Positions 1 through 64,000 of a DNA stretch of 64,000 nt are shown here, piece by piece (position 1 is the stretch's first letter; each line of letters starts with the position of its first letter). The stretch is from Candidatus Omnitrophota bacterium (lineage in GTDB: Bacteria > Omnitrophota > Omnitrophia > Omnitrophales > Aquincolibacteriaceae), in the NCBI GenBank assembly GCA_903820505.1, contig CAIJHQ010000045.1, positions 79,625 through 143,624 of the forward strand. Reading direction: 5' to 3'. The notes beneath the pieces were generated by a model. The model did no database searches. It had not been told where the DNA came from and saw only the letters and a program-made list of their open reading frames with translations. Made by a program: the position numbers and the translations under genes.

Positions 1-1787
1 CTGACACTTTTCGTAAAAATAAATTTGGAATATTCACGGCCTTCGATCGCCTGCCGCAAAAACACGATCAACTCTTCGGCCGTCACCTTGATCCCCTGCT
101 CCCGCAACAAGGCCCCCAGGACTTTCATCTGACCGGAGCTGAATGAAAATCCCTTACCCTTCTTCGGTGCATCCTGCGGCGGGACATCGGAAAAATAAAG
201 CTCATACCCCTCGCGGTAGCTCGGTGAAAGGATGTCGTAGGTCCCCGGCCGGAGATGACCGTATCGCTCGAGAAATGCCTCTTTGGAAAGCTCCCGGCGG
301 TCACTGGCCATCCGCTTGGTCACGGTGTCCAGAGATGCCATAAAATCGTCAAATTCGCCCGAACTGATCAATCCGGTCTTGACCATCGAACGCAGGAACT
401 GAACGGCAATAAAGCCCGCGCGCGCCAAACCGGCGAACGGCAGCGTCCCGTAACGGCAGCAATCCTCGACCAGCCAATAGATCTTCTCGATCGGGTTGAG
501 TCCCGAGCCCAAAACTTTCCGCTGCCGCTCCTTGAGCTCCTCGATCCTGCGCAGATCGTTCGTCATGATCCCGTTGTGCCGGGTCAAAATATTATTGGTC
601 AATTGGACCAACGCATCCTTGATCTTTTGGAGGTCCCGGTCCGAAAAACCATACCCTTTAAGCTTTTTCAGGTCCTCATCAAGCCCCAGGAAAAAACACG
701 AGAAAATAATGTCAAATTCGACCTTATCATGACTGCTGGGAGACGCATGGAGGCGCCCCAGGTAATAATCCGCTAAACGTGCCGCCAGATCTTCGTCGAT
801 ACCCTTCGGAATGAATGAATTAAAACTCACTCGGACATCGATATACGGGTGGCCGATCAAGGTGAGCAGCAGCGGGTAGGATCGCACATTGCGGTAACCA
901 TAGTCATCGCGCTGATAAGACCAGGTTTTATCCGTGATGAGCTCTTTATAGAGCGACAAGGCAAGCGGTCGCGGCTTAACGCCGATCATCTCGGCCGGGT
1001 TCCAATCCGGCATCACCCCCAGATACGTCCTGCTCCCGTGCAGATACGGGTGCGGCGCATTGATGTGATCGACCTTCATGTGGATCTTGTGCAGATAATG
1101 CCCCACCATGAAAGTCTTCGGGAGTTCCCGTCCCCCGCGAACGATGGCCCTGACCTGGAGAATATGGACCTGGCCGGACCCGTCGATCGCAAACTCGATA
1201 TCCAGGCAGTCGTTCTTGCAGACTTCCTCGACCTCCCGGATGGCCTCCATAAGTTTTTCGAATTTCCCGAATTTCGTTTTAAAATTGCGGAACTTGATGA
1301 AGGTCTTAAGTTTATTGGACCTTCCCGAAGTGACACTGTCGGTCCGGGCGGATTCCTCATCGTAATTGATGATGTAGTAAGGCGCCAGAGTATCCAGATC
1401 ACGGGTGAACACCACGCCGCTCATCCGGACATCCCGGACCATGGGCTGAAGGAAAACCTGGTTCCCCCCCGCCGCTTTCACACCGTAGGAACACACCACG
1501 GCATCGATCGAACGCCGCAGGGCGTCCCGGTCCGAGATCAAGACCCCGGCCACCGACATGAACTTGCCGGCATTCGAGCCCGTCAAAAGATCTTCGTCCA
1601 GCGAGGAAGATCGGACAATGAACGCCCCGTTGCTCCCCTTGAAAGAATCCTCAATGCAGCGAAGGCAGGCGTCTTCGCCGGCCGACCATTCGGCGACCGT
1701 AAATCTGCAAATAGGCAGCACGCGCGATTTCTTGAGCAGCGGCCGGATCTGTTCCAGCGTCTCCGCTTTGGTCCCTAATTCAATCAT
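1..1787 (-). CDS. PEP-utilising enzyme family protein (PPDK_N nucleotide-binding domain; PEP synthase/pyruvate,water dikinase-like). The 3' end is cut by the window edge.
   Basis: The minus-strand reading frame is open from the ATG at ~1787 to position 1. It is absent from the ORF track because there is no stop inside the window. The translation contains IVRSSSLDEDLLTGSNAGKFMSVAGV, which matches the VRSSA-x-EDlp-SFAGQ-x-T-x-LNV signature of the PPDK_N ATP-grasp domain. Plus-strand ORFs 255..776 and 849..1778 are antisense to it. Confidence 0.7.
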   Translation of the reverse strand, partial: MIELGTKAETLEQIRPLLKKSRVLPICRFTVAEWSAGEDACLRCIEDSFKGSNGAFIVRSSSLDEDLLTGSNAGKFMSVAGVLISDRDALRRSIDAVVCSYGVKAAGGNQVFLQPMVRDVRMSGVVFTRDLDTLAPYYIINYDEESARTDSVTSGRSNKLKTFIKFRNFKTKFGKFEKLMEAIREVEEVCKNDCLDIEFAIDGSGQVHILQVRAIVRGGRELPKTFMVGHYLHKIHMKVDHINAPHPYLHGSRTYLGVMPDWNPAEMIGVKPRPLALSLYKELITDKTWSYQRDDYGYRNVRSYPLLLTLIGHPYIDVRVSFNSFIPKGIDEDLAARLADYYLGRLHASPSSHDKVEFDIIFSCFFLGLDEDLKKLKGYGFSDRDLQKIKDALVQLTNNILTRHNGIMTNDLRRIEELKERQRKVLGSGLNPIEKIYWLVEDCCRYGTLPFAGLARAGFIAVQFLRSMVKTGLISSGEFDDFMASLDTVTKRMASDRRELSKEAFLERYGHLRPGTYDILSPSYREGYELYFSDVPPQDAPKKGKGFSFSSGQMKVLGALLREQGIKVTAEELIVFLRQAIEGREYSKFIFTKSV

Positions 1788-1877
1788 GTTTCATAGCCTT
1801 TGCCATAAAAAAGTATCATCAGGCGATTAGGTTAATCCCGACCGTCAGCAAAATCAAACAAAAACCCGCCTGTCAGA

Positions 1878-3659
1878 TCAAAGGATCGCGTAGATCGCGT
1901 ACTCGTATCGCGGATCCGCCGGGGCAACACCGCGATAGATCGCCTTGAAATATTTGGTATCGCGGACAAGATTGCGGATGTTACGGTCCGAAAGGGCGCC
2001 CTTTGGGTCCACGGGACCGGCAATCAGTACGTGCGTGACTCCCTGCAGTTTTATAAAGGCGATCGCGTCCGCCGCGGTCGTAAAACGCGTATCGTAACGG
2101 GTCTTCGCGCGAAACTCCGGCTCACGGATCAGGACACGATCAAAATAAAACCCTCGGACCTCATAGGCGTTCAGGATTATCGCTTTCCGCGGCAGGTTCG
2201 CGTTCACGAACCGGGACGCCGGATAAGACCTCTCCACGCGGGACAAATAGTCCGCCTCCGACTCAAGTCCCAACGCCGCTCCATACCCGTCCCTTCCATG
2301 ATAAAAGGCCGCTCCCAGATCAAGAAAAAGTGCCAAAAAGAACAGCCCTCTTACGAACCGGGACGCCCATTTCCCCAGCTCTGGCCGGGATATACAAAAA
2401 CCGATCGGCACCACCCAAAGAGCACACGCCGGAAAAAGAAACCGGAGGTTCTGCCGCGGTAGAAAAAGCCAGAGGACCAGGTAGATCGCAGAAAAAAAGA
2501 GCAGATTGTTAACAGTCTTCGGACGGTTCCGGATCAAAAAGACGCCCGGCAGGAACGCGAGATAAAGAACGCCGACCCGCGCCCACATACCCCCAAAATG
2601 CGCCGGATCCATGGTCATGAACCACGGAGTCAACCAAGGAACCATCCCCTGGATCTTCTTGGCCTGATAACCTTTTTCCCCGAAATAAAGAAAACTCCCC
2701 TCATACGCGTAGGACCGGAAATACCAGACACAGCCGATGAGGAACGCGACCAACGCAAAAACTGCCAAAGCCGAAACCGAACTTTTCAGTGAAATGCGCC
2801 TGCTGACCCATTCGAGGAATAAACCAAGTGATATTGCGATCGCCGCAAACGCGGCAAGATACTTGACCCCGAGAGCAAAACCCAGAAATGCGCCGGACAG
2901 CACGGCCCAACGGATCTCGTGATGTTCACTCCACCGGATCGCGGCAAAAAAACTGAAAAAGAGAAAAAAGGTAAGGGCAATATCGTTGTAGGCGATGGTC
3001 ATCTGATTGAAAACGCCGGGAGTCAGCCAAAAAACCAGCGAAGCGATCCCGACCCAGGACCTGGGCAAACACCTTTTCTCGATCGCCAGAATACCAAGGA
3101 CCGTCCCCAAGGCGGTCATGAGATGAAAAAGGTTCGCCATCCGGGTACCGTCCCACATGACCGAAAGGACATAGAACTGATTCAGCAATAAGGGAAAAAC
3201 CGAATTGACCCCGTACGGTACGTAATAGATGCAACCCGCCAGCGCGAACCGTTTGGGGATATCCAAGTGATACGCCAACGCATCATGGGCGGTAGAAGGG
3301 ATCAGGGCCTGGACCACGGCTAAAAGGAACAAGATCACCAGCGCCGTCGCATAAGGCGTAAACCAGGTGGCGCGGGCGATAACCCTCCTCACCAGGGAAA
3401 GCATCCTCGGAGAATAGAAAAAAACCGGCAGTGATAAGACGAGGAACGATCCGTAGAGAGCAAGGGTATGAAATCCGCCGCAATAGCCGACGGCAAAAAT
3501 GATCAGCCCGATCGTTCCGAAACCAAGACAGAACGCGAAGGCGAACCGTTCGGTCAAAGAATCAAAAAAGAATTCCGCGCGCGTAAGGATCCGGTCTCCC
3601 CAAAAAGCGGACACCAGCGAGACCCAGGCCACAAGCAGGAGAGAAACGATCTGCGCCAT
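1878..3659 (-). CDS. Polytopic membrane protein, putative GT-C-fold glycosyltransferase with a C-terminal soluble domain.
   Basis: 593 aa with more than 10 predicted TM helices, followed by a ~150 aa soluble C-terminus. It lacks the clear DE motif of GT39, so the family assignment is weak. Its position directly downstream of a GT2 polyprenyl-P-sugar synthase suggests a donor-acceptor pair. Confidence 0.45.
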   Translation of the reverse strand: MAQIVSLLLVAWVSLVSAFWGDRILTRAEFFFDSLTERFAFAFCLGFGTIGLIIFAVGYCGGFHTLALYGSFLVLSLPVFFYSPRMLSLVRRVIARATWFTPYATALVILFLLAVVQALIPSTAHDALAYHLDIPKRFALAGCIYYVPYGVNSVFPLLLNQFYVLSVMWDGTRMANLFHLMTALGTVLGILAIEKRCLPRSWVGIASLVFWLTPGVFNQMTIAYNDIALTFFLFFSFFAAIRWSEHHEIRWAVLSGAFLGFALGVKYLAAFAAIAISLGLFLEWVSRRISLKSSVSALAVFALVAFLIGCVWYFRSYAYEGSFLYFGEKGYQAKKIQGMVPWLTPWFMTMDPAHFGGMWARVGVLYLAFLPGVFLIRNRPKTVNNLLFFSAIYLVLWLFLPRQNLRFLFPACALWVVPIGFCISRPELGKWASRFVRGLFFLALFLDLGAAFYHGRDGYGAALGLESEADYLSRVERSYPASRFVNANLPRKAIILNAYEVRGFYFDRVLIREPEFRAKTRYDTRFTTAADAIAFIKLQGVTHVLIAGPVDPKGALSDRNIRNLVRDTKYFKAIYRGVAPADPRYEYAIYAIL

Positions 3660-3789
3660 GATGTCAACCCGCCCTATGCATTACGAGAGAAACAAAATAA
3701 GCTCCGAACACCGCCAAAACCCACAGAAACCAGAGCCCTTTGAGAACGGTTGCGATCAGCGAGGAGCGGTCAGGACTGGCCACGGTCCG

Positions 3790-4515
3790 TTATCCGGTCA
3801 TTCTGAAACGGTTTTTCTGAAAACGAAACCACCAAACCTTCAGGAGGGCCTCGAATACAATGTGGCGTGAGATCTTCGAGTCGCCGGCTTTGCGGTCCGT
3901 GAACAGGATGGGAGTTTCGATGATCTTGAAACCTTTTTGGAGAGCGCGGTATTTCATTTCGATCTGGAAGCAGTATCCGTCCGAATGAATGTTGTCCAGG
4001 TCGATCGTCTCCAGCACCTTGCGACGGTAGCAGATATACCCCGCGGTCATATCATTCACCGATACGCCGAGGATGATCTTGCTGTAAAGGCTCGCCATCT
4101 GGCTTAAGAGGACCCGGTAAACCGGCCAATTGACGATCTTCCCTCCCCGCATCCAACGGGAACCCACAACGATATCGCAATTTTTGATCTTTTCGAAAAA
4201 AACCGGCAAATAACGCGGACGATGCGATAGGTCGGCGTCCATTTCCATGAACAGATCGTAATCACGCGCAAGTCCCCATTGGAACCCTGCCAGATAGGCC
4301 GGCCCAAGCCCCTGCTTTCCAGGACGCCGGAGCAGGTGAATACGCGGATTCTTCCGTGCGAACGACCCAACAAGGTCCCCCGTGCCGTCAGGAGAATTAT
4401 CATCGACGACAAGCACCTCGATGCCCGGATCCACGTTCATCAGGCGCCCAAGCAGCCGTTCGACGTTATCTGCTTCATTGTAAGTCGGTATAACGATCAG
4501 CGTTTTCATGGTCAT
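3790..4515 (-). CDS. GT2 polyprenyl-phosphate sugar synthase (DPM1/ArnC-like).
   Basis: Begins MTMKTLIVIPTYNEADNV and contains VVDDNSPDGT and a DAD motif. This is the typical dolichol-P-mannose synthase-like GT-A architecture, ~240 aa with no TM tail. Its ATG overlaps the stop of the upstream GT-C gene (ATGA at 4512-4515). Confidence 0.8.
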   Translation of the reverse strand: MTMKTLIVIPTYNEADNVERLLGRLMNVDPGIEVLVVDDNSPDGTGDLVGSFARKNPRIHLLRRPGKQGLGPAYLAGFQWGLARDYDLFMEMDADLSHRPRYLPVFFEKIKNCDIVVGSRWMRGGKIVNWPVYRVLLSQMASLYSKIILGVSVNDMTAGYICYRRKVLETIDLDNIHSDGYCFQIEMKYRALQKGFKIIETPILFTDRKAGDSKISRHIVFEALLKVWWFRFQKNRFRMTG

Positions 4516-5993
4516 TTCTCTTCAAGGCGGAAGATCAGAAATGATCTGTCCGGGATCGCGACGGGTTTAAAATGCGAACGGACATAGTCCGAAAATTTTG
4601 TGGAGGCATAATACTCGGAGGGTCCGGAAATAACAAGAAATTTAGCCCCGTCCCTCCTTAACTTCTCAAGCCAGAAAATGGGATCGCCATAACCTTCCTG
4701 GAACAGCTGTTGGTGCCGCGCCTGCTTGATAAGATGCCGCCCCCCGGCTTTGGACATTCCAAGATCAAACGACCAGCCTTTCCTGTGACAATAATAAAGG
4801 AGCCCGGCACTGGGCCCGTATTGAACGATCACCACATCCTCCGGCCGTGATATCTGCTGGACAACGGAGCCGATGCGCGGCATATTGCGCTCCACCTCTG
4901 AAAACCGCGATGCCGGCGGAAGGTAATAACGCATCGCAAGCAAAATAAAGGCCCCGCAAAACAATAGTTTCACGGTGAGTCCCCAACGATCCCACAAAAG
5001 TCCCAGGAGTGACGTGATCAGGATGGCCACGGCCGGCGCCCCACAGAGTAGATAAAAAGGATGGTCCATGACCTTCTGAGGCAGAATAAGGATCAGGCTG
5101 AGGCTCCCCCACGCCCAGACCAGCAAAGCGACAGGTTCTTTCTTCAAACGGAACAAGCTGATCAACGCGAATGGAAAAAGAATCGGTGTGCACCAGTAAG
5201 TCCCGAGGATGCTTAAGATCCTCTTATAGAAATCAAAGGACTTGAACAGGGACGTGATCAAAAAGCGGCCCTCTCCGGACTGCGTAAAGAGACTTGTCTG
5301 GACATGCGCAGCGTCGTGAAATTGCAGCACATGCATCCAAAAAACCCACGCGGCGACAGGGATGGCAGCGCCGATCAAAAAAACAAACGTCGTACGAAAT
5401 GAAAATTTTTCACGGTTGATCCAGATCAAAAAAGCCGGCAGCGCGATCCCAAAATGGATGCGTGCCGTCAAGGCGAGCGAGAACACTAAGCCGCTCAGGA
5501 GGATCTTCGCCAACACGGCGGAATCCAGCAGCCAAAAGGAGAGCATTAAGAAAAAAAGAGCGGCCGCTTCATTCTGGAACGTGATCCCCGACAAAAGCAC
5601 CATCGGGAAAAAGGAAAAAAAGAATACGGTGAGGAGCGCTTTTTTTTCTGTCAAAAAACGCCGGGCGATCGGAAAGAGTAAGATCGTCGCCCCAAAGACA
5701 AAGATCCCGGCCTGGAACCTCCCCCACCACGGGATGCCGCCGCCCAGCAGGGTATTCGAAAGAAACGCGACCAGAGAACCGAACGGATAATACAGCAGGT
5801 GAAGCCCGGGAGCTCCATTGACCAGGATAAAGGTCCGCGGAATAAAAAGATCCGCGACAGAACCTCCGCCCATCATTTCCGCCATCATGGCATTAACGGC
5901 CTGATAACTCCCGAAATAACCTCCGAGCGGATTGGAAAAGGCCGGACACTTCATCATCAATGTAACGAGCGCGATTCCTAAGGAAATAAGCAT
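4512..5993 (-). CDS. GT-C glycosyltransferase, ArnT/PMT_2 (GT39/GT83)-like.
   Basis: 493 aa polytopic protein. The segment WGRFQAGIFVFGATILLFPIARRFL resembles the conserved ArnT/PMT_2 helix (aRlpsal-fg-l-vlllyllarrl). Stop overlaps the downstream GT2 start. Confidence 0.65.
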   Translation of the reverse strand: MLISLGIALVTLMMKCPAFSNPLGGYFGSYQAVNAMMAEMMGGGSVADLFIPRTFILVNGAPGLHLLYYPFGSLVAFLSNTLLGGGIPWWGRFQAGIFVFGATILLFPIARRFLTEKKALLTVFFFSFFPMVLLSGITFQNEAAALFFLMLSFWLLDSAVLAKILLSGLVFSLALTARIHFGIALPAFLIWINREKFSFRTTFVFLIGAAIPVAAWVFWMHVLQFHDAAHVQTSLFTQSGEGRFLITSLFKSFDFYKRILSILGTYWCTPILFPFALISLFRLKKEPVALLVWAWGSLSLILILPQKVMDHPFYLLCGAPAVAILITSLLGLLWDRWGLTVKLLFCGAFILLAMRYYLPPASRFSEVERNMPRIGSVVQQISRPEDVVIVQYGPSAGLLYYCHRKGWSFDLGMSKAGGRHLIKQARHQQLFQEGYGDPIFWLEKLRRDGAKFLVISGPSEYYASTKFSDYVRSHFKPVAIPDRSFLIFRLEEK

Positions 5994-5994
5994 C

Positions 5995-6876
5995 TTATAC
6001 TTTCTTGGCGACCATGATCGAACGGTTCTGAAGTCCCAATATCCGCGCGATCCCGAACAAAACCCGCAGGGCCAGGCGTGTCAGGAACGCGAATTTATAC
6101 CGCGCAAGATCGGTTTCTGTCTTCCAGTATTTAACGGCCGCAAAGCTGTTCCGCTCCAGAAGGCCTTTCAAGCCTCTTCCTGAAAAATAGCTCGTATGCT
6201 CAAGAACATACCACTGGGCTGCGGGTCCCCGAACTTTTCCGAAACTCAGCTTATAAAAAAGTGTCGCGAGGATCGATATCAGATTGGGATCGTACGGGAT
6301 GGCGACCAGAAGGCAGCCTCCCGGTTTTAGAAGCTCATGACATTTTGCGAGCAATTTCCCGGGGTCCTGAGGATGCTCGATCACGTCCCACAGCACAACA
6401 ACGTCAAAGCGACGCTGACTCGAATAGCGGAATACATTTTCCGCGATCCCCTCGATACCCCTTGACCGGGTTTTCTCGATGTTTTCCGTGCTGGAATCAA
6501 TACCAAAAACATTCCATCCTCGCGACTTTGCAAAAAATAAAAAATCCCCGGTACCACAGCCGATCTCGCATAAGTCACGCCCCGCGACACTTTTTCCCGC
6601 CTCGGTCAGAGCCCTGTCGTAATCCCGGGCCGTTTGGCTCGTGGATCTCAGCGGCTCATATTCATAGTATTGCTCGAGAGCCTTATTGATCTCACTGATC
6701 GAATCCGAGTTCTGATAGATCTCGATCTGAGATTTTTCATCCAGAGAAGGATCAAGATATTTGACCCCGCAGTCGCAAACGTAAACGGAAAAGCGCTCCA
6801 GTTTGATAAGCGGCTTCCCCATACGGCGCGTTTTGCATGCGGGACACTGGTTTTTCTCGGCAAACATTATGGCCAT
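5995..6876 (-). CDS. Class I SAM-dependent methyltransferase with an N-terminal zinc-ribbon.
   Basis: N-terminus has CPACK-x16-CDC (Cys4 ribbon). SAM motif I is LCEIGCGTGDF and the post-I acidic residue is in GIDSS. Sits 1 nt from the upstream GT-C gene. Confidence 0.75.
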   Translation of the reverse strand: MAIMFAEKNQCPACKTRRMGKPLIKLERFSVYVCDCGVKYLDPSLDEKSQIEIYQNSDSISEINKALEQYYEYEPLRSTSQTARDYDRALTEAGKSVAGRDLCEIGCGTGDFLFFAKSRGWNVFGIDSSTENIEKTRSRGIEGIAENVFRYSSQRRFDVVVLWDVIEHPQDPGKLLAKCHELLKPGGCLLVAIPYDPNLISILATLFYKLSFGKVRGPAAQWYVLEHTSYFSGRGLKGLLERNSFAAVKYWKTETDLARYKFAFLTRLALRVLFGIARILGLQNRSIMVAKKV

Positions 6877-6936
6877 GACAGAACCCCACGAAGACGAGCA
6901 TGGAACCTAGCTGCCCGGCAAAATGAAGACCCTGAT

Positions 6937-9315
6937 CTAGCTGTGTTCATTTGATCTTCCTCTTTTGATATCGTAAATGCTAAGCAAAAAAATCCCCGCA
7001 AAAAAGACAAGAGAGTAAGGGAGGACCGTCCGCCATAGCGGTTGAAAGCTAAAATCGACCCGGTAACTCCCCGCCCGGGGTATCAAGATCGCCCGAAAAC
7101 ACCCGTTCGCCCGGTAGATCGGGGTTGAGATCCCGTTGATCACAGCCTTCCAGCCCGGATAAAAAAGATCGCTCATCACAAGAAAGCCGGCCGCCGGCGC
7201 AGAAAGCGACAGCGCGACCCGGTCACCCGAATCTTCCGTGACTACGGCTTCCTTGAACAACGCGTGATTCCGCAGGTTCTGGAGCGTGGGATCTTCAAGA
7301 TAAACTTCCCTGCCAAGATCCGGCTCTCCGCGTTTCAAAGCCGAATTAAATTCGGCCCGGGATCTCGAGACGGCCCGGGAGACATAAAATGCCCGCGGAA
7401 GGGCTCGCGAATTCAATAAAAGCACGTGATCCGGAGCTTCTTCGAAGGTAGTCCACGCCGGCAAATCCAGTTTCCGGCTCGACAAAAGCCAACGTACCGA
7501 TAAAAAATCCAGGAGCGGTTTTTGCGCCCGCAAGGCCTGAAGGTCAGGAAGCACGGCTCGCTGGGAATCGTTGACATCGCCAAGACCCGCCATCAGATCG
7601 AAATAATCTTTCGGAAGAAGCGGCGAATATCCGCCCAGGACCGGCATGCCGTAGAGCATGTTATTGTGCGGCATAATAGGCAGCGCATCCGCGGAAGGCA
7701 GGTCAGAATAAAAACGGTGCAGACGTCCCTGGACGGGATCGTTCTTGATCGCGGCAATAATCGGAGAACCGGGCCGCAGGAACGATCTGGGTTCTAAATT
7801 ACCTTTGACCGTTGTAAAACCATAGGCATAAAGATTCGCAAAGATCAGGATACCGGCTGCCCAATAATAGCGTTGTTTCCAATTCCTCTCACCAAGGAAC
7901 AACCGTCGTACGACAAGGAGCGTGACCAGCATGAAAAGAATGAAGATCAGGTTGAACGGCTCACAGGGCTCGCTGATCCTCAGAGCCGCCGTAAAAAAAC
8001 CATGCACTTTCCCGGTGTAGACTTCGAACGAATGGGGGTGTATCGCGGAACCAATATAATGGCTCCGGACATATTCCAGCGCGATCCCCTTGATCGGCTT
8101 CTCGAACCAGAGCAGGCAGTGGCGAATCAGCGGCAATAAAAGAATGGCCAATGCGGTCAGAACACCCCATAGAGTCCAGGAACGGCGCGCTTCCGGTGAC
8201 GGTAATTTCCCGATCCCGAACGAGCACAGCACCGCGCCAAAACATCCGGCAAAGTACAGGAACTTCGACGGCGTCCGGAAACTGCCGAATCCGGTCCATT
8301 TGATCAGGTAATAATAGAGCGGATTGTACTTCCCAAGAGCGAGCAGCAAGCTGAGCACAAGAAGCGCCAGGATCACTTTTTCATGCCAGGATTTTTTTGT
8401 CAGAATGGCGTGGATCAAGAAGAAGAGCCCCAGGGCCGAGAAATACAGCTCCGCCTTGAGGACCCCGTCCCAATGCGGGAAAAAAAGGGTCCAAAGCGCA
8501 AGCGGATTGACCGAGCCCAAAAAAGCGAAGTCAACCGGGTAATAATAGCGGTTGGAAAGTTTTGCGAGTTCCCAGGTGGAACCCAGTTGCGGTAGCGCCA
8601 TCAGACCCGAAGCCAGCAGCACAAGACCGTAAGAAAATAAATTCTTCAAAACGAATGGGGCCCGCCTTGGCCCCTGGCCGTCCTTGAAAAGGCGAATCAA
8701 AAAATATACGGAAGAGAAAAGCACAGAATAAACTGCATACTGCAGGTATCCGGCCGTAAACTGAAAAGCATAAATGACCGCCAAAAATCCAAGGTAGCCC
8801 GGCCTGTTTTTTTTAAAGAACTTCTCGATCAGGAAAAGCGCCAGCGGGAACCAGACGAGAGTTTTCAGCGAAATGATATTGTAATAGTAGCCGCCTTCCG
8901 CCGTACCGAAAAGGTAGATGAGCGTACCAAGAATGGCCGCTTCCGTTTTTACACCGATCTCACGGACGAACAGATAAAAGAAACAGGCCGCGATGAAGAA
9001 ATGGAACAGAATGCCATAGGAATAGGCCACATCGAACGGCAGGAACTTATAAAAGACCCAGTTAACGATATAAAGGGCCCCCACCTGCCCTTCCGCCAGC
9101 AAAGGGAATCCTGTCGCAAAAAGGCTCGTCCACCATGGCAGCTGCCCGTGAGCGAGGGCCGCGCTGTAAAAAAAAGCCCATGGGTAATGCTGCTGCCGGT
9201 GGTCCCCGCTGTAAAAGCCGGTACTCAACGTCAGCGTCTCCGCGAAGAACAGCATAACCGCGGCGGCAAAGATCAGGAATGGCGCGTATTTTTTAAGCGC
9301 GTTCGACACCGGCAC
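6937..9315 (-). CDS. YfhO-family GT-C membrane glycosyltransferase.
   Basis: 792 aa with many TM helices. The N-terminal motif SGDHRQQHYPWAFFYSAALAHGQLPWWTSLFATGFPLLAEGQ matches the YfhO D-x3-Q-x2-P-W-GxxPxW signature. Apparent GTG start. Overlaps the upstream flippase-like gene by ~23 nt. Confidence 0.75.
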   Translation of the reverse strand: MPVSNALKKYAPFLIFAAAVMLFFAETLTLSTGFYSGDHRQQHYPWAFFYSAALAHGQLPWWTSLFATGFPLLAEGQVGALYIVNWVFYKFLPFDVAYSYGILFHFFIAACFFYLFVREIGVKTEAAILGTLIYLFGTAEGGYYYNIISLKTLVWFPLALFLIEKFFKKNRPGYLGFLAVIYAFQFTAGYLQYAVYSVLFSSVYFLIRLFKDGQGPRRAPFVLKNLFSYGLVLLASGLMALPQLGSTWELAKLSNRYYYPVDFAFLGSVNPLALWTLFFPHWDGVLKAELYFSALGLFFLIHAILTKKSWHEKVILALLVLSLLLALGKYNPLYYYLIKWTGFGSFRTPSKFLYFAGCFGAVLCSFGIGKLPSPEARRSWTLWGVLTALAILLLPLIRHCLLWFEKPIKGIALEYVRSHYIGSAIHPHSFEVYTGKVHGFFTAALRISEPCEPFNLIFILFMLVTLLVVRRLFLGERNWKQRYYWAAGILIFANLYAYGFTTVKGNLEPRSFLRPGSPIIAAIKNDPVQGRLHRFYSDLPSADALPIMPHNNMLYGMPVLGGYSPLLPKDYFDLMAGLGDVNDSQRAVLPDLQALRAQKPLLDFLSVRWLLSSRKLDLPAWTTFEEAPDHVLLLNSRALPRAFYVSRAVSRSRAEFNSALKRGEPDLGREVYLEDPTLQNLRNHALFKEAVVTEDSGDRVALSLSAPAAGFLVMSDLFYPGWKAVINGISTPIYRANGCFRAILIPRAGSYRVDFSFQPLWRTVLPYSLVFFAGIFLLSIYDIKRGRSNEHS

Positions 9316-10234
9316 GCCCCATCACAAGGTATTGGTTAAGAAATGGCAACCCGAGAATTCCGGGGACAAGATAGCGCAAGGTGGCAAAGAGCCCGATAAA
9401 AGCCATCTGTCCCGCCGGGGCATACGGAGCGAACAGAACGATCATGGCCGCATCCCGGGACCCGATCCCCGCGACCGTCATAGGGATCATCCCCACGAAG
9501 ATCGCCATGGGCACAAGCCCGAAAACATGGGCCCAGGCCACGTTCGCATGGATCGCCTGGAAAACAAGATAGAACTGAATGAGGTGCAGGAGCCAGAGAA
9601 AAAGCGAGACGCCCCAGATCGTCACCAGAAATTCCGGGTCGCGCTTGATCTCATTAAGATAATCCTGTGCATCGTGGAGAAAGCGCCGCAACTTTTCGGT
9701 GAATTTGTTGCCGCCCAGGGCGGTCAGCGCCCATTTTTGATCGAAATTCAAGAAATAGATCACGGGAAAGACCCCGATGACCAAGAGGGCGAACCCGGCA
9801 ATGATCAAAGCCGTCTTAGAAAAACTCGCGGCGCCCAGCGCCCCGATCAGGGCCATCGTGCTCAACGACGCGGTGTCCACGTAGCGCTCAAAGATCACCA
9901 CGTTCGTGGCCCGCTTGAGGTCGGTCCCCCATTTGCTCTTCAAAAAAACGGCCTTGCTCAGATCCCCCATTTTGGACGGGAGAAAAACATTCAGGGAAGA
10001 CGCCGCGAGGACAAGCTTGGTGGATTCCCAGAGCGTGATCCCGGCTTTTTTTTGGATCAAGAACTTCCATCGCCAAGCGGGGATCACGATCAGTGGAAAG
10101 AACATAGCGAGCGCGAGAAAGAATGTTCCTTTATCAAGGCGGACGACGTACTCGCGGAAGGCACGAAGATCGATCCGGGTGAAAATGACCGCCAAAATAA
10201 GAACCGTAAAAGCAAAGGCCAGAAGACGCTTCAT
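9293..10234 (-). CDS. UPF0104 / LPG_synthase_TM family membrane protein (flippase-like domain).
   Basis: The ORF track starts at 10378, but the likely start is the internal ATG at 10234 (MKRLLAFAF...). That ATG overlaps the stop of the upstream gene (ATGA). Signature RW-KFL ... NVFLPSKMGDLSKAVFLK is typical of the MprF-flippase-like UPF0104 family. About 8 TM helices. Confidence 0.7.
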   Translation of the reverse strand: MKRLLAFAFTVLILAVIFTRIDLRAFREYVVRLDKGTFFLALAMFFPLIVIPAWRWKFLIQKKAGITLWESTKLVLAASSLNVFLPSKMGDLSKAVFLKSKWGTDLKRATNVVIFERYVDTASLSTMALIGALGAASFSKTALIIAGFALLVIGVFPVIYFLNFDQKWALTALGGNKFTEKLRRFLHDAQDYLNEIKRDPEFLVTIWGVSLFLWLLHLIQFYLVFQAIHANVAWAHVFGLVPMAIFVGMIPMTVAGIGSRDAAMIVLFAPYAPAGQMAFIGLFATLRYLVPGILGLPFLNQYLVMGRAGVERA

Positions 10235-11862
10235 GGAAAGGTGTGCTCGAAGTGGACTTCGCGTTTCTCGTTGAGCTCCCGGAGGACAGGACCCAGCGAG
10301 ACCCAAGGAAGCAGGTTCCCCTGCTGAAAAGGCTGGCTGGTAGCAATATAAATAAAGGTCGGGTCGGAACCGATCCAAAGGTCCTCGACCCGCACGGAAT
10401 CGTCGGTAAGCCGGATCGAATACTTGACCTTATCAAGCGAGCGCAGGGGGATCTCTTTCCGTATCGAGACCGGTACCCGTTTTAACCGTTTCGTGATCGC
10501 TTTTTTCTGCAGTAACGTCCGCACGAAATTCGCCGGCAGGAACCGTGCGATCAGGACAAGAAAAGCGCGGAACAAAAGAAAAGACCCGGGTTTGAAAACA
10601 AGGTCGCGGTGTTCGTAGCACCCCCCCTCGATCACAAGCGTGTCACCGCGGACTTCGTGCTTCCAATCCGCGACGACCTGCGATATGAATTTCTGTCTTT
10701 TGTCCGTCGCGCCGACAAAACCGCAATCGCTGAATTTAAGCGTTCCGTTCCGGAAGTACTTGGCCGTCCCGCCTTTCCTTGTCGAGATCACGGCGTAATT
10801 TTTATCATCGGATACGACATAAAGTCCGGCTTGTTCGAAGAATTTTTTCAGGACGCGTCCGCCATCCTTTGACCGGACCTCCCGCGGCTCAAAAAAATCC
10901 CCGTGGGCTTGCAGGAAATTATACGTGTAGTGAATGAATATGCGGTCGTCATCGATGCAAGAACGTGTTTTTTTCTGAAGAGACAGAAGAAAAGCGTCCG
11001 CGGTCGGAACGGCCCAAGGGCTCAGTCCCCCCATGATCTCAAAACCGTGCGGCATGAAATGGAAGGTATTACGGCTTCCGTATTCGCCGCCGAAACTTCC
11101 GTCGGGGTGCATAAAATATGAGGCGAATTCGATCGCCCTGCAAAGCGGTTCCACGACAGCGGGATCGGATGACTTTTGATAATACTTGGCGAGAAAATCA
11201 ATGGTGAACGTCAGGTATCCGGGATCGCAGCCCTCGTATTCCGGGAACCAGCCTTCCTCGGTCTGCAGGGCGAGCAGCTTTGCCAAGCAGGCTTCCGCCT
11301 TCTCTTTGAATGCGGGGTCATTCGTCAAAAGGAAAACGTTGTAAAGGCCCAGGACGATCAATGCCTTGTGATTGGATAGCACGCCCGACTCTTTAATACC
11401 TTCAGTCGCCAGATAATTGGCGCGGCGTTTAAAAAAATCGAGGAATCCCGCCGCATCGGACTTTGTGACCAGCAGCGCTTCCGTGCAGGCGTAGAGGGAG
11501 AACGCCGTGGCGCCGGCCGCGCGTTCGAACGGGAAATAATCATCACAGGAACCGTCGGGGTGGGACGAGTGGCGGGCAAAATCGATCCCGGCCATGACAG
11601 TTTCCTGGATGCGCGCGTTCCCGTAATACGGGTTCGCCGGGTGTTTCAGGGAAAACACAAGGGCAAGCGGCAGGACGGATTCCTGATACATCCCGCTCGG
11701 AAAATCACTGCACCGGTAATGCCAGAAACCACGGTCGAAGCAACCATAGGTCGAACTCAAGCGGTTCCTGTCCGCGAGCTCCAGCAATTTCGGGATGTAC
11801 TGGATACCTTCGTTAAAATATAGATCTTTCAGGCGGGTGTCTGTCATAGGTTTTTGGATCAT
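10231..11862 (-). CDS. Hypothetical protein of 543 aa, soluble, with no family assigned.
   Basis: Clean ORF with an ATG start and codon usage like its neighbours. It has two related motifs, HPDGSCDDYFP and HPDGSFGGEYG, which suggests an internal repeat or toroid-like fold. No signal peptide is obvious. Confidence 0.5.
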   Translation of the reverse strand: MIQKPMTDTRLKDLYFNEGIQYIPKLLELADRNRLSSTYGCFDRGFWHYRCSDFPSGMYQESVLPLALVFSLKHPANPYYGNARIQETVMAGIDFARHSSHPDGSCDDYFPFERAAGATAFSLYACTEALLVTKSDAAGFLDFFKRRANYLATEGIKESGVLSNHKALIVLGLYNVFLLTNDPAFKEKAEACLAKLLALQTEEGWFPEYEGCDPGYLTFTIDFLAKYYQKSSDPAVVEPLCRAIEFASYFMHPDGSFGGEYGSRNTFHFMPHGFEIMGGLSPWAVPTADAFLLSLQKKTRSCIDDDRIFIHYTYNFLQAHGDFFEPREVRSKDGGRVLKKFFEQAGLYVVSDDKNYAVISTRKGGTAKYFRNGTLKFSDCGFVGATDKRQKFISQVVADWKHEVRGDTLVIEGGCYEHRDLVFKPGSFLLFRAFLVLIARFLPANFVRTLLQKKAITKRLKRVPVSIRKEIPLRSLDKVKYSIRLTDDSVRVEDLWIGSDPTFIYIATSQPFQQGNLLPWVSLGPVLRELNEKREVHFEHTFP

Positions 11863-11871
11863 CGGGAAAGG

Positions 11872-12735
11872 TCAGGAACGGTTGTTATAAGCCACGATCA
11901 GATCACTGATAAGTCCGAGGGACGCGAGCATGATCGCCGTCATAAAAATGATGATGTCGGACTCTTGAAGAGTATGCGTGAATTTGAAACTGAGGAACGC
12001 CTTTAGGACACCAGTAACAGCGATCAGTCCTGCCGCCGGGATAAATACGCGCAATGGATTGAAATACATGACCATGCGAACAACGGTTTTCAAATAAGCC
12101 GCCGTGTCTTTGACGGGATGGAATTTCGATATTCCGATACGCGGGTGATAGGCCGTCGGAATATATTTTACGGCATAGCCGTTCGCCAGAAAGGCGAGCG
12201 TCATGGTCGTCACACAGGAAAATCCGTCCGGGAGGACCCAAAGGTATTTTTTCATGACGTCCTTCTTGAAGGCCTTGAGTCCGGTATTCAGATCGGGGAT
12301 GTCGGTACTCGTCAGGTAACAAGCCAGCTTGCGAATGAGCCATTTAGCAGGGGTCCGAAGCAGTTTCAAGGTACCCTGTTCGCTCGTGCGCGCACCGTTG
12401 ACCTGGTCGTATTCCGGGAAGTATTTAAGCAAATTGGGAATATCCGAGGCTTCGTATGAGCCGTCGGCATCCAGCATAACAATGACCTGTCCCTCGGCGC
12501 TCATGATCCCAGTGCGGCGGGAAGCGCCCGAACCTCTTGTAAGCGGCCGGCGCACGACCCGGACCCCCTTTGATTCGGCGATCGCGGCCGTGCAGTCCGA
12601 AGAATGGTCATCAACGACAAGGATCTCGTAGGCCTGCTTGCTGCCTTTCATCGCGGCCTGAACGTCATCGATCACCTTTGCGATGGCAGCCTCTTCATTA
12701 AACGCGGGAAGAACAATGCTGACTTCGGGCTTCAT
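11872..12735 (-). CDS. GT2 polyprenyl-phosphate sugar synthase with C-terminal TM helices (GtrB/CsbB-like).
   Basis: Contains VSIVLPAFNEE, VVDDHSSD and a DAD motif. A C-terminal ~70 aa region has two hydrophobic helices, as in GtrB-type undecaprenyl-P-glycosyl synthases. Confidence 0.8.
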   Translation of the reverse strand: MKPEVSIVLPAFNEEAAIAKVIDDVQAAMKGSKQAYEILVVDDHSSDCTAAIAESKGVRVVRRPLTRGSGASRRTGIMSAEGQVIVMLDADGSYEASDIPNLLKYFPEYDQVNGARTSEQGTLKLLRTPAKWLIRKLACYLTSTDIPDLNTGLKAFKKDVMKKYLWVLPDGFSCVTTMTLAFLANGYAVKYIPTAYHPRIGISKFHPVKDTAAYLKTVVRMVMYFNPLRVFIPAAGLIAVTGVLKAFLSFKFTHTLQESDIIIFMTAIMLASLGLISDLIVAYNNRS

Positions 12736-12919
12736 ATCCCCTTCCTTTTCTTAGGGTTACAAACGGGCTCATTCTATCAACTTTCCCTACAACTCACAAC
12801 CTCGACCTGGCATGCCCGGCACCGCTTCACTAACCCGGAACAACGACAACGGGAGGGCTGGAGAACCGAAGCAAGCATTGTCCCGGAAAATCGCCGCAAA
12901 GAAGCGGCGCTCGAGCGAA

Positions 12920-14665
12920 TTAAATTTTCTCCAGGCCAGGCTGTCCTAGCTTCCGGTCATAGGTGCCGCGGTAAAAAGTCCGTCCCGGATAAGCGGCCAT
13001 GAGCTCTCTATTACGATCACCGAGGTCGTGGGCGTAAAGGATCCGGCCGTCAAGAAACGGGCTGTTGCGAACGGCATCTTCTTCGGCCATGACCAGCTTG
13101 TCGCCAAGGAACCCGTGAATGAAAACAATGGCGGGCTGTTCCACCGTTCGTTCGGCCAGATCATAAAGAGCCCGGCGCTGGCGGCTGGCTTCCCCGGTGA
13201 ATTCTGCGTGCTTGATAAATAGTAGGCCCGAGCTCGCTATAGATGTCGCGACAAATACGAAGAGAAATTTACGCCCGCGGACACTGCATGTCTTCCACCG
13301 GGTCACGATCCAGTCAGCGACGGAAATACAGAGGAATGGCAACCCCTCCCACCAATAGCGGGGCCCCCACTGGTTCCCACCCCAGGAGTAGTAAAGAAAA
13401 TAGGCAAGAGCGAGAAAAACCATGGAAAAACGGAAAAACGCCTTAATGCGGTCCATTCCTTTAATCTTAGATAGCAAAAAAAGATAGGCGGCAACAAACG
13501 CCGGAGCAAACCAATCCATGAGATAAAAAACGCGGGCGATCAGATAGAAAAATCCGTCGACCGGCGTGTAATGCCCCCTCTTGAAACCAAGACGCTCCCA
13601 GGATTGGTAGTATTTGAGCGGAGTTTTGAACAGCTTCCCTGTAACTGCAATGTTTAGGAGGAACATAAGCGCTACAAAGGACCCGACGATCGCAACAAAA
13701 ACCATCTCGGCTTTACGGAGCTGAGGACGTTTGAATCTAAAGGGGATCCAACCAAAACGCTCACTGCCCGTTGTCGCGCCACCGGGGCTCTTCCGGTCGA
13801 AAAAAAGCGGGAGATAATGAGAGAGGAGGAATGGAACTGCGATCGCGAACATGGTAAGCGGCCGGGTTATCAAACCGTAGCCGACCCCAATCCCGCACAG
13901 GATCGCCCAGCCGACCGGATCCTTCCCCTGTCCATAGGCTTCATGCCAACGCAAGAAGGCATACAAAAAGACCGCTATCGTGAGCAGGCAGGTTGCATGG
14001 GAAAAATAAGCCGCGGCCGTGAACATGAAAAAAGGGCTTAGACACGTCATGATCAGCCCCAGAACGGCGGCGGGACGGCCAAACAACCGTTCCCCCGAAA
14101 GATATAAGAAAAAGACCGCCGTTGCCGCCATGACAGGATTGAGCCAATCCACGATGTTGAACCGGAGACCGAAAGCCCATATCAGAGGCCATCCGGGAGG
14201 ATAAACGCTGAACCACTTCCCTCCCTTCATCCCGACATGGACGACCTGGAAAAAATCCGCGAACTGCGGAATGGGGACAAAAAGCTTTCCCTTCCGGAGG
14301 CACTCCGCAAGAAAATAGCAGGAGTGCTCGTCACCGGAGCTGAGAAACGAATGGAGAACGTGCCGGTTGATCCAGTAGAGAACAAGAACTAAAAAGCCTA
14401 AGGCGAAGAAGCCGAGCGCAAATCCAAGAGCTTTTGACGGGCCACGGCTGGGATCCGTAATTTTTGACGAAAATAGAAAATCCGGAAGAAGATAGTAGCC
14501 CAGGAAGGCAACGAGGATCGTGACGCCCAGGAGCAGGATAGAGTCCGCGGTCATGAAAAGATTGCGTCCCCACACTTGCTGGACATGCGGGACCCATAAG
14601 GAGGCCGCGCAACAAAAAGACCCGAGAAGCAAAAGCCCAGTCTGTTTTAGATATCCCTTGCCCAT
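12920..14665 (-). CDS. GT-C glycosyltransferase, GT39/PMT_2-like.
   Basis: 581 aa polytopic protein. It has the loop-1 acidic motif SGDEHSCYFLAE and the segment NPVMAATAVFFLYLSGERLFG (ArnT/PMT_2 signature). A 184-bp gap separates it from the downstream GT2. Confidence 0.65.
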   Translation of the reverse strand: MGKGYLKQTGLLLLGSFCCAASLWVPHVQQVWGRNLFMTADSILLLGVTILVAFLGYYLLPDFLFSSKITDPSRGPSKALGFALGFFALGFLVLVLYWINRHVLHSFLSSGDEHSCYFLAECLRKGKLFVPIPQFADFFQVVHVGMKGGKWFSVYPPGWPLIWAFGLRFNIVDWLNPVMAATAVFFLYLSGERLFGRPAAVLGLIMTCLSPFFMFTAAAYFSHATCLLTIAVFLYAFLRWHEAYGQGKDPVGWAILCGIGVGYGLITRPLTMFAIAVPFLLSHYLPLFFDRKSPGGATTGSERFGWIPFRFKRPQLRKAEMVFVAIVGSFVALMFLLNIAVTGKLFKTPLKYYQSWERLGFKRGHYTPVDGFFYLIARVFYLMDWFAPAFVAAYLFLLSKIKGMDRIKAFFRFSMVFLALAYFLYYSWGGNQWGPRYWWEGLPFLCISVADWIVTRWKTCSVRGRKFLFVFVATSIASSGLLFIKHAEFTGEASRQRRALYDLAERTVEQPAIVFIHGFLGDKLVMAEEDAVRNSPFLDGRILYAHDLGDRNRELMAAYPGRTFYRGTYDRKLGQPGLEKI

Positions 14666-14683
14666 AGCCTCCGCAATCCCCTG

Positions 14684-15757
14684 TTATTCATTCTCCCGGA
14701 TCACGTTCGCTGCCAGAAGATTTCCCTGCGAGGTCCAGTGCCAATCATTCTTGATGTAATAAACTTCGAGACCGTCCTTTGCGACGGCATCATTGAATTC
14801 CGGCCTAAGGTTGATAAGATCGACCTTTTCACGATCCGCGAAACGCCGGATCGACCTCTCCAGGGAAGTTCTTCGCGTACTTTCCGCCCAATCCTTGGGA
14901 GGCAATAAAACCAAAATAGGGGTTGCCTGATCGCGCCGGACTTCCAGGATGAGCTTCTGAAGAATGGCCCGCCCGATCATCCATTCTTCCGACGTATCGG
15001 GATCGATAAGGCGCATGTTTTTGGCAAGTTTGATCAATGGTTTCTTGGCCACCCGGTAGAGGACGCTCCTGTTAAGAACTTTTTGAAGATCACTCTGCTC
15101 CAACAACGGGGGAAATTGATCCGTAGTCAAAGAAAAGGGCGGAGGGACGGGCACGTTGTGCAGAATCAGATCTCCCTTCTCGGAAAGTGAAAAGTAGGGT
15201 TTGACGTGCCCGGAATCAGCGAACGAACGCGTGCATCGCCAGAAAGCTTCGGGAAAAACACCTATCAGAACGATGTCGGGATGATATTGTTTCGCGATCT
15301 CCCGGTAAGAAAGATATATCTGGTCGATCCCGTATCCCGGCACCCCGAGATTCAGGACTTCCCGGTTTCCGCCGTCGGCCTCCAGAACGGCAGGAAAGGT
15401 TTCCTGATCCTGGACGCCGAATCCAAATACAAAGCTGTCGCCAAGCGCCGCGATGCGGATGACTCCGGCCGGCTTTTTGATGGCATATTCCCGGGTCCCG
15501 CGAAAACCGGCGGAATTCGTGTGAACGGTCACCGAGGGGAAATTCGGGGATTCCAGTACGGCGGTCTTATTCTTCTGGGAGTACCAGCCAAGGACCGGAT
15601 GATGCTCGACCCAGGAATTCTCAGGCACATTCACCCATCCCATCCGGGGCTTTTCAGGAAACTTGATCCGGTCGATCTTGACAACACGCAGAACAACCTC
15701 CGCGAGGGTTAACGCAAGCAACAGCGCCAAGATCGACACAAACAGGTTCTTTTTCAT
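14684..15757 (-). CDS. SGNH-fold protein with a DxHW motif (AlgX/AlgJ-like periplasmic O-acyltransferase or esterase), signal-anchored.
   Basis: Block I is GDSFVFGFGV. The C-terminus has IKNDWHWTSQGN, a D-x-H-W-T motif as in the AlgJ/AlgX family. The N-terminus is a hydrophobic anchor, MKKNLFVSILALLLALTLA. The start was moved to the internal ATG at 15757; the ORF track begins at 15835. Confidence 0.65.
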   Translation of the reverse strand: MKKNLFVSILALLLALTLAEVVLRVVKIDRIKFPEKPRMGWVNVPENSWVEHHPVLGWYSQKNKTAVLESPNFPSVTVHTNSAGFRGTREYAIKKPAGVIRIAALGDSFVFGFGVQDQETFPAVLEADGGNREVLNLGVPGYGIDQIYLSYREIAKQYHPDIVLIGVFPEAFWRCTRSFADSGHVKPYFSLSEKGDLILHNVPVPPPFSLTTDQFPPLLEQSDLQKVLNRSVLYRVAKKPLIKLAKNMRLIDPDTSEEWMIGRAILQKLILEVRRDQATPILVLLPPKDWAESTRRTSLERSIRRFADREKVDLINLRPEFNDAVAKDGLEVYYIKNDWHWTSQGNLLAANVIRENE

Positions 15758-15835
15758 GGGACCCTTCGATAGCTTTTGAAGTGCAAGGAATATCGCATTG
15801 CCGCATAGGCTATCAGAAATCGATACAGCCGACAA

Positions 15836-16603
15836 TTGACATTACGCATTAAAAACATTAATCTTTCCCCTATGAATGCCGCGACTTTTATCAGTTTCAT
15901 CACCCCGATCTACAACGAAGAGTTGAACATCGCCGGGATGCTCAGAAACTTCTTTGCCGTCCTGAACGCCCATCCGGAATGGAACTGGGAAGTGATCTTG
16001 ATCGAGGACGGAAGTAAGGACAAGACCCGCGCTGTCCTTCAGAAAGAGATGTCCCAATACCCCAACGCAAAGCTGATCATCCATGAAAAGAACCAAGGAT
16101 ATACCCGCTCCCTCAAAGACGGGATCGCAGCCTCTCGCGGTAAGTACCTGATGTACATCGGAGCGGATGAGGAGTTCGATTCGTCCGAGATCCCCGCCTT
16201 TGTTGATATCCTGAAAAAGAACGAGACAGATGTCCTGCTGGGTGTACGCTGGCAACGCAACGCCTACCAGCTTTTCCGTTTCTTCCTGTCCGTGATCTAC
16301 ATTTTCCTGCTCAATTACCTGTTCAAGATCCGCATCAACGATTACAACTGGTCGCAGGCCTGGAGCCGAAAACTTCTTGATCATATCGACCTGACCTCCG
16401 CTTCTCTTTTTATACTTCCCGAGATCATCATCAAGGCCCATGACCTGGGTTACCGCATCAAAGAGATCCCCTCGAACCACCGCGGCCGCCAAGCCGGAAA
16501 ATCGTCGGTCAACATGAAGATCATGGGATCGGCGCTTTGCGAGGGGCTGAGATTCTGGTTCTACCGAAGATCAAAAAAATACCGCCCGGCAAAAAATCCC
16601 TGA
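15836..16603 (+). CDS. GT2 glycosyltransferase (GT-A fold).
   Basis: This is the only plus-strand gene in block 1. Motifs: ISFITPIYNEE, ILIEDGSKD, GADEEF (DxD). It has two C-terminal hydrophobic stretches. By eye its GC content is lower than that of its neighbours. The start may instead be the internal ATG at ~15872. Confidence 0.75.
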   Translation: MTLRIKNINLSPMNAATFISFITPIYNEELNIAGMLRNFFAVLNAHPEWNWEVILIEDGSKDKTRAVLQKEMSQYPNAKLIIHEKNQGYTRSLKDGIAASRGKYLMYIGADEEFDSSEIPAFVDILKKNETDVLLGVRWQRNAYQLFRFFLSVIYIFLLNYLFKIRINDYNWSQAWSRKLLDHIDLTSASLFILPEIIIKAHDLGYRIKEIPSNHRGRQAGKSSVNMKIMGSALCEGLRFWFYRRSKKYRPAKNP

Positions 16604-16663
16604 CAAGAGACCAGTAGCATTCCTCGGGCCGGTGAAGAAATTGGTCAGAAAACCATCACGGCG

Positions 16664-18364
16664 TTATTTAAGCTTATAAACCGTGATCGTGTAACCGTTC
16701 CGTTCTCTCGCGCGGATATCTTTCCACAGGAACGGTCCCCCGGTAAGAGGCAAGGTGTCGTAATCCTTCATTCCAAAGGACTTGCGGTAAGGTGAAAATT
16801 TCACGACAGGATCCGCGACCTTTTCAAGCCCCGCCGCGAAGGGATCCTTTGGATCACGGGGTTCGCTAACCATAACAACATAATCCACTTTCTTCCGTCG
16901 CAGCGTCTCGAGATCAAACGGGACCTTAGGCTCCGCGAATAAAAATTGCGGCCCTGACGGATCACGACTCAGGAAATATAGCTCGTATGAAGGTTGCCGC
17001 GATCTTGACAACAGGGCTTCCAGGCGTCTTTTTTGGGCGCCCGCTTGGGCTCCATCCGTCCGGTCCAGACCGCCCATTTTTTCTTTTAACTGGTCGGAAG
17101 AAAACGAAAGCCGCGGCGTGAAAATGGTCCCCTCCAGCGCGATCCGGCTCCCCGGCGGAATGTGACTTTCGATCCATGCTCTCGCCACTGTACGCACGTC
17201 AGGAGATGCCATCAGTCGGTCCCATTGAACTATCTTCCAAAACGCGGGAATAACAAGGATCAGGATGATAATTCCTTTGAGGATCACGCCTAAGAAAACT
17301 TTTCCTTTAGACAATACGTCCATGTAGGGAATGAGAAAATCGACCGCAAAAATACAAACGAACGGGACCAGCGGTAGAACGTAGCGATCATAAGGTTGCC
17401 CCCATCTGCAAAGGACCATGTAGTATCCCAGAACAAAAATAGCCATCGCCTCCCGCGCGGGTTTTCCGGAAAAAACCGCCCGAAGCCAGCCCCCAAACGC
17501 CACCGTAAGCAATGAAGCTCCTACCGCGCCGGAAAGCGAATATTTTATGTGGTGGAACCACGGCACTCCCTGATTCGATCGGGATTGATCAGTAACTTCC
17601 CTGAATAACAACGGCCAGTCGAGGACCGAAAAGGGATTGCACAGGATAAATACGAGCCCGGCCGTCGCACCCGCGAAACCCCAAAAAACCGGCCATCGCC
17701 GCCACGGGACCGTACGCAAGCAGACCCAGAGATAAGGCAGCGCCAGGAACACGCCGTTGTATTTCGTCGCAGCTGCCAGACCGATCGTGCCGCCGCACAG
17801 CAAATGCAGCTTCCATGACGAGGGTGCGTCGCTCAGACGCGCCATCAAGCAAAAACCCGTCAAAAGGACGCAAAGAAGCGGGATGTCGGCATAGATATAG
17901 TGGGAATCACGGGCGTGCAGAAAATTGACCGCTAAAAGCAGCGCTGCCCAAAGGGCCATTTCCGTGGTCCACAACCGCTTGACCAACCGGTAGACCCCGT
18001 AGACCGTCGCGGTACCGAGAAGTACCCCGAAAATAACGCGGGCGATCAGATAAAAAGATGTCGGGTCGGAATAGAACAACTGTTCGAGATCCCGTACTGA
18101 ATGAAAATACCCGGCAGTTCTCCCCAGAACATAAAAGATCCCATAACAGAAGAAAAGAAGATAACTGACAAGCGGCGGTATCTTGAAAAAATGAGGGTTC
18201 AGATCGCCCGTTCCGTAGGCCAGGGCATGATTGACCACGATGGGTTCATCAGCGTGATAAAGCTCCGGGAGACCGAAATTGACCGCGAAAACGCGGACCA
18301 GGAACGCCAGGGCCAGGATCCCGAGCAACAACACTGTCTCGCGGGAGAGGCGAAGCGCTTTCAT
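16664..18364 (-). CDS. GT-C glycosyltransferase, GT39 (PMT_2/ArnT-like).
   Basis: 566 aa. Loop-1 has LPELYHADEP (conserved DE). It has ~11 TM helices followed by a periplasmic C-terminal domain. Its start overlaps the stop of the upstream GT2 by 1 nt. Confidence 0.75.
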   Translation of the reverse strand: MKALRLSRETVLLLGILALAFLVRVFAVNFGLPELYHADEPIVVNHALAYGTGDLNPHFFKIPPLVSYLLFFCYGIFYVLGRTAGYFHSVRDLEQLFYSDPTSFYLIARVIFGVLLGTATVYGVYRLVKRLWTTEMALWAALLLAVNFLHARDSHYIYADIPLLCVLLTGFCLMARLSDAPSSWKLHLLCGGTIGLAAATKYNGVFLALPYLWVCLRTVPWRRWPVFWGFAGATAGLVFILCNPFSVLDWPLLFREVTDQSRSNQGVPWFHHIKYSLSGAVGASLLTVAFGGWLRAVFSGKPAREAMAIFVLGYYMVLCRWGQPYDRYVLPLVPFVCIFAVDFLIPYMDVLSKGKVFLGVILKGIIILILVIPAFWKIVQWDRLMASPDVRTVARAWIESHIPPGSRIALEGTIFTPRLSFSSDQLKEKMGGLDRTDGAQAGAQKRRLEALLSRSRQPSYELYFLSRDPSGPQFLFAEPKVPFDLETLRRKKVDYVVMVSEPRDPKDPFAAGLEKVADPVVKFSPYRKSFGMKDYDTLPLTGGPFLWKDIRARERNGYTITVYKLK

Positions 18365-19071
18365 CAGGGATGCAGCCGTCGGATCTTCAGAACGTCCCGG
18401 AACATCCTCAGCGGATCGCTCAGGACCTGAACGCGGCTTTGGGCGGAATTCCGCCAGATCACCGGGAGCTCAAGCACACGGTAGCCGCGTTTTTGCGCCA
18501 GGTACACGATCTCGACGTCAAAACTGAACCCGTCGAGTTTCTGTTCCCCGAAAAGTTTATGGGCCGCTTCCCTGCGGAAACACTTGAACCCGCATTGGGA
18601 ATCCCGTACGCCTTTGAACGCCCAGCGCTGCGCGATAAGGTTAAAGACCTTTCCCATCGTTTCTCGGAGGAAGCCCTGGTGGATCTCGATCTGGGAATCC
18701 GGAAGCGCCCGTGAACCGATCGCGACGTCGCAATCTATCCGGAGATAATCAAGAAAACGGGAAACTTCAGTGATCGGCGTGGAAAGGTCCGCGTCCGTAA
18801 AAAGGATGTACTGTCCGGTCGCCGCGAGCATCCCCTGCCGTACGGCGTACCCTTTGCCGCGGTTCCGGGGAGTGGTCAGGATCTTGTGCGGGAAATCCAC
18901 GAGTTTTTCCTCAGCGATCGCGACCGTTCGGTCCCGGCTCCCGTCATCTGAAACAAGAACTTCGGAATCGTAGGATTGCTTCTTCAAAAAATCAAGGACC
19001 GCATCCAAAGTGTGCGGTAACCGTAAATCTTCATTGTAGGCCGGAATGACCACCGAAAGGTAAGGCGCCAT
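18364..19071 (-). CDS. GT2 polyprenyl-phosphate sugar synthase (DPM1/ArnC-like).
   Basis: Motifs: LSVVIPAYNE, VSDDGSRD, TDAD. 235 aa and soluble. Lies immediately downstream of the UDP-xylose synthase gene. Confidence 0.8.
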   Translation of the reverse strand: MAPYLSVVIPAYNEDLRLPHTLDAVLDFLKKQSYDSEVLVSDDGSRDRTVAIAEEKLVDFPHKILTTPRNRGKGYAVRQGMLAATGQYILFTDADLSTPITEVSRFLDYLRIDCDVAIGSRALPDSQIEIHQGFLRETMGKVFNLIAQRWAFKGVRDSQCGFKCFRREAAHKLFGEQKLDGFSFDVEIVYLAQKRGYRVLELPVIWRNSAQSRVQVLSDPLRMFRDVLKIRRLHP

Positions 19072-19073
19072 CC

Positions 19074-20021
19074 TTATCCCCCCATAACCTGTCTAAAATA
19101 GGCAACCGTCCGTTTTAATCCTTCGTCGAGCGCGATCTCAGGGCTCCAGGAAAGATATTTTCGGGCTCTGCTAATGTCCGGTCGCCGGACCCTGGGATCA
19201 TCCACCGGTAGCGGCTGATGCTCGATCACGCTGGAACTCCCGGTCATCTGAATGATCTTCTGCGCGAGATCCAGCATGGACATCTCGTCCGGGTTCCCGA
19301 TGTTGACGGGATCGTTCAGATCCGAGAACAGGAGCTTCTCGATGCCGTTGACCATATCATCGATGTAACAAAGACTGCGCGTCTGGGACCCGTCCCCAAA
19401 AACCGTCAATGGCCGGCCCGTCAGCGCCTGCGAAAAGAATGCCGGGATCGCGCGGCCGTCGTTCAAACGCATGCGCGGCCCATAGGTATTGAAAATGCGC
19501 ACGATCTTCGTATTCATTTTGTGGGTCCTGTGATACGCCATGGTCATCGCCTCGGCGTACCGTTTCGCCTCGTCATAAACGCCGCGGGGACCGATCGGGT
19601 TCACGTTCCCCCAATAATCCTCAGGTTGGGGATGCACCAGCGGATCCCCGTACACTTCCGAGGTCGACGCCAGAAGAAAAACAGCCTTTTTTTCTTTAGC
19701 CAAACCCAACGCATTGTGCGTCCCCAAAGCGCCGACTTTCAGCGTCTGGATAGGATATTGTAGATAATCCAGCGGGCTTGCCGGCGACGCAAAGTGGAGT
19801 ATATAGTCCACCGGCCCCGGGAAAGAAATGTGTTTGCTGACATCGTGACGGATCAGATGGAAAGACGCGTTTTTCTTGAAGGCTTCGATATTCTTTTCAT
19901 TGCCGGTCAAAAAGTTATCAACGGCGTAAACCTGAAATCCCCGATCCAAAAACCGGGCGCAAAGATGGGAGCCGAGAAAACCGCCGCCGCCCGTGACCAC
20001 GCACGTCTGTTGAGAAGTCAT
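19074..20021 (-). CDS. UDP-glucuronate decarboxylase (UDP-xylose synthase; ArnA C-terminal-domain-like SDR).
   Basis: Contains [18 protein letters not shown]...[12 protein letters not shown], a YDEAK catalytic motif, and [10 protein letters not shown]. The true start is the internal ATG at 20021, which overlaps the rmlD stop (ATGA). The ORF track extends to 20126. Confidence 0.85.
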
Positions 20022-20995
20022 CACGCGATGTTCTCCTTTTCCGCCGCTTGCGCCTTCGCTTTCTGTTCCTCCACTTCTTTCACTTCTTTCCAGCGCGGCA
20101 GGAATTCCTTCACGGCTTCGTCCCACGGTCTCAACTGCAGTCCGAGGACCTCCCGAGCCTTATCCAGCGAGAGAACGGAATTCAAGGGCCGTGGCGCCGG
20201 CCGCTTGAGTTGAGAGGTCGGAATGTCTTTCACTTTGATACCGTTCAGATTCTCCGATTTGAGTATGAATCGCGCGAAATCGGCCCAATGGACCGTCCCC
20301 TCGTTCCCGAGGTTGAAGATCTCGCGACTCCTGGCCTCAACGCATTCCCTTTTATCGCGCAGCACCGTGAGCAGCGACTGCGCCACATCCCAGGTATAGG
20401 TCGGACGGCCGACCTGGTCGTTCACGACGGAAAGCGTCTTCAATTCAGCGGCCTGCCGGAGGATCGCCTTCGGGAACGAGCGTCCCCAGACACCGTAAAG
20501 CCATGTAATACGGAAAATGATCGCCCGTTGCGCGTGCGCCAAAATATATCTTTCCGCATCAAGTTTCGTTTGCCCATAGAAATTGATAGGACACGGAACG
20601 TCCGTCTCCGTGTAGGGTTCCTTCTTCGACCCGTCAAAAACATAGTCCGTGCTGAAAAAAATAACGGGAATATCAAGCTCATTGCACACGTCCACCACGT
20701 TCTTCGTGGCGCCGACATTGAGCTCTTCGGCCTCGTCGTGATGGTCTTCGCAGTAATCCACGTCCGTCAGGGCGGCGGTGTGGATCACGACATGCGGCCG
20801 ATGGCTCAGAATGGCATCGCGTGTTTTTCGGGGCTGGGTCAGGTCACAAATGTCGTAAGGAACGCATAAATGCACTACAGGCCGTTTTTCAAGACCCCCA
20901 ACTTCGAAGTGCGGGTTCAGTACCGTGACGAGATCCGTTCCGAGCATCCCGCCCGCCCCCGTGATCAGGACTTTCCGGGCATCAGGGTTCGTCAT
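20021..20995 (-). CDS. rmlD: dTDP-4-dehydrorhamnose reductase.
   Basis: Begins [15 protein letters not shown] and is ~320 aa with an RmlD-type SDR fold. Start is the internal ATG at 20995, directly after the rmlB stop. Confidence 0.8.
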
Positions 20996-20997
20996 TG

Positions 20998-21975
20998 TTA
21001 TTTCACCGTGTACTTGTCTTTTTTGAGCGGCCGCCACCATGCCGGGTTCTCTTGATACCAGCGGATCGTCGCCTCCAGGCCCTTTTGAAAGCTCCAACGC
21101 GGTTTGAACCCCAGCTTCCGCAATTTATTAAAATTAAGGGCGTAGCGCAGATCATGCCCGAGGCGGTCCGGGACATAGCGGATCATCTCCTTGCCCTTTT
21201 TGAAACGTCTGAGAATGGAATGCGTCAGTTCCAAATTACTCATCTCGTTGTGAGCGCCGACATTATAGATCTCCCCCGTCCTGCCTTTTTCAAGGACCAG
21301 CAGAACGGCGCGGCAAGCATCCTCCACAAAGATCCAGTCCCGGCGATTCCTGCCGTTCCCGTAAAGCGGAACGGTCTGACCGGCCAACAGGTTGGTGACG
21401 AAAAGCGGGATGACCTTTTCGGGAAATTGGTACGGCCCGAAATTGTTCGTACAGCGGACGATCATGGCCGGATGTTTGAACGTTTCCTGGAACGAACGCA
21501 CCAGAAGATCGGCGGCTGCCTTGGAGGCCGCGTACGGGCTGTTCGGCAAAAGCCGCGCCCGCTCGTCCGCGAACCCTTTTGCGACCGATCCATAGACCTC
21601 ATCCGTGGACATATGGACGAACCGTTTGATCCCGCAGGCAAGCGAGGATTCCAGCAGGGACGCCGTGCCCAAAATGTTGGTACGGAGAAACTCGTCCGCG
21701 CTCTCGATCGAACGATCGACATGCGTTTCCGCTGCAAAGTGGGCCACCGCTGCGGCCCGCTTCATCAGGGCATGAACAAGTTTTTTGTCTTCAATGGCCC
21801 CGCGAACGAACTCATAACGGGACGAATTCGCATAGTCTCTTGTGTTAGCAAGATTCCCGGAATAGCTCAGCTTGTCCAGGTTCATCACGCCCCAGCCGGA
21901 ACGGTTTTTCAGGAAATAACGGATGAAATTCGAACCGATGAACCCGCAACCTCCGGTGACCAGCAAGCGCTTCAT
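20998..21975 (-). CDS. rmlB: dTDP-glucose 4,6-dehydratase.
   Basis: Begins MKRLLVTGGCGFIGSNFIRY and contains YAASKAAADLLVRS (YxxxK) and TDEVYG. The internal ATG at 21975 overlaps the rmlA stop (ATGA). Confidence 0.9.
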   Translation of the reverse strand: MKRLLVTGGCGFIGSNFIRYFLKNRSGWGVMNLDKLSYSGNLANTRDYANSSRYEFVRGAIEDKKLVHALMKRAAAVAHFAAETHVDRSIESADEFLRTNILGTASLLESSLACGIKRFVHMSTDEVYGSVAKGFADERARLLPNSPYAASKAAADLLVRSFQETFKHPAMIVRCTNNFGPYQFPEKVIPLFVTNLLAGQTVPLYGNGRNRRDWIFVEDACRAVLLVLEKGRTGEIYNVGAHNEMSNLELTHSILRRFKKGKEMIRYVPDRLGHDLRYALNFNKLRKLGFKPRWSFQKGLEATIRWYQENPAWWRPLKKDKYTVK

Positions 21976-22703
21976 GATCCGCTTCCGCCTGCGTGCCTGG
22001 CCACCAGATTGCCGGCTCGATGAAGGGATTCGAAAGTCCCGGCATCGGTCCAAAACCCTTTAAGAAAATCGAATTCCAGAACGCCCCGCTTGAGATACCA
22101 ATTGTTCACGTCCGTGATCTCGAGCTCCCCGCGGCGGGATGGCTTCAAGGTCCGGATAAAATTAAAAACTTCCGCATCATAGAGGTAGATCCCGACCACA
22201 GCGTAGGGGCTGTCCGGTTTTTTGGGTTTCTCGGTGATCCTGACGATCTTATCGCCGCGCAGGGCCGCGACACCGAAGCGCTCCGGATCCGGGACTTTCT
22301 TCAAAAGCAGACGCGCTCCTTCGGCCTGCCTCTCGAAATGACGCACCTGGGGCGAAATATCTTCCTGAATGATATTGTCGCCGAGGATCACGACCATTTT
22401 CTCGCCGTTCACGAAATGTTCCGCGAGGCTCAGGGCGTGAGCGATGCCCCCCTCGCCTTCCTGGTACGTGTAATTAATGTGCTTCAGGCCGAACTGCTTA
22501 CCGTTCCCGAGCAATTTCAGGAAATCCCCGGAAGAATTTCCGCCCGTCACCACCAGAATATCCCGGATCCCGGCCTTCACCAGGGTCTCGATCGGATAAT
22601 AGATCATAGGCTTGTTGTAAACCGGCAAGAGATGCTTGTTCGTAACTTTGGTCAGCGGAAAAAGCCGGCTGCCAAGACCTCCGGCGAGAATGACACCCTT
22701 CAT
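21972..22703 (-). CDS. rmlA: Glucose-1-phosphate thymidylyltransferase-like sugar nucleotidyltransferase (short form).
   Basis: Begins MKGVILAGGLGSRLFPLT (G-x-G-T-R-L motif) and contains ILGDNI. 243 aa. Its position upstream of rmlB and rmlD supports the call. Confidence 0.75.
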   Translation of the reverse strand: MKGVILAGGLGSRLFPLTKVTNKHLLPVYNKPMIYYPIETLVKAGIRDILVVTGGNSSGDFLKLLGNGKQFGLKHINYTYQEGEGGIAHALSLAEHFVNGEKMVVILGDNIIQEDISPQVRHFERQAEGARLLLKKVPDPERFGVAALRGDKIVRITEKPKKPDSPYAVVGIYLYDAEVFNFIRTLKPSRRGELEITDVNNWYLKRGVLEFDFLKGFWTDAGTFESLHRAGNLVARHAGGSGS

Positions 22704-22758
22704 AGATTCACCCTGTTGGTGGTGGAAACATCCTTGGTTTTAACGTTCCCGATTCCCG

Positions 22759-24054
22759 TCAAGCCGGCCGGCCGACACTGACGTAACGGAAACCGTTCGC
22801 TTTCATTTCAGTCGGCTGGAACATATTACGGCCGTCAAAAAAGAAGTTGGACCTCATGAGACGGCGCAAACGCTTCCAATCCAGGTTCAGAAACTCTTTC
22901 CATTCCGTAAGGACCGCGACCGCATGGGCCCCTTTGGCCGCCTGATAAGGATCATCCGTAAAGGTAACCTCCCTGAAAAGCGCCCGGCACTTCGCCGTTG
23001 CCTGGCAGTCATAAGCCTGGATCCGCGCGCCTTCCTTTTGAAGCATCTGAACGATCGGGATCGACGGCGCCGAACGCATGTCGTCGGTGTCCGGCTTGAA
23101 GACCAGCCCCAGGATCCCGAGCGTCTTTCCCTTGAGGTTCCGCATTTCGCTCAGGATCTTTCGGACAAAATATTCGCGCTGCGTGTCATTGACCCGAAGG
23201 ACATCGGCCAGGATATCGAACCGGACACCCAATTGTTCGGAAATATGCAGGAAAGCGCTCAGGTCCTTGGGAAAGCACGAACCGCCGAACCCGATCCCCG
23301 CCTTGAGGAACTGCGGGCCGATCCGGGGGTCCAATCCCATCCCCAAAGTGACTTTCTCGACATCCGCCCCAACGGCGTCGCAGACACGCGATAACGCGTT
23401 CGCAAAAGATATCTTGGTCGAGAGAAAGGAATTCGACGCGTGCTTGATCAGCTCCGCGCTTTTGATGTCCGTCGCGATGATGGGCGCCTTCAGAGAACCG
23501 TAAAGTTTCCGCAGAAGTTTCTCCGCGCGCGCGCTTGAGACGCCGATCACGATCCGGTCAGGCTGAAGGAAATCGTGGATCGCGGAACCTTCTCTCAGAA
23601 ACTCCGGATTGGACGCCACATCGAAGTGGACGCCGCTCCGGACGTTGCGCTTGATGGTGCGGCGGACCCATTCACCGGTCTCCACCGGCACCGTGCTTTT
23701 TTCCACTACCAAGCAGTATTTGCGCAGATGCGTGGCGATCTGTTTGGCGACCTTTTCCACGAACCTCAGATCCGCCCCGCCGTTGGCCCTCGAAGGCGTG
23801 TGCACGCAAATGAACAGGACTTCACAACGATTGACGATCCGCGTAATGTCATGGGTGAAAGAAAGTCTTTTGGCCGCGACGTTCTCCAGGACCATTTCCA
23901 TAAGCCCCGGTTCGTAGAACGGGACCTTACCGTTCTTGAGGGTGCGGACCTTTTCGACGTCCTGATCCACGCAGGTCACGATATGCCCCAGATGGGCTAG
24001 ACAAGCACCCGTCACGAGACCCACATAGCCCGAACCGATTATACCGATCTTCAC
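22759..24054 (-). CDS. ugd: UDP-glucose 6-dehydrogenase.
   Basis: Begins IGIIGSGYVGLVTGACLA (Rossmann). Catalytic Cys motif GFGGSCFPKD. 431 aa. GTG start. Confidence 0.9.
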   Translation of the reverse strand: MKIGIIGSGYVGLVTGACLAHLGHIVTCVDQDVEKVRTLKNGKVPFYEPGLMEMVLENVAAKRLSFTHDITRIVNRCEVLFICVHTPSRANGGADLRFVEKVAKQIATHLRKYCLVVEKSTVPVETGEWVRRTIKRNVRSGVHFDVASNPEFLREGSAIHDFLQPDRIVIGVSSARAEKLLRKLYGSLKAPIIATDIKSAELIKHASNSFLSTKISFANALSRVCDAVGADVEKVTLGMGLDPRIGPQFLKAGIGFGGSCFPKDLSAFLHISEQLGVRFDILADVLRVNDTQREYFVRKILSEMRNLKGKTLGILGLVFKPDTDDMRSAPSIPIVQMLQKEGARIQAYDCQATAKCRALFREVTFTDDPYQAAKGAHAVAVLTEWKEFLNLDWKRLRRLMRSNFFFDGRNMFQPTEMKANGFRYVSVGRPA

Positions 24055-24078
24055 GCGAGGGTTTCCATGGGCAAAGGA

Positions 24079-26508
24079 CTATGTTTGCAGCGAGATCAAC
24101 TGGCTTTCCGCCGGGTTCATGAGACCGGTGGCGAATTCATTGGCTCCGGCCACTGTCTCGCCGATCCGCGGTTCCGAGAAGGAAGCCTTGCTGCCGTTTC
24201 GAAGCGCCAGGTCCGGGAACCCTTTCATCCGGAAATTGAAATAAAGCTGATTGTTATTGGAATCGATCAGCGAATTGCGGACGGTGTAACCGAACTCCAA
24301 AATGAAATCGTGCAGGTCCCTGGCCGCGGAGACCTGCCATTCCTGCAAACCATCGCCTCCCGTTTGCCAGCGGATGTAGCCTCCGACTTCCCACAGATGG
24401 TTGATCTGATAACGGGTATCAAAAACGAACTGCTCACTGCCCTCGATCCACTGGGCATCATACCAGTCATAATAATTATGGGTAAACCTCTGTCCGAAAA
24501 GAAAACGTAATTTTCCGCGCCGGATCATGATGTCCTGGTTCGCCACCTTCAGATAGTGATGAGCGAAATCATACTGGAGACGCGCCTGATACTGGAGCCA
24601 CTCGTAAGGCCGCAACGTCAGTTCCCCGCCGACGAACGTGAACCGGCTCCCCGAGATCGTCGGATCCAAAGGTTGCCCTTCATACTGCACGTAGGTATTG
24701 AGGCTTACGATATCGACCCGCTTCGTCCGTCCGCCGACCATGCGCTTGGTCTGAAGCCGGTTCTCCAGGCCCAGGGTGATGTTCTGGGTATCATCCAGCG
24801 CGTCCGCCGTATCGAAACGCGTCAGCCGGTCCATAGCAACGGTCGAGTAGGCCCCTTCGTACCGAACGCTCGGCTCGACAATATGCCGGAGCTGGTTGAC
24901 TTCAATCCCTAGTTTGTCGAATGAGACGTCATGCGTTTTATAAAAGTGCGTCCGGAGGTCCGCGCCGTATTCGAAAATATTGCGGTAAGTCGCGGAATTG
25001 GAATGCGCCTGATGGCTGTACTCGGTGCCGCGATAGCCGGCGAAGGGCGTCAGCTTGATCTCTTTCCACTTGAGAGGCAAATACCACCGGCTGTAGGCAT
25101 CCGTGCGGATCGAGTCCTGCTGCTCCGTACTGTGACTGTAAGTTTTATACAAATTATCGAACTGGACGCGGCTTTCGTTATAGACCCAGTCCTTGAGGAA
25201 CGGCTGGTTTTTCCAATCCAGACGCACTTCCGGCAACCGCTCGACGACCGATTCATAACTGTTCATCTTCTTTTCAAGAAAGACCATGGCACCATAACGT
25301 TCCGTATTGTGCGTTCCCGTCACGAATGAAAACGGCTGCATTTCGGCGCGATATTCCCTTTCAAAGAAATCCTGGAGAAAATATTCATCCGCCACGCGAT
25401 GGTAGCGCAGGATCACGTTGGTATTCTCTCCAAAATCCGAGCGGTGGCGCCAGGTGATCCGACCGCGGGTCCTGTCTTCACGTTTTGCGTAGGGATTGTC
25501 CTCATCGGAACCCACGTCCCTGTAACCCGGCGTCGGGGCTTCCTTATCCTGGGTCACATAAAGCTTCACGTTCCCGTGAGCATACTTTCCAAAATTATAA
25601 TACTGGTCCCACCCGCCACCGACACCGCGCTTGGCCCGCCAATCCAAATGGGCCTGGCCCCAAAGATACTTATTGAAAGCGATCCCCTTGGTAAGCTCGA
25701 TATAGCCCCCGAATTGTTTCGAATATCCCGGAGAGACCTGGAACGGAAGTGTCGGCATATCAAGCGGCACGGTAACGTAGGGCCACCAGAACACCGGCTT
25801 CCCGAGCACATAGATCGTCGCGTTGTACATGACCAGTTTCACGTTGGTATAGAGAGTGGCCTTCGTGCAACGAATCTCGTAATGCGGTTTATCATAACTG
25901 CAGGTAGTGACGCGACCCTTCTTGATCTTGTCGACACCTTCGCGAATCTGGTGAATCTCGGCACCCCGCGCGTACCACGTCCCTCCCATATCGCCCGGTT
26001 TCAGCCGCGGGTCCGGAGGCCCTTTTTGCGTCGTCAAAGCGCCGGGAGCGCTGATCGCGCGCGCGTTCGGAAAACTTCCCGTATGGTTCGAAAAATCGTA
26101 ATAAGCCTCTTCACCTTGAAGCCGCGGAGAGTCCCCCTCAAAGATCATGACGTGACCTTTGGCATAAGCCTTTTTGGTATCGGTCTCGACCTCCGCATAG
26201 TCCGCGAGCAATTTGGTCCGCTGGTAGGTGATGACCGCGTTGCCGCGGGCGATCATTTTTCCGGATTCCTTGTTGTACTCCAGGCTGTCGGCAACGGCCT
26301 CTACATTCGCCTGTTTTGCGTCATAGATCGTTTGAATGGGAAAATCACGCTTGGCAGGGGCGGAGGCCGCAGCGCCGGAAGCGGTTTTCTCCTCGGAGGA
26401 TTTGTCAGCAGCGAACACCGAGATCCCGGAAAGTAGAACAAGCGAGAGCAGGCCAACAAGGGGAACGATCACGGCCGCAGAGAATTTTGGATCAACCTTG
26501 CTTTTCAC
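24079..26508 (-). CDS. lptD: LPS-assembly outer-membrane protein LptD (OstA family).
   Basis: Has a signal peptide, an OstA-like N-terminal domain, a TTCSYDKPHYEI segment and a long beta-barrel region rich in aromatics. GTG start overlapping the stop of the upstream diguanylate cyclase (GTGA at 26505-26508). Confidence 0.7.
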   Translation of the reverse strand: MKSKVDPKFSAAVIVPLVGLLSLVLLSGISVFAADKSSEEKTASGAAASAPAKRDFPIQTIYDAKQANVEAVADSLEYNKESGKMIARGNAVITYQRTKLLADYAEVETDTKKAYAKGHVMIFEGDSPRLQGEEAYYDFSNHTGSFPNARAISAPGALTTQKGPPDPRLKPGDMGGTWYARGAEIHQIREGVDKIKKGRVTTCSYDKPHYEIRCTKATLYTNVKLVMYNATIYVLGKPVFWWPYVTVPLDMPTLPFQVSPGYSKQFGGYIELTKGIAFNKYLWGQAHLDWRAKRGVGGGWDQYYNFGKYAHGNVKLYVTQDKEAPTPGYRDVGSDEDNPYAKREDRTRGRITWRHRSDFGENTNVILRYHRVADEYFLQDFFEREYRAEMQPFSFVTGTHNTERYGAMVFLEKKMNSYESVVERLPEVRLDWKNQPFLKDWVYNESRVQFDNLYKTYSHSTEQQDSIRTDAYSRWYLPLKWKEIKLTPFAGYRGTEYSHQAHSNSATYRNIFEYGADLRTHFYKTHDVSFDKLGIEVNQLRHIVEPSVRYEGAYSTVAMDRLTRFDTADALDDTQNITLGLENRLQTKRMVGGRTKRVDIVSLNTYVQYEGQPLDPTISGSRFTFVGGELTLRPYEWLQYQARLQYDFAHHYLKVANQDIMIRRGKLRFLFGQRFTHNYYDWYDAQWIEGSEQFVFDTRYQINHLWEVGGYIRWQTGGDGLQEWQVSAARDLHDFILEFGYTVRNSLIDSNNNQLYFNFRMKGFPDLALRNGSKASFSEPRIGETVAGANEFATGLMNPAESQLISLQT

Positions 26509-27887
26509 GATCTCTTGATATCCTTATAAAGACAAACGCGGTTACGTCCTTCTTCCTTAGCCTTGTACATGGCCTCGTCGGCCATCCGGATCAGCTCCGA
26601 CACGATCGCTTTCGTATCCGCTGTTTCGGGATCGACCACCGACTCACCGTCAAACACCGCGATCCCCTGACTTACTGTGACCTTCGTTTTGTCATTATAG
26701 ACCTGAAAGTCATGTCGCGCGATATTGGAGCGGATACGCTCGGCCACTTCGGCAGCGTTCATCACCCGGGTCTCCGGCATGGCCACCACGAATTCCTCTC
26801 CGCCGTACCTTCCCACGAGATCGACCCGGCGGAGGTTCCTTTTCAGCAAATCCGCAACATCCTTCAGAGTGGCGTCACCCACTAGGTGTCCGAATTCGTC
26901 ATTATATCTTTTGAAAAGATCGATGTCTAACATTAATACGGTCAATGGGAGCTTGAACCGGATACTGCGCTTCAATTCCTCCTCAAGACGCTCCATAAAG
27001 TGATGCCGCACGAAAACCTGGGTCAATTCGTCCACGATCGCAAGCGCCCTGACGGTCTCGTAAAGCTTGATCTTCTTGATAAGGAGGACAAGGTACGCGC
27101 TCAAGACCTCTACGCGCGCAAGATCTTCCTCCTTGATGCCATGGATCGCGAAAACCGAGCTAAGTTCGTCGCCATCCAGGATCGGAAAGTACCAGCTGCT
27201 CCCCTGGCGCACCATCGTTTTGGTGTTCTTCATCGCGACAAAACTTTCCAATTCCAGGAGGGTCAGCTCGCGCTCTTCCTCTTTAACACCTTCCTGCAAC
27301 ATCTCATAGATCTTGATAAGCCCCGCGCCCTTTTCCAGGCCCGGCTTTATGCTCAGAAAGATCTGCATCCGCTGGAACGAAAGTTCGGAACGCAACTTTT
27401 TCAATAAGTAATCGGTCAGGGTCTCGAAGTCCATACATTCGCTGAAGTCGCGGGCGATCTCAAAGAGGTTCATCAGGCTGCTGACCTGAACTTCAAGGTG
27501 CCGCAGACTGTTCAGCCTCGTCTGGTACTTGCTTTGGAGCGACTCCAGCGTTTTCCGCACGTCCTCTTTCTTCGTCTGCGCCAGCGCGAAAAAACGTTTC
27601 AGTTCCGCGAAATAATAACAAAGAGCAAAAAAGAGGAACAGCTGGATGCCCCACAGGACCGACACACGCCAGCGCGGGACCCCAAGAAAAAAATCACCCT
27701 GGAGGGCGACGACCACGATCAATGCGCCCACAAAAAAAAGATAGGCTCTTTCCTTCAGGAAGTAAAAAAGCGGGAAGATCCAGAGCGTGGAGATCAAAAA
27801 ATGGACCAGAGGAAGGTCCCTCGATTGCCAGAAAACGAAAAAGACCAGCGCGCCGAGAACTGCGAGGATCAGGAGGCACTTACGCAT
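26505..27887 (-). CDS. Membrane-anchored diguanylate cyclase (GGDEF).
   Basis: N-terminal ~5 TM helices, then a coiled region, then RYGGEEF (GGDEF active site) with an RxxD I-site (RRVD) five residues upstream. Confidence 0.85.
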   Translation of the reverse strand: MRKCLLILAVLGALVFFVFWQSRDLPLVHFLISTLWIFPLFYFLKERAYLFFVGALIVVVALQGDFFLGVPRWRVSVLWGIQLFLFFALCYYFAELKRFFALAQTKKEDVRKTLESLQSKYQTRLNSLRHLEVQVSSLMNLFEIARDFSECMDFETLTDYLLKKLRSELSFQRMQIFLSIKPGLEKGAGLIKIYEMLQEGVKEEERELTLLELESFVAMKNTKTMVRQGSSWYFPILDGDELSSVFAIHGIKEEDLARVEVLSAYLVLLIKKIKLYETVRALAIVDELTQVFVRHHFMERLEEELKRSIRFKLPLTVLMLDIDLFKRYNDEFGHLVGDATLKDVADLLKRNLRRVDLVGRYGGEEFVVAMPETRVMNAAEVAERIRSNIARHDFQVYNDKTKVTVSQGIAVFDGESVVDPETADTKAIVSELIRMADEAMYKAKEEGRNRVCLYKDIKRS

Positions 27888-29314
27888 ACGCGGTTCCTCC
27901 CCTCACGTTTCGCCTGGTAAAGGGCTTTGTCCGCCTTCTGCACCAGCATTTCCGTGTCCAGAGTGTCTTCGGGAACGCTCGCGACCCCCACCGAAAGGGT
28001 CATTTGGACCTGCTCACGGCGGATGTAGAACAAAGACTTCTCGACCGCTTTTCGGGTCTGCTCCGCGATCCTGACTGCGTCCGCTTTCGATGTTTCGGGA
28101 AGCAGGATCGCGAACTCCTCACCGCCGTAACGCGCCAAAACCGCGTCCTTCAGCGACTTCGTCAGGATCTCTGCCAGCTGGATGAGCATCAGATCGCCGC
28201 CCTGGTGACCGAACCGGTCGTTACATTCCTTGAAATGATCCAGATCGATCATCAGAAGGGACATCTTTTTGTTATTCATGAGCGTCCGCCGATGCTCTTC
28301 CTTGAGGCGCTCGTAGAAATAGCGGCGCACGTAAAGTCCCGTCAGCGCGTCCTTGATCGCAAGTTCTTCCGTTTTCTCATAAAGCATGGCGTTGGAAATA
28401 GCGGAGGACGCCAAGGTCGCGATCGCGTCAAGGAGCCGGAGGTCGTCGTGGCTGAAAACGTTCGGCCGTGTCGCATGAATGGCCAGGGTCCCCGTCACGC
28501 GCCCTTCATGGAAAAGCGGCGCCACGATGAGACTCCGCACGTTCTCTTTTTTTTCCGTTTCACTGAGGACAAAACGGAAATCCTCCTGAGTGTCCATGAC
28601 GATGAGCCGCTTGCGGTTCTTGATACACCAAAAATCAAAAAGATCGCCCTGCTTGACCACCCAGTTCCCCACGGGCCGCATGCGGCGCCGCGCGACGACT
28701 GGAAGCGTTTTTTCTTCCCCGCGCGCGAGCGTGATCTTGGAGTAATCCCCCCGCGGGATAAAATCCATGGCGCGGTCCACGGCCTTCTGCGCCAACTCCC
28801 CCCAGGCGAGGCTGACAGTCAATTCTTCGGCGAGCTTTCGGAGGTTATAGTAAGTGGAGTATTTCTCAAAAAAAGTACTGATGCCCTCCCCTTTCGCCTT
28901 GAACGTCATTTCCAGGTTATTGGTCTCATCCTGGTATTTCTCCTCCTCGATCCCGATCATGCCGATCTGTCCTTCAAAATGCTGCTCCATTTGCGAGAGG
29001 ATCGCCATGAGGGTGCCGTAGACCAGGAAGATCCAGAGAAAAACAGGCAGCTTGGTGATCGAGACCACGAAGAGGATCAACGGGATGAGGAAGGTGAGCG
29101 TCAGAATGTTGACGCCGACCCATTTAAAACGCAACCACGTAGTGAACACGGGAATGCAAAACGCCACCAACACGACCGCGATCCGTTGAAGGTAGGTTTC
29201 CGGATAAAACGCGTGCCTCAACTGAACAAGGTAATGAATGGTGGCATAGACCAGCAGAAGGGCGGCGACCACGCCGACCACGAATGCGATCTGCCGTCGT
29301 GTCAGTGAACCCAT
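27869..29314 (-). CDS. Membrane-anchored GAF-GGDEF diguanylate cyclase.
   Basis: N-terminal TM bundle, a GAF-like middle domain, and the RYGGEEF active site. No RxxD I-site is present. Overlaps the downstream DGC gene by 19 nt. Confidence 0.85.
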   Translation of the reverse strand: MGSLTRRQIAFVVGVVAALLLVYATIHYLVQLRHAFYPETYLQRIAVVLVAFCIPVFTTWLRFKWVGVNILTLTFLIPLILFVVSITKLPVFLWIFLVYGTLMAILSQMEQHFEGQIGMIGIEEEKYQDETNNLEMTFKAKGEGISTFFEKYSTYYNLRKLAEELTVSLAWGELAQKAVDRAMDFIPRGDYSKITLARGEEKTLPVVARRRMRPVGNWVVKQGDLFDFWCIKNRKRLIVMDTQEDFRFVLSETEKKENVRSLIVAPLFHEGRVTGTLAIHATRPNVFSHDDLRLLDAIATLASSAISNAMLYEKTEELAIKDALTGLYVRRYFYERLKEEHRRTLMNNKKMSLLMIDLDHFKECNDRFGHQGGDLMLIQLAEILTKSLKDAVLARYGGEEFAILLPETSKADAVRIAEQTRKAVEKSLFYIRREQVQMTLSVGVASVPEDTLDTEMLVQKADKALYQAKREGRNRVCVSAS

Positions 29315-29331
29315 AACGAGGCCGGCACCAC

Positions 29332-30438
29332 TTACGAAACCGCGATGCCCGTTTGAGGATCGAAGAAAAGCGCCTTGCTCATGTCGAACACTACCTGAAG
29401 ATCCTGGTTCATAGCCGCCGTATCCTGGTTGGAAACGCGCACGACAAAATTATTAGTCCCGGAAGTGAGATAAAGATAGATCTCCGAGCCCATCGGCTCC
29501 ACCACATCGACCGTGGCCGTAATAGTGAACTCCGGGCGTGCGTCCTGCGCGAAAATTTTGTCGTAAATATCTTCGGGACGTATACCCATCGTTACTGTCT
29601 GTCCCTTATATTGAGCGACCCGCGAATAAAAATGCGGGAGGATACGGAGTTTGAAATTGCGCTCCACAAAAAAATAATCCCCGTCTTCGGCAAGGATCGT
29701 CCCTTTAAGGAAATTCATCGCCGGTGAACCTATGAAACCGGCAACGAACTTGTTCTGCGGCCGCTCATAAAGGTTCACGGGGTCCGCGACCTGCTGGACC
29801 ACCCCCTTATGCATGACCACGATACGGTCCCCCAGGGTCAAGGCCTCGACCTGGTCGTGCGTCACGTAGATCATGGTCGATTGGAGGCGGTTGTGGAGCT
29901 TCTGGAGCTCCATGCGCATTTGAACGCGCAATTTGGCGTCAAGATTGCTCAGAGGTTCGTCAAAAAGAAATACTTTGGGTTTACGGACGATCGCGCGGCC
30001 GACCGCGACACGCTGCCGCTCCCCGCCCGACAATTCCTTCGGGCGCCGTTTGAGCATCTCATGGGTCAATCCCAGGATATCCGCGGCCTCATGCACGCGC
30101 CGCTCGATCTCCTTGTGGGGATAACGCCGCAGTTTCAATCCGAAGGCGAGGTTCTCATAGACCGTCATATGCGGATAAAGAGCGTAATTCTGGAACACCA
30201 TCGCGATATCACGGTTTTTGGCGGGAACATCATTGACAAGAACGTCCTCGATATAGATCTCCCCCTCGGAGATACCCTCGAGACCGGCGATCATACGCAA
30301 CGTGGTGGATTTACCGCAACCCGACGGGCCGACCAGCACCATGAATTCGCGGTCCTGGATCTCAAGGCTGACATTGTTAACGGCGCGAATACCCTCCTTG
30401 AAGGTCTTCGAAAGGTTCCGCAGCGAAACTTTGGCCAC
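29332..30438 (-). CDS. ABC transporter ATP-binding protein, MalK/UgpC/MsmX type with a C-terminal TOBE domain.
   Basis: Walker A GPSGCGKST, signature LSGGERQRV, Walker B LFDEPLSNLD, plus a ~120 aa C-terminal TOBE-like region. No permease or binding protein is adjacent. Confidence 0.85.
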   Translation of the reverse strand: MAKVSLRNLSKTFKEGIRAVNNVSLEIQDREFMVLVGPSGCGKSTTLRMIAGLEGISEGEIYIEDVLVNDVPAKNRDIAMVFQNYALYPHMTVYENLAFGLKLRRYPHKEIERRVHEAADILGLTHEMLKRRPKELSGGERQRVAVGRAIVRKPKVFLFDEPLSNLDAKLRVQMRMELQKLHNRLQSTMIYVTHDQVEALTLGDRIVVMHKGVVQQVADPVNLYERPQNKFVAGFIGSPAMNFLKGTILAEDGDYFFVERNFKLRILPHFYSRVAQYKGQTVTMGIRPEDIYDKIFAQDARPEFTITATVDVVEPMGSEIYLYLTSGTNNFVVRVSNQDTAAMNQDLQVVFDMSKALFFDPQTGIAVS

Positions 30439-30534
30439 TCAATTTCTCCTTGGCTGAGGACCGCAATGATCCTCGATAACGAAATTAACGGCTTATCAGC
30501 AGTGCCCTGACCGCCCTCCGGTAAAGGATCGTGA

Positions 30535-31371
30535 TCAGGAAAGGTATTCCAGCAAAAGCCCGAGCTTTTGCTTCAGTTCGCTCCGGGCGATCACCATATC
30601 AACGAGCCCGTGATCGAGCAAAAATTCCGAGGTTTGAAAATCCTTCGGAAGTTTCTGGCGGATCGTCTGTTCGATCACGCGGGGGCCCGCAAAACCCAGG
30701 AGGGCCCGCGGTTCGGCGATGATCAGGTCCCCCAGCGACGCGAAACTGGCCATCACGCCGCCCATGGTAGGATTAGTCAGCACGGAAATAAAGGACTTTC
30801 TTTCCTTTTGATAGCGATTGAGCGCGAGCGAGGTTTTGGCCATCTGCATCAAGCTTAGCGCGCCTTCGTACATCCGCGCTCCGCCTCCGGAACCGGATAC
30901 GACGATGAGAGACAGTTTATGTTCCAGGGCGTGTTCGATCAGCCGCGTGATCTTTTCTCCCACCACCGAACCCATAGAACCCATGATGAAACGGGAATCC
31001 GTTACGCCCAAAGCGCAGCTCTTGCCGTGAATCTTCGCCTCCCCGGTCACACACGCTTCCTTGAGCCCCGTTTTTTTCTGGTCCTGCTTGATCTTGTCCG
31101 TGTAAGCCTTAACGGCCGTGAATTTGAGAGGATCTTCCGAATGGAGGTTTGGATCTATTTCTTTGAAGGAATTTTCGTCGGCGAGATGGCGGATGCGCTC
31201 CCAAGCTCCCATGATAAAGTGGTACGAACACTTCGCGCAAACCAGCAAATTCTCTCTGAGGGTTTTGTTGAAAATGACCGTCTGACAGCTCGGGCACTTT
31301 GTCCAGAGACCGGCCGGAATGCTTTTCTTCCTCAGTCCCTTGGTTACAAGAAGTGCCGGCGCGTGCGTCAT
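30535..31371 (-). CDS. accD: Acetyl-CoA carboxylase carboxyltransferase subunit beta.
   Basis: Zn-ribbon CPSCQ...CAKC at the N-terminus followed by a carboxyltransferase domain. The start was placed at the internal ATG (MTHAPALL...). The ORF track begins at a TTG at 31512, which I take to be leader sequence. Confidence 0.9.
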   Translation of the reverse strand: MTHAPALLVTKGLRKKSIPAGLWTKCPSCQTVIFNKTLRENLLVCAKCSYHFIMGAWERIRHLADENSFKEIDPNLHSEDPLKFTAVKAYTDKIKQDQKKTGLKEACVTGEAKIHGKSCALGVTDSRFIMGSMGSVVGEKITRLIEHALEHKLSLIVVSGSGGGARMYEGALSLMQMAKTSLALNRYQKERKSFISVLTNPTMGGVMASFASLGDLIIAEPRALLGFAGPRVIEQTIRQKLPKDFQTSEFLLDHGLVDMVIARSELKQKLGLLLEYLS

Positions 31372-31521
31372 ATGGATAGACGTCCTCTCAAAGGTTGCTG
31401 ATAGGGCTCTACGCCCGTCGTACAAAAAAACCACGAGAGAGCGCTGTTCCCATATCCCTTCCCGTGGCAAGGACCCACTTCGCTTGAGCTCCCCAGTAGC
31501 CGGACGAGTCAAGGTGGAACC

Positions 31522-31549
31522 ATTATAAAAAATTAGGAAGCTGTGTCAA
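31522..31549 (-). promoter_or_regulatory. Near-consensus sigma70 promoter, TTGACA-N16-TATAAT, driving accD.
   Basis: On the minus strand, TTGACA (plus ~31544-31549) and TATAAT (plus ~31522-31527) are separated by a 16-nt spacer. The predicted transcript start near 31514 leaves a ~140-nt leader before the accD ATG. Confidence 0.45.
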
Positions 31550-31620
31550 TTTCTTTCTTCCCCGTAAGTCCAGAAATCTGCTGGCTTTACAACTTTTTTT
31601 TTGCGTGATATGTTTGTTTC

Positions 31621-33042
31621 ATGGAACACGGCCTTCGACAATCCCAGACCCAAAAAATGGTTCTCTCCCCCCAGATGCGGGAGTATCTCCGTCTGCTCCA
31701 TCTTCCTATCGCCGAGCTTTGTCAGGCCGTCGAGGAGGCAGTAGAAACGAACCCCCTGCTAGAAGAAGTGTCCCGTCCCGCGGAGGAGACGCCCCCGGAA
31801 CCCGTTGGGGCTGAAACTTCCGACGAAGCGGAGGAAGATCCCGTTCCGGATAATTGGGCCGCCAAAGATCCGCTTGTTTTCACCAAAAACCCTCCGGACC
31901 TCTCGCGCCGCCGTGCCGCGGAGGTTCAAAAGATCAGGGATTTTCAGGAAACCCTGATCACACGGCCGGAAAGCCTTCTGGATTATCTCCAGTGGCAGGT
32001 CCACTTCCTGGAACTCGATGAAAAGCAAAAAGCGATCGCCGAGCAGATCATCGGAAACATCAACCACGACGGCTATCTGACCGCTTCCCCCGAGGAAGTA
32101 GCGACCGCCGCGGCAGCATCACCGGACCAGGTCCTGGAGATCCTTCAAAAGATCCAACAGCTGGATCCTCCCGGGATCGGCGCACGGAACTTGCGCGAGG
32201 CCCTTCTGATCCAGTTGGAAAGAAAAGGCCCGGAGGCCGCCCTGGCAAAGGAGATCGTCCGTGATCATCTGGACCTCCTGAGCAAAAGGGACCTCAGGAT
32301 GCTCGGCAAGATCTTCAACGCAAGCGAGCCGGATATCAAGAAAGCGGCGGAACAGATCTCCCGGCTGGAGCCCAAGCCGGGCCGCAGCTTTTATGTGGAG
32401 GAAACCCTCGCGATCACTCCCGACGCCACGGTCGCGATCAAGGACGGCACCGAGAACGACCTTGAGATCGAGGTCCATAATGAGATGATCCCCGAACTCC
32501 GCATCAACCCGGAGTACCGCGGAATGATCCGCGATAAAGACATCGACCCAAAAACCAAAGAGTTCCTCTCGACCCGTCTGACGAACGGCCTGGAATTCCT
32601 GAAAGCCCTGGAGCTCCGGAAATCGACCCTGCGGGCGATCACCGAAGAACTCGTCCGCGCCCAGCCTCTTTTCTTCACACGCGGGTTCGCGCACCTTCGC
32701 CCGCTGCGTCTTAAAGATATCGCGGAACGGCTGAACCTTCATGAATCCACGATCAGCCGCGCGATCCACGGAAAGTATCTCAAGACCCCGCAAGGAACAA
32801 TTCCCTATAAAAGTTTTTTTTCGCAAAAGGTGGAAACGGCCGACGGCGAGGGCGAATCACAAAAAAGCATCACGGAGCGGATCCGGAACCTGATCGAAAA
32901 AGAGGACCCGAAAAAACCTTCAAGCGATCAGGCTCTTGTCAGAATGCTCGAGGCGGAGGGGATCAGGATCGCCCGCCGCACGGTCGCAAAGTACCGGGAG
33001 CTTCTAAAGATCCTACCCACTCACTTGCGACGCCGACGTTAA
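31621..33042 (+). CDS. rpoN: RNA polymerase sigma-54 factor.
   Basis: N-terminal Gln/Leu-rich region (LRQSQTQKMVLSPQMREYLRLL). The C-terminal RpoN box is ARRTVAKYRE. 473 aa. Confidence 0.9.
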   Translation: MEHGLRQSQTQKMVLSPQMREYLRLLHLPIAELCQAVEEAVETNPLLEEVSRPAEETPPEPVGAETSDEAEEDPVPDNWAAKDPLVFTKNPPDLSRRRAAEVQKIRDFQETLITRPESLLDYLQWQVHFLELDEKQKAIAEQIIGNINHDGYLTASPEEVATAAAASPDQVLEILQKIQQLDPPGIGARNLREALLIQLERKGPEAALAKEIVRDHLDLLSKRDLRMLGKIFNASEPDIKKAAEQISRLEPKPGRSFYVEETLAITPDATVAIKDGTENDLEIEVHNEMIPELRINPEYRGMIRDKDIDPKTKEFLSTRLTNGLEFLKALELRKSTLRAITEELVRAQPLFFTRGFAHLRPLRLKDIAERLNLHESTISRAIHGKYLKTPQGTIPYKSFFSQKVETADGEGESQKSITERIRNLIEKEDPKKPSSDQALVRMLEAEGIRIARRTVAKYRELLKILPTHLRRRR

Positions 33043-33091
33043 GGACCCGCGATCTGGACGACTGGTTTGGAAATGGCCCGGAGGAAAAGAA

Positions 33092-33164
<73 letters not shown>

Positions 33165-33211
33165 GTGTGACAGCGGACGGCGATTATAACAAAACGTTAC
33201 GACAAATCGAG

Positions 33212-34642
33212 CTAAGACTTAAGGTAAGAATGGATCGCCTGCGCCACCTGCCGCCCCTGGCTGATCGCCCACACGACTAGAGAGGCCCCGCGCGCCGTAT
33301 CCCCCGCCGCGAAAACACCCGGAACCGAGCTCATGCCGTTCGCGTCCGTGGCGACATTGCCGCGCGCGTCATACTGCACGCCAAGGTCACCCAGGAATTT
33401 TGAATGTTCGACGTGAACGAATCCCATCGCCAGGAGCACCAGGTCTGCTTTCAAGGAAAACTCCGTGCCCGGTAATTCGGTCATCACGAACTGCCCGGTC
33501 TTCTGATCGGCCCGCCATTCCACGCGCTGGCAGTGGACTTCACGGACCCCGCCTTCCGGCCCGCCCGTGATCTTCTTCGTCGTGATCGCCCAATCGCGTT
33601 CGCAGCCCTCTTCGTGGGACGTCGAGGAACGAAGGATCTGCGGCCAATAGGGCCATGAGGGATTCCAGGGTTCGTTCCATTCCCTGGGCTTGGGCAGGAT
33701 CTCAAATTGATACACTTTTTTCGCACCCTGCCGGTTCGAAGTCCCGACACAATCCGAACCGGTGTCGCCGCCTCCGATCACCAGAACGGTCTTGTCCTTC
33801 GCTGAAATGATCCCGTCAGCTCCGATCTCGGCGGAAACCGCCTTGTTCGAAAGGGTCAAAAAATCCATCGCGAAATGAACGCCCTGGAGCTCACGGCCCG
33901 ACACCTTAAGATCCCGCGGCGCGCCGGCGCCCATGGTCAGCAAAATCACATCAAACTGCTTCCTGAGATCCGCGGCGGACACCGTTTCCCCGGCATCGAC
34001 TTTCGTTTCGAACCGGACGCCTTCGGCTTTCATTTGTTCGATGCGGCGGTCCAGCACCTTTTTCTCGAGTTTAAAATCCGGAATGCCGTAGCGGAGAATG
34101 CCTCCTATCTTGGGCGCCTTTTCAAAAAGAGTGACTTGATGCCCCAGACGGCGCAGTTGTTGCGCTGCGGCTAGTCCCGCCGGTCCCGAACCAATGATCG
34201 CGATCTTTTTGCCAGTTTCTCTGACCGGCTTTTGGGGCGTGACCCATCCTTCCGCAAAAGCTTTTTCGATGATCGCCAACTCGATCTGTTCGATGGTCAC
34301 TGGAGCCGCATTGATCGACAATGTGCAGGCCGTCTCGCAAGGGGCCGGACAGATCCGTCCGGTCAATTCGGGGAAATTATTCGTCATGGAAAGACGCTCG
34401 TACGCGTCTTTCCACTGACCGCGGTAGACCGCGTCATTCCACTCGGGGATCAAATTGTAAACGGGACATCCCATAGCGTGACAGAACGGAACGCCGCAAT
34501 CCATGCAGCGCGCGCCCTGCTTGTGGATCTCCTCCGTCAAAAGCGGTCCCGTGATCTCCCGATAGTCTTTGAGACGCTCGGAGACCGGGCGCTTCGGAGC
34601 GAGATCGCGTTGATATTCCAAAAATCCGTTGGATTTTCCCAT
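33212..34642 (-). CDS. gltD: Glutamate synthase (NADPH) small subunit.
   Basis: Two Cys clusters (CMDCGVPFC, CPAPCETAC) and a dinucleotide-binding motif IAIIGSGPAGLAAA. Its start overlaps the gltB stop (TAATG). Confidence 0.9.
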   Translation of the reverse strand: MGKSNGFLEYQRDLAPKRPVSERLKDYREITGPLLTEEIHKQGARCMDCGVPFCHAMGCPVYNLIPEWNDAVYRGQWKDAYERLSMTNNFPELTGRICPAPCETACTLSINAAPVTIEQIELAIIEKAFAEGWVTPQKPVRETGKKIAIIGSGPAGLAAAQQLRRLGHQVTLFEKAPKIGGILRYGIPDFKLEKKVLDRRIEQMKAEGVRFETKVDAGETVSAADLRKQFDVILLTMGAGAPRDLKVSGRELQGVHFAMDFLTLSNKAVSAEIGADGIISAKDKTVLVIGGGDTGSDCVGTSNRQGAKKVYQFEILPKPREWNEPWNPSWPYWPQILRSSTSHEEGCERDWAITTKKITGGPEGGVREVHCQRVEWRADQKTGQFVMTELPGTEFSLKADLVLLAMGFVHVEHSKFLGDLGVQYDARGNVATDANGMSSVPGVFAAGDTARGASLVVWAISQGRQVAQAIHSYLKS

Positions 34643-37600
34643 TACGAAAAAACCTCCTCGGTCATGTCGGCGATCTCGGAAGTCCGGATCTGGCGTTCCT
34701 TCAGTTTGCTCAACGCCTTTTTGTAATCCATCGGCATGACCTTCACGAACCGGGGCAGCATTTCGTCCCAGCTTGCGAGAATGGCCGCCGCGTATTTGCT
34801 GCCGGTGAATTTAACGTGCCGCTCAATGCAGGTTTTGAGGAATTTCGCGCTTTCCGTGCCCACCACCGGTTCGATGTCCACCATTTCCAGATTACAACGT
34901 GTGTCAAAAAGCTGACTTTCATCGAGAACGTAAGCGATGCCACCGCTCATCCCGGCCGCGAAATTGACGCCCGTCTCCCCCAAAATGATTACCCGCCCGC
35001 CCGTCATGTATTCGCACCCGTGATCCCCCACTCCCTCGACGACCGCCAAAGCGCCGCTGTTCCTCACGCAGAACCGTTCTCCCGCGCGACCATGGATGTA
35101 AACCTCTCCGCCCGTCGCGCCGAACAAATTCACGTTGCCGGTAATGATGTTGTCCTGCGGCCTGAACGTCGCGGATCGCGGCGGGTACACGATGATCCGG
35201 CCGCCGGAAAGCCCCTTGCCGAAATAGTCATTCGCGTCGCCTTCGAGTTCAAACGTGATCCCGTGCGCCAAGAACGCTCCGAAGCTCTGCCCCGCCGAAC
35301 CTTCAAATTTAATGTGCAGGGTATCGTCCGGCAATCCCTGAAGGCCGTAGCGTTTCGCGACCTCGTAACTCAGGGTCGTCCCCACCGTGCGGTTAAAATT
35401 CCGGATCTTCTGCTCAAGAACAACGGGCTGCTTGAAATCGAGCGCGGCCTTCGCCTTTTTGATAAGGTCCGGATCCAGCGACAGCGAAAAATCGCGCTCT
35501 TGGCCCCTCACGCAGCGGAGAGAGCCTCCCGGCGGGACCTCGGGCTTCATGAGTACCCTGGAAAAATCGAGCCCCTTGGTCTTGTAATGTTCGATCGCGT
35601 CATTCACTTCAAGCAGGTCCACGCGTCCCACCATGTCCTCGAACTTCCTGAAACCCAGTTCCGCCATGAGTTCGCGGACTTCCTGCGCCACGAAGCGCAT
35701 GAAATTCATGAGGTGCTCGGGTTTTCCCGTGAACCGCTTCCGGAGCTCCGGGTCCTGCGTCGCTACCCCGACGGGACACGTATTTAAATGACACTTCCTC
35801 ATCATGACGCAGCCGAGCGCCACCACCGAGGTGGTACCAAAGCCGAATTCCTCCGCGCCGAGCAGCGCGCCGATGACCACGTCGCGGCCCGTCTTGAGTT
35901 GCCCGTCCGTCTGGACGCGGATCCGGTCGCGCAGTTTATTCATGACGAGCACCTGCTGGGTCTCGGCTAACCCGATCTCCCAGGGGGAACCGGCATATTT
36001 GATCGACGAAATGGGCGACGCCCCCGTCCCGCCGTCATGCCCGCTGATGAGCACCATGTCCGCCCTTCCCTTGGCGACCCCCGCGGCCACGGTCCCGACA
36101 CCGACCTCCGAAACCAGTTTCACCGAAATACGGGCCTCGGGATTGGCATTTTTGAGGTCAAAGATGAGCTGCGCCAGATCCTCGATGGAATAAATATCAT
36201 GGTGCGGCGGCGGAGAGATCAGCATCACCCCCGGGGTCGAATGACGGACCCTCGCGATCATCTCATCGACTTTATGACCGGGCAGTTGTCCTCCCTCACC
36301 GGGTTTGGCGCCCTGAGCCATTTTGATCTGGAGTTCGCGCGAGTGCGCCAGATAATTGATCGTCACGCCGAAACGCGCCGAAGCGACCTGTTTGATCATA
36401 CTTTTGCTGGAATCCCCGTTGGGCAACGGCTCATAACGGGCTTCATCCTCACCGCCTTCGCCCGAATTGCTCGCGGCACCCAGACGGTTCATCGCGATGG
36501 CAATGGTCTCGTGGGCCTCCTTGCTGATGGACCCGAACGACATCGCCGAGGAAACGAACCGTTTGAGTATCGAATCAACGGCCTCGACCTCCTCCAAAGG
36601 CACCGCCGGTTGCGAATTCTTGAATTTAAAGAGTCCCCGGAGAGTGCAAAGGTTCTTTGCGATGTCGTTGACGTCCCGGGAGTAGGCCTTGAAGGCCGGA
36701 TAGCTCTCCTCTCGGACCGCTTTCTGAAGATTGACGATCGCTTGCGGCGAGAACAGGTGCTTTTCGGAAAACAGACGGTAATGGTAATTGCCTCCCGGCC
36801 CGAGATTTTCAGCGCCCGGAGCAACATCTTCGAATGCCTTCGCGAAGCGTTCGCGCGCCTCTCTCTCGACAATATCGATCCCGATCCCTTTGATCCGGGA
36901 TGAGGTCCCCGGAAAATATTTTTCGATGAATCCGTCGTTCAATCCGACCGCTTCAAAGATCTGCGCCCCCCGGTAACTCCGGATCGTGGAGATCCCCATC
37001 TTGGACATTACTTTGAGCAATCCCTTTTTCATGGCCGTAATATAATTCTCGATCGCGCCCTCCGTGGTCAGGCCGGCCGACAAATGACCGCGCCGTTTAA
37101 GATCGGCCAGGGTCTCAAAGACAAGGTAAGGATTGATCGCGTTGATGCCATAAGCGATCAGACACGCAAAATGCTGCACTTCACGCGCCTCGCCGGTCTC
37201 CAGCACCAGACCCGCAAGATACCGCTTCCCCTTCCGGATCAAATGTTGATGGACGGCGGAAGCCGCGAGAAGCGCCGGGATCGGAACCTTGTCAGGCCCG
37301 ACGCCACGGTCGCTGAGGATCACCAGCGAATGCCCTTCATCAAGTTTCTTCTCAACCTGTTCGCAAAGGTCATGCACGGCCTTTTCCAGATTCCCTTCCC
37401 GCGGTTCGAAGACCATCGGCACGAGACCGACGCGAAAGCTGTCAAGGTTCGACACCTTCAGCCGCTCGATGTCGTCATTGGTCAGGACCGGATGCGACAG
37501 TTTGAGCTGATGACAGTGCCCCGGCGTTTCATCCAGAAGGTTCCCCTGCCGCCCCACAAAACTCATCAGGGACATCACCAGGTTCTCGCGATAGGGATCG

Positions 37601-39168
37601 ATCGGCGGGTTCGTCACCTGCGCGAACAGCTGCCGGAAATAATTGTAAAGAAGCTGGGGCCGGACCGAAAGCACCGCGAGGGCCGCGTCATTCCCCATGG
37701 ATCCGACCGGCTCCTGGGCGTTCTCGGCCATGGGGATGAGGATCATTTTTTCATCCTCCAGGCTGTAGCCAAAGATCCGCTGCCGGAGGGCCAGCGTCTT
37801 CTCGTCACCTTCGACCGGACCGGGGACCTGAAGAAGTCCCCGCAATTCGATCTTTTTTTCTTCAAGCCATTGCCGGTAAGGCCTGCTATGGGCGATCGCG
37901 GACTTCGTTTCATTATCTTTAATGACCCGCTTTGCGGCCGTATCGATGACGAGCATTTTCCCCGGCGCAAGCCGCCCTTTTTCGAGAACATCGGGAGAGT
38001 TCACTTCCAGGACGCCGACTTCAGAGGCCATGATCACAAGACCGCTCTTCGTGATCACATACCGCGCCGGACGCAGGCCGTTCCGGTCAAGCGTCGCGCC
38101 GACCTTGACACCGTCCGTAAAAGCGATGGCCGCGGGACCGTCCCACGGCTCCATAACGGCCGCGTGATATTCGAAGAAAGCCCGTTTGGCCTCGCTGATA
38201 TGGTATTTCACGCCGAAGGCCTCGGGCACCATCATCATCATCGAGTGCTCGATCGAACGTCCCCCAAGCGCAAGAAGCTCGAAAACATTGTCGAAGATCG
38301 CCGAGTCGCTCAGGTTGGGATTGATGATCGGCAGCAGTTTTTTGATCTCCGGACCAAAGAGGCCGGACTCCATGCGCCCCTCGCGCGCCATCATTTTGTT
38401 GATATTGCCGCGAAGCGTGTTGATCTCACCGTTGTGCGCCATGAACCGGAACGGATGCGCGAGCGGCCAGGACGGGAACGTGTTCGTCGAATAACGCTGA
38501 TGAACGACCGCCAGGGCGCTGATAAAATCGGGGTCCAGCAGGTCCGGGTAGAAATTGACGAACTGGGGTGCGGCGAACATACCCTTGTAGACGATCGTGC
38601 GGCATGAAAGTGACGGAATGTAAAAATCCTCGACGGCCCACCCAAGACTGATCGCTTCGTTCTCCAGGACTTTCCGGAGAATATAAAGCCTGCGCTCGAG
38701 ATCAACGCTTTCGAGCCCATCAAAAGCGAGAAAAACCTGCCAAATGGACGGCATGGCGTCACGCGCCATTTCACCCAAACATTCGGGATGCGTGGGAACC
38801 TGGCGCCACCCGAGAACCTTCCCGCCTTCCTTCTCCGCGCGGGCAACGATCATTTTCCGGGCGCGATCCGCCTCCTGCTCCTTTTGGGGCAGGAAAAGCA
38901 TGCCAACACCGTACTTGCATTCTTCGGGAAGTTTGAAATTGACGCTTTTGCAGAAAAATTTATGCGGCATTTGGACGATCATGCCGGCGCCGTCCCCGGT
39001 CTTCTGATCGCCGCCGACCGCGCCGCGGTGCACCAGATTGCACAGGATCTGGACGCCGTCGCTGACGATCCGGTGGGAACGCGTCCCGTCGACCTTGACG
39101 ACGAACCCGACGCCGCAGGCGTCATGCTCGAGGCCCGGATGATACAATCCCTGTTCTTTCATTCTCAT
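34642..39168 (-). CDS. gltB: Glutamate synthase large subunit.
   Basis: The Ntn amidotransferase Cys is in HDACGVGFV. FMN and 3Fe-4S regions and a GXXDGG-type C-terminal domain are present. About 1500 aa. The start is probably the internal ATG at ~39168; the ORF track extends to 39216. Confidence 0.9.
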   Translation of the reverse strand: MRMKEQGLYHPGLEHDACGVGFVVKVDGTRSHRIVSDGVQILCNLVHRGAVGGDQKTGDGAGMIVQMPHKFFCKSVNFKLPEECKYGVGMLFLPQKEQEADRARKMIVARAEKEGGKVLGWRQVPTHPECLGEMARDAMPSIWQVFLAFDGLESVDLERRLYILRKVLENEAISLGWAVEDFYIPSLSCRTIVYKGMFAAPQFVNFYPDLLDPDFISALAVVHQRYSTNTFPSWPLAHPFRFMAHNGEINTLRGNINKMMAREGRMESGLFGPEIKKLLPIINPNLSDSAIFDNVFELLALGGRSIEHSMMMMVPEAFGVKYHISEAKRAFFEYHAAVMEPWDGPAAIAFTDGVKVGATLDRNGLRPARYVITKSGLVIMASEVGVLEVNSPDVLEKGRLAPGKMLVIDTAAKRVIKDNETKSAIAHSRPYRQWLEEKKIELRGLLQVPGPVEGDEKTLALRQRIFGYSLEDEKMILIPMAENAQEPVGSMGNDAALAVLSVRPQLLYNYFRQLFAQVTNPPIDPYRENLVMSLMSFVGRQGNLLDETPGHCHQLKLSHPVLTNDDIERLKVSNLDSFRVGLVPMVFEPREGNLEKAVHDLCEQVEKKLDEGHSLVILSDRGVGPDKVPIPALLAASAVHQHLIRKGKRYLAGLVLETGEAREVQHFACLIAYGINAINPYLVFETLADLKRRGHLSAGLTTEGAIENYITAMKKGLLKVMSKMGISTIRSYRGAQIFEAVGLNDGFIEKYFPGTSSRIKGIGIDIVEREARERFAKAFEDVAPGAENLGPGGNYHYRLFSEKHLFSPQAIVNLQKAVREESYPAFKAYSRDVNDIAKNLCTLRGLFKFKNSQPAVPLEEVEAVDSILKRFVSSAMSFGSISKEAHETIAIAMNRLGAASNSGEGGEDEARYEPLPNGDSSKSMIKQVASARFGVTINYLAHSRELQIKMAQGAKPGEGGQLPGHKVDEMIARVRHSTPGVMLISPPPHHDIYSIEDLAQLIFDLKNANPEARISVKLVSEVGVGTVAAGVAKGRADMVLISGHDGGTGASPISSIKYAGSPWEIGLAETQQVLVMNKLRDRIRVQTDGQLKTGRDVVIGALLGAEEFGFGTTSVVALGCVMMRKCHLNTCPVGVATQDPELRKRFTGKPEHLMNFMRFVAQEVRELMAELGFRKFEDMVGRVDLLEVNDAIEHYKTKGLDFSRVLMKPEVPPGGSLRCVRGQERDFSLSLDPDLIKKAKAALDFKQPVVLEQKIRNFNRTVGTTLSYEVAKRYGLQGLPDDTLHIKFEGSAGQSFGAFLAHGITFELEGDANDYFGKGLSGGRIIVYPPRSATFRPQDNIITGNVNLFGATGGEVYIHGRAGERFCVRNSGALAVVEGVGDHGCEYMTGGRVIILGETGVNFAAGMSGGIAYVLDESQLFDTRCNLEMVDIEPVVGTESAKFLKTCIERHVKFTGSKYAAAILASWDEMLPRFVKVMPMDYKKALSKLKERQIRTSEIADMTEEVFS

Positions 39169-39318
39169 TCTATTTCCTTCATCGCTCGGTGCCGCCTTCA
39201 AACGGAATTCCTCCACTGGAAGTCGCTGCGAGAGTGGAACACCCGAGGCGCTTGGGCAGCAGAATACCCCTCATACTACAAATTTATACATAAAGGGCAA
39301 AGGCAGGCGGTCGGTATT

Positions 39319-39858
39319 CTACCGTTTCCGGGGATTTTTTAAATAAAAATAACCGATCACTGTTTTTCCGTCCTGGATCTTCCCCCGGCGGATCATACGG
39401 CCGATCTCGGACAGGCTGAATTCCCGCAACTCGAATTCCTCATCTTCATCCTTCGGCGCCGATGCCGGCCTGAGACTGGACGCGAGATAGAGGTGCATCT
39501 TCTCCCCCGAAACCCCCGGGGTCGGGAAAAAAGCGATGATCTTCTGAAGCCGGCCCGGTCTCATTCCGATCTCTTCCATCAACTCGCGTCTGGCCGCCGC
39601 GGAGAACGATTCCCCGGGTTCGCGCCCACCGGCGGGAAATTCCCAAAGGTGTTTCGCGAGGGGGAACCGGTATTGGCGCACCAGGATGTACTTTCCGGAG
39701 GCCGTCCGGGGAATGATCGCCACGCAACCGGGATGTTCCAGGACCTGCCTTGAGAGGACCTTCCCGTGCGGCGTCCGCACCCGGTAATTGACGAGGTGGA
39801 TCGGACCCTTCTTGAACAATACCTTTTTCCTGAGGATCTTATAATTTTTTTTCGTCAT
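39319..39858 (-). CDS. NUDIX hydrolase.
   Basis: Nudix box GGREPGESFSAAARRELMEEIG (GX5EX7REUXEEXGU). Confidence 0.8.
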   Translation of the reverse strand: MTKKNYKILRKKVLFKKGPIHLVNYRVRTPHGKVLSRQVLEHPGCVAIIPRTASGKYILVRQYRFPLAKHLWEFPAGGREPGESFSAAARRELMEEIGMRPGRLQKIIAFFPTPGVSGEKMHLYLASSLRPASAPKDEDEEFELREFSLSEIGRMIRRGKIQDGKTVIGYFYLKNPRKR

Positions 39859-39919
39859 CAGCGCATATCCGGCACTCTAGAAAGATCATCATCGGATGCA
39901 TCCCGGCCGCGTGAAATGG

Positions 39920-41215
39920 TCAGGACAGGTCCGAAGGCTGACCGGTGGTGGAGAGCACCGCTTTCCACAACCAGCCGTTGGGATCTATGTTGCGGCGTTG
40001 GGAGGTCGCGAGCGGGATCGGAATATGCGTCGCTTCGCCTTTCCAGGCACCCACCAACATATCCGTCCGTCCGGACATCCCGGCGTGGACCGCCGAATGG
40101 CCCAAAAGCAGGCAGTACGCGGAATCATGCGCGATAGCCGGCATGCTCCGTATGGTGTAGCTCGGATCGATATATTTGACGCTCGCTTCCATGCCGGCGT
40201 TCTTGAAATAAGACTTGATCTCGTCACGCAAAAAAACGCCGATGTCCTCATGAAGAACGTTCCCCGAACGGTCCTGAACAGGTCCTCCGGCCTTTTTCAG
40301 CAGGTCCTGTCCCGCCCCTTCCGCCACCACGATCACCGCATGTGACTTGGTCTTCAAACGCTTTTCAAGGGCCCTCATGAGAGCATCGAGGCTGAAAGGG
40401 ACCTCGGGTATCAGGCAAAAATTGACCTGACTGTCCGCGAGCGTCGTAAAGGCTGCGATAAAACCGGAATCCCGTCCCATCAGCTTGACGAGCCCGATCC
40501 CGTTACGGGCGCCGGTCGCCTCGCTGTGAGCCGCGTACGTGAACCGCCGCGCTTCGCTGACCGCCGTCTCGATCCCGAATGTTTTCTGCACGAACGAAAT
40601 GTCATTGTCGATCGTTTTGGGAATGCCGACCACCGCGATCTTCAGCCCGCGCCGCGTGATCTCCTGGTAAATTTCATGAGCGCCGCGTAAGGTGCCGTCC
40701 CCGCCGAGCGTGAACAGGATCCCGATCTTGAGAGCTTCAAGCGTGTCCACCATCTCCGCCGGGTCCTGGTTCCCGCGGGAAGAACCCAGGATCGTGCCGC
40801 CCATCTCATGGATCCGGCTGACGCTTTTCGGATCGAGGTCCATCGGTTCGTTCCCGTATTTCTTCACCAGCCCTTCATAGCCGTACCGGAATCCATAAAC
40901 TTTTTTAACGCCGTATCCGTAATACAGTTCCAGCACGACGGCGCGCACCACGTCATTCAGTCCGGGACAAAGCCCCCCGCAGGACACGATCCCGCACCTC
41001 AGCTCCTTCGGATCAAAGAAGATCTTTTCCCTCGGCCCGGCCAGCTCCATGGCAGGCGGCTCCAGGCGGGCGTCCAGGTAGGGCTTGAGATCTTTCAGGC
41101 TGGAGTGATAAAGCAGGACATCGTCATCCCGGACGAATTGCCTGTTCTCAATGGGCGACGAAAAGCGGCATTCCCCGAGTTTTTTAACGCTGAAATCAAC
41201 ATTCGGTTCGTTCAT
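39920..41215 (-). CDS. 6-phosphofructokinase, long (~430 aa) form.
   Basis: Contains GGLCPGLNDVVRAVV, LGGDGTL and GIPKTIDNDI. The Gly in GGDG suggests ATP-dependence, while the Lys in PKTIDND is more typical of PPi-type enzymes. Confidence 0.8.
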   Translation of the reverse strand: MNEPNVDFSVKKLGECRFSSPIENRQFVRDDDVLLYHSSLKDLKPYLDARLEPPAMELAGPREKIFFDPKELRCGIVSCGGLCPGLNDVVRAVVLELYYGYGVKKVYGFRYGYEGLVKKYGNEPMDLDPKSVSRIHEMGGTILGSSRGNQDPAEMVDTLEALKIGILFTLGGDGTLRGAHEIYQEITRRGLKIAVVGIPKTIDNDISFVQKTFGIETAVSEARRFTYAAHSEATGARNGIGLVKLMGRDSGFIAAFTTLADSQVNFCLIPEVPFSLDALMRALEKRLKTKSHAVIVVAEGAGQDLLKKAGGPVQDRSGNVLHEDIGVFLRDEIKSYFKNAGMEASVKYIDPSYTIRSMPAIAHDSAYCLLLGHSAVHAGMSGRTDMLVGAWKGEATHIPIPLATSQRRNIDPNGWLWKAVLSTTGQPSDLS

Positions 41216-41323
41216 ATGGAAGAATGGGCACTCATCTCTTACGCGATCCGAACACAGTGTCCGGGAAAACGCGAAAGCCGCTTTGTTGGGGGCAGATTAT
41301 AGCAAGCACCGCATCGAAAAGCC

Positions 41324-41341
41324 ATAAGACCTTAGTCTTAT
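41324..41341. promoter_or_regulatory. Perfect 7-bp inverted repeat ATAAGAC-N4-GTCTTAT in a divergent intergenic region.
   Basis: Read directly from the sequence. It lies between the pfk gene (minus, start 41215) and the DUF4136 gene (plus, start 41409). A TATAAT-like box sits at ~41374-41379. Operator-like. Confidence 0.3.
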
Positions 41342-41408
41342 AGCATTCCAAAGACGCTCGCGCTATAATCCCCCCGTCTTGAACCACCCCAACGCGAAGG
41401 AGCGCACC

Positions 41409-42002
41409 ATGAACTCGCAAAAAGTCCGGATTCTTTCCGTCTTGATCACGATCACATCGCTTCTTGTTTTCACGGGTTGTGCGACCGTGACCTCGCACTC
41501 CGACTGGGACACGTCCGCGAATTTCAGCGCCCTTCAAACCTACTCCTGGGTCCCGGGCCAGCAACCGCTCACGGGGGACGCCCGGATCGACAACAACACC
41601 CTCCTCGACCAGCGCGTCCGGCAAGCCGTTAACACCGTGCTCACGTCCAAAGGTTATATAAAGACGGACACCAATCCGGATTTCTGGGTAAGCTATTCGG
41701 CCGCGATCGAGGCAAAGATCGACGCCGTCACCATGCCTTCCTACGGCTACGCGACACCTTATGTCGGCCCCTACGGAGAAGCGCGCTATGATTACTCGGG
41801 AATGTGGAGCGGCAGCACCACATCCGTCATGCAATATGATGAAGGGTCACTGATCCTGGACGTTGCGGACGCGAAAACCCGTCGACTGATCTGGCGCGGG
41901 ACGGTCAGCGACGTTGTGGACCCGTCACGATCCCCGGAAAAGAAACAACAGATCATCGAACAGGCGATCTCGAAAGCATTCTCGGAGTTCCCGCCGCAAT
42001 AA
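41409..42002 (+). CDS. DUF4136 family lipoprotein.
   Basis: AAGGAG lies 8 nt upstream of the ATG at 41409. Signal peptide with lipobox LLVFTGC. Mature protein is ~175 aa. Confidence 0.7.
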   Translation: MNSQKVRILSVLITITSLLVFTGCATVTSHSDWDTSANFSALQTYSWVPGQQPLTGDARIDNNTLLDQRVRQAVNTVLTSKGYIKTDTNPDFWVSYSAAIEAKIDAVTMPSYGYATPYVGPYGEARYDYSGMWSGSTTSVMQYDEGSLILDVADAKTRRLIWRGTVSDVVDPSRSPEKKQQIIEQAISKAFSEFPPQ

Positions 42003-42020
42003 AGGAACGCGGGATTTTCG

Positions 42021-42055
42021 CGACGCTTCAGCTCTTCGCGTCGTGGAATTTTTTT
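42021..42055 (+). terminator. Candidate intrinsic terminator for the DUF4136 gene. It overlaps the 3' end of the convergent ppk1 gene.
   Basis: Hairpin CGACGC-(11 nt)-GCGTCG followed by TGGAATTTTTTTGG on the plus strand. On the minus strand it reads as an A-run, so it terminates only plus-strand transcription. Confidence 0.35.
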
Positions 42056-44100
42056 GGCTTTTGGGGGATCACTTCGATGGAAATCTTTTTTTTGGAGAGA
42101 GATTCGCTATCCAGCGCTTTCTGGCAGAGATACTCCTGGACCCGGAATTTCTTATCAGGACCGGCTTCTTTTTTCTGATATTCTCCGTCCGGAGATAACG
42201 TCCAGGCCTTGTTGTTATCTTTAAAGTAGAGTGACAGCAGCTGAAGAAGTTCCTTTTTATTTTTCCTGTCCTCCACGGGGAACATGAGCTCCAGTCGCCT
42301 GTCGAGGTTCCTGGGCATCCAGTCTGCGCTGGAAAGATAGACTTCTTCTTCCCCGCCGTTGAAAAAATAAAAAAGCCGGCTGTGCTCCAGGAACATATCC
42401 ACGACGCTGACCACTTCGATATTCTCGCTGAGGCCCTTGATCCCGGGCCGGAGACAGCAGATCCCGCGGACATTGAGTTTGATCCGGACCCCTTTTTGCG
42501 AGGCACGGTAAAGAGCTTCGATGATCTCCTTATCCACCAGGGAGTTCATCTTCGCCATAATGAGGCCCGGACGTTCCGGAGCGCTCTGAACGGATTCCCT
42601 CAGGATCAGCCGCAAAAGCCTGCGGCGTAATCCGTGGGGCGCCATCTCGAGTTTGGAGAAATGACCGGGACTCGAAAATCCCGTCATGACATTGAAGAAC
42701 GAACCCGCGTCCCGCGTGAATTCATCGTTGCTTGTGAAAAGATTGAGGTCCGAATAGACCTGCGCGGTTTTTTCGTTGTAGTTGCCGGTCCCGAGATGCA
42801 GATAACGCTTGATCCCCTCTGCTTCGCGGCGTATGACCAGACAAGCTTTGGCGTGCGTCTTGAGGCCGACCACTCCGTAAAGGACCGTGGCACCCGCTCT
42901 TTCAAGCCGTCTTGCCTCCTCGATGTTCAGTTCCTCATCAAATCGCGCCTTCAATTCAAGAAGTACCGTGACCTGTTTGCCTTTTTCCACCGCCTTTTCG
43001 AGTATGTTAATGACGGCGGAATTCCGTCCTATTCGATAAAGCGTCTGCTTGATGGCCAAAACATCGGGGTCTTCCGCGGCGGTCGTCAGAAAACGCAAAA
43101 AGGCTCCGAAAGAATCGTAGGGATAATGCACCAGCAGGTCTTTTTCCTTGAGAAGACCCCAAAGGTCACGGGCCTCTTCCACTTCCGCGACGGGCCTCGG
43201 CGTCCAAGCGGGACGTTTGAATTTTTCAAAGCCGGGCTGGAATGCGAGCTGGGAAATGCTTTTAAGATCGAGCTCCCCCTCGCCCCTGAAGATCATGTGT
43301 TCTTCCAGGCCCATCTTTTTCTTGAACCGCTCCGCCACATCCTTGGGAGCATCGATCTCGAGACGCACGACCGGACTTTCTCTCCGGGACCGTAACGCCT
43401 CGCTCATGATCTTCGCGAGATCCTCATCTCTTTCCTCATCGATCGTGAATTCCGCGCAACGCGTCACCCGTAACAACCCCTGCTGCCCGACCATGAAACC
43501 GGAAAAAAGCTCCCTAGCGAAAAGGCCGATCACATCTTCGATAAGAATGAACGCGTGAGCGGACCCCGAAGGGAGCGAGATCATCCGAGGATAATTTTTC
43601 GGGATCTCAACCAACGCATGGTGGAGGATCGCGGGGTTGGAGGACTCCCCGACCTCAAAGACACGGTAGAGAGTGAGGTTTGAGAGGTTCGGAAACGGCT
43701 GTTCGTCATGGATCGCCAGCGGGGTCAGGAGCGGGAGAAGTTCTTTGGTAAAAAGATTTTTCACATACGCGAACTGCTTTTCGTCCAGATTCGGGGGAAG
43801 AACCCTCACAATACCCGCTTCCGCAAGACCGGAAGCCAAAAGCTCCTTGAAAGAAAGATGCTGTTTGCGGATCAGATCGAACGCCTGCCGGTAGATCTCG
43901 GGAAGCCGCGGATCCGTTTCGGGAAGGCTGGCGACCCGGACCATGAAGAATTCGTCGAAATTGGAGCTGACGATCCCGAGAAACTTCAGACGCTCCAGGG
44001 CGGGGTTCGAAGGGTCCATGCCCTCGGCCAACACGCGGGCGTTGAAACGGATCCAGGATAGTTCGCGGTCAAAATATTTTTCCTGAGAGGGAGTGTCCAT
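42028..44100 (-). CDS. ppk1: Polyphosphate kinase 1.
   Basis: 690 aa. Begins YFDRELSWIRFNARVLAEG (PPK N-terminus). Two PLD-like HKD-type C-terminal domains. ATG start. Confidence 0.9.
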   Translation of the reverse strand: MDTPSQEKYFDRELSWIRFNARVLAEGMDPSNPALERLKFLGIVSSNFDEFFMVRVASLPETDPRLPEIYRQAFDLIRKQHLSFKELLASGLAEAGIVRVLPPNLDEKQFAYVKNLFTKELLPLLTPLAIHDEQPFPNLSNLTLYRVFEVGESSNPAILHHALVEIPKNYPRMISLPSGSAHAFILIEDVIGLFARELFSGFMVGQQGLLRVTRCAEFTIDEERDEDLAKIMSEALRSRRESPVVRLEIDAPKDVAERFKKKMGLEEHMIFRGEGELDLKSISQLAFQPGFEKFKRPAWTPRPVAEVEEARDLWGLLKEKDLLVHYPYDSFGAFLRFLTTAAEDPDVLAIKQTLYRIGRNSAVINILEKAVEKGKQVTVLLELKARFDEELNIEEARRLERAGATVLYGVVGLKTHAKACLVIRREAEGIKRYLHLGTGNYNEKTAQVYSDLNLFTSNDEFTRDAGSFFNVMTGFSSPGHFSKLEMAPHGLRRRLLRLILRESVQSAPERPGLIMAKMNSLVDKEIIEALYRASQKGVRIKLNVRGICCLRPGIKGLSENIEVVSVVDMFLEHSRLFYFFNGGEEEVYLSSADWMPRNLDRRLELMFPVEDRKNKKELLQLLSLYFKDNNKAWTLSPDGEYQKKEAGPDKKFRVQEYLCQKALDSESLSKKKISIEVIPQKPKKFHDAKS

Positions 44101-44106
44101 AAGGTC

Positions 44107-45669
44107 TTAGGGTGAAGGGGCCGCGCCTTGCTTCAGGTCGATGGACGCTCCGAAAACATCGGCGAACATGTCCCCCTTGTTGTGAAGACTTTCCCGTTCC
44201 AGGGAAATGTCCCCGATCTCTTTGGGGACCCAGATGGCATAGGCGGCCTCGGCACGCTCAAGAGTGAACGTCCTGACCTTTTGCTGGTGGCTTGTGTCCA
44301 AAGCGTCCGCGACCCTTAAAATGGCGGCGAGTTTGGAGACCACGGCACGGTCCGATTTTGTGAGCGACATGTAGGGAAGATGGGTCTCCCGCGGAGGCAC
44401 GCGCCGGTGGTACCGGGCGACGTTGGCGACGATGTTCTTGTCGGTTCGCCGTAATCCGAAGATCTCGGCGGCGTCCACAAGATAAAATGAATGCTTATGA
44501 TGCCCCGCCGGAGAAATATAAGTGCCGATATCATGAAGGACCCCCGAGACCTCGAGCAGCAACCGCTCGCGCGGCCCCATGCCGTGATCCTGCTGAAGCA
44601 GATCAAAAAGTTTGACGGCAAGGGACGCCACGTTCGACGCGTGACTTTTTTCGAACATATATTTCGCGCCGAGATGATACGCGGAATTCAGCACCTGACG
44701 CGAAACATCGGTCCTGCGATATCCGGAAAAAAACTGCGCCAGTTCGAGCAGGAGGCCGTCCCGGATGCTCAGCATCGGAATGATGATCTCTTCCGCTTTT
44801 GTCTCCGCCAGGAAATTCGAATAAAAAAGGACCGACGGATAAACGGATTCGGCCTGTCCATAATCCAGGTTGTAGTGGCTCACGATCTCTTCCGGCGTCA
44901 TCTTCCCGATCTTGGCCAAAAAATTCAGGAACTCTTTCTTGCCGAGGATCGTAAAACGCTCCTGCGTCTCCGGAAGCAATTGCTGGGACACAAAGCGCAT
45001 ATCCCCGCCCAAAGCGATGAACGTGTCGATCTGGTCCATCCGGACTTCGCGCGCCGCGTGCTGGGCGATCTCGCGAATGCTTCGTTTCAGGACGCGCTGC
45101 ACCAACGCGGCATCCGCCTTTCCGCTCAACGCCTGTTCCGGAAGGCGCACCGAACCTATCGGCAGGGTCCGCGTCACCCCCACCTCGCCCTGGTTCATAA
45201 TGATCATCTCGGTGCTCCCGGAACCGACTTCCACGATCAAACAGTTCCGTTTCTGGAGGTCGATCTTTCCTTCCAGTGCATGTTCCACCGCGATTAATTC
45301 CAGCCGGTTCTCTTCGGCGCCTTCCAGGACCTCGACATCGATCCCCGTACGCACATACACCTGGTCGATGAAATTGTCGCGGTTCTGCGCTTCCCGGACC
45401 GCGCTCGTGGCGATCGCCTGGATCTTCTTGATCCCGTACGTATCGATCACGGACCTGAAGCCTTTCAGGATATTCACGCCCTGGCGCATGACGGTATTAC
45501 TGAGACGGCCCGTTTTGAAAACATCCTTGCCGAAACTCACGGGCTTCTGAAGATGCTCCAGATACCGGATCTCGTTCCTGGGGCCCACCTCCGCGATCAC
45601 CATGCGAATCGCGATCGTACCGATATCGATCACCGCCACCGTGTTTTTTTGGATCTCCGCGTCCGGCAT
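44107..45669 (-). CDS. ppx: Exopolyphosphatase / guanosine pentaphosphate phosphohydrolase (Ppx/GppA) with a C-terminal HD domain.
   Basis: Begins AVIDIGTIAIRMVIAEV (ASKHA fold). The C-terminal region has the HD motif in VLHDIG. The start is taken as the ATG at 45669 (MPDAEIQ...), which overlaps the upstream stop by 1 nt. Confidence 0.85.
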   Translation of the reverse strand: MPDAEIQKNTVAVIDIGTIAIRMVIAEVGPRNEIRYLEHLQKPVSFGKDVFKTGRLSNTVMRQGVNILKGFRSVIDTYGIKKIQAIATSAVREAQNRDNFIDQVYVRTGIDVEVLEGAEENRLELIAVEHALEGKIDLQKRNCLIVEVGSGSTEMIIMNQGEVGVTRTLPIGSVRLPEQALSGKADAALVQRVLKRSIREIAQHAAREVRMDQIDTFIALGGDMRFVSQQLLPETQERFTILGKKEFLNFLAKIGKMTPEEIVSHYNLDYGQAESVYPSVLFYSNFLAETKAEEIIIPMLSIRDGLLLELAQFFSGYRRTDVSRQVLNSAYHLGAKYMFEKSHASNVASLAVKLFDLLQQDHGMGPRERLLLEVSGVLHDIGTYISPAGHHKHSFYLVDAAEIFGLRRTDKNIVANVARYHRRVPPRETHLPYMSLTKSDRAVVSKLAAILRVADALDTSHQQKVRTFTLERAEAAYAIWVPKEIGDISLERESLHNKGDMFADVFGASIDLKQGAAPSP

Positions 45670-46670
45670 TACCAAAAGGTCCTTTCTTTTTTGAAATAAA
45701 AATCACGGGCGAGCCTCGCCGCGCCCTTCACGACCGCATAATCCTTCAGCTTCGACGGAACGACTTTCACCGATCCCACCAGGGGCTTCAGAAGACATTC
45801 TTCCATGACTCGGCGCGCTTCAGGAAGGATCAAATGCTCCATCGCTTCGATCATCCCGCCCCCCAGCACGATCATCTCGGGATTCAGGATGTTCGCGAGA
45901 TTCGCCATGACGATCCCGAGCATTTTCCCTTTGTCCAGGACCAACCCTTTGACCGCTTTATCCCCGCCCTCGATCGCGCGGAGCAAAGTCCGGCTTTTGA
46001 TCTTTTTGATATTGTAACCGACCTCGTCGAACAGATGCGGGGCTTTTTGTTTCAATAGCAGCAGTGCGGCTTCTGCGGTCACTCCGAGGCGCCCCAGAGA
46101 CGCCCCCACGGTTTCAAAAATACCGTGCCCCTGAAGAAAGGACGGCATCGACACAAGCGTATGCCCGATCTCTCCGGCACTTCCCGTAGCTCCCCGGTAA
46201 AGCTTCCCGTCCATGATCAGCGCTCCCCCGACGCCCGTCCCGAGAAAGATCCCGATCACATGCTGCCTTTTTCTTGCGACGCCCAATTTGTATTCCCCAT
46301 AAAGCCCCGCGTTCGCGTCATTTTCGAGCAGGACGGGAGCCTTGAGATATTTTGAAAGTTTTGCCTGCAGGGGATAGTTCTTCAGAAAAGAGATGTTGTT
46401 GGATAACTTCACGATACCCTTGGGACACCTGATAATACCGGGGCATCCTACGCCGGCCACCAGGACATTCTTGGAAGTAATGCGTCCTTCTTCCAAAAGA
46501 ACCTCGATCCCGCCGAAAAGGGTCCTCAGAAAGGCCTTTTCGCCCTGGTTCCCGTCGACCTCGGCCTTGTATTCCCGGCAAACCCGGAAATTCTTGTCCA
46601 AAAGCCCCATCAGGACTTTTGTCCCGCCGAGATCGATCCCGATCATGTATTTCTTTTTTTTACCCGCCAT
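45669..46670 (-). CDS. ROK-family sugar kinase (glucokinase-like), a candidate polyphosphate/ATP glucokinase.
   Basis: Begins MIGIDLGGTKV and contains LENDANAGLYGEY and GTGVGGALI, with the Zn-binding CPG...C...H region typical of ROK kinases. GGAGG sits 5 nt upstream of the ATG at 46670. The ORF track starts at 46724. Confidence 0.8.
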   Translation of the reverse strand: MAGKKKKYMIGIDLGGTKVLMGLLDKNFRVCREYKAEVDGNQGEKAFLRTLFGGIEVLLEEGRITSKNVLVAGVGCPGIIRCPKGIVKLSNNISFLKNYPLQAKLSKYLKAPVLLENDANAGLYGEYKLGVARKRQHVIGIFLGTGVGGALIMDGKLYRGATGSAGEIGHTLVSMPSFLQGHGIFETVGASLGRLGVTAEAALLLLKQKAPHLFDEVGYNIKKIKSRTLLRAIEGGDKAVKGLVLDKGKMLGIVMANLANILNPEMIVLGGGMIEAMEHLILPEARRVMEECLLKPLVGSVKVVPSKLKDYAVVKGAARLARDFYFKKERTFW

Positions 46671-46813
46671 ACCGCCTCCGCGAGAATCCGGACCCGAAAA
46701 AAGACCGGAGAAAATGAACGACAACCGGACCGGAACCAGTACCGTGTCTTATTAATTTTAAGGGTACACGGCATAGTACTGCGAACCCGTAAAATTTACT
46801 GTAACGCAGTCTA

Positions 46814-47671
46814 TTAGTAAACCGCCGGTATGAATCTTTGTTTGCTCAAGGGCGGCCTCTTATACCCCTTGTCCTTCTGCCGCTTCGGGATCACGAGTTT
46901 CTTTTGAGTCACATCCTTATAGGGGATGCGGGACAAAAGATGCGCCATGCAATTGAGCCGCGCGCGTTTTTTATCGTTCGCGTCCACCACGTACCAGGGA
47001 GAATGCTTGGTGTCTGTGTATTCGAACATCACGTCCTTGGCCTTGGAGTACTCCACCCAGCGCGCCCGGGCTTCGAGGTCCATCGGGCTGAGCTTCCAGC
47101 GGCGTGCCGGATCCTTGAACCTCTCCTGGAACCGCGCTTCCTGAACATCGTCACTGACCGAGAACCAGTATTTGATGAGGATGACCCCGGCATGGATCAG
47201 CGCCTTCTCGAATTCGGGACAGAAATGCAGAAATTCCATGTATTCCTCGTCCGTGCAAAAGCCCATCACGTGCTCGACGCCCGCACGGTTGTACCAGCTG
47301 CGGTCGAAAAGCACCATCTCGCCGGCCGCCGGAAGATACGCGGCGTAACGCTGAAAATACCACTGCGTTTTTTCCCGCTCGGTGGGAGTCCCCAAGGCCG
47401 CGATCCTGACAATACGGGGATTCGTACGGGTTGACAGCCGCTTGATCACGCCCCCCTTGCCGGCCGCGTCGCGCCCTTCAAAAAGCACCACCACTTTCAG
47501 ACCCTTAAGCTTGATCCATTCCTGCAACTTGACCATTTCGGTCTGCAGCCGCTCGATCTCTTTGTTGTAGACCTTGTTTTTGAGTTTCTTGGGCAGGCCA
47601 TCGAGTTTCCCGGATCTTTTTTTCAGGACCTTTTTCATTGTCTCTTTCATTCGTTTTTCCTTCTTGCTCAT
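46814..47671 (-). CDS. ppk2: Polyphosphate kinase 2.
   Basis: Walker A-like FEGRDAAGKGG, plus DRSWYNR and a lid region. About 285 aa, single-domain PPK2. Confidence 0.9.
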   Translation of the reverse strand: MSKKEKRMKETMKKVLKKRSGKLDGLPKKLKNKVYNKEIERLQTEMVKLQEWIKLKGLKVVVLFEGRDAAGKGGVIKRLSTRTNPRIVRIAALGTPTEREKTQWYFQRYAAYLPAAGEMVLFDRSWYNRAGVEHVMGFCTDEEYMEFLHFCPEFEKALIHAGVILIKYWFSVSDDVQEARFQERFKDPARRWKLSPMDLEARARWVEYSKAKDVMFEYTDTKHSPWYVVDANDKKRARLNCMAHLLSRIPYKDVTQKKLVIPKRQKDKGYKRPPLSKQRFIPAVY

Positions 47672-47775
47672 GGGAGCCCTCCTGCAGCTTGCACCTTTTA
47701 TTCGTTCCGGACCGGATCATCCAGGCCCGTATCAGAAATACTTCTTCCCCACCCCTAAAATGCGGCTGCGGAACC

Positions 47776-48342
47776 CTAATTCCCGAGAAGCCCTTTGGCG
47801 AACTCCTTGTTGGGCGGATATTTCAGCCAGACCATAAAAAGGGCCTCGGTGAAATCCTGCCCTTTGATCACGGCCTTGGATTCGCCCCGGACGATGATCT
47901 CGACCTGCTCGTCCGTGAAGGAATAGACCATCTCCTCCCCTTTTTTCATATCGTTCATTGCGGCCATCAACTGCGGGATCCGGTCCTTGATCACGGGATA
48001 TTCCCTGGAAACCTTTGCCAGACCCTTCTGCCACGCTTCCCGGGATTGTTCCGCGCTGACGTCCCGCTGGAATTTCATCACCAGCTTCTTCGTCCCCTTC
48101 GACTGGATCAGCTGGTCCGCATCGTTGGTTTTCACCGGAACATAAAGCCCCGCAACGTAGACCCGGACCTTCGCGATCGTTGCAAATCTCGGACCGAGCC
48201 CGTTCAACACCAGGACCTCCTGCCCCGACGCCTGGATCGAATCCGGGAATTCCACACCCTCGAAATCGGCCGCCATCCCATGGCCGGCCGCCAGACACTG
48301 GATCGCCACCGCCAACGAAATCCCCATGATCTTCTTCAGCAT
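47776..48342 (-). CDS. Chalcone-isomerase-like (CHI-fold) secreted protein.
   Basis: Signal peptide MLKKIMGISLAVAIQCLAAGHG. The remainder resembles the bacterial Chalcone_3/CHI-like fold (VLVLNGLGPRFATIAKVRVYVAGLY). The start is placed at the internal ATG at 48342. Confidence 0.55.
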   Translation of the reverse strand: MLKKIMGISLAVAIQCLAAGHGMAADFEGVEFPDSIQASGQEVLVLNGLGPRFATIAKVRVYVAGLYVPVKTNDADQLIQSKGTKKLVMKFQRDVSAEQSREAWQKGLAKVSREYPVIKDRIPQLMAAMNDMKKGEEMVYSFTDEQVEIIVRGESKAVIKGQDFTEALFMVWLKYPPNKEFAKGLLGN

Positions 48343-48391
48343 ATTTCCTCCCGAAATCGGGGCGTCGCAAACTCCGAACGCTCCCGGCACG

Positions 48392-49852
48392 TTATTTTTT
48401 CCATCCCAACAATTGGCGCAACGGACCCGATTTCTGCTGCGGGAGCGGCGCGGGATCGTACTCCTCAAAAATAAGATGGAGAATATTATCCAAAAACGTC
48501 ATGTCCTTGGGCATGTCCACATGGTTCGAGAAAAAAAAGACTGAATGCGAGAGAGGCAACTGCTGCCGCACGTTCTCTCCGTTGACCACGACAGCGTGAC
48601 GGCCCAAAACGCTTTCCTTCGTGACGCTCATGTCGCCGTAGCCGAAAAGGGCGTCCTTGGCTTCGGGACGGTCCGTCTTGAACGTGGTCCTCCATGTTCC
48701 TTTCTCATCACGGCCCAGGATCGCCGCCTGCAGGGTTCGCGCGCGGTCCCCTCCGAAGACGATATAGCGGACATTCTTTTTTTCTTCCACCGGATCACCG
48801 GCCCACAAAGCCGCCTGGAATTTTCTGGCGCGGTCCAATACCATTGCGAGATAGCGCCGTTGGGTCGCGAGCTTTTCCTGGAATTTCTTCTGCCCCTCTA
48901 CTTCACCGTTCGCTTTTTTCAGATTTTCAAACGCCTTCGCCTGCGCTTCCGGATTGAAGACGGACCATCCGTAAGTCTCCCAGTTGGCGGGATCATATAG
49001 ATCGATGTCCAAAGGTTTCCCGTCGGGATCGACGAACACTTTCTTCCCTTCGAGCGGCATAAGTTCGTAAAGGGCCGGCATGGAAAAGATCATCTCGGCC
49101 GTGGCGCGACCGACGCTGGGCAGCCAAAGTCCGTTGTGAACGGTCATAAAAGATTCGACGGAACCCGTGTTCGGCGTCCCGAGCATGATGATCTTATTGA
49201 TGTTCCGGGCCCCGGCATAGGTCGGGATCGGCCGGGGATCATCCGAAACATCCGCGCCCCCGTATTTCGCGTAATAGCGCGCCACGAGACCGCCGGCGCT
49301 GTGGCACAACAGAGTGATCTTAAGATCCGGCCGTCCGGTCCTTGTTTTGAAATCTTTGATGGCGCGGTCAAGCACCTGGGCCGCCTCGACAATGTCGCGG
49401 CGCCAGTCCCAGGAATAACCGAACCCGTCCTGACCCTGTCTAAACCCCCCGATCTTGTTAGCCACTTGCGCGATCCGGTCGTTGAGATCCAGTTCCAGGA
49501 CCCCGGGAATATACTTGAATGTCCTGACAACTCCTCCGGCAATGACCTCGTCCTGATCGTCGCGGAGCGTTTTGCCGTCGATCGGAAGCTCCAGTTCCTT
49601 GATCAATCCCTGCAGGACATTCCCGTAGATCACCCTCCCTGTCGTGCGGTCCTTCAGGACCGAAGCCATCATGCCGGGAATGAACACCGTGGCCGGTTTT
49701 TGCGGAAGGGCGCGGTAGCCGGCGTAAAGGTGGTCCAGGGCGGTCTCATTGGCCTGTTGTCTAAGGATACTGGACGAAATACGAACGGCCGCGTAAAGCA
49801 CAAAGAACAGGATCGTGTACTTGACCAGTTTTCTAAAGAATTTGAAGATCAT
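48392..49852 (-). CDS. Alpha/beta-hydrolase lipase/acyltransferase, LCAT/PGAP1-like.
   Basis: N-terminal TM anchor. Nucleophile elbow LLCHSAGGLVARYY (GHSxG variant). 486 aa. Confidence 0.6.
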   Translation of the reverse strand: MIFKFFRKLVKYTILFFVLYAAVRISSSILRQQANETALDHLYAGYRALPQKPATVFIPGMMASVLKDRTTGRVIYGNVLQGLIKELELPIDGKTLRDDQDEVIAGGVVRTFKYIPGVLELDLNDRIAQVANKIGGFRQGQDGFGYSWDWRRDIVEAAQVLDRAIKDFKTRTGRPDLKITLLCHSAGGLVARYYAKYGGADVSDDPRPIPTYAGARNINKIIMLGTPNTGSVESFMTVHNGLWLPSVGRATAEMIFSMPALYELMPLEGKKVFVDPDGKPLDIDLYDPANWETYGWSVFNPEAQAKAFENLKKANGEVEGQKKFQEKLATQRRYLAMVLDRARKFQAALWAGDPVEEKKNVRYIVFGGDRARTLQAAILGRDEKGTWRTTFKTDRPEAKDALFGYGDMSVTKESVLGRHAVVVNGENVRQQLPLSHSVFFFSNHVDMPKDMTFLDNILHLIFEEYDPAPLPQQKSGPLRQLLGWKK

Positions 49853-50016
49853 ACGGAATCCCCTGTTGGTTTACGAAACAAGATCTCACGCACGGTCCCC
49901 ATTGCCGTTCGCTCAGATACGGTCCCCACTTTTTCCGGGGAATCTTCCGTTCACGCGCTTCGGTCAATCGTTTGGATTCTGCAGTATCTTGCGTCGTCAC
50001 AGAACTATTCCTCTCA

Positions 50017-51018
50017 TCATGCCCGCTTGATAAATAAAGCTCTGATCTTGTTCGAAAAATCGGGGTCTTGATCGGCCGTGTGAGCTTTGGCGTTGATCTT
50101 GCTCTGAACACGCAATTCCGGGAACGGTCTTCCCCAGGTCTCCAGGAGCCGGCTTTCATACAGGCGGCGGTCCACCGATCCGGTGAGGATCCGGCGTTTC
50201 CAGAACGGAATGTCAAAAACCTTCGCCCTGATAATGTGATCCCCGAGGGTGTTCGTGCAACTCTGCGTCACGGTATTATAAAATTCCGGTCTTTCGTGGA
50301 GGGCATTGGTCCGCTCAAGCATGCTCAGCAGGAACTTCCGGACCTGGGACGGCTGCAGGATCGACCGGTAAAGATAAACGTCTTCCTTCCTGTAATTGGT
50401 CCGGAGTCGCACAATGTCGCGTTCATCCGCCCACACATAAATGAGCTCGTATTGTTTGAAGAGCCCTTTAAACGCGCCGTAGCTTTCGCCGACTTCAGGC
50501 CGGTATTCGACGGACACCGAGAGATACCGTCCGTCCGAAAAACCGAAGCTGAGGAACACGTGCGCGATCGCGTCCATGCCCCAGTAATTCGCGAAAACGT
50601 CCAGTGTCCGGAGAGCGTTCAGATCGTACTCGCGTGTTTCCCATCGCACGTCGAGATCCTTGAGCGTCCGGTAATCCGCGTTCCGGATATTGTAAAGAGT
50701 GACCTTTTCGCCGCTGAATTCCGCATAGGCGGTCTTTTCTACCTCGGGAGGATAATGGGCGTTCGTCTTTGGCTGGATCTGCCATTCGTAAGCCAGGACA
50801 CACACAAAACCCGCGAGCGGCAGGATCACGGCCCATTTCCTTGACCGCAGGAGCAAGAAGGCGAGAGGAATGCCGGCCGCGTATGAGAAAGCGATAACGT
50901 TCCGGAGCGTCTCAGGTTGGATCGGCGAATAGTAGAGGGCTCCGAAGCTCCAGAGATGAAGAACGATCAAAACAAGCGGCAGACAGACCCAGCGAAAAAT
51001 GAATAAAAATAATCTCAT
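50017..51018 (-). CDS. DUF4105 (Lnb N-terminal-like) domain membrane protein.
   Basis: Two N-terminal TM helices. The soluble part resembles the DUF4105 family (assignment by recollection). Confidence 0.5.
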   Translation of the reverse strand: MRLFLFIFRWVCLPLVLIVLHLWSFGALYYSPIQPETLRNVIAFSYAAGIPLAFLLLRSRKWAVILPLAGFVCVLAYEWQIQPKTNAHYPPEVEKTAYAEFSGEKVTLYNIRNADYRTLKDLDVRWETREYDLNALRTLDVFANYWGMDAIAHVFLSFGFSDGRYLSVSVEYRPEVGESYGAFKGLFKQYELIYVWADERDIVRLRTNYRKEDVYLYRSILQPSQVRKFLLSMLERTNALHERPEFYNTVTQSCTNTLGDHIIRAKVFDIPFWKRRILTGSVDRRLYESRLLETWGRPFPELRVQSKINAKAHTADQDPDFSNKIRALFIKRA

Positions 51019-51197
51019 AAAATCCGCTCTGGAGAGAAAACAGCCGTCAAAATCACTGTCGAATACCTCTTATTTTACAGCATTGATATAAGTCGTCAGG
51101 CCCTATAACCCGGGAGGAAGGAGGATTATAGGGAATTCATGCAGTCCCCGCAATGAAGTAAATATCGGCCGAAAAACTAGCCCGAAAGGGAAAATAG

Positions 51198-52337
51198 CTA
51201 TGACTTTCTTATGCTGATATCCAGCATCGTGAAGTCGTCTTTGAACCGTATCAGGTTCGAGAACAACAGCAGCTGTTTCTCGATCTCGCTGAAAGGAACG
51301 GCCGCATTCGGCCAGTCATTCTTCTTAAAAATGGCGATAAGCTCGTCCACACCGAGCATCTTGCCGTCCGCGCCCGCGATCTCATAAAGCGCGTCCGAAA
51401 ACAGCACGACATGGTCCCCCGGAGACAGCTCCACGGAAACTTCCCCGAATTCCGCTTGTTCGATGCAGCCAAGCAGCATCCCCTTCAGCGGCACCTTTTC
51501 ATAGGTCCCGGAATTCGCACGATAAATAACAGGAGGCGGCCCGCCCGCGCTGACCATCCGCAAGTTTCCTTTTTTAACGTCGAGAAAGCCGCAAACCACG
51601 GCCGCAAACGTGCCTCCTCCCTGGATCAGGCGGTACAAGCGTTTGTTCAAGGCCTGCACCACCGTTTGAGGGTCCGCATCCAGACGCCTCCGTTCCTGCC
51701 AAAGGGAGTTAAGGTACATCGTGTAAAGCGCCGACGGGATCCCGTGACCGACGATATCGGCCAGGATGAACGCGTAACGGTCCTTGCTCAAGCGGCTCAC
51801 GGTGTAATAATCGCCCCCGATGATGTCGCAGGGAGCGTAATGCACGGCAACAGCAAGCCGGGGATCATCCGAAGCCTCGTTCACAAGGCATTGTTCCTGG
51901 ATCTGCTTCACCCTTTGAATATCACGATGCTCGAGCGACAGGTCCTGAAACGTCTCCACGCCTCCGATGACCTCCCCTTTGTCGTCATAAACGGGCGCGA
52001 CGCTGACCCTCATCGGGATCCGCCTTCCGTTCTTTGAATTGGCGAACACCATCACGGGGACCGTACTTCCCTGACGGGTGACCATGGCCCGGTGGAGCGG
52101 ACAGAATTCTTCCCCGCAAAGCTGCCGGCCGTCCTTATCAATATGGGACAAAAACTCGTCGAAACAGCCCTTGCCGAGAGCCTCTTCCCGGGACCAACCC
52201 GTGATCTGCTCGGCGGCCTTGTTCCAATAAATGATCTTCCGGTCCTTGTCGGTCACGTAAAGACCCGCGTTGATCGAGTCAATAACGTGTTGAGCGTCCA
52301 ATTCCGCGTGAGATCCCATCTTTTCTTCCTTTTTCAT
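51198..52337 (-). CDS. PAS-domain protein phosphatase, PP2C/SpoIIE type (RsbU/RsbP-like).
   Basis: N-terminal PAS (VIDSINAGLYVTDKDRKIIYWNKAAEQITGW). C-terminal PP2C motifs: GGDYY, ILADIVGHG and FSDALYE. Confidence 0.8.
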   Translation of the reverse strand: MKKEEKMGSHAELDAQHVIDSINAGLYVTDKDRKIIYWNKAAEQITGWSREEALGKGCFDEFLSHIDKDGRQLCGEEFCPLHRAMVTRQGSTVPVMVFANSKNGRRIPMRVSVAPVYDDKGEVIGGVETFQDLSLEHRDIQRVKQIQEQCLVNEASDDPRLAVAVHYAPCDIIGGDYYTVSRLSKDRYAFILADIVGHGIPSALYTMYLNSLWQERRRLDADPQTVVQALNKRLYRLIQGGGTFAAVVCGFLDVKKGNLRMVSAGGPPPVIYRANSGTYEKVPLKGMLLGCIEQAEFGEVSVELSPGDHVVLFSDALYEIAGADGKMLGVDELIAIFKKNDWPNAAVPFSEIEKQLLLFSNLIRFKDDFTMLDISIRKS

Positions 52338-52429
52338 ATTCTAAATAAGAAACAATGATCGCAATTGAGATCGCAGCGTGCGCCAATGGGTTCGGCGAGC
52401 ACGTGGATCCCTGGCATTGCCGGAACCAT

Positions 52430-54589
52430 CTACGCTTCTTTTTTCTTCAGCTCAAGATCTGAGGATTTCAAATGCAGGTCCCTTTGAGGGAACGGTATCG
52501 AGATCCCCTTTTCATTGAACCGGTTATGGATCGCAAAGTTGATCTCACTTTTAACGATCATCCGGTCGTCCACATCGACCCAGTAAAGAAGCCGGAAAAG
52601 AAGCGCGCTGTCCGCGAATTCCTCGAAAACAACCATCGGCTCCGGCCGGGACATGATCTTTTTATTGGCCCGGGCGATCTCAAGGAGGGTTTCCTTGACC
52701 AGCCCGGCATCCGAACCGTAGGCCACGCCTACGCGGGATTCCGTGCGGACAATGCGGTCGGAATGGCTCCAGTTCACGACGCGGTTCGTCAGGAATTCGG
52801 AATTCGGCACCACGATCGAAATGTTATCGAACGTGTTCACGATGGTGCTGCGTGTTCTTATGGATTTCACGACGCCGGGAACCCCTCCGACCTCCACGAC
52901 GTCCCCCATCCGGATCGGGCGTTCGAAAAAGATGACGAACCCGCTGAAGACATTCTTCACGATCTCCTGCAAACCGAACCCGATCCCGATCCCGAGAGTC
53001 CCGGTAAAAACCGTCAAGACGCCCAGGTCGATCCCGAGCATCTGAATGCCCGCCATGGCCCCGATCACGAGACACGCGAACTGGACCACCGTCTTGATCG
53101 CATGCTGGCTGTTCTTATCGAGCGAACTTTTGGGATAGACGCGTCCCTTGAGGATCCCGTTCAGAAAACGGGCGGCCACATAGAAAAGCCAAAAGACCAG
53201 GACCGACCGGGTCAGGACCCAAACCGAGATCTTGATCTTTTCGGATTGGAAAAGAGGCGTGTTGACGATCCCGAGTATCCATCCGACCACTTCCGGCCTC
53301 AGCGCCCAATAGTCCAGGATCTGATAAAAAATAGCGCAGAAGATCAGCCACATCAGGACGGTGCGTACGAGCAGAAATACGGACGAGGTTTGTTTGATCT
53401 CGGTTTGGGTCGCCTTCGCGATCTTCTGGAGGAGGCTCATGACAAGCGACTCCACAAGCCCTTTGACGATCACAAAAAGAACCAGTCCGAACGCAATGTT
53501 CATGTAAACAAGCCCCAGAACGATCGCAGCCGCACGGAATCCGAAAAGGTTGAGAATTCCCCAACCCAAGAAGGCTACGAATCCCAGACACCAAAGGAAC
53601 CTCGCCCAAGCCAGGAACCCTTCCCGGTTCAGGTAGGAAGGGAGCGAACGGATCGCGGTCTCCAAGCGCCGACGCGACAGCAGGCCTCCCGCTAAAAGGA
53701 CCGAACCGAACAATGCGAATGCGGTCTCCCTGGGACCATAAGGATGAGGCTTCCGGTCCATGACCTTTTCTCTGGCGACATCCCTTCGACGCAATCTTAT
53801 CAGCCGGTCGAATTCCTGAAGCGCGGCAAGCCTGAACTCCAGATAATTCAGGCGTTCCTCAAGAAGCGACTTTATGCCCTGGAACACTTTTAAACGCTCC
53901 TCCGCGAGCGTCACTGTTTCCTGAATGCTCGCCCGCTCGTCGTCGTGTGCAGCCGCTAAAAGGACTTTCTTCGCGGAAAGATACTTCTCCTCGATCTGGA
54001 TCCTGGAAGATACGGTATCGATCTCATTATTCACGGCCCCTTTCTCGGCAAGCCGTGCCGTCCTTCTCCGTTCCATCTCTCTAAGCTGTCCCGTGATGAC
54101 AAAAAAAGAAGCGTCTTCGGAAAATACGTTCATAAGAAGGAACTGGATCTTGGCATGGGACGCGTTTTCGGCCTGGATCTTTTCCTGAAGAAAAGCCGAC
54201 CTTTTTTCGATAAGTTCTTTTTTCCTCGCAGCCAGTCCGATCTTGGTCTTCAGGATGAACTCCGGATCGTAGAAACCGGCAACCGTCCCTTCCACCGCCG
54301 AGGATTCTTGGGTCAGCGCCTTTTGTTCCGCGTCGATCTTCTGGAGATCCTTGGCGATTTGGCTGGCCTGGGTGTCATAACTGACCTTTTTCCCCGCGAG
54401 GAGCTTTTCGGTGACTTGTTCGAGGATGACGGGCTGCGGTTCTTTATCCTTTTCACTGCCGGCCGTGCCCTGCGGGGCCGCGCCACTGTCGCCGGCCGGC
54501 GCATCGTCTTTTGCGCATATGGGAAACGCGAAGATCGTCATAAAATAAAAAAACGAAAGACAAGTCAGGGCGCAAGCGGTTTTCTTCAT
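52430..54589 (-). CDS. Mechanosensitive channel, MscK/KefA-like (MscS family with a long periplasmic N-terminal domain).
   Basis: Signal peptide, then a ~300 aa coiled-coil-rich region, then ~8 TM helices, then the MscS core (IRMGDVVEVGGVPGVVKSIRTRSTIVNTFDNISIVVPNSEF). The start is placed at ATG 54589, which overlaps the upstream lipoprotein stop (ATGA). Confidence 0.8.
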   Translation of the reverse strand: MKKTACALTCLSFFYFMTIFAFPICAKDDAPAGDSGAAPQGTAGSEKDKEPQPVILEQVTEKLLAGKKVSYDTQASQIAKDLQKIDAEQKALTQESSAVEGTVAGFYDPEFILKTKIGLAARKKELIEKRSAFLQEKIQAENASHAKIQFLLMNVFSEDASFFVITGQLREMERRRTARLAEKGAVNNEIDTVSSRIQIEEKYLSAKKVLLAAAHDDERASIQETVTLAEERLKVFQGIKSLLEERLNYLEFRLAALQEFDRLIRLRRRDVAREKVMDRKPHPYGPRETAFALFGSVLLAGGLLSRRRLETAIRSLPSYLNREGFLAWARFLWCLGFVAFLGWGILNLFGFRAAAIVLGLVYMNIAFGLVLFVIVKGLVESLVMSLLQKIAKATQTEIKQTSSVFLLVRTVLMWLIFCAIFYQILDYWALRPEVVGWILGIVNTPLFQSEKIKISVWVLTRSVLVFWLFYVAARFLNGILKGRVYPKSSLDKNSQHAIKTVVQFACLVIGAMAGIQMLGIDLGVLTVFTGTLGIGIGFGLQEIVKNVFSGFVIFFERPIRMGDVVEVGGVPGVVKSIRTRSTIVNTFDNISIVVPNSEFLTNRVVNWSHSDRIVRTESRVGVAYGSDAGLVKETLLEIARANKKIMSRPEPMVVFEEFADSALLFRLLYWVDVDDRMIVKSEINFAIHNRFNEKGISIPFPQRDLHLKSSDLELKKKEA

Positions 54590-55824
54590 GTAAAACTTCT
54601 CTCTGATGCGCATTGTTTAAGTTTCACTTCGACATCCTCCAACTGCGTCCGCATGTATCCGCAGTATGCCTTCCGGAACGGGTCTCGGGCCCCCTCACCG
54701 GCACAAGCGCCGGTCAAGGCGTTATTATACCGTTCCCCAAAATATCGCAAATTACTTTCGATGTCCGTGAAACGTTTATCGGTGACCATGCCGCGGACCC
54801 GCTCCCACTTATTTCCCGTGAACGGCTGGTCCAATAAATAAGTGGTGAACTGTTTTTCATAAAGCTCGTTCGTCTCATGGACCGGGATCACGCTTAAAAG
54901 CGCTCCGTGACGTGCGGGCAGCCAGCCGTCCTCCAAAAGCGACTTCTTCATGACCTTGTCCCGTTTGATCTTCCCTTCATTTTCCAGGGGATACGCCCCC
55001 GTCAGGAAAGCGAGGTCCGCGAACTCATTGGCCGGCACCGCGAGATTCGAGAAAAAATCCAGAGGGACCTTTTTCACCTGTTTTGTCTTCCAGACCCCCG
55101 CCGCGGCAAGGGCGTTGTGCGCGGTATGGGCGCAATTATCGAAATACCCGCTCCATTCATAGGGGGTTTTTCCCGTCGCGTACTTGCGGTTGAGGTCGTT
55201 GAGGAAAGAAACGGTCCTTTCAAGCATCGGACGCGTCACGGGAAGTTTCACGCAAAAAAAAGAGCGGCCGAACGTAAGGGCGTAATCCGTGGAAACCGTT
55301 TCCCTCGCGATGAATTCACTCTCGGACATCCCGGAGGGCTTTTTCTTCAAATATTCCGCGTGAAATCTGATCCCTTTGAAAAGCCCGAGCTTTTCCGCTT
55401 TCCGGACGGCCGAATCCAGATGGGGCTGGTCAAGAGCCTGATCCCGCTCCAGATCGCCGTAGAAGAAAAATTTCCTCCCGGGCACGGCGACCCAATTGGC
55501 CGTCTCGAACATCTTATCCACGCTGATCCCAACGCCGGCCTCGGGATCCTTAAGATCGACGGACCCTTCCTCGCAAACCTTGATCTGAGGATAAGGCGCT
55601 GACTCATCCCGGCAAACGCCCTTCAGATAGAGGACGGCATGCCCGTGTCTCCCGCCCGCTTCCTTCCCGAACGGCACGACCCGGCTTGCCCCGCAGAACT
55701 CGATAGAGTAGGGATAAACCGAGTCGTAAGCCGGTCCTTGTTCGACCCGGACATTCAGGGTGGGCCGTGTGATCGTACAGCTCGCAAAGACCAGGAGCAA
55801 CAGAACACAAAAAAACTTCCTCAA
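54586..55824 (-). CDS. Hypothetical lipoprotein of 412 aa.
   Basis: Lipobox LLLVFASC. No family recognised. Translationally coupled to the MscK-like gene. Confidence 0.5.
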   Translation of the reverse strand: MRKFFCVLLLLVFASCTITRPTLNVRVEQGPAYDSVYPYSIEFCGASRVVPFGKEAGGRHGHAVLYLKGVCRDESAPYPQIKVCEEGSVDLKDPEAGVGISVDKMFETANWVAVPGRKFFFYGDLERDQALDQPHLDSAVRKAEKLGLFKGIRFHAEYLKKKPSGMSESEFIARETVSTDYALTFGRSFFCVKLPVTRPMLERTVSFLNDLNRKYATGKTPYEWSGYFDNCAHTAHNALAAAGVWKTKQVKKVPLDFFSNLAVPANEFADLAFLTGAYPLENEGKIKRDKVMKKSLLEDGWLPARHGALLSVIPVHETNELYEKQFTTYLLDQPFTGNKWERVRGMVTDKRFTDIESNLRYFGERYNNALTGACAGEGARDPFRKAYCGYMRTQLEDVEVKLKQCASERSFT

Positions 55825-55983
55825 AAAGCCCCCTCTTTCGATCTTTCAAAGAATATTTCGTAACGTTCTTTTTTCATGGCCTGGCAGTAGATCCCTCGCA
55901 GTTGGTCCCCGGACGGATCATAGGTCAATGTATAATTCGAACGCGGATAATTGACGTCCTGTAGTCCGACAAACATTTTCATG
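55821..55983 (-). CDS. Small ORF (~53 aa). It may be the C-terminal part of a frameshifted gene.
   Basis: ATG at ~55983 (MKMFVGLQDVNYP...). Its reading frame is +1 relative to the upstream small ORF that ends at 56065. Confidence 0.2.
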
Positions 55984-56064
55984 ATCCTACCTTTTTGTGA
56001 ATCTTTTGCTTTTTCTTCGCGGCTCGGACCGGGGCTGAAGTATCCCGCTTCCGGTTTACCGTCG

Positions 56065-56274
56065 TTATTCACCAACTTGATCCGGATAAAGCAGGATCCC
56101 CTGAAAGGACCCTTTTGCCTCTGCACGAAGCTCGCCGAACTTTTCCGCCGAAGCCTGGTTAAGATAGAATTGCTCGGGACTCATCGCCGGCTTTTGTGCG
56201 GCAAGCAGGGGCTGGTTCGCGATACCGAAAACGAACACAACCCCAGCGGCCAGTAATTTCCCAATCCTCATCAT
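56065..56274 (-). CDS. Small secreted protein (~69 aa).
   Basis: MMRIGKLLAAGVVFVFGIANQPLLAAQ is a signal peptide. The ORF track extends upstream to 56421, which I consider unlikely. Confidence 0.35.
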   Translation of the reverse strand: MMRIGKLLAAGVVFVFGIANQPLLAAQKPAMSPEQFYLNQASAEKFGELRAEAKGSFQGILLYPDQVGE

Positions 56275-56377
56275 GCAGAAGGACCCTTCTGTTGTCTGCG
56301 GTCGGTTTTGGCAGGGCGCGCTATATAAACGGCACATCACTCTGTCGTTTTCAAAATACTGCCGGTAACCTGCTGCT

Positions 56378-56839
56378 CTAGGCGCCCGGTTTCTGCCCGG
56401 AAAGGTTCTCACTGCCCGCACTCTCCACCATCTTTTGGCAGGTCTCGGAGACCTGAGTCTTGTTCTGCTTCAGGCACGCGAGAATACGCCCCTCACCGAT
56501 CGCAACCGTAGAACACAGTTTTTCAATATCGGCTTGGCAGGCCCCGGCAAATTCATCCAGCTTTTCACCGGCCTTCCGGAACTCATCGGCGGAATCATAG
56601 AGCGCGTTCTCACACGGCCGGGAAAGTTTGTCGTTATGTGCGTAAATACAGGCCAGCCCGCGTCCCTCGCCCGGCGTCACCGTCTGGCAGTAAGTCTCGA
56701 GCTCCGTCTTGCACGCCGTTTCAAACTGGTTGATCTGCTTTTCAACGAATTTTTCAACCGGGCCTTCTGCCGCGAACACGGAATATCCCGCGAAAATGAC
56801 AAACACAAGAACTCCGACGAACGCCATTGTCTTTTTCAT
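56378..56839 (-). CDS. Secreted protein with two tandem Cys-rich repeats.
   Basis: Signal peptide MKKTMAFVGVLVFVIFAGYSVFA. Two ~45-aa repeats each follow the pattern C-x7-C-x8-GEGR-x-LAC-x11/12-C. Confidence 0.55.
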   Translation of the reverse strand: MKKTMAFVGVLVFVIFAGYSVFAAEGPVEKFVEKQINQFETACKTELETYCQTVTPGEGRGLACIYAHNDKLSRPCENALYDSADEFRKAGEKLDEFAGACQADIEKLCSTVAIGEGRILACLKQNKTQVSETCQKMVESAGSENLSGQKPGA

Positions 56840-56868
56840 GATCCTCTCCTTGTTTGATCGTTGATGAA

Positions 56869-57507
56869 TTACCTCTTGGAGACCAACTCTTTCAGGTCAT
56901 TCTCGAACTCCGCCAGGATCCCGCACAATTCCTTGTTCCAGCTCTCCGCAAGGCTCTGGGGAGAAATGCGGTCCATAGGCATCTCCCGGCTGTAGACCTT
57001 CTGAAAAACCACTTCCGACGAGTCCTGCCCGGCCTCACTGACCGTCAGTTTCATACGCAAGACCGCTTTCGGGGCGTTCGGGTCGCGGTAATCGCCGTAG
57101 AGGTCCGTCAAAGTCCCGTCCACACAATAGCATGGGCTGGCCGTCTCGCCGGGTTTCAACACGAACCGGACAAGCGGCGAGCCCTTGAGCCACGCAGCCG
57201 CCTGATCGCGGATCAGCTCCGCCGGAGCCGCCACGAACTGGTTATAAAAATCGGATTCATAGACTGCTTCTCCGGTCCGGTAAGCCAGGTAGCGGTCCGC
57301 GGACTGCGGTGCCGCGGAAAAAGCGTTCATCCTCAGCGAAACAGGCGTTCCGGAGTAATCCCCGTGGGCTTGAGAACTCACGTCCAGGGAGTAGGTCCTG
57401 ACATCCGGGTAACTCCGGTTGAGCCGGACGCAGCCGGCGGTCAAAGAGCAGATGCCCGCGATCGCAAGGAACGCGGAAAGTAGTTTGAAGGGATCGTTCT
57501 TTTTCAT
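56869..57507 (-). CDS. ABC-transport auxiliary lipoprotein (PqiC/YmbA-like, DUF330).
   Basis: Lipobox LTAGC. About 190 aa mature. Sits immediately downstream of MCE, ATPase and permease genes. Confidence 0.6.
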   Translation of the reverse strand: MKKNDPFKLLSAFLAIAGICSLTAGCVRLNRSYPDVRTYSLDVSSQAHGDYSGTPVSLRMNAFSAAPQSADRYLAYRTGEAVYESDFYNQFVAAPAELIRDQAAAWLKGSPLVRFVLKPGETASPCYCVDGTLTDLYGDYRDPNAPKAVLRMKLTVSEAGQDSSEVVFQKVYSREMPMDRISPQSLAESWNKELCGILAEFENDLKELVSKR

Positions 57508-58274
57508 CGGTCAAACCTCGATTTGGGTGGCGCCTCGCCAAGGATCATTTGCGAAGGATATTTTTTTCCCGTTGAAGTGATGTCTTCGATATTTTTGGCA
57601 ATGACCTCCACGCGCGGCAGGACGGCGTCCAGTTTAATCACAAGCGACGGCATTTCCCGCGAGGCTTTGTTCATGTTCTCGATCATGGGATAGATATCGC
57701 TGTCCATTTTGTTCAACAACTTATCCATCGAGTCATTGAACCGGCTGGCCACGCTCGGCGCGGACGGGATATAAAGGTCCTTGGGGTCCCACGAGATCTT
57801 CATCGGCGGCGGGACCTCTTTGGGGTCCGCGAACCCGAGTTCCAGATAAACAAGCCCCGTGATCCCGATCCCGATCATCTTCGCCCTGAGGGTGTACTTC
57901 GCGACCATGATATCCAGTAGCTCCTGGGCCTCGTCCACGCTTTTGTCCTTAAATCGCGGAAAATATTTCTTTTCGACCTCGAACTTGACCCCGATCATGT
58001 TGTAATGCGCCGCCGTGTTCTCGAGCGACTGGTCTTTGCCGTACTCATCCTTGATGAATACGATCTCGCGCACCTTGCCGATCTTGACGCCGTTGAACTT
58101 CACGGGCGCCCCGACGTCCAACCCCTGGACCGACTGCGCGAAATAAGTCTCGCAGAGCAGCGGCGGCGCCTGAAAAGCGGAGCCCGCACCGAACAGGATC
58201 AGCCCGGCGCACAAAAGTACCAGGGAGATCAGGGTAAAGAGACCAATCTTAAAATACCGCGTTTTCTCGCTCAT
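57504..58274 (-). CDS. MCE-domain protein (MlaD-like).
   Basis: N-terminal TM anchor followed by an MCE domain (VKFNGVKIGKVREI). The start is taken at the internal ATG (MSEKTRYF). Confidence 0.8.
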   Translation of the reverse strand: MSEKTRYFKIGLFTLISLVLLCAGLILFGAGSAFQAPPLLCETYFAQSVQGLDVGAPVKFNGVKIGKVREIVFIKDEYGKDQSLENTAAHYNMIGVKFEVEKKYFPRFKDKSVDEAQELLDIMVAKYTLRAKMIGIGITGLVYLELGFADPKEVPPPMKISWDPKDLYIPSAPSVASRFNDSMDKLLNKMDSDIYPMIENMNKASREMPSLVIKLDAVLPRVEVIAKNIEDITSTGKKYPSQMILGEAPPKSRFDR

Positions 58275-58327
58275 GTTTATTCTCCCTAGGGACAAGTCTT
58301 TACTGAAACCCTGTCTATGATCATGGT

Positions 58328-59101
58328 TTAAAGTTCATCCTTGGAAACCTGCCGGTTGAAGAATTTTCTCACATTCTCATTTTCTGCGTGCTCTTTCAGA
58401 TATTTGGGGTCGCCCTCGGCAATGATCTTCTTCGTCTTCTTGTCGAGCATGATGATCCGGTCGGCGATCGAATAAATACTGTCCAGTTCGTGCGTGACGA
58501 TCACGAAAGTGATGCCGAGGTTTTTGGCCAGGTTCAGGATCAATTGATCAAGCTCCGCGGACGTAATGGGGTCCAGACCCGCCGAAGGCTCGTCCAGAAA
58601 GAGGATCTTGGGGTCAAGCGCCATCGCCCGCGCGATCGCCGCGCGTTTCTGCATCCCGCCGGAGATCTCGGAAGGCATGTGGTGTTCAAATCCCTGGAGG
58701 CCGACCAGCATCAGTTTCAAGGCGGCCACGGATTCCCGCGCGGCCTCGGGAAGCTCCGTGAATTCCTCGAGGGGAAGCATCACGTTCTCCAGAAGGTTCA
58801 TGGAACCGAACAGGGCGCCGCTTTGATACATCACGCCGATGCGGTTGAGGATCTCGAGCCTCTTCGTCCCGTCGGCCGACGCAATGTCATCTTGCTCGAT
58901 CAGGATCTTTCCGGCTTTTGGCTTATAAAGCCCGATCATGTGTTTCAAAAGAGTGCTCTTCCCGCAACCCGATCCGCCGAGGATCACGAACACTTCCCCT
59001 CTTTTGATATTGAATGAAATGTCGTCAAAAATGAGGTCCGTGCCGTAACTCGCCGTCAGGTTCGTGACTTCGATGATCTCTTCCGTTTGAGTCCGGACCA
59101 T
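58328..59101 (-). CDS. ABC transporter ATP-binding protein, MlaF-like.
   Basis: Walker A GGSGCGKST, signature ISGGMQKRAAIARA, Walker B LFLDEPSAGLD. Confidence 0.85.
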   Translation of the reverse strand: MVRTQTEEIIEVTNLTASYGTDLIFDDISFNIKRGEVFVILGGSGCGKSTLLKHMIGLYKPKAGKILIEQDDIASADGTKRLEILNRIGVMYQSGALFGSMNLLENVMLPLEEFTELPEAARESVAALKLMLVGLQGFEHHMPSEISGGMQKRAAIARAMALDPKILFLDEPSAGLDPITSAELDQLILNLAKNLGITFVIVTHELDSIYSIADRIIMLDKKTKKIIAEGDPKYLKEHAENENVRKFFNRQVSKDEL

Positions 59102-59104
59102 GCC

Positions 59105-60244
59105 TTAGATCCCCAACGCGTAATAGATGGCCGAAATGACGCCGTCCAGAATTATGATCATGACCATGCCGGTAACGACCGAGGAGGTCGTGGATTCGCC
59201 CACCGCGGAAGCGCCCGTTTTGGTTTGAAGCCCGCGCAAGCACCCGATCCCCCCGATCGCGATCGCGAACGGGATCGCCTTGAAGATCCCGCCCAACACA
59301 TCGCCCAGGTCCACGGTGGACGTGATCTGATTCAGATAGGTCGCCGAAGAATACCCGAACGACTGGAACACGATCGCGCCCCCGAGCATCCCGAAGAAAT
59401 CGGAAACGACCGTCAGAAGCGGCGCCAGAAAAACGATCCCGAGCATGCGGCTGATCACAAGGAACCTCACCGGCTCCAGTCCCATGGTCGTCAGGGCGTT
59501 GACCTCCTCGTTGATCTTCATGGTCCCGATCTCGGCGGCGATGGCCGAACCGGTCCGCCCCGCGAGAATGATCGCCGTGATGAGAGGCCCGAGTTCCCGC
59601 AGGACCGCGAAGGCGACCACGTTCGCCACAAAAACATCCGAACCCATCTGCTTCAGAGGAAGCGCGGACTGGAACGCCATGATGACCCCGATCAGGAACC
59701 CGGCCATCATGATGAGCGGCATCGCGTTCGCGCCGCCCTTCTCGATAAATACCCAGACGTCTTTCCACCGGACGGTCCCCGGATGCAGGATGGCGTTGAA
59801 CATTTGGCTGACCACCTCACCGACAAAGGTGATCTGCCCGAAAAAATCGTCACGGAGCTGGACAACGGATTTTCCAAAACTCTCGAAGAACCCGACCCTC
59901 GCCGGCGGCTTGGAGGACACCTCCTGCGCGCTGCGGCGGTTTACAAAGTCGAACAGGGTCTGCAGATCGGGACGGAGTCCAAGTACTTGAAAGGCGGCCC
60001 TCGCGGATTCCTGGGACGCTTTGAGGTCCCGAATCAGCCCGATGCCTGCCATATCGCAATAAGTCAGGCCTGAAACATCCAGGACCAATTCTCGTGGCTT
60101 GGCGGTCTGAAGCAGCGTCATGGACTCCTGCCAGACATCGCCGGAGGTCTTTGCGCTGAAAATCCCTGAAAGCAGAAGAAGTAACTTTTCGCCCTTGGGG
60201 TCTTTCCTGATCTCGAGTTTTAGAGCCGGATCCGTCTTCGTCAT
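59105..60244 (-). CDS. MlaE-type ABC permease with an N-terminal STAS domain.
   Basis: The N-terminal ~100 aa are STAS-like (LVLDVSGLTYCDMAGIGLI). The C-terminal ~260 aa form an MlaE/Ttg2B-like permease with 5-6 TM helices. Confidence 0.8.
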   Translation of the reverse strand: MTKTDPALKLEIRKDPKGEKLLLLLSGIFSAKTSGDVWQESMTLLQTAKPRELVLDVSGLTYCDMAGIGLIRDLKASQESARAAFQVLGLRPDLQTLFDFVNRRSAQEVSSKPPARVGFFESFGKSVVQLRDDFFGQITFVGEVVSQMFNAILHPGTVRWKDVWVFIEKGGANAMPLIMMAGFLIGVIMAFQSALPLKQMGSDVFVANVVAFAVLRELGPLITAIILAGRTGSAIAAEIGTMKINEEVNALTTMGLEPVRFLVISRMLGIVFLAPLLTVVSDFFGMLGGAIVFQSFGYSSATYLNQITSTVDLGDVLGGIFKAIPFAIAIGGIGCLRGLQTKTGASAVGESTTSSVVTGMVMIIILDGVISAIYYALGI

Positions 60245-60367
60245 ATTAGTTCCCTGGAAAAAAGCGGTGAATAGGACCGATCCATGCTAATTCCGTGAAA
60301 GGTTTCTGTAAAAATTCAAGAACGCCGGTTTTTGCGACCGTTGCCGGACCCGTGTATTGAAAAAAAA

Positions 60368-60441
60368 TGGAGCGGGATACGGGAATCGAACCCGTCTGAC
60401 CAGCTTGGGAAGCTGGGACATTACCACTATGCTAATCCCGC
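60368..60441 (-). tRNA. tRNA-Gly (anticodon CCC), with CCA encoded.
   Basis: Hand-folded. Acceptor GCGGGAT/ATCCCGC, T-arm ACGGGTTCGATTCCCGT, anticodon loop TTCCCAA, discriminator U followed by CCA. Confidence 0.85.
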
Positions 60442-60450
60442 CCGGTGAAT

Positions 60451-61365
60451 TTAGATTTTACAGATTTTTTTCAAAACTTCCAGCCGTTTGTCGAAATGCT
60501 CACGCTTCACTTCGCGCAGTCTCTCGAGGCCGAATTTCTCGACCGTGAATGACGCCACGATCGTACCGTATGCGATCGCCGTCTTCATCGTCTTGAGGTT
60601 CACGTTGCGCGCCGCCGTCAAATACCCCATCACGCCGCCCGCGAAACTGTCCCCGGCCCCCGTCGGATCATAGACCGAGTCGAGAGGATAAGCCGGATAA
60701 ATAAAAACGCCTTCATGACTGTACAGGAGCGCGCCGTGCTCGCCTTTCTTGATGATCACATATTCCGGCCCCATGTTATGGATATGCTGGGCCGCCTTGA
60801 TCAAATTCACTTCTTCGGTCAACTGCCGCGCCTCTCCGTCGTTCATGAAAACCGCGTGGACGCGGCTGAGGACCTTTTGCACCGCGTCGCGCTTGTTCTG
60901 GATCCAGAAGTTCATGGTGTCGCAGGCCACGAATTTGAGCGAGGAACCGTGGACCTGGTCCAGCACGCTGAGCTGAAGGTCCGGATCGACGTTCGCCAGG
61001 AACACATATTCCGGGACCTTTTCATAGAGGATCTTGGGTTTGAAATCCAGCAGGACGTTCAGGTCCGTCTGGAGCGTGATGGCCGCGTTCATGTCGGCCT
61101 CGTACTTCCCTTTCCAGTGGAACGTCTTGCCCGGCAAAACTTCCAGATGGCTCAGATCGATCCCTTTTTCCTCGAGGACTTTGCGGTACTCCTCCGGAAA
61201 ATCCTTGCCGACCACCGCCACCACGCCGACGCGGGTAAAAAAACTGGCGGCATACGAAAAAAAGGACGCGGAACCGCCGAACACGGTTTGTTTGGACCCG
61301 AAAGGCGTGGAGAGTTCGTCGATCGCGACAGTTCCAATAACGATCAGAGAGGGCGGCTTTGACAT
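60451..61365 (-). CDS. PfkB-family carbohydrate kinase (ribokinase fold), possibly a heptose-7-phosphate kinase (HldE domain I-like).
   Basis: Contains GAGDSFAGGVMGY (PfkB GAGD motif) and an N-terminal LIVIGTVAIDE region. The heptose-pathway gene context supports the assignment. Confidence 0.7.
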   Translation of the reverse strand: MSKPPSLIVIGTVAIDELSTPFGSKQTVFGGSASFFSYAASFFTRVGVVAVVGKDFPEEYRKVLEEKGIDLSHLEVLPGKTFHWKGKYEADMNAAITLQTDLNVLLDFKPKILYEKVPEYVFLANVDPDLQLSVLDQVHGSSLKFVACDTMNFWIQNKRDAVQKVLSRVHAVFMNDGEARQLTEEVNLIKAAQHIHNMGPEYVIIKKGEHGALLYSHEGVFIYPAYPLDSVYDPTGAGDSFAGGVMGYLTAARNVNLKTMKTAIAYGTIVASFTVEKFGLERLREVKREHFDKRLEVLKKICKI

Positions 61366-61369
61366 GGTG

Positions 61370-62014
61370 TTATCCTTCAAGTAGTTTTTTCAATTGATAA
61401 GCGGCTTTTTCAGGGTCTTTCGCGGCAAAGATCGCGCGCACCACGGCGACCCTTGTCGCGCCGGCCGCGAGCAACCGCGGCAAATTCTCGGGGCCGATCC
61501 CGCCGATCGCGACCCACGGGATGCGGATCCTTTCTTTCGCTTCCTTTATGAAATCAAGACCTAGCGCCCGCACCTGCGGTTTTACCGGCGTCGCGAACAC
61601 CGGGCCGACACCCAGAAGATCGGCACCTTCCTTGACCGCTTTCACGGCTTGCGCGATATCGTGGACCGACTTTCCGATCCACAGCCGGTGTCCCGTCCTT
61701 TTGGCAAGCGCCCGCGCCCTCGCGACCGGCATATCTTCCTGCCCGAGATGGACACCGTCCGCCGAGGTCACCAAGGCGACATCGACCCGGTCGTTCACTA
61801 CGAACAATTTCCGCAGACTCGTCGCGATCTTCCGGACCTTTGTCCCGAGCCGGATCAGCGCGGCGTCCGGAAGACATTTGGCGCGCAGCTGAACGACATC
61901 CGCCCCGCCCCGGTACGCCTGCTCGATCTTCTTCAGGAACGTTTCGTCCCCGGTCGCAAGATCGGTCACCGCGTAAAGCCGGAAATCCCTGCGAGCCCTT
62001 TCTTTCCAGTCCAT
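61370..62014 (-). CDS. thiE: Thiamine-phosphate synthase.
   Basis: Motifs LYAVTD, VVQLRAK, VNDRVDVAL and DGVHLGQED, as in the TMP-TENI family. Confidence 0.85.
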   Translation of the reverse strand: MDWKERARRDFRLYAVTDLATGDETFLKKIEQAYRGGADVVQLRAKCLPDAALIRLGTKVRKIATSLRKLFVVNDRVDVALVTSADGVHLGQEDMPVARARALAKRTGHRLWIGKSVHDIAQAVKAVKEGADLLGVGPVFATPVKPQVRALGLDFIKEAKERIRIPWVAIGGIGPENLPRLLAAGATRVAVVRAIFAAKDPEKAAYQLKKLLEG

Positions 62015-62020
62015 GGAACT

Positions 62021-62494
62021 TCAGGCCAGCTTCAAAAGCTTGATGACCCGGGTCGAGGACCTCCCGCGAACGAACGGTATCCGCTTGACGCGGCCGCCCC
62101 AGGAAAGAACTTCCTTCGCCCCCACGATATCTTTCATCGCCCAATCCGCGCCCTTGACAATAACGTCGGGCCTCACCTTCAGGATCAATTTCAGAGGCGT
62201 TGTGTCCCCGAAAAGCACCGCGTAGTCGACACACTCAAGCGCCGTCAGCACCTTGATGCGGTCTTGCTCGGGATTGATGGGGCGGCTGGGCCCCTTATAG
62301 GCCCTGACGGACCGGTCGGTATTCATGCCGACCAGAAGGACATCCCCGAAGGATCTTGCTTTTTGAAGGTAACTCACGTGGCCGAGATGGAGGATATCGA
62401 AAGTCCCGTTGGTGAAAACGATCCGCTTACCCCGCGCCTTGAGGCGACGGACCGCTTGGGACAACTTTTTTTGAGTCAGGATCTTCGAGGACAT
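62021..62494 (-). CDS. D-glycero-beta-D-manno-heptose 1-phosphate adenylyltransferase (RfaE domain II / HldC-like cytidylyltransferase fold).
   Basis: Begins IVFTNGTFDILHLGHVSYL (HxGH nucleotidyltransferase). About 157 aa. Confidence 0.8.
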   Translation of the reverse strand: MSSKILTQKKLSQAVRRLKARGKRIVFTNGTFDILHLGHVSYLQKARSFGDVLLVGMNTDRSVRAYKGPSRPINPEQDRIKVLTALECVDYAVLFGDTTPLKLILKVRPDVIVKGADWAMKDIVGAKEVLSWGGRVKRIPFVRGRSSTRVIKLLKLA

Positions 62495-62521
62495 GGTTCC
62501 GGCCTTTTCAGGGTCCCGCGA

Positions 62522-63094
62522 TCAACCGAAGAGGAGCGTTTCCACGACTTCGCAAACCGCGTGCAAGGCCGTGATGTGCATCTCCTGGATGTGCGTGGTC
62601 TTGTTGGACTTCGCGATGAAACAGATATCCGCGGCGTCTTTCATGATGCCGCCGTCTTTCCCCGTGAAGCCGATCACGCGGATCCCCTGCTGCTTGGCCT
62701 GGCTGATCGCTTCCAGGATGTTCGGCGAACGCCCGCTTGTGGAGAGGACAATGAGAATGTCTCCCCGCTTGCCGAGCCCCTCGACCTGCCTGGAAAAAAT
62801 ACGGTCAAATCCGAAATCATTGCCGATGGCGGTCAGGGAAGCCGTGTCCGCCGTCAACGCGATCGCCGGAAGACTGATACGCTCCATCACGAACCGGCCC
62901 ACGAATTCGGCAGCGATGTGCTGGGCGTCCGATGCCGAACCGCCGTTCCCGCACAGAAGGATCTTGTTACCCGCCCGCAACGCCCCGATGATCTCGTGGG
63001 AGATCTTGCTTAGCACCTCAAATTGCGCCGCGGTGAACGTTTTCTGAAAGGTGTCCTGATGCGCCTGAGCGATCGTTTCAAAATGATTTTTCAT
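62522..63094 (-). CDS. gmhA: D-sedoheptulose 7-phosphate isomerase (SIS domain).
   Basis: Contains KILLCGNGGSASDAQH and the SIS motif ILIVLSTSGRSPN. The start is placed at the internal ATG at 63094. Confidence 0.85.
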   Translation of the reverse strand: MKNHFETIAQAHQDTFQKTFTAAQFEVLSKISHEIIGALRAGNKILLCGNGGSASDAQHIAAEFVGRFVMERISLPAIALTADTASLTAIGNDFGFDRIFSRQVEGLGKRGDILIVLSTSGRSPNILEAISQAKQQGIRVIGFTGKDGGIMKDAADICFIAKSNKTTHIQEMHITALHAVCEVVETLLFG

Positions 63095-63098
63095 GGGT

Positions 63099-64000
63099 TC
63101 ACCCGAAGAAGATCTTGGCAAGATCGTACAGCGCCACCGGCACGGTTTTAAGTTCTCCGACGGCATCCCGCAGGGGAACCGCCACGATCTCACGGCCGCG
63201 AAGGCTGACCATGTGACCGAATTTCCCTTCCTTGATAAGCTGAACGGCCTTCACACCGAACCGGGTCCCGAGCACACGGTCAAAACCCGTGGGCGCGCCG
63301 CCGCGCTGAATATGACCGAGCACGGTCGCACGCGTCTCATACCCCGTCTTCGCCTCGATAAGGTCCGCGAGCCGGTCCGCCACGCCGCCGAGACGGACAT
63401 GACCGAAGGCATCGAGTTCTTTCTCGACGGTCGTAAGATCTTCGCCCTTGATCGTAAATCCTTCGGACACGGCGACGATGCTGAAATTCTTGCCGCGCTC
63501 GCGTTGCTTCACGATATAACCGCAGATCTCGTCCACCGTCATCGGAACTTCGGGAATGAGGACCACGTCCGCGCCCCCAGCGATGCCGGCCTCCAGGGCG
63601 ATCCAACCCGCGTGACGGCCCATGATCTCGACCACCATCACGCGATCATGCGATTCCGCGGTCGTCCGGATGCGGTCAAGGCATTCGGTCGCGATATTGA
63701 GCGCCGTATCGTACCCGAAGGTGTAATCGGTCGCGTTGAGGTCGTTGTCGATCGTTTTCGGAACGCCGACGATCGGTAAACCGTCGACGGATAACTTGTG
63801 GGCCGCGCCGAGCGTGTCTTCACCGCCGATCGCGACGACACCGTCCAGGTGGTTCTTTTTGATCGTGTCACGGACTTTTTGGGCGTCCCCTTCTTTCTTG
63901 TACGGATTGGTGCGGGAAGTCCCGAGGATCGTGCCTCCGCGCGGCAGGATGTCGGCGACCGTGTTGAGATCAAGCTCCATGAATTCGTTCTGGATGATCC
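63099..64000 (-). CDS. pfkA: 6-phosphofructokinase (PfkA family, probably PPi-dependent). The 5' end lies beyond the window.
   Basis: Contains AIGGEDTLGAA (GGDD-type, with Asp at the Gly104 position) and GVPKTIDNDL (Lys124). The first ~60 residues expected for a PfkA are absent, so the gene continues past position 64000. Confidence 0.8.
   Translation of the reverse strand, partial: IIQNEFMELDLNTVADILPRGGTILGTSRTNPYKKEGDAQKVRDTIKKNHLDGVVAIGGEDTLGAAHKLSVDGLPIVGVPKTIDNDLNATDYTFGYDTALNIATECLDRIRTTAESHDRVMVVEIMGRHAGWIALEAGIAGGADVVLIPEVPMTVDEICGYIVKQRERGKNFSIVAVSEGFTIKGEDLTTVEKELDAFGHVRLGGVADRLADLIEAKTGYETRATVLGHIQRGGAPTGFDRVLGTRFGVKAVQLIKEGKFGHMVSLRGREIVAVPLRDAVGELKTVPVALYDLAKIFFG

Follow-up and report, generated by a model that had tools for sequence, protein, structure and literature searches.

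A Conserved Omnitrophota Locus with Parallel Modules for Putative Stepwise Glycosylation of the Cell Envelope

A block of ∼26 kb in the genome of an uncultured Omnitrophota bacterium encodes five membrane glycosyltransferases of the GT-C type, four GT2 glycosyltransferases, a flippase-like protein, and an unstudied 543-aa enzyme. Our reading, with a probability of about 0.7, is that this is an envelope-glycosylation locus typical of the lineage and made of several parallel, multicomponent transmembrane modules. As such, it would be an undescribed, conserved variant of a known theme, the extracytoplasmic decoration of cell surfaces. What the analysis shows directly is to which families and folds the proteins belong, how the genes are ordered and conserved, and which of them occur fused. 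Coordinates refer to the window, i.e., the whole stretch of 64,000 nucleotides that was analyzed.

GT-C Membrane Glycosyltransferases

1878–3659, minus strand: GT-C, PMT_2/ArnT-like, 593 aa, ∼14 hydrophobic segments by hydropathy (PF13231, 34.9 bits)
4512–5993, minus strand: GT-C, 493 aa (PMT_2, 25.1 bits, just under the cutoff)
6937–9315, minus strand: YfhO-like GT-C, 792 aa (homologues with PF09586, AF2 fold)
12920–14665, minus strand: GT-C, PMT_2-like, 581 aa (PF13231, 35.2 bits)
16664–18364, minus strand: GT-C, PMT/PMT_2-like, 566 aa (PF02366, 42.7 bits; PF13231, 41.3 bits)

All five polytopic proteins are GT-Cs by HMM, profile, or fold, four of them PMT_2/ArnT-like and one YfhO-like, which bears out the number given in the initial annotation. 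The Pfam PMT_2 cutoff of 26.1 bits is passed by the proteins starting at 1878, 12920, and 16664. The 493-aa protein is probably the one previously called uncertain, and the profile of its orthologues (A4) matches a GT-C of the PDB, "GPI mannosyltransferase 1" (23gf_B, 9.5e-8). Whether seeded with 1878, 4512, or 16664, a jackhmmer search gathers one common set of ∼110 ORFs, with which the 12920 search shares members. When the orthologue profile of 16664 (A3) is run against the PDB, the sole matches are Pmt1 (6p25, 1e-6) and ArnT (5ezm, 2e-3). The 12920 protein also resembles the LA_3751/LA_3752 family (NF047440, 5.6e-13, under the cutoff).

As for the YfhO-like protein, it has no match of its own in the Pfam scan, and most of its homologues, at 35–42% identity, carry PF09586. 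Its AF2 model (pLDDT 92.6) places solely GT-Cs at the top of the Foldseek list: AftD, ArnT, STT3, EmbB, AglB, and PglB. The GT-C status of the polytopic proteins is further supported by conserved acidic residues of the first loop: D39 and E40 are invariant in alignment A3, and D38, together with G37, is nearly so in the YfhO-like alignment A1.

GT2 Enzymes

3790–4515, minus strand: GT2, 241 aa, no TM segment, candidate polyprenyl-P-sugar synthase (PF00535, 98 bits)
11872–12735, minus strand: GT2, 287 aa, two C-terminal hydrophobic segments, candidate ArnC/DPMS/GtrB-like polyprenyl-P-sugar synthase (PF00535, 89.8 bits)
15836–16603, plus strand: GT2, 255 aa, or 243 in the source gene call (PF00535, 93.9 bits)
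18364–19071, minus strand: GT2, 235 aa, no TM segment, candidate polyprenyl-P-sugar synthase (PF00535, 106 bits)

The count of these genes is four and not the five claimed initially; nor does the cluster lie on one strand, since 15836–16603 is on the plus strand. Its orthologues (68–81% identical) occupy the identically inverted position in loci L003, L007, L008, L017, and L022. For three of the four GT2s the best library matches are polyprenyl-P-sugar synthases (AglJ, Dol-P-hexose transferase, ArnC, PpgS), with none of the four reaching an NCBIfam equivalog cutoff; and three of the four, unlike GtrB and ArnC, have no C-terminal TM helices. The 3790 enzyme, whose orthologues are 40–77% identical, has PpgS, Dol-P-hexose transferase, AglJ, and ArnC as top NCBIfam matches, all well under their cutoffs, and 18364 scores ∼1e-16 against AglJ, ArnC, and PpgS. 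The 11872 enzyme matches AglJ at 2.5e-35 and Dol-P-hexose transferase at 5.6e-29, and its best PDB matches are ArnC (9hwj, 1e-11), DPMS (5mlz), and GtrB (5ekp), over ∼250 residues.

Conservation and Age of the Paralogues

The gene set recurs in identical order across dozens of Omnitrophota MAGs. The cluster is thus typical of the lineage and not a one-off, which answers the check on related genomes proposed at the outset and qualifies the view of the locus as unusual. The 1878 protein has 38 orthologues in Omnitrophota loci, mostly encoded immediately downstream of the YfhO gene, and the 12920 protein has eight. Every GT2 and GT-C paralogue has its own orthologue group and a fixed position in these MAGs, and mutual divergence is strong: the GT2s share 22–29% identity, and BLAST of the cluster GT-Cs against one another detects no similarity. 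By this evidence the paralogues are ancient. Between genomes the GT2s are 64–81% identical versus 27–62% for the GT-Cs, a pattern consistent with conserved donors and faster-evolving, acceptor-facing enzymes.

Nucleotide-Sugar Genes and Extent of the Locus

19074–20024, minus strand: UDP-glucuronate decarboxylase (UDP-xylose synthase, UXS; phmmer against the PDB)
20021–20995, minus strand: dTDP-4-dehydrorhamnose reductase (RmlD), start codon uncertain (TIGR01214, 254.7 bits, cutoff 224)
20998–21975, minus strand: dTDP-glucose 4,6-dehydratase (RmlB; TIGR01181, 420.8 bits, cutoff 365)
21972–22703, minus strand: glucose-1-phosphate thymidylyltransferase-like (RmlA-like; PF00483, 194.8 bits)
22759–24054, minus strand: UDP-glucose 6-dehydrogenase (Ugd; all three UDPG_MGDP_dh domains; TIGR03026, 458.6 bits, cutoff 189.8)
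24079–26508, minus strand: LptD-like outer-membrane LPS-assembly protein (PF04453, 44.7 bits, cutoff 22.4)

The cluster had been confined to 1–19071, a region that also carries genes for a SAM methyltransferase and an SGNH protein. It is larger: the genes above continue it up to 26.5 kb, so that it reaches at least 24054 and possibly 26508, and it also extends past the window start. UXS, Ugd, and RmlA/B/D lie directly upstream of the glycosyltransferase genes, spaced by −4 to 55 nt. UXS matches human UXS1 over its full length (4gll/2b69, E 6e-102; next family 2e-34), and the RmlA-like protein scores 247.8 bits against TIGR01207, under the cutoff of 360. RmlC was not found, which makes the dTDP-sugar end product ambiguous. 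The LptD-like gene is 24 nt upstream of ugd, and its membership in the cluster is uncertain.

The stop/start overlaps first listed are borne out: 4 nt at 4512–4515 (GT2 3790/GT-C 4512) and at 10231–10234 (flippase-like/543-aa ORF), 1 nt at 18364 (GT-C 16664/GT2 18364), and others at 20021–24 and 21972–75; a further 23 nt are shared by the flippase-like and YfhO-like genes. As the genome is compact and has a 30-kb run of co-directional genes, such spacing is weak evidence for an operon.

Phosphoramidate Cassette and SGNH Protein

3–1787, minus strand: PEP-utilizer/PPDK_N-type kinase, N-terminal 595 of 780 aa, cut by the window start (NF004508, 695 bits, cutoff 501)
14684–15757, minus strand: membrane-anchored SGNH/GDSL protein, 357 aa (Lipase_GDSL_2, 42.2 bits, cutoff 32.9)

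The first gene had been described as a PPDK-like dikinase. The PPDK_N type holds, and the full-length protein (P0225) scores 939.6 bits against NF004508; "dikinase" does not, as homologues at 48–53% identity bear the JGI name "glutamine kinase", some fused to APS_kinase. Its sequence places it in the glutamine-kinase family of the phosphoramidate pathway, and it is predicted to open a cassette continuing past the window start, where the source contig has a Peptidase_C26 GATase, an NTP_transferase, and a cytidylate kinase, in resemblance to the phosphoramidate genes Cj1418/1417/1416 of C. jejuni. Likewise, the AlgX/AlgJ-like SGNH protein is SGNH but only weakly ALGX (18.8 bits, cutoff 26.5); it also matches the LA_2490-family SGNH (4.9e-16, under the cutoff) and may act on the glycan as an esterase or O-acyltransferase. 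ORFs 255–776 and 849–1778, both on the plus strand, were rejected as antisense artefacts of the kinase gene.

A Probable Module Built around the 543-aa Family

5995–6876, minus strand: SAM-dependent methyltransferase, 293 aa, N-terminal Cys pair motif, one C-terminal hydrophobic segment (Methyltransf_23, 82.7 bits)
9293–10234, minus strand: MprF-flippase-domain-like (UPF0104) membrane protein, 313 aa (PF03706 LPG_synthase_TM, 146.8 bits)
10231–11862, minus strand: 543-aa protein of an uncharacterized family, (alpha/alpha) toroid plus beta-sandwich, hydrophobic helical hairpin

The methyltransferase and the UPF0104 protein (82.9 bits against TIGR00374, cutoff 43.2) stand as annotated, and the 543-aa ORF was missing from that inventory. 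Its family is large and fixed between the GT2 and flippase-like genes across several phyla: the triad occurs in Deltaproteobacteria, Tectimicrobiota, Yanofskybacteria (the 11872 orthologues of these three being 50–58% identical), and Omnitrophota, and both partners are within 2.5 kb in 34 of the 46 metagenome loci with enough flank. This recurrence, together with a YfhO::methyltransferase fusion in a relative (P0002, 1109 aa) and fusions of the 543-aa family to a methyltransferase of the 5995–6876 type (P0414, P0422), argues for one module of GT2 (11872), 543-aa protein, flippase-like protein, YfhO, and methyltransferase. In archaea, UPF0104 proteins are predicted to work with AglD-like GT2s and PMT/STT3-like enzymes (PMC5898192).

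What could the 543-aa protein do? It is a cytoplasmic protein with a fold of the uronate epimerase/lyase type, by matches at just 6–15% identity and TM-scores of ∼0.5, and a candidate for modifying the lipid-linked sugar. The uronate reading is weakened by the rarity of Ugd near the triad (1 of 80 metagenome loci).

Proposed Mechanism and Acceptor

From these data we infer the donors, the module pairing, the topology of action, and the acceptor. In the cytoplasm, Ugd and UXS would supply UDP-GlcA and UDP-xylose, and RmlA/B/D a dTDP-6-deoxyhexose. At the inner membrane face, the four divergent GT2s would charge polyprenyl phosphate with single sugars; the lipid-linked sugars would be flipped, at least one of them by the MprF-type UPF0104 protein; and on the outer face the five divergent GT-Cs would pass them one by one to an acceptor in the envelope. 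The SGNH protein, the methyltransferase, and the neighboring phosphoramidate cassette may add non-sugar decorations.

Or, are the sugars preassembled and transferred en bloc, as in Wzx/Wzy/WaaL O-antigen assembly? Against this, none of the ORFs scanned matched a Wzx, Wzy, WaaL, or phosphoglycosyltransferase family; the scan took in almost every long ORF of the window that does not overlap another, and four of these lacked any Pfam match. A set just outside the window, which the initial annotation had named as grounds for abandoning its proposal, was likewise not found in the 10 kb beyond the window start, by the source contig gene table and a syntenic relative. Stepwise transfer from polyprenyl-P-monosaccharides, as first proposed, fits this absence, the GT-C assignments, and the GT2 matches.

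Stepwise transfer could be divided among four modules: (i) Ugd–UXS–GT2 (18364)–GT-C (16664), where the GT2 is a candidate partner of UXS and the GT-C; (ii) the 543-aa module, in which the enzyme would first act on the lipid-linked sugar and flipping would follow; (iii) GT-C (4512)–GT2 (3790), plus GT-C (1878); and (iv) the plus-strand GT2 (15836), GT-C (12920), and the SGNH protein. The UXS–GT2–GT-C block of module (i) is kept in ∼23 loci. This module is Arn-like but has no aminotransferase, formyltransferase, or deformylase, which would make its sugar a neutral pentose. Matching the components one to one is in part guesswork, given four GT2s against five GT-Cs and a single flippase-like gene.

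Which acceptor receives these sugars? The triad is present in Patescibacteria too, which to our knowledge have no LPS, and this argues against lipid A for module (ii). For the locus as a whole, LPS core/lipid A comes first among the candidates, with roughly one chance in three. The lean toward LPS comes from L020 and L033, which share the order LptD–Ugd–UXS–GT2–GT-C (their LptD is 47% identical), from L090, where heptose-pathway genes come after the cluster, and from L003, where a GT9 heptosyltransferase adjoins it.

Gene organization of the cluster

Between positions 1 and 26508 of the window, nearly all of the real genes lie on the minus strand. The intergenic gaps along this chain range from -23 to +184 nt, with a single exception of 906 nt (15757 to 16664), which is the site of a GT2 gene on the plus strand. 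The initial annotation had described, within positions 1-19071, a glycosylation supercluster of repeated modules with five polytopic GT-C proteins and five GT2 synthases, all on one strand. Four GT2 genes were found (starting at 3790, 11872, 15836, and 18364), and the single-strand arrangement fails at the one of 15836-16603. The stop/start overlaps that it had named are all real junctions. The genes of this region are as follows.

24079-26508, minus: LptD-like protein (PF04453)
22759-24054, minus: Ugd
21972-22703, minus: RmlA-like protein
20998-21975, minus: RmlB
20021-20995, minus: RmlD
19074-20024, minus: UDP-xylose synthase (human UXS1, E 6e-102; next family 2e-34)
18364-19071, minus: GT2 (PF00535)
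16664-18364, minus: GT-C (PMT/PMT_2)
15836-16603, plus: GT2 (PF00535)
14684-15757, minus: SGNH protein (Lipase_GDSL_2)
12920-14665, minus: GT-C (PMT_2)
11872-12735, minus: GT2 (PF00535)
10231-11862, minus: 543-aa protein, no family match
9293-10234, minus: UPF0104/MprF-flippase-like protein (PF03706)
6937-9315, minus: 792-aa polytopic protein, YfhO-like (PF09586-bearing homologues and AF2 fold)
5995-6876, minus: SAM methyltransferase (Methyltransf_23)
4512-5993, minus: GT-C (PMT_2, 1 bit under the cut-off)
3790-4515, minus: GT2 (PF00535)
1878-3659, minus: GT-C (PMT_2)
3-1787, minus: PEP-utilizer-type kinase, truncated by the window start

Two plus-strand ORFs, 255-776 and 849-1778, have no family matches and run antisense to the kinase gene; they were set aside as spurious.

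Is this an ordinary O-antigen locus? The first reading of the sequence had seen no Wzx, Wzy, WaaL, or initiating phosphoglycosyltransferase, and this holds: none of these families was detected on the ORFs scanned, which comprise nearly all long non-overlapping ORFs of the 64-kb window, four of them without a Pfam match. Nor does a Wzx/Wzy/WaaL set appear in the ~10 kb beyond the window start, according to the gene table of the 228.6-kb metagenomic source contig, in which the cluster goes on past this end with a Peptidase_C26 GATase, an NTP_transferase, a cytidylate kinase, and an unannotated gene. No O-antigen machinery was seen in the syntenic relative either.

GT-C transferases and candidate GT2 synthases

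All five polytopic proteins are borne out as GT-C by HMM, profile, or fold, and none as a permease. Three exceed the cut-off of PF13231 PMT_2 (26.1 bits), namely, 1878-3659 (34.9 bits), 12920-14665 (35.2), and 16664-18364 (41.3), the last of which also matches PF02366 PMT at 42.7 bits. The protein 4512-5993, with 25.1 bits, falls just under the cut-off; it is counted as a GT-C because jackhmmer searches converge and because its profile matches a GT-C mannosyltransferase. Indeed, searches started from 1878, 4512, and 16664 among the ORFs of 85 related loci arrive at the same ~110 proteins, a set that the small one of 12920 overlaps, and the profile of the 4512 orthologues (15 sequences) matches "GPI mannosyltransferase 1" in the PDB at 1e-7. 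Single PMT_2-type sequences, like the kinase fragment, gave nothing useful in phmmer searches of the PDB, and orthologue profiles were needed for the GT-Cs. That of 16664 (23 orthologues) found at E<=1 only yeast Pmt1 (1e-6) and ArnT (2e-3). In the first loop of this group, D39 and E40 are invariant in 23/23 sequences; in the 4512 group no acidic residue is invariant. A crude Kyte-Doolittle scan gives 10-14 hydrophobic segments per PMT_2-type protein, followed by a hydrophilic C-terminal part of 100-200 aa, and Pfam detected no MIR or other PMT-specific luminal domains on the window GT-Cs.

The 792-aa protein 6937-9315 has itself no Pfam match even at E<=1, PF09586 included, while most of its homologues at 27-42% identity carry PF09586; for this reason, it is filed as a divergent "YfhO-like" protein. 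Its AF2 model (pLDDT 92.6, pTM 0.92) was compared with the PDB by Foldseek, and the first 28 matches are all GT-C, with AftD and ArnT in the lead (E ~1e-6 to 1e-5) and STT3, EmbB, AglB, and PglB further on. The window GT-Cs would draw on sugars linked to polyprenyl phosphate as donors, on the outer side of the membrane.

As for the GT2 proteins, PF00535 is present on all four, at 89.8-106.4 bits. The top NCBIfam matches of 3790, 11872, and 18364 are the polyprenyl/dolichyl-phosphate sugar synthases PpgS, Dol-P-hexose transferase, AglJ, and ArnC, all far below the equivalog cut-offs, and those of 15836 are a generic GT2 and PgaC, then PgfS and ArnC, again far below the cut-offs. AglJ is the best match of 11872, the sole GT2 run against the PDB, where it matches ArnC, DPMS, and GtrB over ~250 residues. 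C-terminal hydrophobic segments number two in 11872, one in 15836, and none in 3790 and 18364; since soluble DPM1-type synthases exist, this count does not settle the type of GT2.

A recent tandem duplication is rejected as the source of the repeated modules: the window GT2s are mutually 22-29% identical, the GT-Cs are mutually undetectable by BLAST, and they fall into separate orthologue groups. Given such low mutual identity, both sets are old paralogues and not recent repeats.

Conservation across the Omnitrophota

The nearest relatives of the YfhO-like protein, with up to 43% identity, all come from Candidatus Omnitrophota MAGs. Within 10 kb of its gene, these MAGs typically hold 2-4 more GT-Cs of the PMT_2 type, 1-5 GT2s, and a methyltransferase. 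Orthologue groups of the window GT-Cs have 44, 38, 18, and 8 members at E<1e-10 and occupy conserved positions. On JAKLIQ010000004.1 (loci L007 and L090), the closest relative, the order is UXS, GT2, GT-C, inverted GT2, GT2, 543-aa protein, and flippase-like gene, continuing with a YfhO::methyltransferase fusion, GT-C, GT2, GT-C, kinase, GATase, NTP-transferase, and cmk; the GT-C 12920 and SGNH genes were not detected on this contig, and the order is otherwise that of the window. The succession LptD-Ugd-UXS-GT2-GT-C is also kept in L020 and L033. Identity between genomes is 64-81% for the GT2s, 27-62% for the GT-Cs, and 31-43% for the YfhO-like proteins, and the window has the fullest version of the cluster among the loci compared.

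Conservation in related genomes, which had been proposed as a check, is therefore clear: the same set and order recur in dozens of MAGs at 27-81% protein identity. Because gene set and order recur in this way across the phylum, the cluster is a lineage trait, not a one-off. A literature search returned no description of it in Omnitrophota.

The surroundings vary. L003 has in addition an arylsulfotransferase, a sulfotransferase, and a GT9 heptosyltransferase (16680-21965); L004, a DegT aminotransferase, an acetyltransferase, and NeuB, a nonulosonic acid enzyme (17014-21727); and in L005, a TagF-like Glyphos_transf domain fused to CTP_transf_3 adjoins the cluster (18587-21157). Decorations appear to differ between Omnitrophota lineages around a fixed GT-C/GT2 core.

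An unannotated protein family between a candidate synthase and a flippase-like protein

The ORF 10231-11862 encodes 543 aa for which no usable Pfam match was obtained even at E<=1; the precomputed label "PF25840" on some homologues was not reproduced by a Pfam HMM search. It belongs to a large, tightly conserved family without annotation: among 1.84 billion representatives, 2327 clusters belong to it at E<=1e-3, and 1131 still do at E<=1e-30, which makes more than 1,100 clusters at 50% identity. Homologues in Omnitrophota, Hydrogenedentota, Deltaproteobacteria, Tectimicrobiota, and Yanofskybacteria show 42-66% identity, and 59 positions of the family alignment are invariant, many of them charged or aromatic and including His, Tyr, Asn, Arg, and Glu; H165, Y209, N164, N265, and H311 (numbered as in the window protein) are among them.

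The AF2 model (pLDDT 91.1, pTM 0.93) consists of an (alpha/alpha) toroid (~8-321) and a beta-sandwich (338-541) bearing a hydrophobic helical hairpin (425-455); no signal peptide was found. DS-epimerase 1 is the top Foldseek match; next come PL33, PL8, GAG, xanthan, hyaluronate, alginate, and heparin lyases. These enzymes all abstract the C5 proton of uronic acids, and on a monosaccharide with a free 4-OH such chemistry would be expected to give epimerisation, not elimination. The likeness to DS-epimerase 1, the PL8/PL12/PL17/PL33 uronate lyases, and the AGE epimerases is one of fold only, toroid plus beta-sandwich, with an identity of 6-15% and no HMM-level relationship. Unlike these enzymes, the 543-aa protein is predicted to be cytoplasmic and has the hydrophobic hairpin, and its gene is set in a lipid-linked-sugar context instead of a polysaccharide-degrading one.

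This context is well preserved. The order GT2 (~290 aa), 543-aa protein, and UPF0104 protein (~310 aa), here called the triad, is found in Deltaproteobacteria (CP070692.1), Tectimicrobiota, Yanofskybacteria, and Omnitrophota, usually with overlapping stop and start codons, and the orthologues are 50-58%, 43-45%, and 29-35% identical, respectively, to those of the window. Of the metagenome loci, 46 have flanks of 2.5 kb or more on either side; among these, a flippase-like gene lies within 2.5 kb in 37, a GT2 in 38, and both in 34. A large polytopic ORF, which may or may not be a GT-C, lies within 4.5 kb in 34 of the 40 loci with at least 4 kb on each side. The third member in the window, 9293-10234, reaches 146.8 bits for PF03706 (cut-off 33.4) and 82.9 for TIGR00374 (cut-off 43.2), and these matches make it a flippase candidate. 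Gene fusions extend the association: YfhO is fused to the methyltransferase in protein P0002 and in a 1109-aa gene of L090, and the 543-aa protein is fused to a methyltransferase in P0414 and P0422. In the window, the triad overlaps the YfhO gene by 23 nt. Because of the triad and of the two kinds of fusion, the genes from 11872-12735 through 5995-6876 (synthase, modifier, flippase, transferase, and methyltransferase) are best read as one block.

What might the new enzyme do? A specific proposal, with a probability of roughly 0.2, is that it acts at the cytoplasmic face on a uronic acid linked to polyprenyl phosphate, by C5 epimerisation or by some other remodelling of the sugar. Together with the GT2, the MprF-type flippase, the SAM methyltransferase, and the YfhO-type GT-C, it would form a five-component pathway, widespread across Omnitrophota, Patescibacteria, Deltaproteobacteria, Tectimicrobiota, and Hydrogenedentota. 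By this route, an unusual L-configured uronate, possibly methylated, would reach the envelope. Ugd adjoins the triad in only 1 of 80 metagenome loci, which lends no support to a uronate substrate, and a literature search gave no description of lipid-linked uronate C5-epimerases or of UXS+ArnT systems. Linked in several phyla to a GT2 and an MprF-type flippase, the family offers a concrete, testable candidate for a new enzyme modifying lipid-linked sugars.

Upstream of the triad in Deltaproteobacteria and Tectimicrobiota there are polytopic proteins of ~520-546 aa (L086:4332-5972 and L088:4568-6124) with no Pfam match. They share an invariant N-terminal FDDDARQHVYW, which resembles GDHRQQHYPW of the YfhO-like protein. 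Their assignment as YfhO- or PMT_2-like was tried by jackhmmer and by hhalign against the YfhO-like and 16664 alignments, and found no support.

Sugar supply and the LPS context

The sugar nucleotide genes of 19074-24054 include RmlA, RmlB, and RmlD, and no RmlC (3,5-epimerase) was seen among them; the dTDP-sugar may therefore not be L-rhamnose, unless rmlC is located elsewhere. At the other end of the window, 60451-63193, a PfkB kinase (60451-61380), ThiE (61370-62014), a cytidylyltransferase-like protein (62021-62494), and a GmhA-like SIS_2 protein (62522-63193) follow one another. The candidate ADP-heptose pathway pieces are here split and interleaved with thiE, and they suggest that the LPS core contains heptose. 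In L090, a fused HldE and GmhA come directly after the glycosylation cluster, and a GT9 heptosyltransferase adjoins it in L003. With the conserved adjacency of lptD, these genes of L090 and L003 tilt the choice of acceptor weakly towards LPS. The triad is also found in Patescibacteria, which argues for a different target at least of this module.

A candidate phosphoramidate-type cassette

The truncated gene at the window start had been taken for a PPDK-like dikinase. It does encode a kinase, and its dikinase identity gives way to the glutamine-kinase family NF004508, for which the full-length protein (P0225) scores 939.6 bits and the window fragment 695, above the cut-off of 501. Among the homologues of 3-1787 at 48-53% identity, many carry the JGI name glutamine kinase, and fusions to an APS-kinase domain occur; the assignment comes from NF004508 and these names. 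In L090, the next gene has by far its best match in NF045546, the gamma-glutamyl-CDP-amidate hydrolase (2.8e-55, 187.5 bits), below the cut-off of 250. It is followed by a generic NTP_transferase and by an ordinary cmk, not of the Cj1415/APS-kinase type. No MeOPN transferase and no Cj1421/1422-type transferase were identified in L090.

The Cj1415-Cj1418 enzymes of Campylobacter jejuni (Cj1418 glutamine kinase, Cj1417 hydrolase, Cj1416 cytidylyltransferase, and Cj1415 kinase) produce CDP-phosphoramidate 3'-phosphate for the O-methyl phosphoramidate groups of its capsule (PMC11800397). The window cassette has the same order of kinase, GATase, and nucleotidyltransferase for what would be the first three functions, with matching families. 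It differs in the fourth gene, a cmk not of Cj1415 type, in the score of the hydrolase (187.5 against 250), and in that most of the cassette lies outside the window. It is reasonable to propose that the glycan of the locus may carry a phosphoramidate-type group.

The cassette of kinase, GATase, NTP_transferase, and cmk abuts the glycosylation cluster at L090:10001-15408, in L089, and at the window start. A 269-aa protein after cmk has a weak CDP-alcohol phosphatidyltransferase-like match and could be the missing transferase. Environmental bacteria have this kinase family very widely: of the 8000 candidates scored, 7777 had E<=0.001.

Comparison with known systems

The Arn (Pmr) pathway of Gram-negative bacteria comprises Ugd, ArnA, ArnB, ArnC, ArnD, ArnE/F, and ArnT. 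Its logic is shared by the window: Ugd and a UDP-GlcA decarboxylase, then an ArnC-like GT2 (structures of ArnC are in PMC12690121), then an ArnT-like GT-C that would act at the outer face. The 543-aa protein sits between synthase and flippase, in the place of ArnD, and the block from 11872-12735 through 5995-6876 parallels ArnC-ArnD-ArnE/F-ArnT in logic, although its parts are unrelated. The differences are substantial. The decarboxylase is a true UXS orthologue and would thus lead to a neutral pentose; the flippase candidate is of the MprF type; and there are five transferases instead of one. HMM searches of the cluster ORFs found no ArnB-type DegT/aminotransferase, formyltransferase, polysaccharide deacetylase (ArnD), or SMR protein (ArnE/F). 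The locus is not Arn, but only Arn-like in logic.

Gram-positive three-component systems consist of CsbB/GtlA (GT2), GtcA (flippase), and YfhO/GtlB (GT-C) (PMC5836110, PMC7389260, PMC8035078). As would be the case in the window, a GT2 polyprenyl-phosphate-sugar synthase works there with an extracytoplasmic GT-C of the YfhO family, to which 6937-9315 is related. However, the host of the window is of diderm type, with LptD, no small flippase of the GtrA/GtcA type was seen in the window, and the YfhO HMM is not reached. The acceptor in those systems is teichoic acid, of which none is evident here, although L005 has the TagF-like gene.

Several GT-Cs using polyprenyl-phosphate-sugar donors are also found in Rhizobium (RgtA-D/RgtE) and in mycobacteria (PimE, Mpt, Aft, and Emb). 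As is proposed for the window, paralogous GT-Cs there add single sugars outside the cytoplasm from donors made by GT2s (for PimE, see PMC12041525). The likeness is one of profile and fold, not sequence-level orthology: the 4512 profile recalls the GPI/PIM-type mannosyltransferases, and the YfhO-like model recalls AftD and EmbB. Those enzymes are mostly scattered and use one or two donors, whereas the window has five GT-Cs and four different GT2s in one conserved block.

Also comparable is the archaeal neighbourhood of an AglD-type GT2, UPF0104, and a PMT/STT3-like protein, in which UPF0104 is a predicted flippase (Makarova et al. 2015, PMC5898192). There, as in the window, the three families are linked by neighbourhood or fusion, and the best match of the GT2 11872 is AglJ. 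The window, in turn, is bacterial and has in addition the strictly conserved 543-aa toroid/beta-sandwich protein between GT2 and UPF0104; in one of the archaeal settings, a deacetylase is described, and not the 543-aa family (PMC5898192). The window block extends the archaeal GT2/UPF0104/PMT-STT3-like neighbourhood. Overall, the locus is a version of known multi-component transmembrane glycosylation, notable for its size, its phylum-wide conservation, its new enzyme family, and the adjoining phosphoramidate cassette.

Proposed mechanism and alternatives

The mechanism that would account for this gene set begins with cytoplasmic enzymes making UDP-GlcA, UDP-Xyl, and a dTDP-6-deoxyhexose, which the GT2s would load onto polyprenyl phosphate. 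The 543-aa enzyme and the methyltransferase would remodel at least one of the lipid-linked sugars. After flipping, the five GT-Cs would transfer the sugars singly to an envelope acceptor, and the SGNH protein and the phosphoramidate enzymes would add decorations. The initial annotation is confirmed in part as an observation, with counts, strand, and dikinase corrected, and supported in part as an interpretation.

Other explanations have to be weighed against this stepwise envelope glycosylation. To our knowledge, five conserved, non-redundant GT-Cs exceed any described side-chain system, and no backbone machinery was found in the 64-kb window or, on the one contig examined, ~10 kb beyond. Both points speak against the idea that the genes merely add side chains, in the manner of Gtr, GacI/L, or three-component systems, to a polysaccharide assembled en bloc by Wzx/Wzy or ABC-transporter machinery elsewhere in the genome, with the locus as an accessory to an ordinary O-antigen or capsule pathway. 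This idea is possible, if somewhat doubtful: known GT2 plus GT-C systems usually work in this manner (PMC8035078, PMC11127046), the adjoining phosphoramidate and heptose genes of C. jejuni decorate a capsule (PMC11800397), and the Glyphos_transf gene adjoins the cluster in L005. Are the acceptors instead proteins? PMT-like GT-Cs would then move polyprenyl-phosphate sugars to Ser/Thr of secreted or surface proteins, like the actinobacterial Pmt or the streptococcal PgfS/PgfM1/PgfM2. Yeast Pmt1 does rank ahead of ArnT for the 16664 profile, the same protein matches PF02366, PgfS is among the GT2 matches, and in Patescibacteria the target of the triad would have to be proteins or the wall, not LPS. 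Yet the luminal domains specific to PMTs were not found, the profile matches ArnT as well, and transferases to lipid A and to glycans also belong to PMT_2. With LPS-related neighbours (LptD, heptose pathway, and GT9) and no candidate acceptor protein in the locus, protein O-glycosylation is quite unlikely.

A different reading concerns the triad, which might make a terminal membrane glycolipid, flipped and kept in the outer leaflet like the products of MprF, C. difficile HexSDF, or hopanoid HpnI/K/L, and not a GT-C donor. UPF0104/MprF-type proteins do flip end-product lipids (PMC5898192), the GlcN-phosphatidylglycerol flippase is among the NCBIfam matches, and in L086 and L088 the triad occurs without a recognisable PMT_2 or YfhO, the upstream proteins being unlike either family by hhalign. 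This reading is nevertheless unlikely: the GT2 11872 is closest to Dol-P/Und-P sugar synthases, the Omnitrophota triad abuts the YfhO gene with its 23-nt overlap, the methyltransferase fusions tie the 543-aa family to YfhO, large polytopic ORFs stand near the family in 34 of 40 metagenome loci, and L087 has a PMT_2 GT-C directly upstream. Finally, the clustering could be meaningless, with unrelated membrane proteins and GT2s side by side and some of the polytopic ones being permeases. A whole 31-kb stretch is co-directional and tightly packed, with unrelated GGDEF, AccD, and ABC ATPase genes; still, the GT-C identity of all five polytopic proteins, the preservation of gene set and order at 27-81% identity over dozens of MAGs, and two independent gene fusions leave this explanation hardly tenable. 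The stepwise envelope glycosylation thus stays the preferred reading.

Polymyxin resistance (Arn), serotype conversion (Gtr), the decoration of teichoic acids (YfhO), and the mycobacterial wall all depend on glycosylation outside the cytoplasm from polyprenyl-phosphate sugars, a process that, as far as we know, has hardly been studied in uncultured phyla. Omnitrophota are ultra-small, often host-associated bacteria, and they keep a conserved block of five GT-Cs and four GT2s as core surface biology. Glutamine-kinase-type phosphoramidate genes, known in Campylobacter capsules, adjoin such loci in environmental bacteria. If the reading is true, these loci can offer new donors and enzymes for glycoengineering, and clues to how the cells present themselves to hosts and phages.

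Other features of the window

The remainder of the window (27-64 kb) encodes two GGDEF proteins, an ABC ATPase, AccD, RpoN, glutamate synthase, a NUDIX protein, and PFK, together with a polyphosphate set (PPK1, PPX, ROK, and PPK2), MscS, Mla, and the heptose-pathway pieces. The GGDEF proteins are tandem diguanylate cyclases (26505-29314), one with GAF, whose genes share 19 nt; the downstream one also shares 4 nt with the start of lptD. Such overlaps hint at c-di-GMP signalling co-expressed with envelope genes, or they may be mere tight packing. The polyphosphate genes form a compact, co-directional set at 42028-47671 (PPK1, PPX/GppA with an HD domain, a ROK-family kinase, and PPK2), and the ROK-family kinase is possibly a polyphosphate glucokinase.

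The base composition of the cluster is also distinctive. The plus-strand AT skew is 0.09-0.31 across 1-19000, with its peak at 2-10 kb, and -0.09 to 0.07 over most of the remaining window, with one bin of 0.17 at 32-34 kb. The cluster skew likely stems from T-rich codons for hydrophobic residues in the minus-strand membrane proteins. G+C in the cluster is 2-5 points below that of much of 32-64 kb.

A last observation concerns a 153-aa protein (56378-56839) that adjoins the Mla-like genes and matches the Cys_rich_FGFR repeat (PF00839, E 8e-14), a repeat typical of eukaryotes.

Follow-up and report, generated by a model that had tools for sequence, protein, structure and literature searches.

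A probable L-glutamine kinase in an Omnitrophota glycosylation locus and a possible variant route of phosphoramidate transfer

In the 64,000-nucleotide stretch of DNA from a Candidatus Omnitrophota bacterium analysed here (the window), a minus-strand array of glycosylation genes reaches the first position with a gene for a dikinase-like enzyme, which raises the question of what such an enzyme phosphorylates in this setting. The preliminary description put forward a glycan or a lipid-linked sugar. Here, we report that the gene, as judged from its sequence, very probably encodes an L-glutamine kinase (EC 2.7.3.13) of the Cj1418 family; the enzyme is of a known kind, and the pathway is a new variant. 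In Campylobacter jejuni, Cj1418 phosphorylates the amide nitrogen of glutamine (PMC10971088, PMC6429109), and Cj1415–Cj1418 convert glutamine, ATP and CTP into CDP-phosphoramidate 3′-phosphate (PMC11800397). The glycan O-methyl phosphoramidate is known only from Campylobacter according to a 2019 review (PMC6429109).

The kinase gene and its surroundings

The kinase frame opens with an ATG at position 1787 of the minus strand and extends over 595 codons to the window edge. A public contig, L167, which we reached through a search with the 289-aa protein P0126 encoded 3′ of the kinase, is 100% identical to window positions 1–7271 and supplies the remaining 185 codons, including the predicted catalytic His737 (L167:7272–7827), to give the full 780-aa protein at L167:5485–7827. 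A scan of metagenomes with the full-length kinase as query had not returned this contig. PF01326 and PF00391 are its only Pfam domains. The nucleotide-binding domain that had been called clear corresponds to a real PPDK_N match (E = 1.2e-9, 38.3 bits, cut-off 27), which is partial and covers residues 45–131 only. The phosphohistidine domain expected beyond the window edge is found there, as a PEP-utilizers His domain (PF00391, residues 703–773) with the motif GGANSH737MAIR, and the third domain proves to be a family-specific central helical domain lying between the ATP-grasp and His domains. An alignment of 40 family members including that of C. jejuni contains 110 invariant columns, among them H737 of the GGANSHMAIR motif, R59, S60, E65, D66, A73 and G74 of the nucleotide-binding motif, and the central-domain motifs GVMPDWNPAE, YGYRN, GTLPFAG-AR and GHLR.

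The AlphaFold2 (AF2) model of the kinase (pLDDT 87.6) places an ATP-grasp domain first, followed by a substrate domain and a C-terminal His domain, and the best solved fold over the whole length is that of rifampin phosphotransferase. The comparison with antibiotic phosphotransferases made earlier was thus the better structural analogy: the enzyme RPH-Lm (PDB 5HV1/5FBS) shares with the kinase its fold, its domain order and a dikinase-type chemistry through phosphohistidine. As an identity, however, rifampin phosphotransferase was rejected, as the two proteins are only about 16% identical, the central domain is specific to each family and the context here is biosynthetic, not one of resistance. 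With the NCBIfam model for rifampin phosphotransferase, the C. jejuni family member reached 26 bits (cut-off 999) and the window protein had no match at E ≤ 1e-6; searching PDB sequences with only the part of the kinase encoded in the window returned nothing beyond chance matches.

The kinase neighbourhood comprises four PMT_2 GT-C genes, GT2 genes, a methyltransferase, a protein of the LPG_synthase_TM type and dTDP-sugar genes (Table 1). No gluconeogenic genes are adjacent, in agreement with the preliminary description, whose spacing of 90 bp between the kinase start and the end of the upstream GT-C gene is also exact. On the minus strand this spacer holds no terminator-like or promoter-like consensus (a scan of positions 1–4000 stayed at background level), so co-transcription of the GT-C and kinase genes is plausible on sequence grounds. 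The kinase had further been taken for the last gene of the array; this holds within the window, and on L167 four more co-oriented genes follow.

Table 1. Coordinates of the kinase gene, its neighbours and the distal membrane protein (window positions unless marked L167)
Feature	Position	Strand	Remarks
Probable L-glutamine kinase ortholog, N-terminal 595 of 780 codons	1..1787	minus	ATP-grasp/PPDK_N and most of central helical domain
Nucleotide-binding motif IVRSSSLDEDLLTGSNAGKFMSVAGV	1542..1619	minus	kinase residues 57–82
Spacer between GT-C and kinase genes	1788..1877		90 bp
GT-C glycosyltransferase, PMT_2, 593 aa	1878..3659	minus	directly upstream of kinase also in L001 and L083
GT2, dolichol-P-mannose-synthase/ArnC-like polyprenyl-phosphate glycosyltransferase, 241 aa	3790..4515	minus	
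GT-C-like membrane protein, 493 aa, weak PMT_2 match	4512..5993	minus	partner of GT2
SAM-dependent methyltransferase, Methyltransf_23, 293 aa	5995..6876	minus	not Cj1419/Cj1420 type
Membrane protein, 792 aa	6937..9315	minus	no Pfam match; relatives with precomputed YfhO match
Divergent CDP-alcohol-phosphotransferase-like membrane protein, 289 aa	L167:10001–10870		last gene of operon

Kinase identity and substrate

The kinase aligns with an open reading frame of the C. jejuni capsule locus at 42% identity and E = 0 over 779 aa (residues 2–776 against 4–776). This reference frame is flanked by two methyltransferases and DUF2972 on one side and by GATase, cytidylyltransferase, APS-kinase-like, KpsC and KpsS genes on the other, matching the order Cj1413–Cj1422, and the flanking Cj1417-, Cj1416- and Cj1415-like genes together with KpsC and KpsS support its identity as Cj1418. 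Cj1418, which belongs to the O-methyl phosphoramidate (MeOPN) capsule pathway of C. jejuni, and the window kinase match end to end (779 versus 780 aa) and share a three-part architecture, the His motif GGANSHMAIR and an NCBIfam model (NF004508/PRK05849). With a cut-off of 501, NF004508 gives 938.8 bits for the full-length kinase, 695.4 for the window fragment and 1173.1 for the C. jejuni protein. In a BLASTP comparison of all open reading frames of the C. jejuni and C. coli loci with those of the window, the only correspondence besides the kinase was a generic RmlA-type one. The host here is an omnitrophote and not a member of the Campylobacterota, and the gene lies in a GT-C/GT2 polyprenyl-phosphate-sugar array instead of a Kps capsule locus.

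Several public records label homologs of the kinase 'phosphoenolpyruvate synthase'. A housekeeping PEP synthase or pyruvate phosphate dikinase can nevertheless be set aside with near certainty, for no PEP/pyruvate-binding TIM-barrel domain is present in the full-length protein, the PpsA and PPDK models of NCBIfam score 33–39 bits against cut-offs of 456–883, and an earlier PpsA/PPDK annotation of Cj1418 itself has been corrected experimentally (PMC10971088).

The two genes that directly follow the kinase bear on its substrate. The first, whose start overlaps the kinase stop, encodes a 211-aa class-I amidotransferase-like (GATase) protein that shares 39% identity with its C. jejuni equivalent and has gamma-glutamyl-CDP-amidate hydrolase as its best NCBIfam match (E = 8.5e-51), at 172.8 bits and hence below the curated cut-off of 250. 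The next encodes a 244-aa cytidylyltransferase with 45% identity to its C. jejuni counterpart. This order of kinase, GATase-like hydrolase and cytidylyltransferase is the same in the Cj1418 locus, and among 91 well-flanked loci from many phyla the kinase is accompanied by the GATase in 71 and by the cytidylyltransferase in 77. Given the orthology to Cj1418 and the genes orthologous to the two subsequent pathway enzymes directly 3′, the likely substrate is free glutamine and the likely product feeds the synthesis of cytidine diphosphoramidate.

By analogy with the characterised C. jejuni enzyme, the N-terminal ATP-grasp domain would bind ATP, the phosphoryl group would be carried on His737 of the swivelling C-terminal domain, and the family-conserved central helical domain would bind L-glutamine, whose amide nitrogen would be phosphorylated. 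The cytidylyltransferase would then convert phospho-glutamine and CTP to CDP-glutamine, from which the hydrolase would release glutamate, leaving cytidine diphosphoramidate (CDP-NH2). The first three steps of the complete MeOPN system (Cj1415–Cj1422), from phospho-glutamine through CDP-glutamine to CDP-amidate, are thus likely the same here.

With an identity of just 42% to the characterised enzyme, a shifted substrate is conceivable, and PPDK-like kinases that form N–P bonds on other substrates do exist, such as the peptide-phosphorylating TalE (PMC6482885). We regard it as unlikely that this Cj1418-family enzyme acts on another small amide or amine, be it a different amino acid or a peptide. 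TalE is less than 20% identical to Cj1418 (PMC6482885), whereas the window kinase is an end-to-end member of the family and shares its 110 invariant columns. Moreover, the partner hydrolase is of the glutamine-amidotransferase type, and a partner resembling gamma-glutamyl-CDP-amidate hydrolase makes sense only if the intermediate is derived from glutamine.

The same partners weigh against an enzyme that, like a glucan, water dikinase, phosphorylates a glycan or lipid-linked sugar directly. Such an activity would suit a glycosylation locus with a GT-C gene 90 bp away, and both a PPDK_N and a His domain are present. The full-length protein, however, contains neither a carbohydrate-binding module nor any further Pfam domain, it is orthologous to a glutamine kinase with conserved phospho-glutamine-processing partners, and the family retains these partners in loci that lack GT-C and GT2 genes, such as the capsule locus of C. 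jejuni; we therefore hold a glycan dikinase to be highly improbable. Glucan, water dikinases have N-terminal carbohydrate-binding modules and a nucleotide-binding domain located C-terminal to the His domain. The order in the kinase is the reverse, with ATP-grasp first and His last, and α-glucan, water dikinase was rejected as an identity on this basis and for want of a carbohydrate-binding domain in Pfam. What survives of the earlier idea is the functional tie to a phospho-type decoration of glycoconjugates; the part that made the kinase itself the glycan-modifying enzyme is not supported, given a Cj1418 ortholog in translational coupling with orthologs of both phospho-glutamine-processing enzymes. 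Most likely, the substrate of the kinase is a free amino acid, and it is a different enzyme, acting several steps further on, that modifies the glycan.

Departure from the Campylobacter pathway

Beyond CDP-amidate the locus departs from that of C. jejuni, and counterparts of Cj1415, Cj1419/20 and Cj1421/22 are absent from the 77.6-kb neighbourhood formed by the window and L167. Over this stretch, a hidden Markov model (HMM) built from 122 homologs found no Cj1415-type kinase, a cluster HMM found no methyltransferase of the Cj1419/Cj1420 type, and an HMM search together with BLASTP found no DUF2972 transferase (Cj1421/Cj1422). DUF2972 occurs in only 7 of the 91 full-flank loci overall. A SAM-dependent methyltransferase is encoded in both systems, although the one here is of a different subfamily (Methyltransf_23 type). 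In place of the APS-kinase-like CDP-amidate 3′-kinase and the DUF2972 transferase of the MeOPN system, the operon here encodes a CMP kinase (Cmk) and a CDP-alcohol-phosphotransferase (CDP-AP)-like membrane protein.

The 289-aa membrane protein matches AF2299 by profile (E = 1.7e-9), its ortholog in L001 scores 23 bits with Pfam PF01066 (cut-off 22), and the top 12 Foldseek hits of its AF2 model (pLDDT 91.8) are all CDP-APs. It resembles AF2299 and IPCT-DIPPS (PDB 4O6M, 4MND) in fold (TM 0.58), in the DxxDGxxAR...GxxxD part of the signature and in having as partner a cytidylyltransferase whose product is a soluble CDP-linked donor; unlike them, it has no cytosolic domain and carries an insert of about 20 residues in the signature. 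Across 49 family members D86, D89, G90, A93, R94, G115 and D119 are invariant, and the fourth Asp of the signature D-x2-D-G-x2-A-R...G-x3-D-x3-D is replaced, after a longer spacer, by an invariant His123; this replacement counts against the transfer step proposed below. The family forms a small, separate group of about 73 clusters at scores of at least 233 bits, after which scores drop to 125 bits.

Cmk scores as a typical (d)CMP kinase (198 bits against a cut-off of 135.6) and could be the housekeeping copy of the genome. A role as functional analog of Cj1415 was considered and judged less likely, given this standard score and a homology to the Cj1415-like protein that is confined to the P-loop.

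We tentatively infer, with somewhat less than even confidence, that the 289-aa membrane enzyme transfers phosphoramidate directly from CDP-amidate. In contrast to Campylobacter, CDP-NH2 would be used without 3′-phosphorylation, and the group would be moved to the hydroxyl of a membrane-bound acceptor with release of CMP, which the co-operonic CMP kinase would recycle. The acceptor may plausibly be a polyprenyl-phosphate sugar, the presumed product of the adjacent DPMS-like GT2; the adjacent methyltransferase, a candidate O-methylase of the phosphoramidate, could methylate the transferred group, and delivery of the decorated sugar beyond the cytoplasmic membrane would fall to the GT-C enzymes.

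Alternatively, the assignment of the kinase may be right and the remainder of the route classical, as in Campylobacter, with a Cj1415-type 3′-kinase and another transferase encoded elsewhere in the genome, and with Cmk and the CDP-AP-like gene serving some other role, for example a lipid head group or a CDP-activated alcohol. An APS-kinase-like (Cj1415-type) gene is kept in 74 of the 91 loci, which makes 3′-phosphorylation the rule in the phosphoramidate pathway; the search for Cj1415-like and DUF2972 genes covered 77.6 kb of the genome; Cmk resembles an ordinary (d)CMP kinase; and one locus, L172, has the pair of Cmk and CDP-AP-like genes (the cassette) although no module of the glutamine-kinase or PEP-mutase type lies within 8 kb. 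Set against this is the behaviour of the monophyletic kinase clade to which the locus belongs. In all seven of its loci the cassette follows the kinase module, co-oriented with the kinase, GATase and cytidylyltransferase genes, and the reading frames of Cmk and the CDP-AP-like protein abut or overlap each other; an APS-kinase-like gene occurs in none of the seven, yet is present in the sister lineages L086 and L088. The cassette also occurs with either of two head-group modules, each of which leads to a CMP-P-X compound. On this evidence we view a classical route as a serious possibility, if a rather doubtful one. The locus provides a testable transferase candidate outside Campylobacter and Helicobacter, namely a CDP-alcohol-phosphotransferase-like enzyme with a CMP-recycling kinase.

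Association of the cassette with phosphonate loci

The second of these head-group modules is of the phosphonate type: in four loci (L168–L171) the cassette stands behind a PEP-mutase-cytidylyltransferase module. Such modules make CMP-phosphonates (PMC6697681). Genes of the window array travel with the cassette as well. The GT2 gene is a specific ortholog of the GT2 that accompanies it, including in phosphonate-type loci, and orthologs of GT2 and GT-C are both found with it in the phosphonate loci L168, L170 and L171; orthologs of the 493-aa GT-C-like protein adjoin it in L083, L087, L168, L170 and L171. In L001 the 293-aa methyltransferase forms one fused protein with the 792-aa protein; it also has orthologs after the cassette in L084, L085 and L171. 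The 792-aa protein belongs to the conserved set common with L171 (31% identity over 762 aa), so that this phosphonate-type locus holds orthologs of both.

These associations point, as a possibility that we hold somewhat below even confidence, to a second, undescribed phosphoramidate route within a modular six-gene system that accepts interchangeable P–N and P–C head-group modules. The six genes would be those for Cmk, the CDP-AP-like protein, the 792-aa YfhO-like protein, the methyltransferase, the DPMS-like GT2 and the GT-C. The P–N module would consist of glutamine kinase, GATase and cytidylyltransferase, and the P–C module of PEP mutase-cytidylyltransferase, decarboxylase and dehydrogenase. 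A lipid-linked sugar, or some other acceptor in the membrane, would receive the P–N group, and Cmk would recycle the released CMP. The locus links phosphoramidate and phosphonate decoration through common machinery and, if the modular reading is true, it would be part of a modular system by which envelope glycoconjugates acquire unusual phosphorus groups.

The Ppm-PntC fusions that make CMP-AEP (Rice et al. 2019, PMC6697681) follow the same logic, in which a P-X group is converted to a CMP conjugate and passed to a surface glycoconjugate. There, the head group is P–C and formed by PEP mutase, whereas here it would be P–N and drawn from glutamine by the kinase; the transferases proposed for those systems are LicD-like (PMC6697681) and not CDP-alcohol phosphotransferases.

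For annotation, the kinase assignment replaces the labels 'phosphoenolpyruvate synthase' and 'hypothetical protein' that members of this family carry in uncultured phyla such as Omnitrophota. The family is very widespread: database searches place it in more than 7,000 clusters, and two collection scans each matched more than 500 stretches.

Completion and assignment of the kinase gene

The last gene that the window shows of the minus-strand glycosylation array opens at an ATG and runs for 595 codons to the window edge. Its nucleotide-binding motif (residues 57–82) lies in a PPDK_N domain (Pfam, E = 1.2e-9, residues 45–131), in agreement with the preliminary description, and the fragment matches NCBIfam NF004508 (PRK05849; named 'hypothetical protein' only) with 695 bits over model positions 10–603 of 789, so that about 185 residues were missing from the window. 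A 780-amino-acid database protein, P0001, differs from the fragment at one residue. Through a protein encoded downstream of the kinase we reached the 133.5-kb ENA contig L167, whose first 7,271 bases are 100% identical to window positions 7271–1; it is thus the window's own sequence, extended 13.6 kb beyond the edge. The complete 780-residue kinase (938.8 bits against NF004508) carries a PEP-utilizers mobile domain at residues 703–773 with the motif GGANSH737MAIR, the phosphohistidine domain that had been predicted to lie past the edge. No PEP/pyruvate TIM-barrel domain was found in the complete kinase, and its scores against the PpsA and PPDK models (at most 39 bits, cut-offs 456–883) reject that identity, bearing out the earlier view that the enzyme is not gluconeogenic.

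An AlphaFold2 model of the kinase (38 homologues; pLDDT 87.6, pTM 0.84) matched rifampin phosphotransferase (RPH) best over the whole chain in a Foldseek search of the PDB (E about 3e-19), followed by ATP-grasp enzymes and, weakly, PPDK; a profile search agreed with this ranking. As in RPH, the His domain is C-terminal, whereas in PpsA and PPDK it is central and the TIM barrel comes last. Glucan-water dikinases also differ from the kinase in domain order. The middle domain, the third one that the preliminary description sought to identify, is modelled as a helical substrate domain and holds more than half of the 110 columns that are invariant among 40 aligned kinases, C. jejuni and C. coli included; H737 is also invariant.

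Several JGI records label homologues 'glutamine kinase'. Scanning a single genome for each species gave 80 loci, including C. jejuni GP013. There, genes for a DUF2972 protein and two methyltransferases lie ahead of the 779-residue homologue, and those for GATase, nucleotidyltransferase, APS-kinase-like protein, KpsC and KpsS come after it, a gene content that matches the published Cj1413–Cj1422 capsule region. The window kinase is 42% identical end to end to this protein, which scores 1173 bits against the same NCBIfam model. Cj1418 adds phosphate to the amide nitrogen of glutamine (PMC10971088, PMC6429109). Cj1415–Cj1418 jointly convert glutamine, ATP and CTP to CDP-phosphoramidate 3′-phosphate, and Cj1421 and Cj1422 are required for placing MeOPN on sugars (PMC11800397). 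The kinase adds a member to an enzyme family already described, and the surrounding pathway is a variant newly seen here. One homologue (P0005, 915 amino acids) has an N-terminal XRE-type HTH domain, and the same kind of HTH is fused to Cj1416-like nucleotidyltransferases at two phosphonate-type loci. A Candidatus Methanoperedens-labelled contig (L037) also carries the kinase–GATase–cytidylyltransferase module.

Features of the window, of its extension L167 and of compared loci
Feature	Position	Strand	Remark
Kinase	1787–1; L167:5485–7827	−	motif at 1542–1619
GATase (Peptidase_C26), 211 aa	L167, directly after kinase		start overlaps kinase stop
Nucleotidyltransferase, 244 aa	L167, second after kinase
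Cytidylate kinase (Cmk), 244 aa	L167, third after kinase
Membrane protein, 289 aa	L167, fourth after kinase
GT-C, PMT_2-type	1878–3659		directly upstream of kinase
GT2	3790–4515
GT-C	4512–5993
Methyltransferase	5995–6876	−
792-aa membrane protein	6937–9315	−
LPG_synthase_TM ORF	9293–10378
543-aa protein	10231–11862	−
GT2	15836–16603	+	Pfam E = 1.4e-26
Mechanical ORF	15842–16492	−	no family match
Housekeeping stretch	31621–45675		rpoN (+)
NUDIX hydrolase	39319–39858	−
GIY-YIG and DUF4062 pair	L167:11062–13188		outside window
HTH–kinase homologue, P0005	L083:10001–12748
HTH–nucleotidyltransferases	L168:836–1951; L171:868–2019
792-aa protein–methyltransferase fusion	L001:2446–5775		1109 aa
Nonulosonic-acid-type genes	L172:5844–8861; L168:11195–16858; L167:13447–20548		NeuB, CTP_transf_3, DegT, GFO_IDH

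Conserved partners and the predicted substrate

The GATase that follows the kinase has by far its best NCBIfam match to gamma-glutamyl-CDP-amidate hydrolase (E = 8.5e-51, below the model cut-off); it is 39% and the nucleotidyltransferase 45% identical to the C. jejuni counterpart. Of 163 kinase loci, 91 had flanks of no less than 3 kb on the upstream side of the kinase and 4 kb on the downstream side. GATase is present in 71 of these and a cytidylyltransferase in 77, and kinase, hydrolase and cytidylyltransferase therefore form a widely conserved module to which the window gene belongs. This membership speaks for free glutamine as the substrate rather than the glycan or lipid-linked sugar previously proposed. 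Of that interpretation, the non-gluconeogenic role, a putative dikinase chemistry and the tie to glycan phospho-decoration stand, and direct glycan phosphorylation falls. An APS-kinase-like gene occurs in 74 of the 91 loci, fused to the kinase in 14, and DUF2972 in just 7. The fusions (970–1220 amino acids; P0093, P0118, P0119; loci L046, L061, L066–L068, L070, L072–L074, L076, L077 and others) would tie step one of the classical pathway to step four.

HMM searches of the window and L167 (77.6 kb of the genome) found no Cj1415-like APS kinase, no DUF2972 and no Cj1419/20-type methyltransferase. The closest kinases (57–75% identity; L001/L033 from a Candidatus Omnitrophota MAG, L030, L083, L084, L085 and L087) likewise have no APS-kinase-like gene beside them, and all their loci run from kinase through GATase, cytidylyltransferase, (NUDIX) and Cmk to a membrane protein of 277–296 amino acids. 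The last two frames meet or overlap; L084 and L085 show a further overlap with the methyltransferase that follows. A neighbour-joining tree built from 161 kinases groups these loci in a single clade, whose sisters (L086, L088) and neighbouring lineages have the APS-kinase arrangement; the Cmk/membrane-protein arrangement is thus a derived variant. The window's homologue of the cassette NUDIX (115–116 bits, 35% identity) is unlinked to the kinase, 37 kb away beside phosphofructokinase.

The membrane protein and a proposed pathway

Profile and model comparisons identify the 289-amino-acid protein as a putative divergent CDP-alcohol phosphotransferase. PF01066 barely passes threshold on the L001 orthologue, a profile match to AF2299 has E = 1.7e-9, and all top 12 Foldseek matches of the AlphaFold2 model (pLDDT 91.8) are CDP-alcohol phosphotransferases. 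The signature D86-x2-D89-G-E-x-A-R-Y ... G115-x3-D119-x2-N-H123-Y, invariant in 49 members, differs from the usual one in that His replaces the fourth Asp. The subfamily has few members and a sharp edge: some 73 clusters score 233 bits or higher, after which scores fall to 125.

Five further members were inspected. In L168–L171 a (NUDIX)–Cmk–transferase cassette lies right behind a PEP-mutase–cytidylyltransferase fusion and a phosphonopyruvate-decarboxylase-like TPP enzyme, with an iron alcohol dehydrogenase also ahead of it in all except L170. Such PEP-mutase–cytidylyltransferase modules make CMP-activated phosphonates for cell-surface tailoring (PMC6697681). The genes accompanying the cassettes are the specific orthologues of those beside the window kinase: the dolichol-P-mannose-synthase/ArnC-like polyprenyl-phosphate glycosyltransferase (GT2, 3790–4515) is 40–44% identical to cassette-linked GT2s, against about 25% for other window paralogues, and the second GT-C, the methyltransferase and the 792-residue protein show the same pattern. 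A conserved gene set thus pairs with either a phosphonate or a phosphoramidate module, both of which end in a cytidine-linked P–X compound. Independently, the Cobalt Borg is reported to have a MeOPN-like kinase–GATase–cytidylyltransferase module, phosphonate genes and a CDP-alcohol-phosphotransferase-like gene in one region, the last read by the authors as phospholipid synthesis (preprint 10.1101/2024.11.05.622173).

By orthology and context, glutamine would be phosphorylated via His737, and CDP-glutamine made and then hydrolysed to CDP-amidate. The membrane protein may then move phosphoramidate to a membrane-bound acceptor, releasing CMP for recycling by Cmk; the methyltransferase may O-methylate the phosphoramidate, and GT2 and GT-C may make and deliver the carrier-linked sugar. 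These latter steps are weakened by a Cmk that looks like ordinary cmk, by the Asp-to-His change, by partial genome coverage (77.6 kb) and by L172, whose cassette has no glutamine-kinase or PEP-mutase module within 8 kb, is surrounded by nonulosonic-acid genes and is unexplained by this model. Nonulosonic-acid-type genes also recur near the cassette in L168 and L167.

The surrounding array

The gap of 90 bp between GT-C and kinase is as first described, and a minus-strand scan of it found no promoter-like or terminator-like consensus. The surrounding 24 kb hold four PMT_2 GT-C genes, four GT2 genes (three minus, one plus), a Methyltransf_23 methyltransferase, LPG_synthase_TM and GDSL proteins, two large proteins without a Pfam match, dTDP-rhamnose-type genes and UDP-glucose dehydrogenase. 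The plus-strand GT2 is a real gene, overlapped by the mechanical ORF. The 792-residue protein has no Pfam match in the window (relatives bear a precomputed YfhO match); its fusion to the methyltransferase in an Omnitrophota relative (L001) indicates a functional link. The 543-residue protein, without a Pfam or NCBIfam match, keeps its place in L001, L083 and L084 (55–66% identity), and its ORF overlaps that of LPG_synthase_TM by about 150 nt, so one start is probably mis-set. Just past the operon, a GIY-YIG protein and a 504-residue DUF4062/HATPase_c_4/Fic-like_C protein precede HTH_17 and sugar-aminotransferase genes, a possible mobile or defence insertion. The unrelated housekeeping stretch, with two GGDEF proteins and LptD upstream, encodes rpoN, phosphofructokinase, polyphosphate kinase, Ppx and both glutamate synthase subunits (large and small); that glutamate synthase lies near a pathway consuming glutamine is probably chance.

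Follow-up and report, generated by a model that had tools for sequence, protein, structure and literature searches.

At this locus of an Omnitrophota bacterium, a UPF0104 membrane protein is encoded between a GT2 glycosyltransferase and a predicted YfhO-type GT-C glycosyltransferase. Does it stand in for the small GtrA-type flippase of known sugar-transfer systems? The three-component systems GtrA/GtrB/Gtr* of Shigella and Salmonella and CsbB(GtlA)/GtcA/YfhO(GtlB) of Bacillus and Listeria (PMC5836110, PMC7389260) likewise have a tail-anchored GT2 polyprenyl-phosphate-sugar synthase beside a GT-C, with a membrane protein at the flippase position between synthase and transferase. Here, however, GtrA/GtcA (about 120-150 aa, four TM helices) is replaced by a 313-aa protein of the MprF fold, an extra cytoplasmic 543-aa enzyme (U543) and a YfhO-tethered methyltransferase are present, and the host belongs to a diderm candidate phylum.

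We analyzed the whole 64-kb stretch of DNA (the window) and homologous loci. Inspection of ORFs, profiles and junctions showed that the genes described in the earlier note are real, as are their order, the ATGA junction and the 23-nt overlap (Table 1). The UPF0104 gene has its true start at the ATG at 10234, overlapping the TGA of the U543 gene (CCATGAAG), and a length of 313 aa is likewise given by the independent gene calls that accompany public metagenome contigs. The 792-aa gene starts with GTG at 9315 and shares 23 nt with the end of the UPF0104 gene (stop at 9293). The methyltransferase gene lies just beyond the range covered by the earlier note (6937-12735). The gene order is repeated on independent contigs and MAGs (L001-L005, L007, L084-L086, L088, L092, L093 and L124). 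Thus, the arrangement is not due to chance. The sub-operon probably begins at the 184-nt gap, the sole sizeable gap on the GT2 side. A consensus scan placed a promoter-like site in it at 12799-12771 (TTGTGA-17-TAGAAT, with a TG extension). Since the scan gave 12 sites in total against 11.6 expected from shuffled sequence, this site is a positional hint only.

Table 1. Features of the sub-operon and the surrounding island (window coordinates)
Feature	Position	Strand	Length	Evidence or content
GT-C (PMT_2)	1878-3659	(-)	593 aa	PMT_2 E 2.1e-8, 13 hydrophobic segments
Second GT2, DPM1/PpgS-like, without TM tail	3790-4515	(-)	241 aa	PF00535 E 6.7e-28
GT-C-like membrane protein	4512-5993	(-)	493 aa	PMT_2 E 2.3e-5, just under cutoff; 10 hydrophobic segments
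SAM-dependent methyltransferase	5995-6876	(-)	293 aa	Methyltransf_23 E 3.1e-23
Divergent YfhO-family GT-C (predicted)	6937-9315	(-)	792 aa	identity via homologues
Stand-alone UPF0104 / LPG_synthase_TM	9293-10234	(-)	313 aa	PF03706 E 2.1e-42, TIGR00374
U543	10231-11862	(-)	543 aa	
GT2	11872-12735	(-)	287 aa	PF00535 E 2.4e-25
Intergenic gap, 5' of GT2 gene	12736-12919	(-)	184 nt	sequence reading
GT-C (PMT_2; LA_3751/LA_3752-like)	12920-14665	(-)	581 aa	
SGNH/GDSL esterase-like	14684-15835	(-)	383 aa	Lipase_GDSL_2 E 2.1e-10, LA_2490 family
GT2	15836-16603	(+)	255 aa	PF00535 E 1.4e-26
GT-C (PMT/PMT_2)	16664-18364	(-)	566 aa	PMT E 6.6e-11
GT2, paired with 566-aa GT-C	18364-19071	(-)	235 aa	PF00535 E 1.9e-30
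Sugar-nucleotide genes	19074-24054	(-)		UXS/ArnA-C-terminal-like SDR, RmlD, RmlB, RmlA, UDP-glucose 6-dehydrogenase

The sub-operon forms part of a wider envelope-glycosylation island, about 22 kb long, whose genes comprise four GT2, five GT-C, one esterase, one methyltransferase and a set for sugar nucleotides. The stop of the 493-aa GT-C gene overlaps the start of the following 241-aa GT2 gene by 4 nt, and the two are paired; the best NCBIfam match of this GT2 is PpgS / Dol-P-hexose transferase. The start of the 566-aa GT-C gene overlaps the upstream GT2 stop by 1 nt. The 255-aa GT2 gene, the sole plus-strand gene of the island, is called on the contigs of relatives as well. Among the sugar-nucleotide genes, on the upstream side of the island, NCBIfam matches were obtained for rmlD (9e-76), dTDP-glucose dehydratase (3e-126), rmlA (1e-73) and TuaD/NDP-sugar dehydrogenase (1.6e-156). 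Of the four pairs of GT2 and GT-C in the island, a single one carries UPF0104.

The earlier note had stated that a small GtrA-type flippase is missing, and this was borne out: the scan of the 64-kb window for ORFs of 70-250 aa with at least two real hydrophobic segments returned none, and therefore a GtrA-type protein is absent from it, although a GtrA, Wzx, MATE or DedA candidate may be encoded elsewhere in the genome. A small GtrA-like ORF was found at one of 80 U543 loci and at no UPF0104 locus; thus, it is not a conserved neighbour.

The GT2 carries a D89-A-D91 motif and two C-terminal hydrophobic (TM) helices. The NCBIfam model AglJ covers its full length (E 2.5e-35, under the cutoff), as does that of the Dol-P-hexose transferase, and its best solved relatives are ArnC (9hwj, 1e-11), DPMS (5mlz) and GtrB (5ekp). 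By homology, it is predicted to be a polyprenyl-phosphate sugar synthase of the GtrB/DPMS/ArnC/AglJ type.

The 792-aa protein has about 12 TM helices and a final TM helix, with 12 hydrophobic segments counted. It gave no Pfam match, even at E<=10. However, PF09586 was matched by 20 of its 25 full-length homologues (26-43% identical; best 1.4e-28), and one homologue (P0276, E 4.6e-97) is named YfhO family protein. D38, P45 and E75 are invariant, D38 being in the first extracytoplasmic loop. Thus, the YfhO label of the earlier note holds through the homologues and not by direct match, and we treat the protein as a YfhO relative only in this transitive sense. The 293-aa methyltransferase has an N-terminal CxxC...CxC zinc ribbon (CPAC...CDC) and a hydrophobic C-terminus, and is cytoplasmic. 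In relatives it forms the C-terminal part of a YfhO fusion protein (1109 aa; P0242, L005 and L084), which ties it to YfhO; O-methylation of the sugar, which had been suggested for it, does not follow from the fusion.

With PF03706 (LPG_synthase_TM), the UPF0104 protein scores 146 bits, where the cutoff is 33.4. The protein has the fold of the MprF flippase (scramblase) and is a candidate translocase. R55, D91, K94, E116, D120, H217, R260, D261 and R287 are invariant charged intramembrane residues in its family. MprF itself is a bifunctional aminoacyl-phosphatidylglycerol synthase/flippase (PMC11980842); the UPF0104 protein is without the synthase domain and only 10-13% identical, and the sequence profile of its clade reached no MprF chain in the PDB. 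The TM domain of PaMprF is a promiscuous, energy-independent scramblase, whose specificity its authors propose to arise from the attached enzyme (PMC11980842). The flippase role that the earlier note suggested for UPF0104 is not new: COG0392 is already named predicted flippase, and Makarova, Galperin & Koonin (2015; PMC5898192), who predicted the role for archaea, proposed all members of COG0392 as flippases for lipid-linked saccharides.

U543 gave no Pfam or NCBIfam match. Its residues 1-320 form an (alpha/alpha)6 toroid, which is followed by a C-terminal beta-sandwich at 338-541; this overall fold confidently matches sugar epimerases and uronate lyases. No signal peptide was found, and a conserved amphipathic (hydrophobic/basic) helical hairpin lies at 425-457. 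U543 is a cytoplasmic protein, soluble apart from the hairpin. AGE-type 2-epimerisation requires a free anomeric carbon, which a polyprenyl-phosphate sugar does not have; this is a point against editing of the lipid-linked sugar by that chemistry.

More than 2,200 U543 homologues were found, all without annotation. The earlier note passed over U543 as an unknown protein. However, its gene immediately precedes UPF0104 in 43 of 68 loci, which makes it, and not YfhO, the tightest partner of UPF0104. Around U543, GT2 was found in 39/58 loci, UPF0104 in 37/80 and large polytopic proteins in 29/33. The core conserved across phyla is GT2–U543–UPF0104. Linkage of U543 to UDP-glucose dehydrogenase was seen in Omnitrophota only.

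All Omnitrophota arrangements with UPF0104 place it between a GT2 of the polyprenyl-phosphate-sugar-synthase type and a GT-C, even in L006 and L008, where the partners are shuffled. Elsewhere, GT2/GT-C-like genes flank UPF0104 homologues in cyanobacteria, Desulfobacterota, Verrucomicrobiota, Chloroflexota and Alphaproteobacteria. At 80 UPF0104 loci, the density per 100 kb was 10.3 within 3 kb against 0.5 at 6-10 kb for GT2, and 11.2 against 1.9 for polytopic proteins with at least 8 TM helices and at least 430 aa, although such counts overstate the number of independent events because many loci come from related cyanobacteria; 22 of the 80 lack both a GT2 and a large polytopic protein nearby. 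The adjoining GT-C varies by lineage (YfhO, PMT/PMT_2 or GT87-like). YfhO follows UPF0104 in Omnitrophota only.

The close Omnitrophota relatives L087, L090, L091 and L106 retain GT2-U543-GT-C but show no UPF0104 gene up to about 9 kb away, so that this gene is frequent without being obligatory. As roughly half of the U543 loci are also without it, export does not strictly depend on UPF0104. Its assignment as a polyprenyl-phosphate-sugar translocase in a diderm agrees with the flanking GT2 and GT-C genes but is weakened by these sister clusters.

From homology, fold and synteny, we consider it somewhat probable that the locus encodes a GtrB/ArnC-style pathway that includes an auxiliary enzyme for editing and a scramblase of MprF type. 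On the cytoplasmic side of the membrane, the tail-anchored GT2 would transfer a sugar from its nucleotide donor to polyprenyl phosphate, as ArnC, DPMS, GtrB and AglJ homology suggests. The membrane-hugging, cytoplasmic U543 may then edit the lipid-linked sugar before export, most likely by epimerase- or lyase-type chemistry, a role parallel to ArnD, DprE1/E2 or the SDR epimerase of pentofuranose systems; this step is drawn from fold and synteny only. UPF0104 would equilibrate the sugar-carrying lipid between the two leaflets of the inner membrane as an energy-independent scramblase, a role proposed because of its fold, the published activity of PaMprF and its conserved position; nearness to the synthase would set its effective substrate. 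Finally, the YfhO-type GT-C (elsewhere PMT_2- or GT87-like) would move the sugar to a periplasmic acceptor, with the methyltransferase tethered at its cytoplasmic C-terminus.

The three-part logic of the core is shared by the operons hexSDF of C. difficile (PMC10128005) and gpgSDF of P. aeruginosa (PMC12713373), in which a synthase, a head-group-modifying enzyme and a stand-alone MprF-like putative flippase (HexF, GpgF) stand in this order. These glycerolipid glycolipid operons, which make HNHDRG or GlcN-PG, are the sole experimentally studied stand-alone UPF0104 operons. By analogy, the GT2 would glycosylate a glycerolipid or bulk lipid, U543 would modify the head group and UPF0104 would flip the glycolipid outward, the GT-C genes being mere island neighbours and not users of the flipped lipid. 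This seems unlikely. Indeed, 36 of 80 UPF0104 loci lack a large polytopic protein at a distance of up to 5 kb, and NCBIfam GlcN_PG_flip matched the UPF0104 protein weakly (2e-5); however, this match reached 24 bits, far under the cutoff of 320. The hexSDF/gpgSDF synthases are GT-B enzymes (GT4/GT28) acting on diradylglycerol or PG, unlike the tail-anchored GT2 here with its nearest relatives ArnC, DPMS, GtrB and AglJ. Their modifier is a deacetylase, they have no GT-C partner, and their products are final membrane lipids, not glycosyl donors. Moreover, at least three GT-C families recur beside the module in different phyla, which is unexpected of random neighbours.

Recycling of the carrier by UPF0104 is, in our estimate, quite improbable. 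Once the GT-C has reacted, the protein would, like DedA/UptA or DUF368/PopT, bring free polyprenyl phosphate back to the inner leaflet, or it would relieve general bilayer stress; export of the loaded lipid would fall to another protein or to the synthase itself. Energy-independent scrambling of many lipids by PaMprF, the discussed interchangeability of MprF and DedA transport domains, the dispensability of UPF0104 in sister clusters and the heavy carrier turnover implied by five GT-Cs in this one island are consistent with it. However, UPF0104 lies between synthase and transferase and is translationally coupled; a scramblase would move both loaded and free carrier, so that recycling overlaps the export pathway rather than excluding it. 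A non-transporting membrane scaffold or regulator docking soluble U543 and GT2, which the tight linkage of U543, membrane-associated by its hairpin only, and the reported interaction of E. coli YbhN with many lipid-synthetic enzymes (bioRxiv 10.1101/2022.03.11.483950) might suggest, is very unlikely, since L006 and L008 carry UPF0104, GT2 and GT-C with no U543, the invariant charged intramembrane residues form a pattern typical of a head-group path, and scramblase activity has been demonstrated for a protein of this fold.

The GtrB/ArnC-style pathway has precedents. In pentofuranose three-component systems, MATE replaces GtrA and cytoplasmic auxiliary epimerases act on Und-P-sugars (PMC11127046). 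Both these systems and Arn (ArnC-ArnD-ArnE/F-ArnT), whose ArnC is, among solved proteins, the one nearest to our GT2, follow the logic of synthase, cytoplasmic editing of the lipid-linked sugar, flippase and GT-C; the flippase family is interchangeable, and the editing enzyme can be operon-encoded. Here, by contrast, the putative editor is an alpha/alpha-toroid plus beta-sandwich protein, not a deformylase or SDR, and the candidate flippase is of MprF type, not SMR or MATE. In archaea, UPF0104 (arCOG00899) is a neighbour or a fusion partner (the AglD C-terminal domain) of an AglD-like GT2, beside a PMT/STT3-like GT-C (PMC5898192), so that UPF0104, GT2 and GT-C stand together as they do here. 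However, that work deals with archaea and dolichol-based pathways and includes no U543-like partner, whereas the bacterial UPF0104 is a stand-alone protein in a GT2–U543–UPF0104 core that spans many bacterial phyla.

The minus strand between 1.9 and 24 kb carries a dense series of envelope-glycan genes. The genes around UPF0104 and the other features of the window are collected in the following table.

Features of the window, with positions, strands and supporting matches
Feature	Position	Strand	Evidence or remark
GT2(287), glycosyltransferase	11872-12735	-	PF00535, 2.4e-25; two C-terminal hydrophobic helices
U543, 543 aa	10231-11862	-	no Pfam or NCBIfam match in profile searches
UPF0104 / LPG_synthase_TM, 313 aa	9293-10234	-	PF03706, 2.1e-42
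YfhO-like polytopic protein, 792 aa	6937-9315	-	
MT293, Methyltransf_23	5995-6876	-	CPAC...CDC motif; downstream of the 792-aa gene
Island of GT2 and GT-C-type genes	1878-19071		
GT2/GT-C pair	18364-19071 and 16664-18364		
GT2/GT-C pair	3790-4515 and 4512-5993		
Outer-membrane beta-barrel protein, weakly CT351-like, 809 aa; two tandem GGDEF diguanylate cyclases, 460 and 481 aa	24079-29314		adjoin the sugar-nucleotide genes on their upstream side
1524-aa ORF	34642-39216	-	
331-aa ORF	9332-10327	+	antisense to UPF0104

When the genes, the ATGA junction and the 23-nt overlap were re-read from the sequence, the description of the locus in the earlier note was found to be accurate except for the YfhO label. 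The longest ORF of the UPF0104 gene begins at TTG 10378, yet its Pfam match starts only at residue 52. The ATG at 10234 overlaps the TGA of the U543 gene upstream (CCATGAAG), and a length of 313 aa is also given by independent gene calls on public metagenome contigs. The 792-aa gene begins with GTG inside the UPF0104 gene and overlaps its last 23 nt. A promoter-like site lies in the 184-nt gap ahead of the GT2(287) gene; in the promoter and terminator scan, matches were not above the shuffled expectation.

The island contains four GT2 genes (DPM1/GtrB type), five GT-C-type genes and an SGNH esterase. The GT2 and GT-C genes mostly form adjacent pairs with overlaps of 1-4 nt, an arrangement that points to one island with four distinct lipid-linked donors. 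A UPF0104 gene accompanies just one of the pairs. Genes for UDP-glucose dehydrogenase, RmlA/B/D and a UXS/ArnA-like SDR lie upstream of the island. The beta-barrel and GGDEF genes agree with a diderm host in which c-di-GMP may regulate the envelope glycans. On the plus strand, AT skew is strongly positive (0.13-0.31) from 2001 to 10000, because of the T-rich membrane-protein genes on the minus strand. Long ORFs on the plus strand in this region, such as the 331-aa one, appear to be shadow ORFs, not true genes.

To place the UPF0104 gene in a wider context, we compared 80 genome loci. The closest relatives of the protein (44-66% identity) are in Candidatus Omnitrophota MAGs. The next tier, at 33-38%, consists mainly of filamentous cyanobacteria, with Desulfobacterota, Chthoniobacterales, Anaerolineae and Thalassospiraceae. 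The conserved core of these loci was GT2, U543 and UPF0104, in this order: U543 lies directly upstream of UPF0104 in 43 of the 68 loci with enough sequence, and a tail-anchored GT2 of about 327 aa was detected in 36/59 UPF0104 loci. The density of GT2 genes was 10.3 per 100 kb within 3 kb of UPF0104 versus 0.5 at 6-10 kb. Proteins with at least eight TM helices and at least 430 aa showed the same trend (11.2 per 100 kb near UPF0104 versus 1.9 at 6-10 kb). The GT-C partner varies. In Leptolyngbya-type cyanobacteria a 505-aa GT87/PMT-like GT-C precedes the core, and in other loci the core is flanked by PMT_2 GT-Cs or by a 590-aa polytopic family without annotation. The co-occurrence of UPF0104 with a GT2 plus YfhO or GT39, which the earlier note had proposed as a check, was observed for GT2 and for GT-C enzymes in general, but YfhO follows UPF0104 in Omnitrophota only. 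Two Omnitrophota loci are shuffled: L006 reads GT2(287)-UPF0104-GT2(235)-GT-C(566), and L008 reads GT2(235)-UPF0104-GT-C(566)-GT2(287)-YfhO, without U543. Wherever UPF0104 is present in the Omnitrophota arrangements, it stands between a synthase and a GT-C.

The polytopic family of about 590 aa has no Pfam match and adjoins UPF0104 and/or U543 in cyanobacteria (loci L048, L051, L052, L055, L059 and L080; representative, L052:7393-9156) and also occurs at metagenome loci L096, L099, L103, L107 and L132; these proteins could be GT-Cs of a family not yet recognised. In Leptolyngbya-type cyanobacteria, genes for a ROK-family kinase and an amidohydrolase of the creatininase family (PF02633, 5e-79) lie ahead of the GT-C-GT2-U543-UPF0104 block on the same strand, about 3-6.5 kb upstream of UPF0104 (L016, L021, L024, L030, L031, L033, L034, L036, L038, L040, L041, L050, L053 and L061); both may belong to this pathway.

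The survey from the U543 side covered 80 metagenome loci. Of 58 loci, 39 have a GT2 no more than 6 kb from U543; large polytopic proteins occur in 29 of the 33 well-covered loci, and a UPF0104 homologue is present in 37/80. UPF0104 is frequent but not obligatory, because four close Omnitrophota relatives (L087, L090, L091 and L106) keep GT2-U543-GT-C without it. U543 is tied more tightly than UPF0104 to the GT2/GT-C pair. The conserved unit is GT2-U543-UPF0104, which would feed lineage-specific GT-Cs. No description of this module or of the U543 family was found in the literature consulted, and a literature search on PF03706 / LPG_synthase_TM returned nothing relevant.

GT2(287) has the features of a polyprenyl-phosphate sugar synthase: a GT-A GT2 domain with a D89-A-D91 motif, followed by two C-terminal hydrophobic segments. 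Its closest solved structures are the polyprenyl-phosphate sugar synthases ArnC, DPMS and GtrB; the alignments reach residues 244-247 with ArnC and DPMS and residue 256 with GtrB, and the AglJ model covers the protein end to end. All NCBIfam equivalog scores were far below the cutoffs (AglJ, 122 versus 325; ArnC, 64 versus 529), so no particular sugar or carrier is assigned.

For the 792-aa protein, no Pfam family was detected even at E<=10, including the YfhO profile. However, 20 of the 25 aligned full-length homologues (26-43% identity, >90% coverage) match PF09586, with a best value of 1.4e-28, and one of the homologues, P0276, carries the NCBI name "YfhO family protein". As the protein has no direct Pfam or NCBIfam match, its membership comes via these homologues: it is a divergent YfhO, and the label in the earlier note stands in this qualified sense. 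The protein has at least 12 hydrophobic segments and resembles a GT-C in its polytopic N-terminus, an acidic residue in loop 1 and a large extracytoplasmic C-terminal part, with the sidedness of the loops predicted. D38, just after TM1, and E75 are invariant in the homologue alignment; an invariant D38 is as would be expected of a GT-C catalytic loop. A PDB profile search with this protein gave nothing meaningful. In some Omnitrophota relatives, the YfhO-like protein and the zinc-ribbon MT293 are fused into a single 1109-aa protein (P0242; L005 10920-14249; L084), in the order of the last TM helix of YfhO, a basic stretch and the methyltransferase at the C-terminus. This order places MT293 in the cytoplasm and ties it physically to YfhO, with the GT-C active site on the periplasmic side. 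Homologues of MT293 recur at U543 loci of other lineages (L097, L116, L139, L143, L146, L155 and L163).

U543 was analyzed by structure prediction. The AF2 model is confident (pLDDT 89.7, pTM 0.92); in it, an (alpha/alpha)6 toroid precedes a beta-sandwich, and this is the fold of AGE-superfamily epimerases and of (alpha/alpha)n-toroid plus beta-sandwich lyases and dermatan-sulfate epimerase. With Foldseek, PL33, PL8 and PL12 lyases and DS-epimerase matched over the whole architecture (E ~1e-7) at an identity of only 8-14%. Profile searches with the homologues gave only sub-threshold hints of Pec_lyase, GH127 and alginate lyase, and the PDB profile search gave just E ~0.1 to squalene-cyclase-like proteins. 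The homologues number more than 2,264 (more than 2,200 sequence clusters), all hypothetical, from many phyla including CPR, Hydrogenedentota and Tectimicrobiota. Across phyla they share 42-66% identity and about 70 invariant positions, with many invariant His, Tyr, Glu, Asp and Arg residues. No signal peptide was detected in U543, and a conserved helical hairpin of hydrophobic and basic character (425-457, with invariant R448 and Q452) projects from the sandwich. These features fit a cytoplasmic enzyme that would act at the membrane surface. AGE-type chemistry requires a free anomeric carbon. The neighbouring Ugd gene makes uronate C5 chemistry an attractive option; however, U543 co-occurs with UDP-glucose dehydrogenase in Omnitrophota and at one cyanobacterial locus, nowhere else, and the link to uronic acid is therefore a weak lead only. 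Domain fusions of U543 were considered as a Rosetta-stone clue, and the long ORFs proved to be over-extended starts in GC-rich contigs. Some homologues (P0187, P0190, P0201, P0211, P0215 and others) carry a precomputed PF25840.1 label. Since this label was not reproduced with the Pfam version used, a very recent Pfam entry may cover part of the family.

UPF0104 is a member of the UPF0104 / LPG_synthase_TM family (PF03706, COG0392, 'PplT') above the curated thresholds: PF03706 scored 146.1 bits against a cutoff of 33.4 and covered profile positions 2-302 of 302, and TIGR00374 scored 82.9 bits against 43.2. It has the fold of the MprF transmembrane (flippase) domain. In a PDB search with the sequence profile of the clade, no MprF chain, and no PDB chain at all, was retrieved. 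The clade has invariant charged or polar intramembrane residues (R55, D91, K94, E116, D120, H217, Q220, R260, D261 and R287).

The earlier note had claimed that UPF0104 takes the place of a GtrA-type flippase, which it found to be missing, in a GT2/YfhO glycosylation module. In Gram-positive bacteria the CsbB/GtcA/YfhO system is established (PMC5836110, PMC7389260). Here, the synthase and the GT-C are likewise co-encoded, and this is conserved across phyla. The absence of GtrA was confirmed: no small multi-TM ORF, and hence no GtrA/GtcA small flippase with the synthase and the GT-C, occurs in the whole 64-kb window. Nor was a GtrA-like ORF a conserved neighbour in 160 related loci. The only clear case is L112:9679-10191 (170 aa, four hydrophobic segments, GtrA-type sequence pattern); since L112 carries both, GtrA and UPF0104 are not strictly exclusive. 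In clusters lacking UPF0104, GtrA was not seen as a stand-in.

The proposal that UPF0104 is the flippase is reasonable and has real support from the comparisons, although it is not new as an idea and should be centred on the GT2-U543-UPF0104 unit. Makarova, Galperin and Koonin (2015, PMC5898192) described UPF0104 proteins, including the AglD C-terminal domain, as homologues of the MprF flippase, reported that in archaea UPF0104 shares a conserved gene neighbourhood with a PMT/STT3-like enzyme and an AglD-like GT2, and suggested that the whole of COG0392 acts as flippases. The name PplT for the domain comes from Hauser et al., who also listed its GT fusions. PaMprF is an energy-independent, promiscuous scramblase, whose preference the authors propose to be set by the neighbouring enzyme (PMC11980842). 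Kelly et al. (2024, PMC11127046) showed that the flippase of a three-component system can come from a different family (MATE) and that such systems can include cytoplasmic epimerases acting on Und-P-sugars.

On this basis, we lean towards a pathway of the Gtr/Arn kind that includes an MprF-type scramblase and an auxiliary editing enzyme, for which the activity, sugar, carrier and acceptor are presumptive. The main rival is a glycolipid module like those of hexSDF (PMC10128005) and gpgSDF (PMC12713373), synthase-deacetylase-UPF0104 operons for glycerolipid glycolipids in which the flippase step is putative. UPF0104 is shared with these operons, and it is the sole common component: they combine a GT-B (GT4/GT28) glycosyltransferase with a deacetylase, whereas the module here has a GT2 synthase and an alpha/alpha-toroid middle gene without a deacetylase match. 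We regard this rival as improbable. UPF0104 is not MprF itself, because its 313 aa correspond to the TM domain only, without the C-terminal aminoacyl-PG synthase (DUF2156); NF033480 (bifunc_MprF) scored 18.5 against a cutoff of 600.

Beyond the Gtr/Arn-like reading, it is possible, though we hold this only tentatively, that GT2-U543-UPF0104 (with or without a GT-C) represents a widespread, undescribed bacterial pathway, in which cytoplasmic alpha/alpha-toroid enzymes of a new family edit a polyprenyl-phosphate-linked sugar at the surface of the membrane, for example a uronic acid by C5-epimerisation or elimination, and a stand-alone MprF-fold scramblase delivers it to GT-Cs. To our knowledge, direct proof of polyprenyl-P-monosaccharide crossing is absent for all three-component systems; the evidence for GtrA, ArnE/F and the MATE candidate is genetic or contextual. 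The MprF-fold UPF0104 is a good test case, with relatives that have solved structures and a liposome scramblase assay, and the module is testable because it is present in culturable cyanobacteria and Desulfobacterota. The U543 family is large, strongly conserved and entirely without annotation, and its confident fold and fixed genomic context give a concrete hypothesis. With its five GT-C enzymes, the Omnitrophota island hints that periplasmic glycosylation is unusually elaborate here. If the wider pathway is true, MprF-type proteins would join the polyprenyl-P-sugar exporters as a third or fourth independent class, and U543 would found a new family of lipid-linked-sugar-modifying enzymes.
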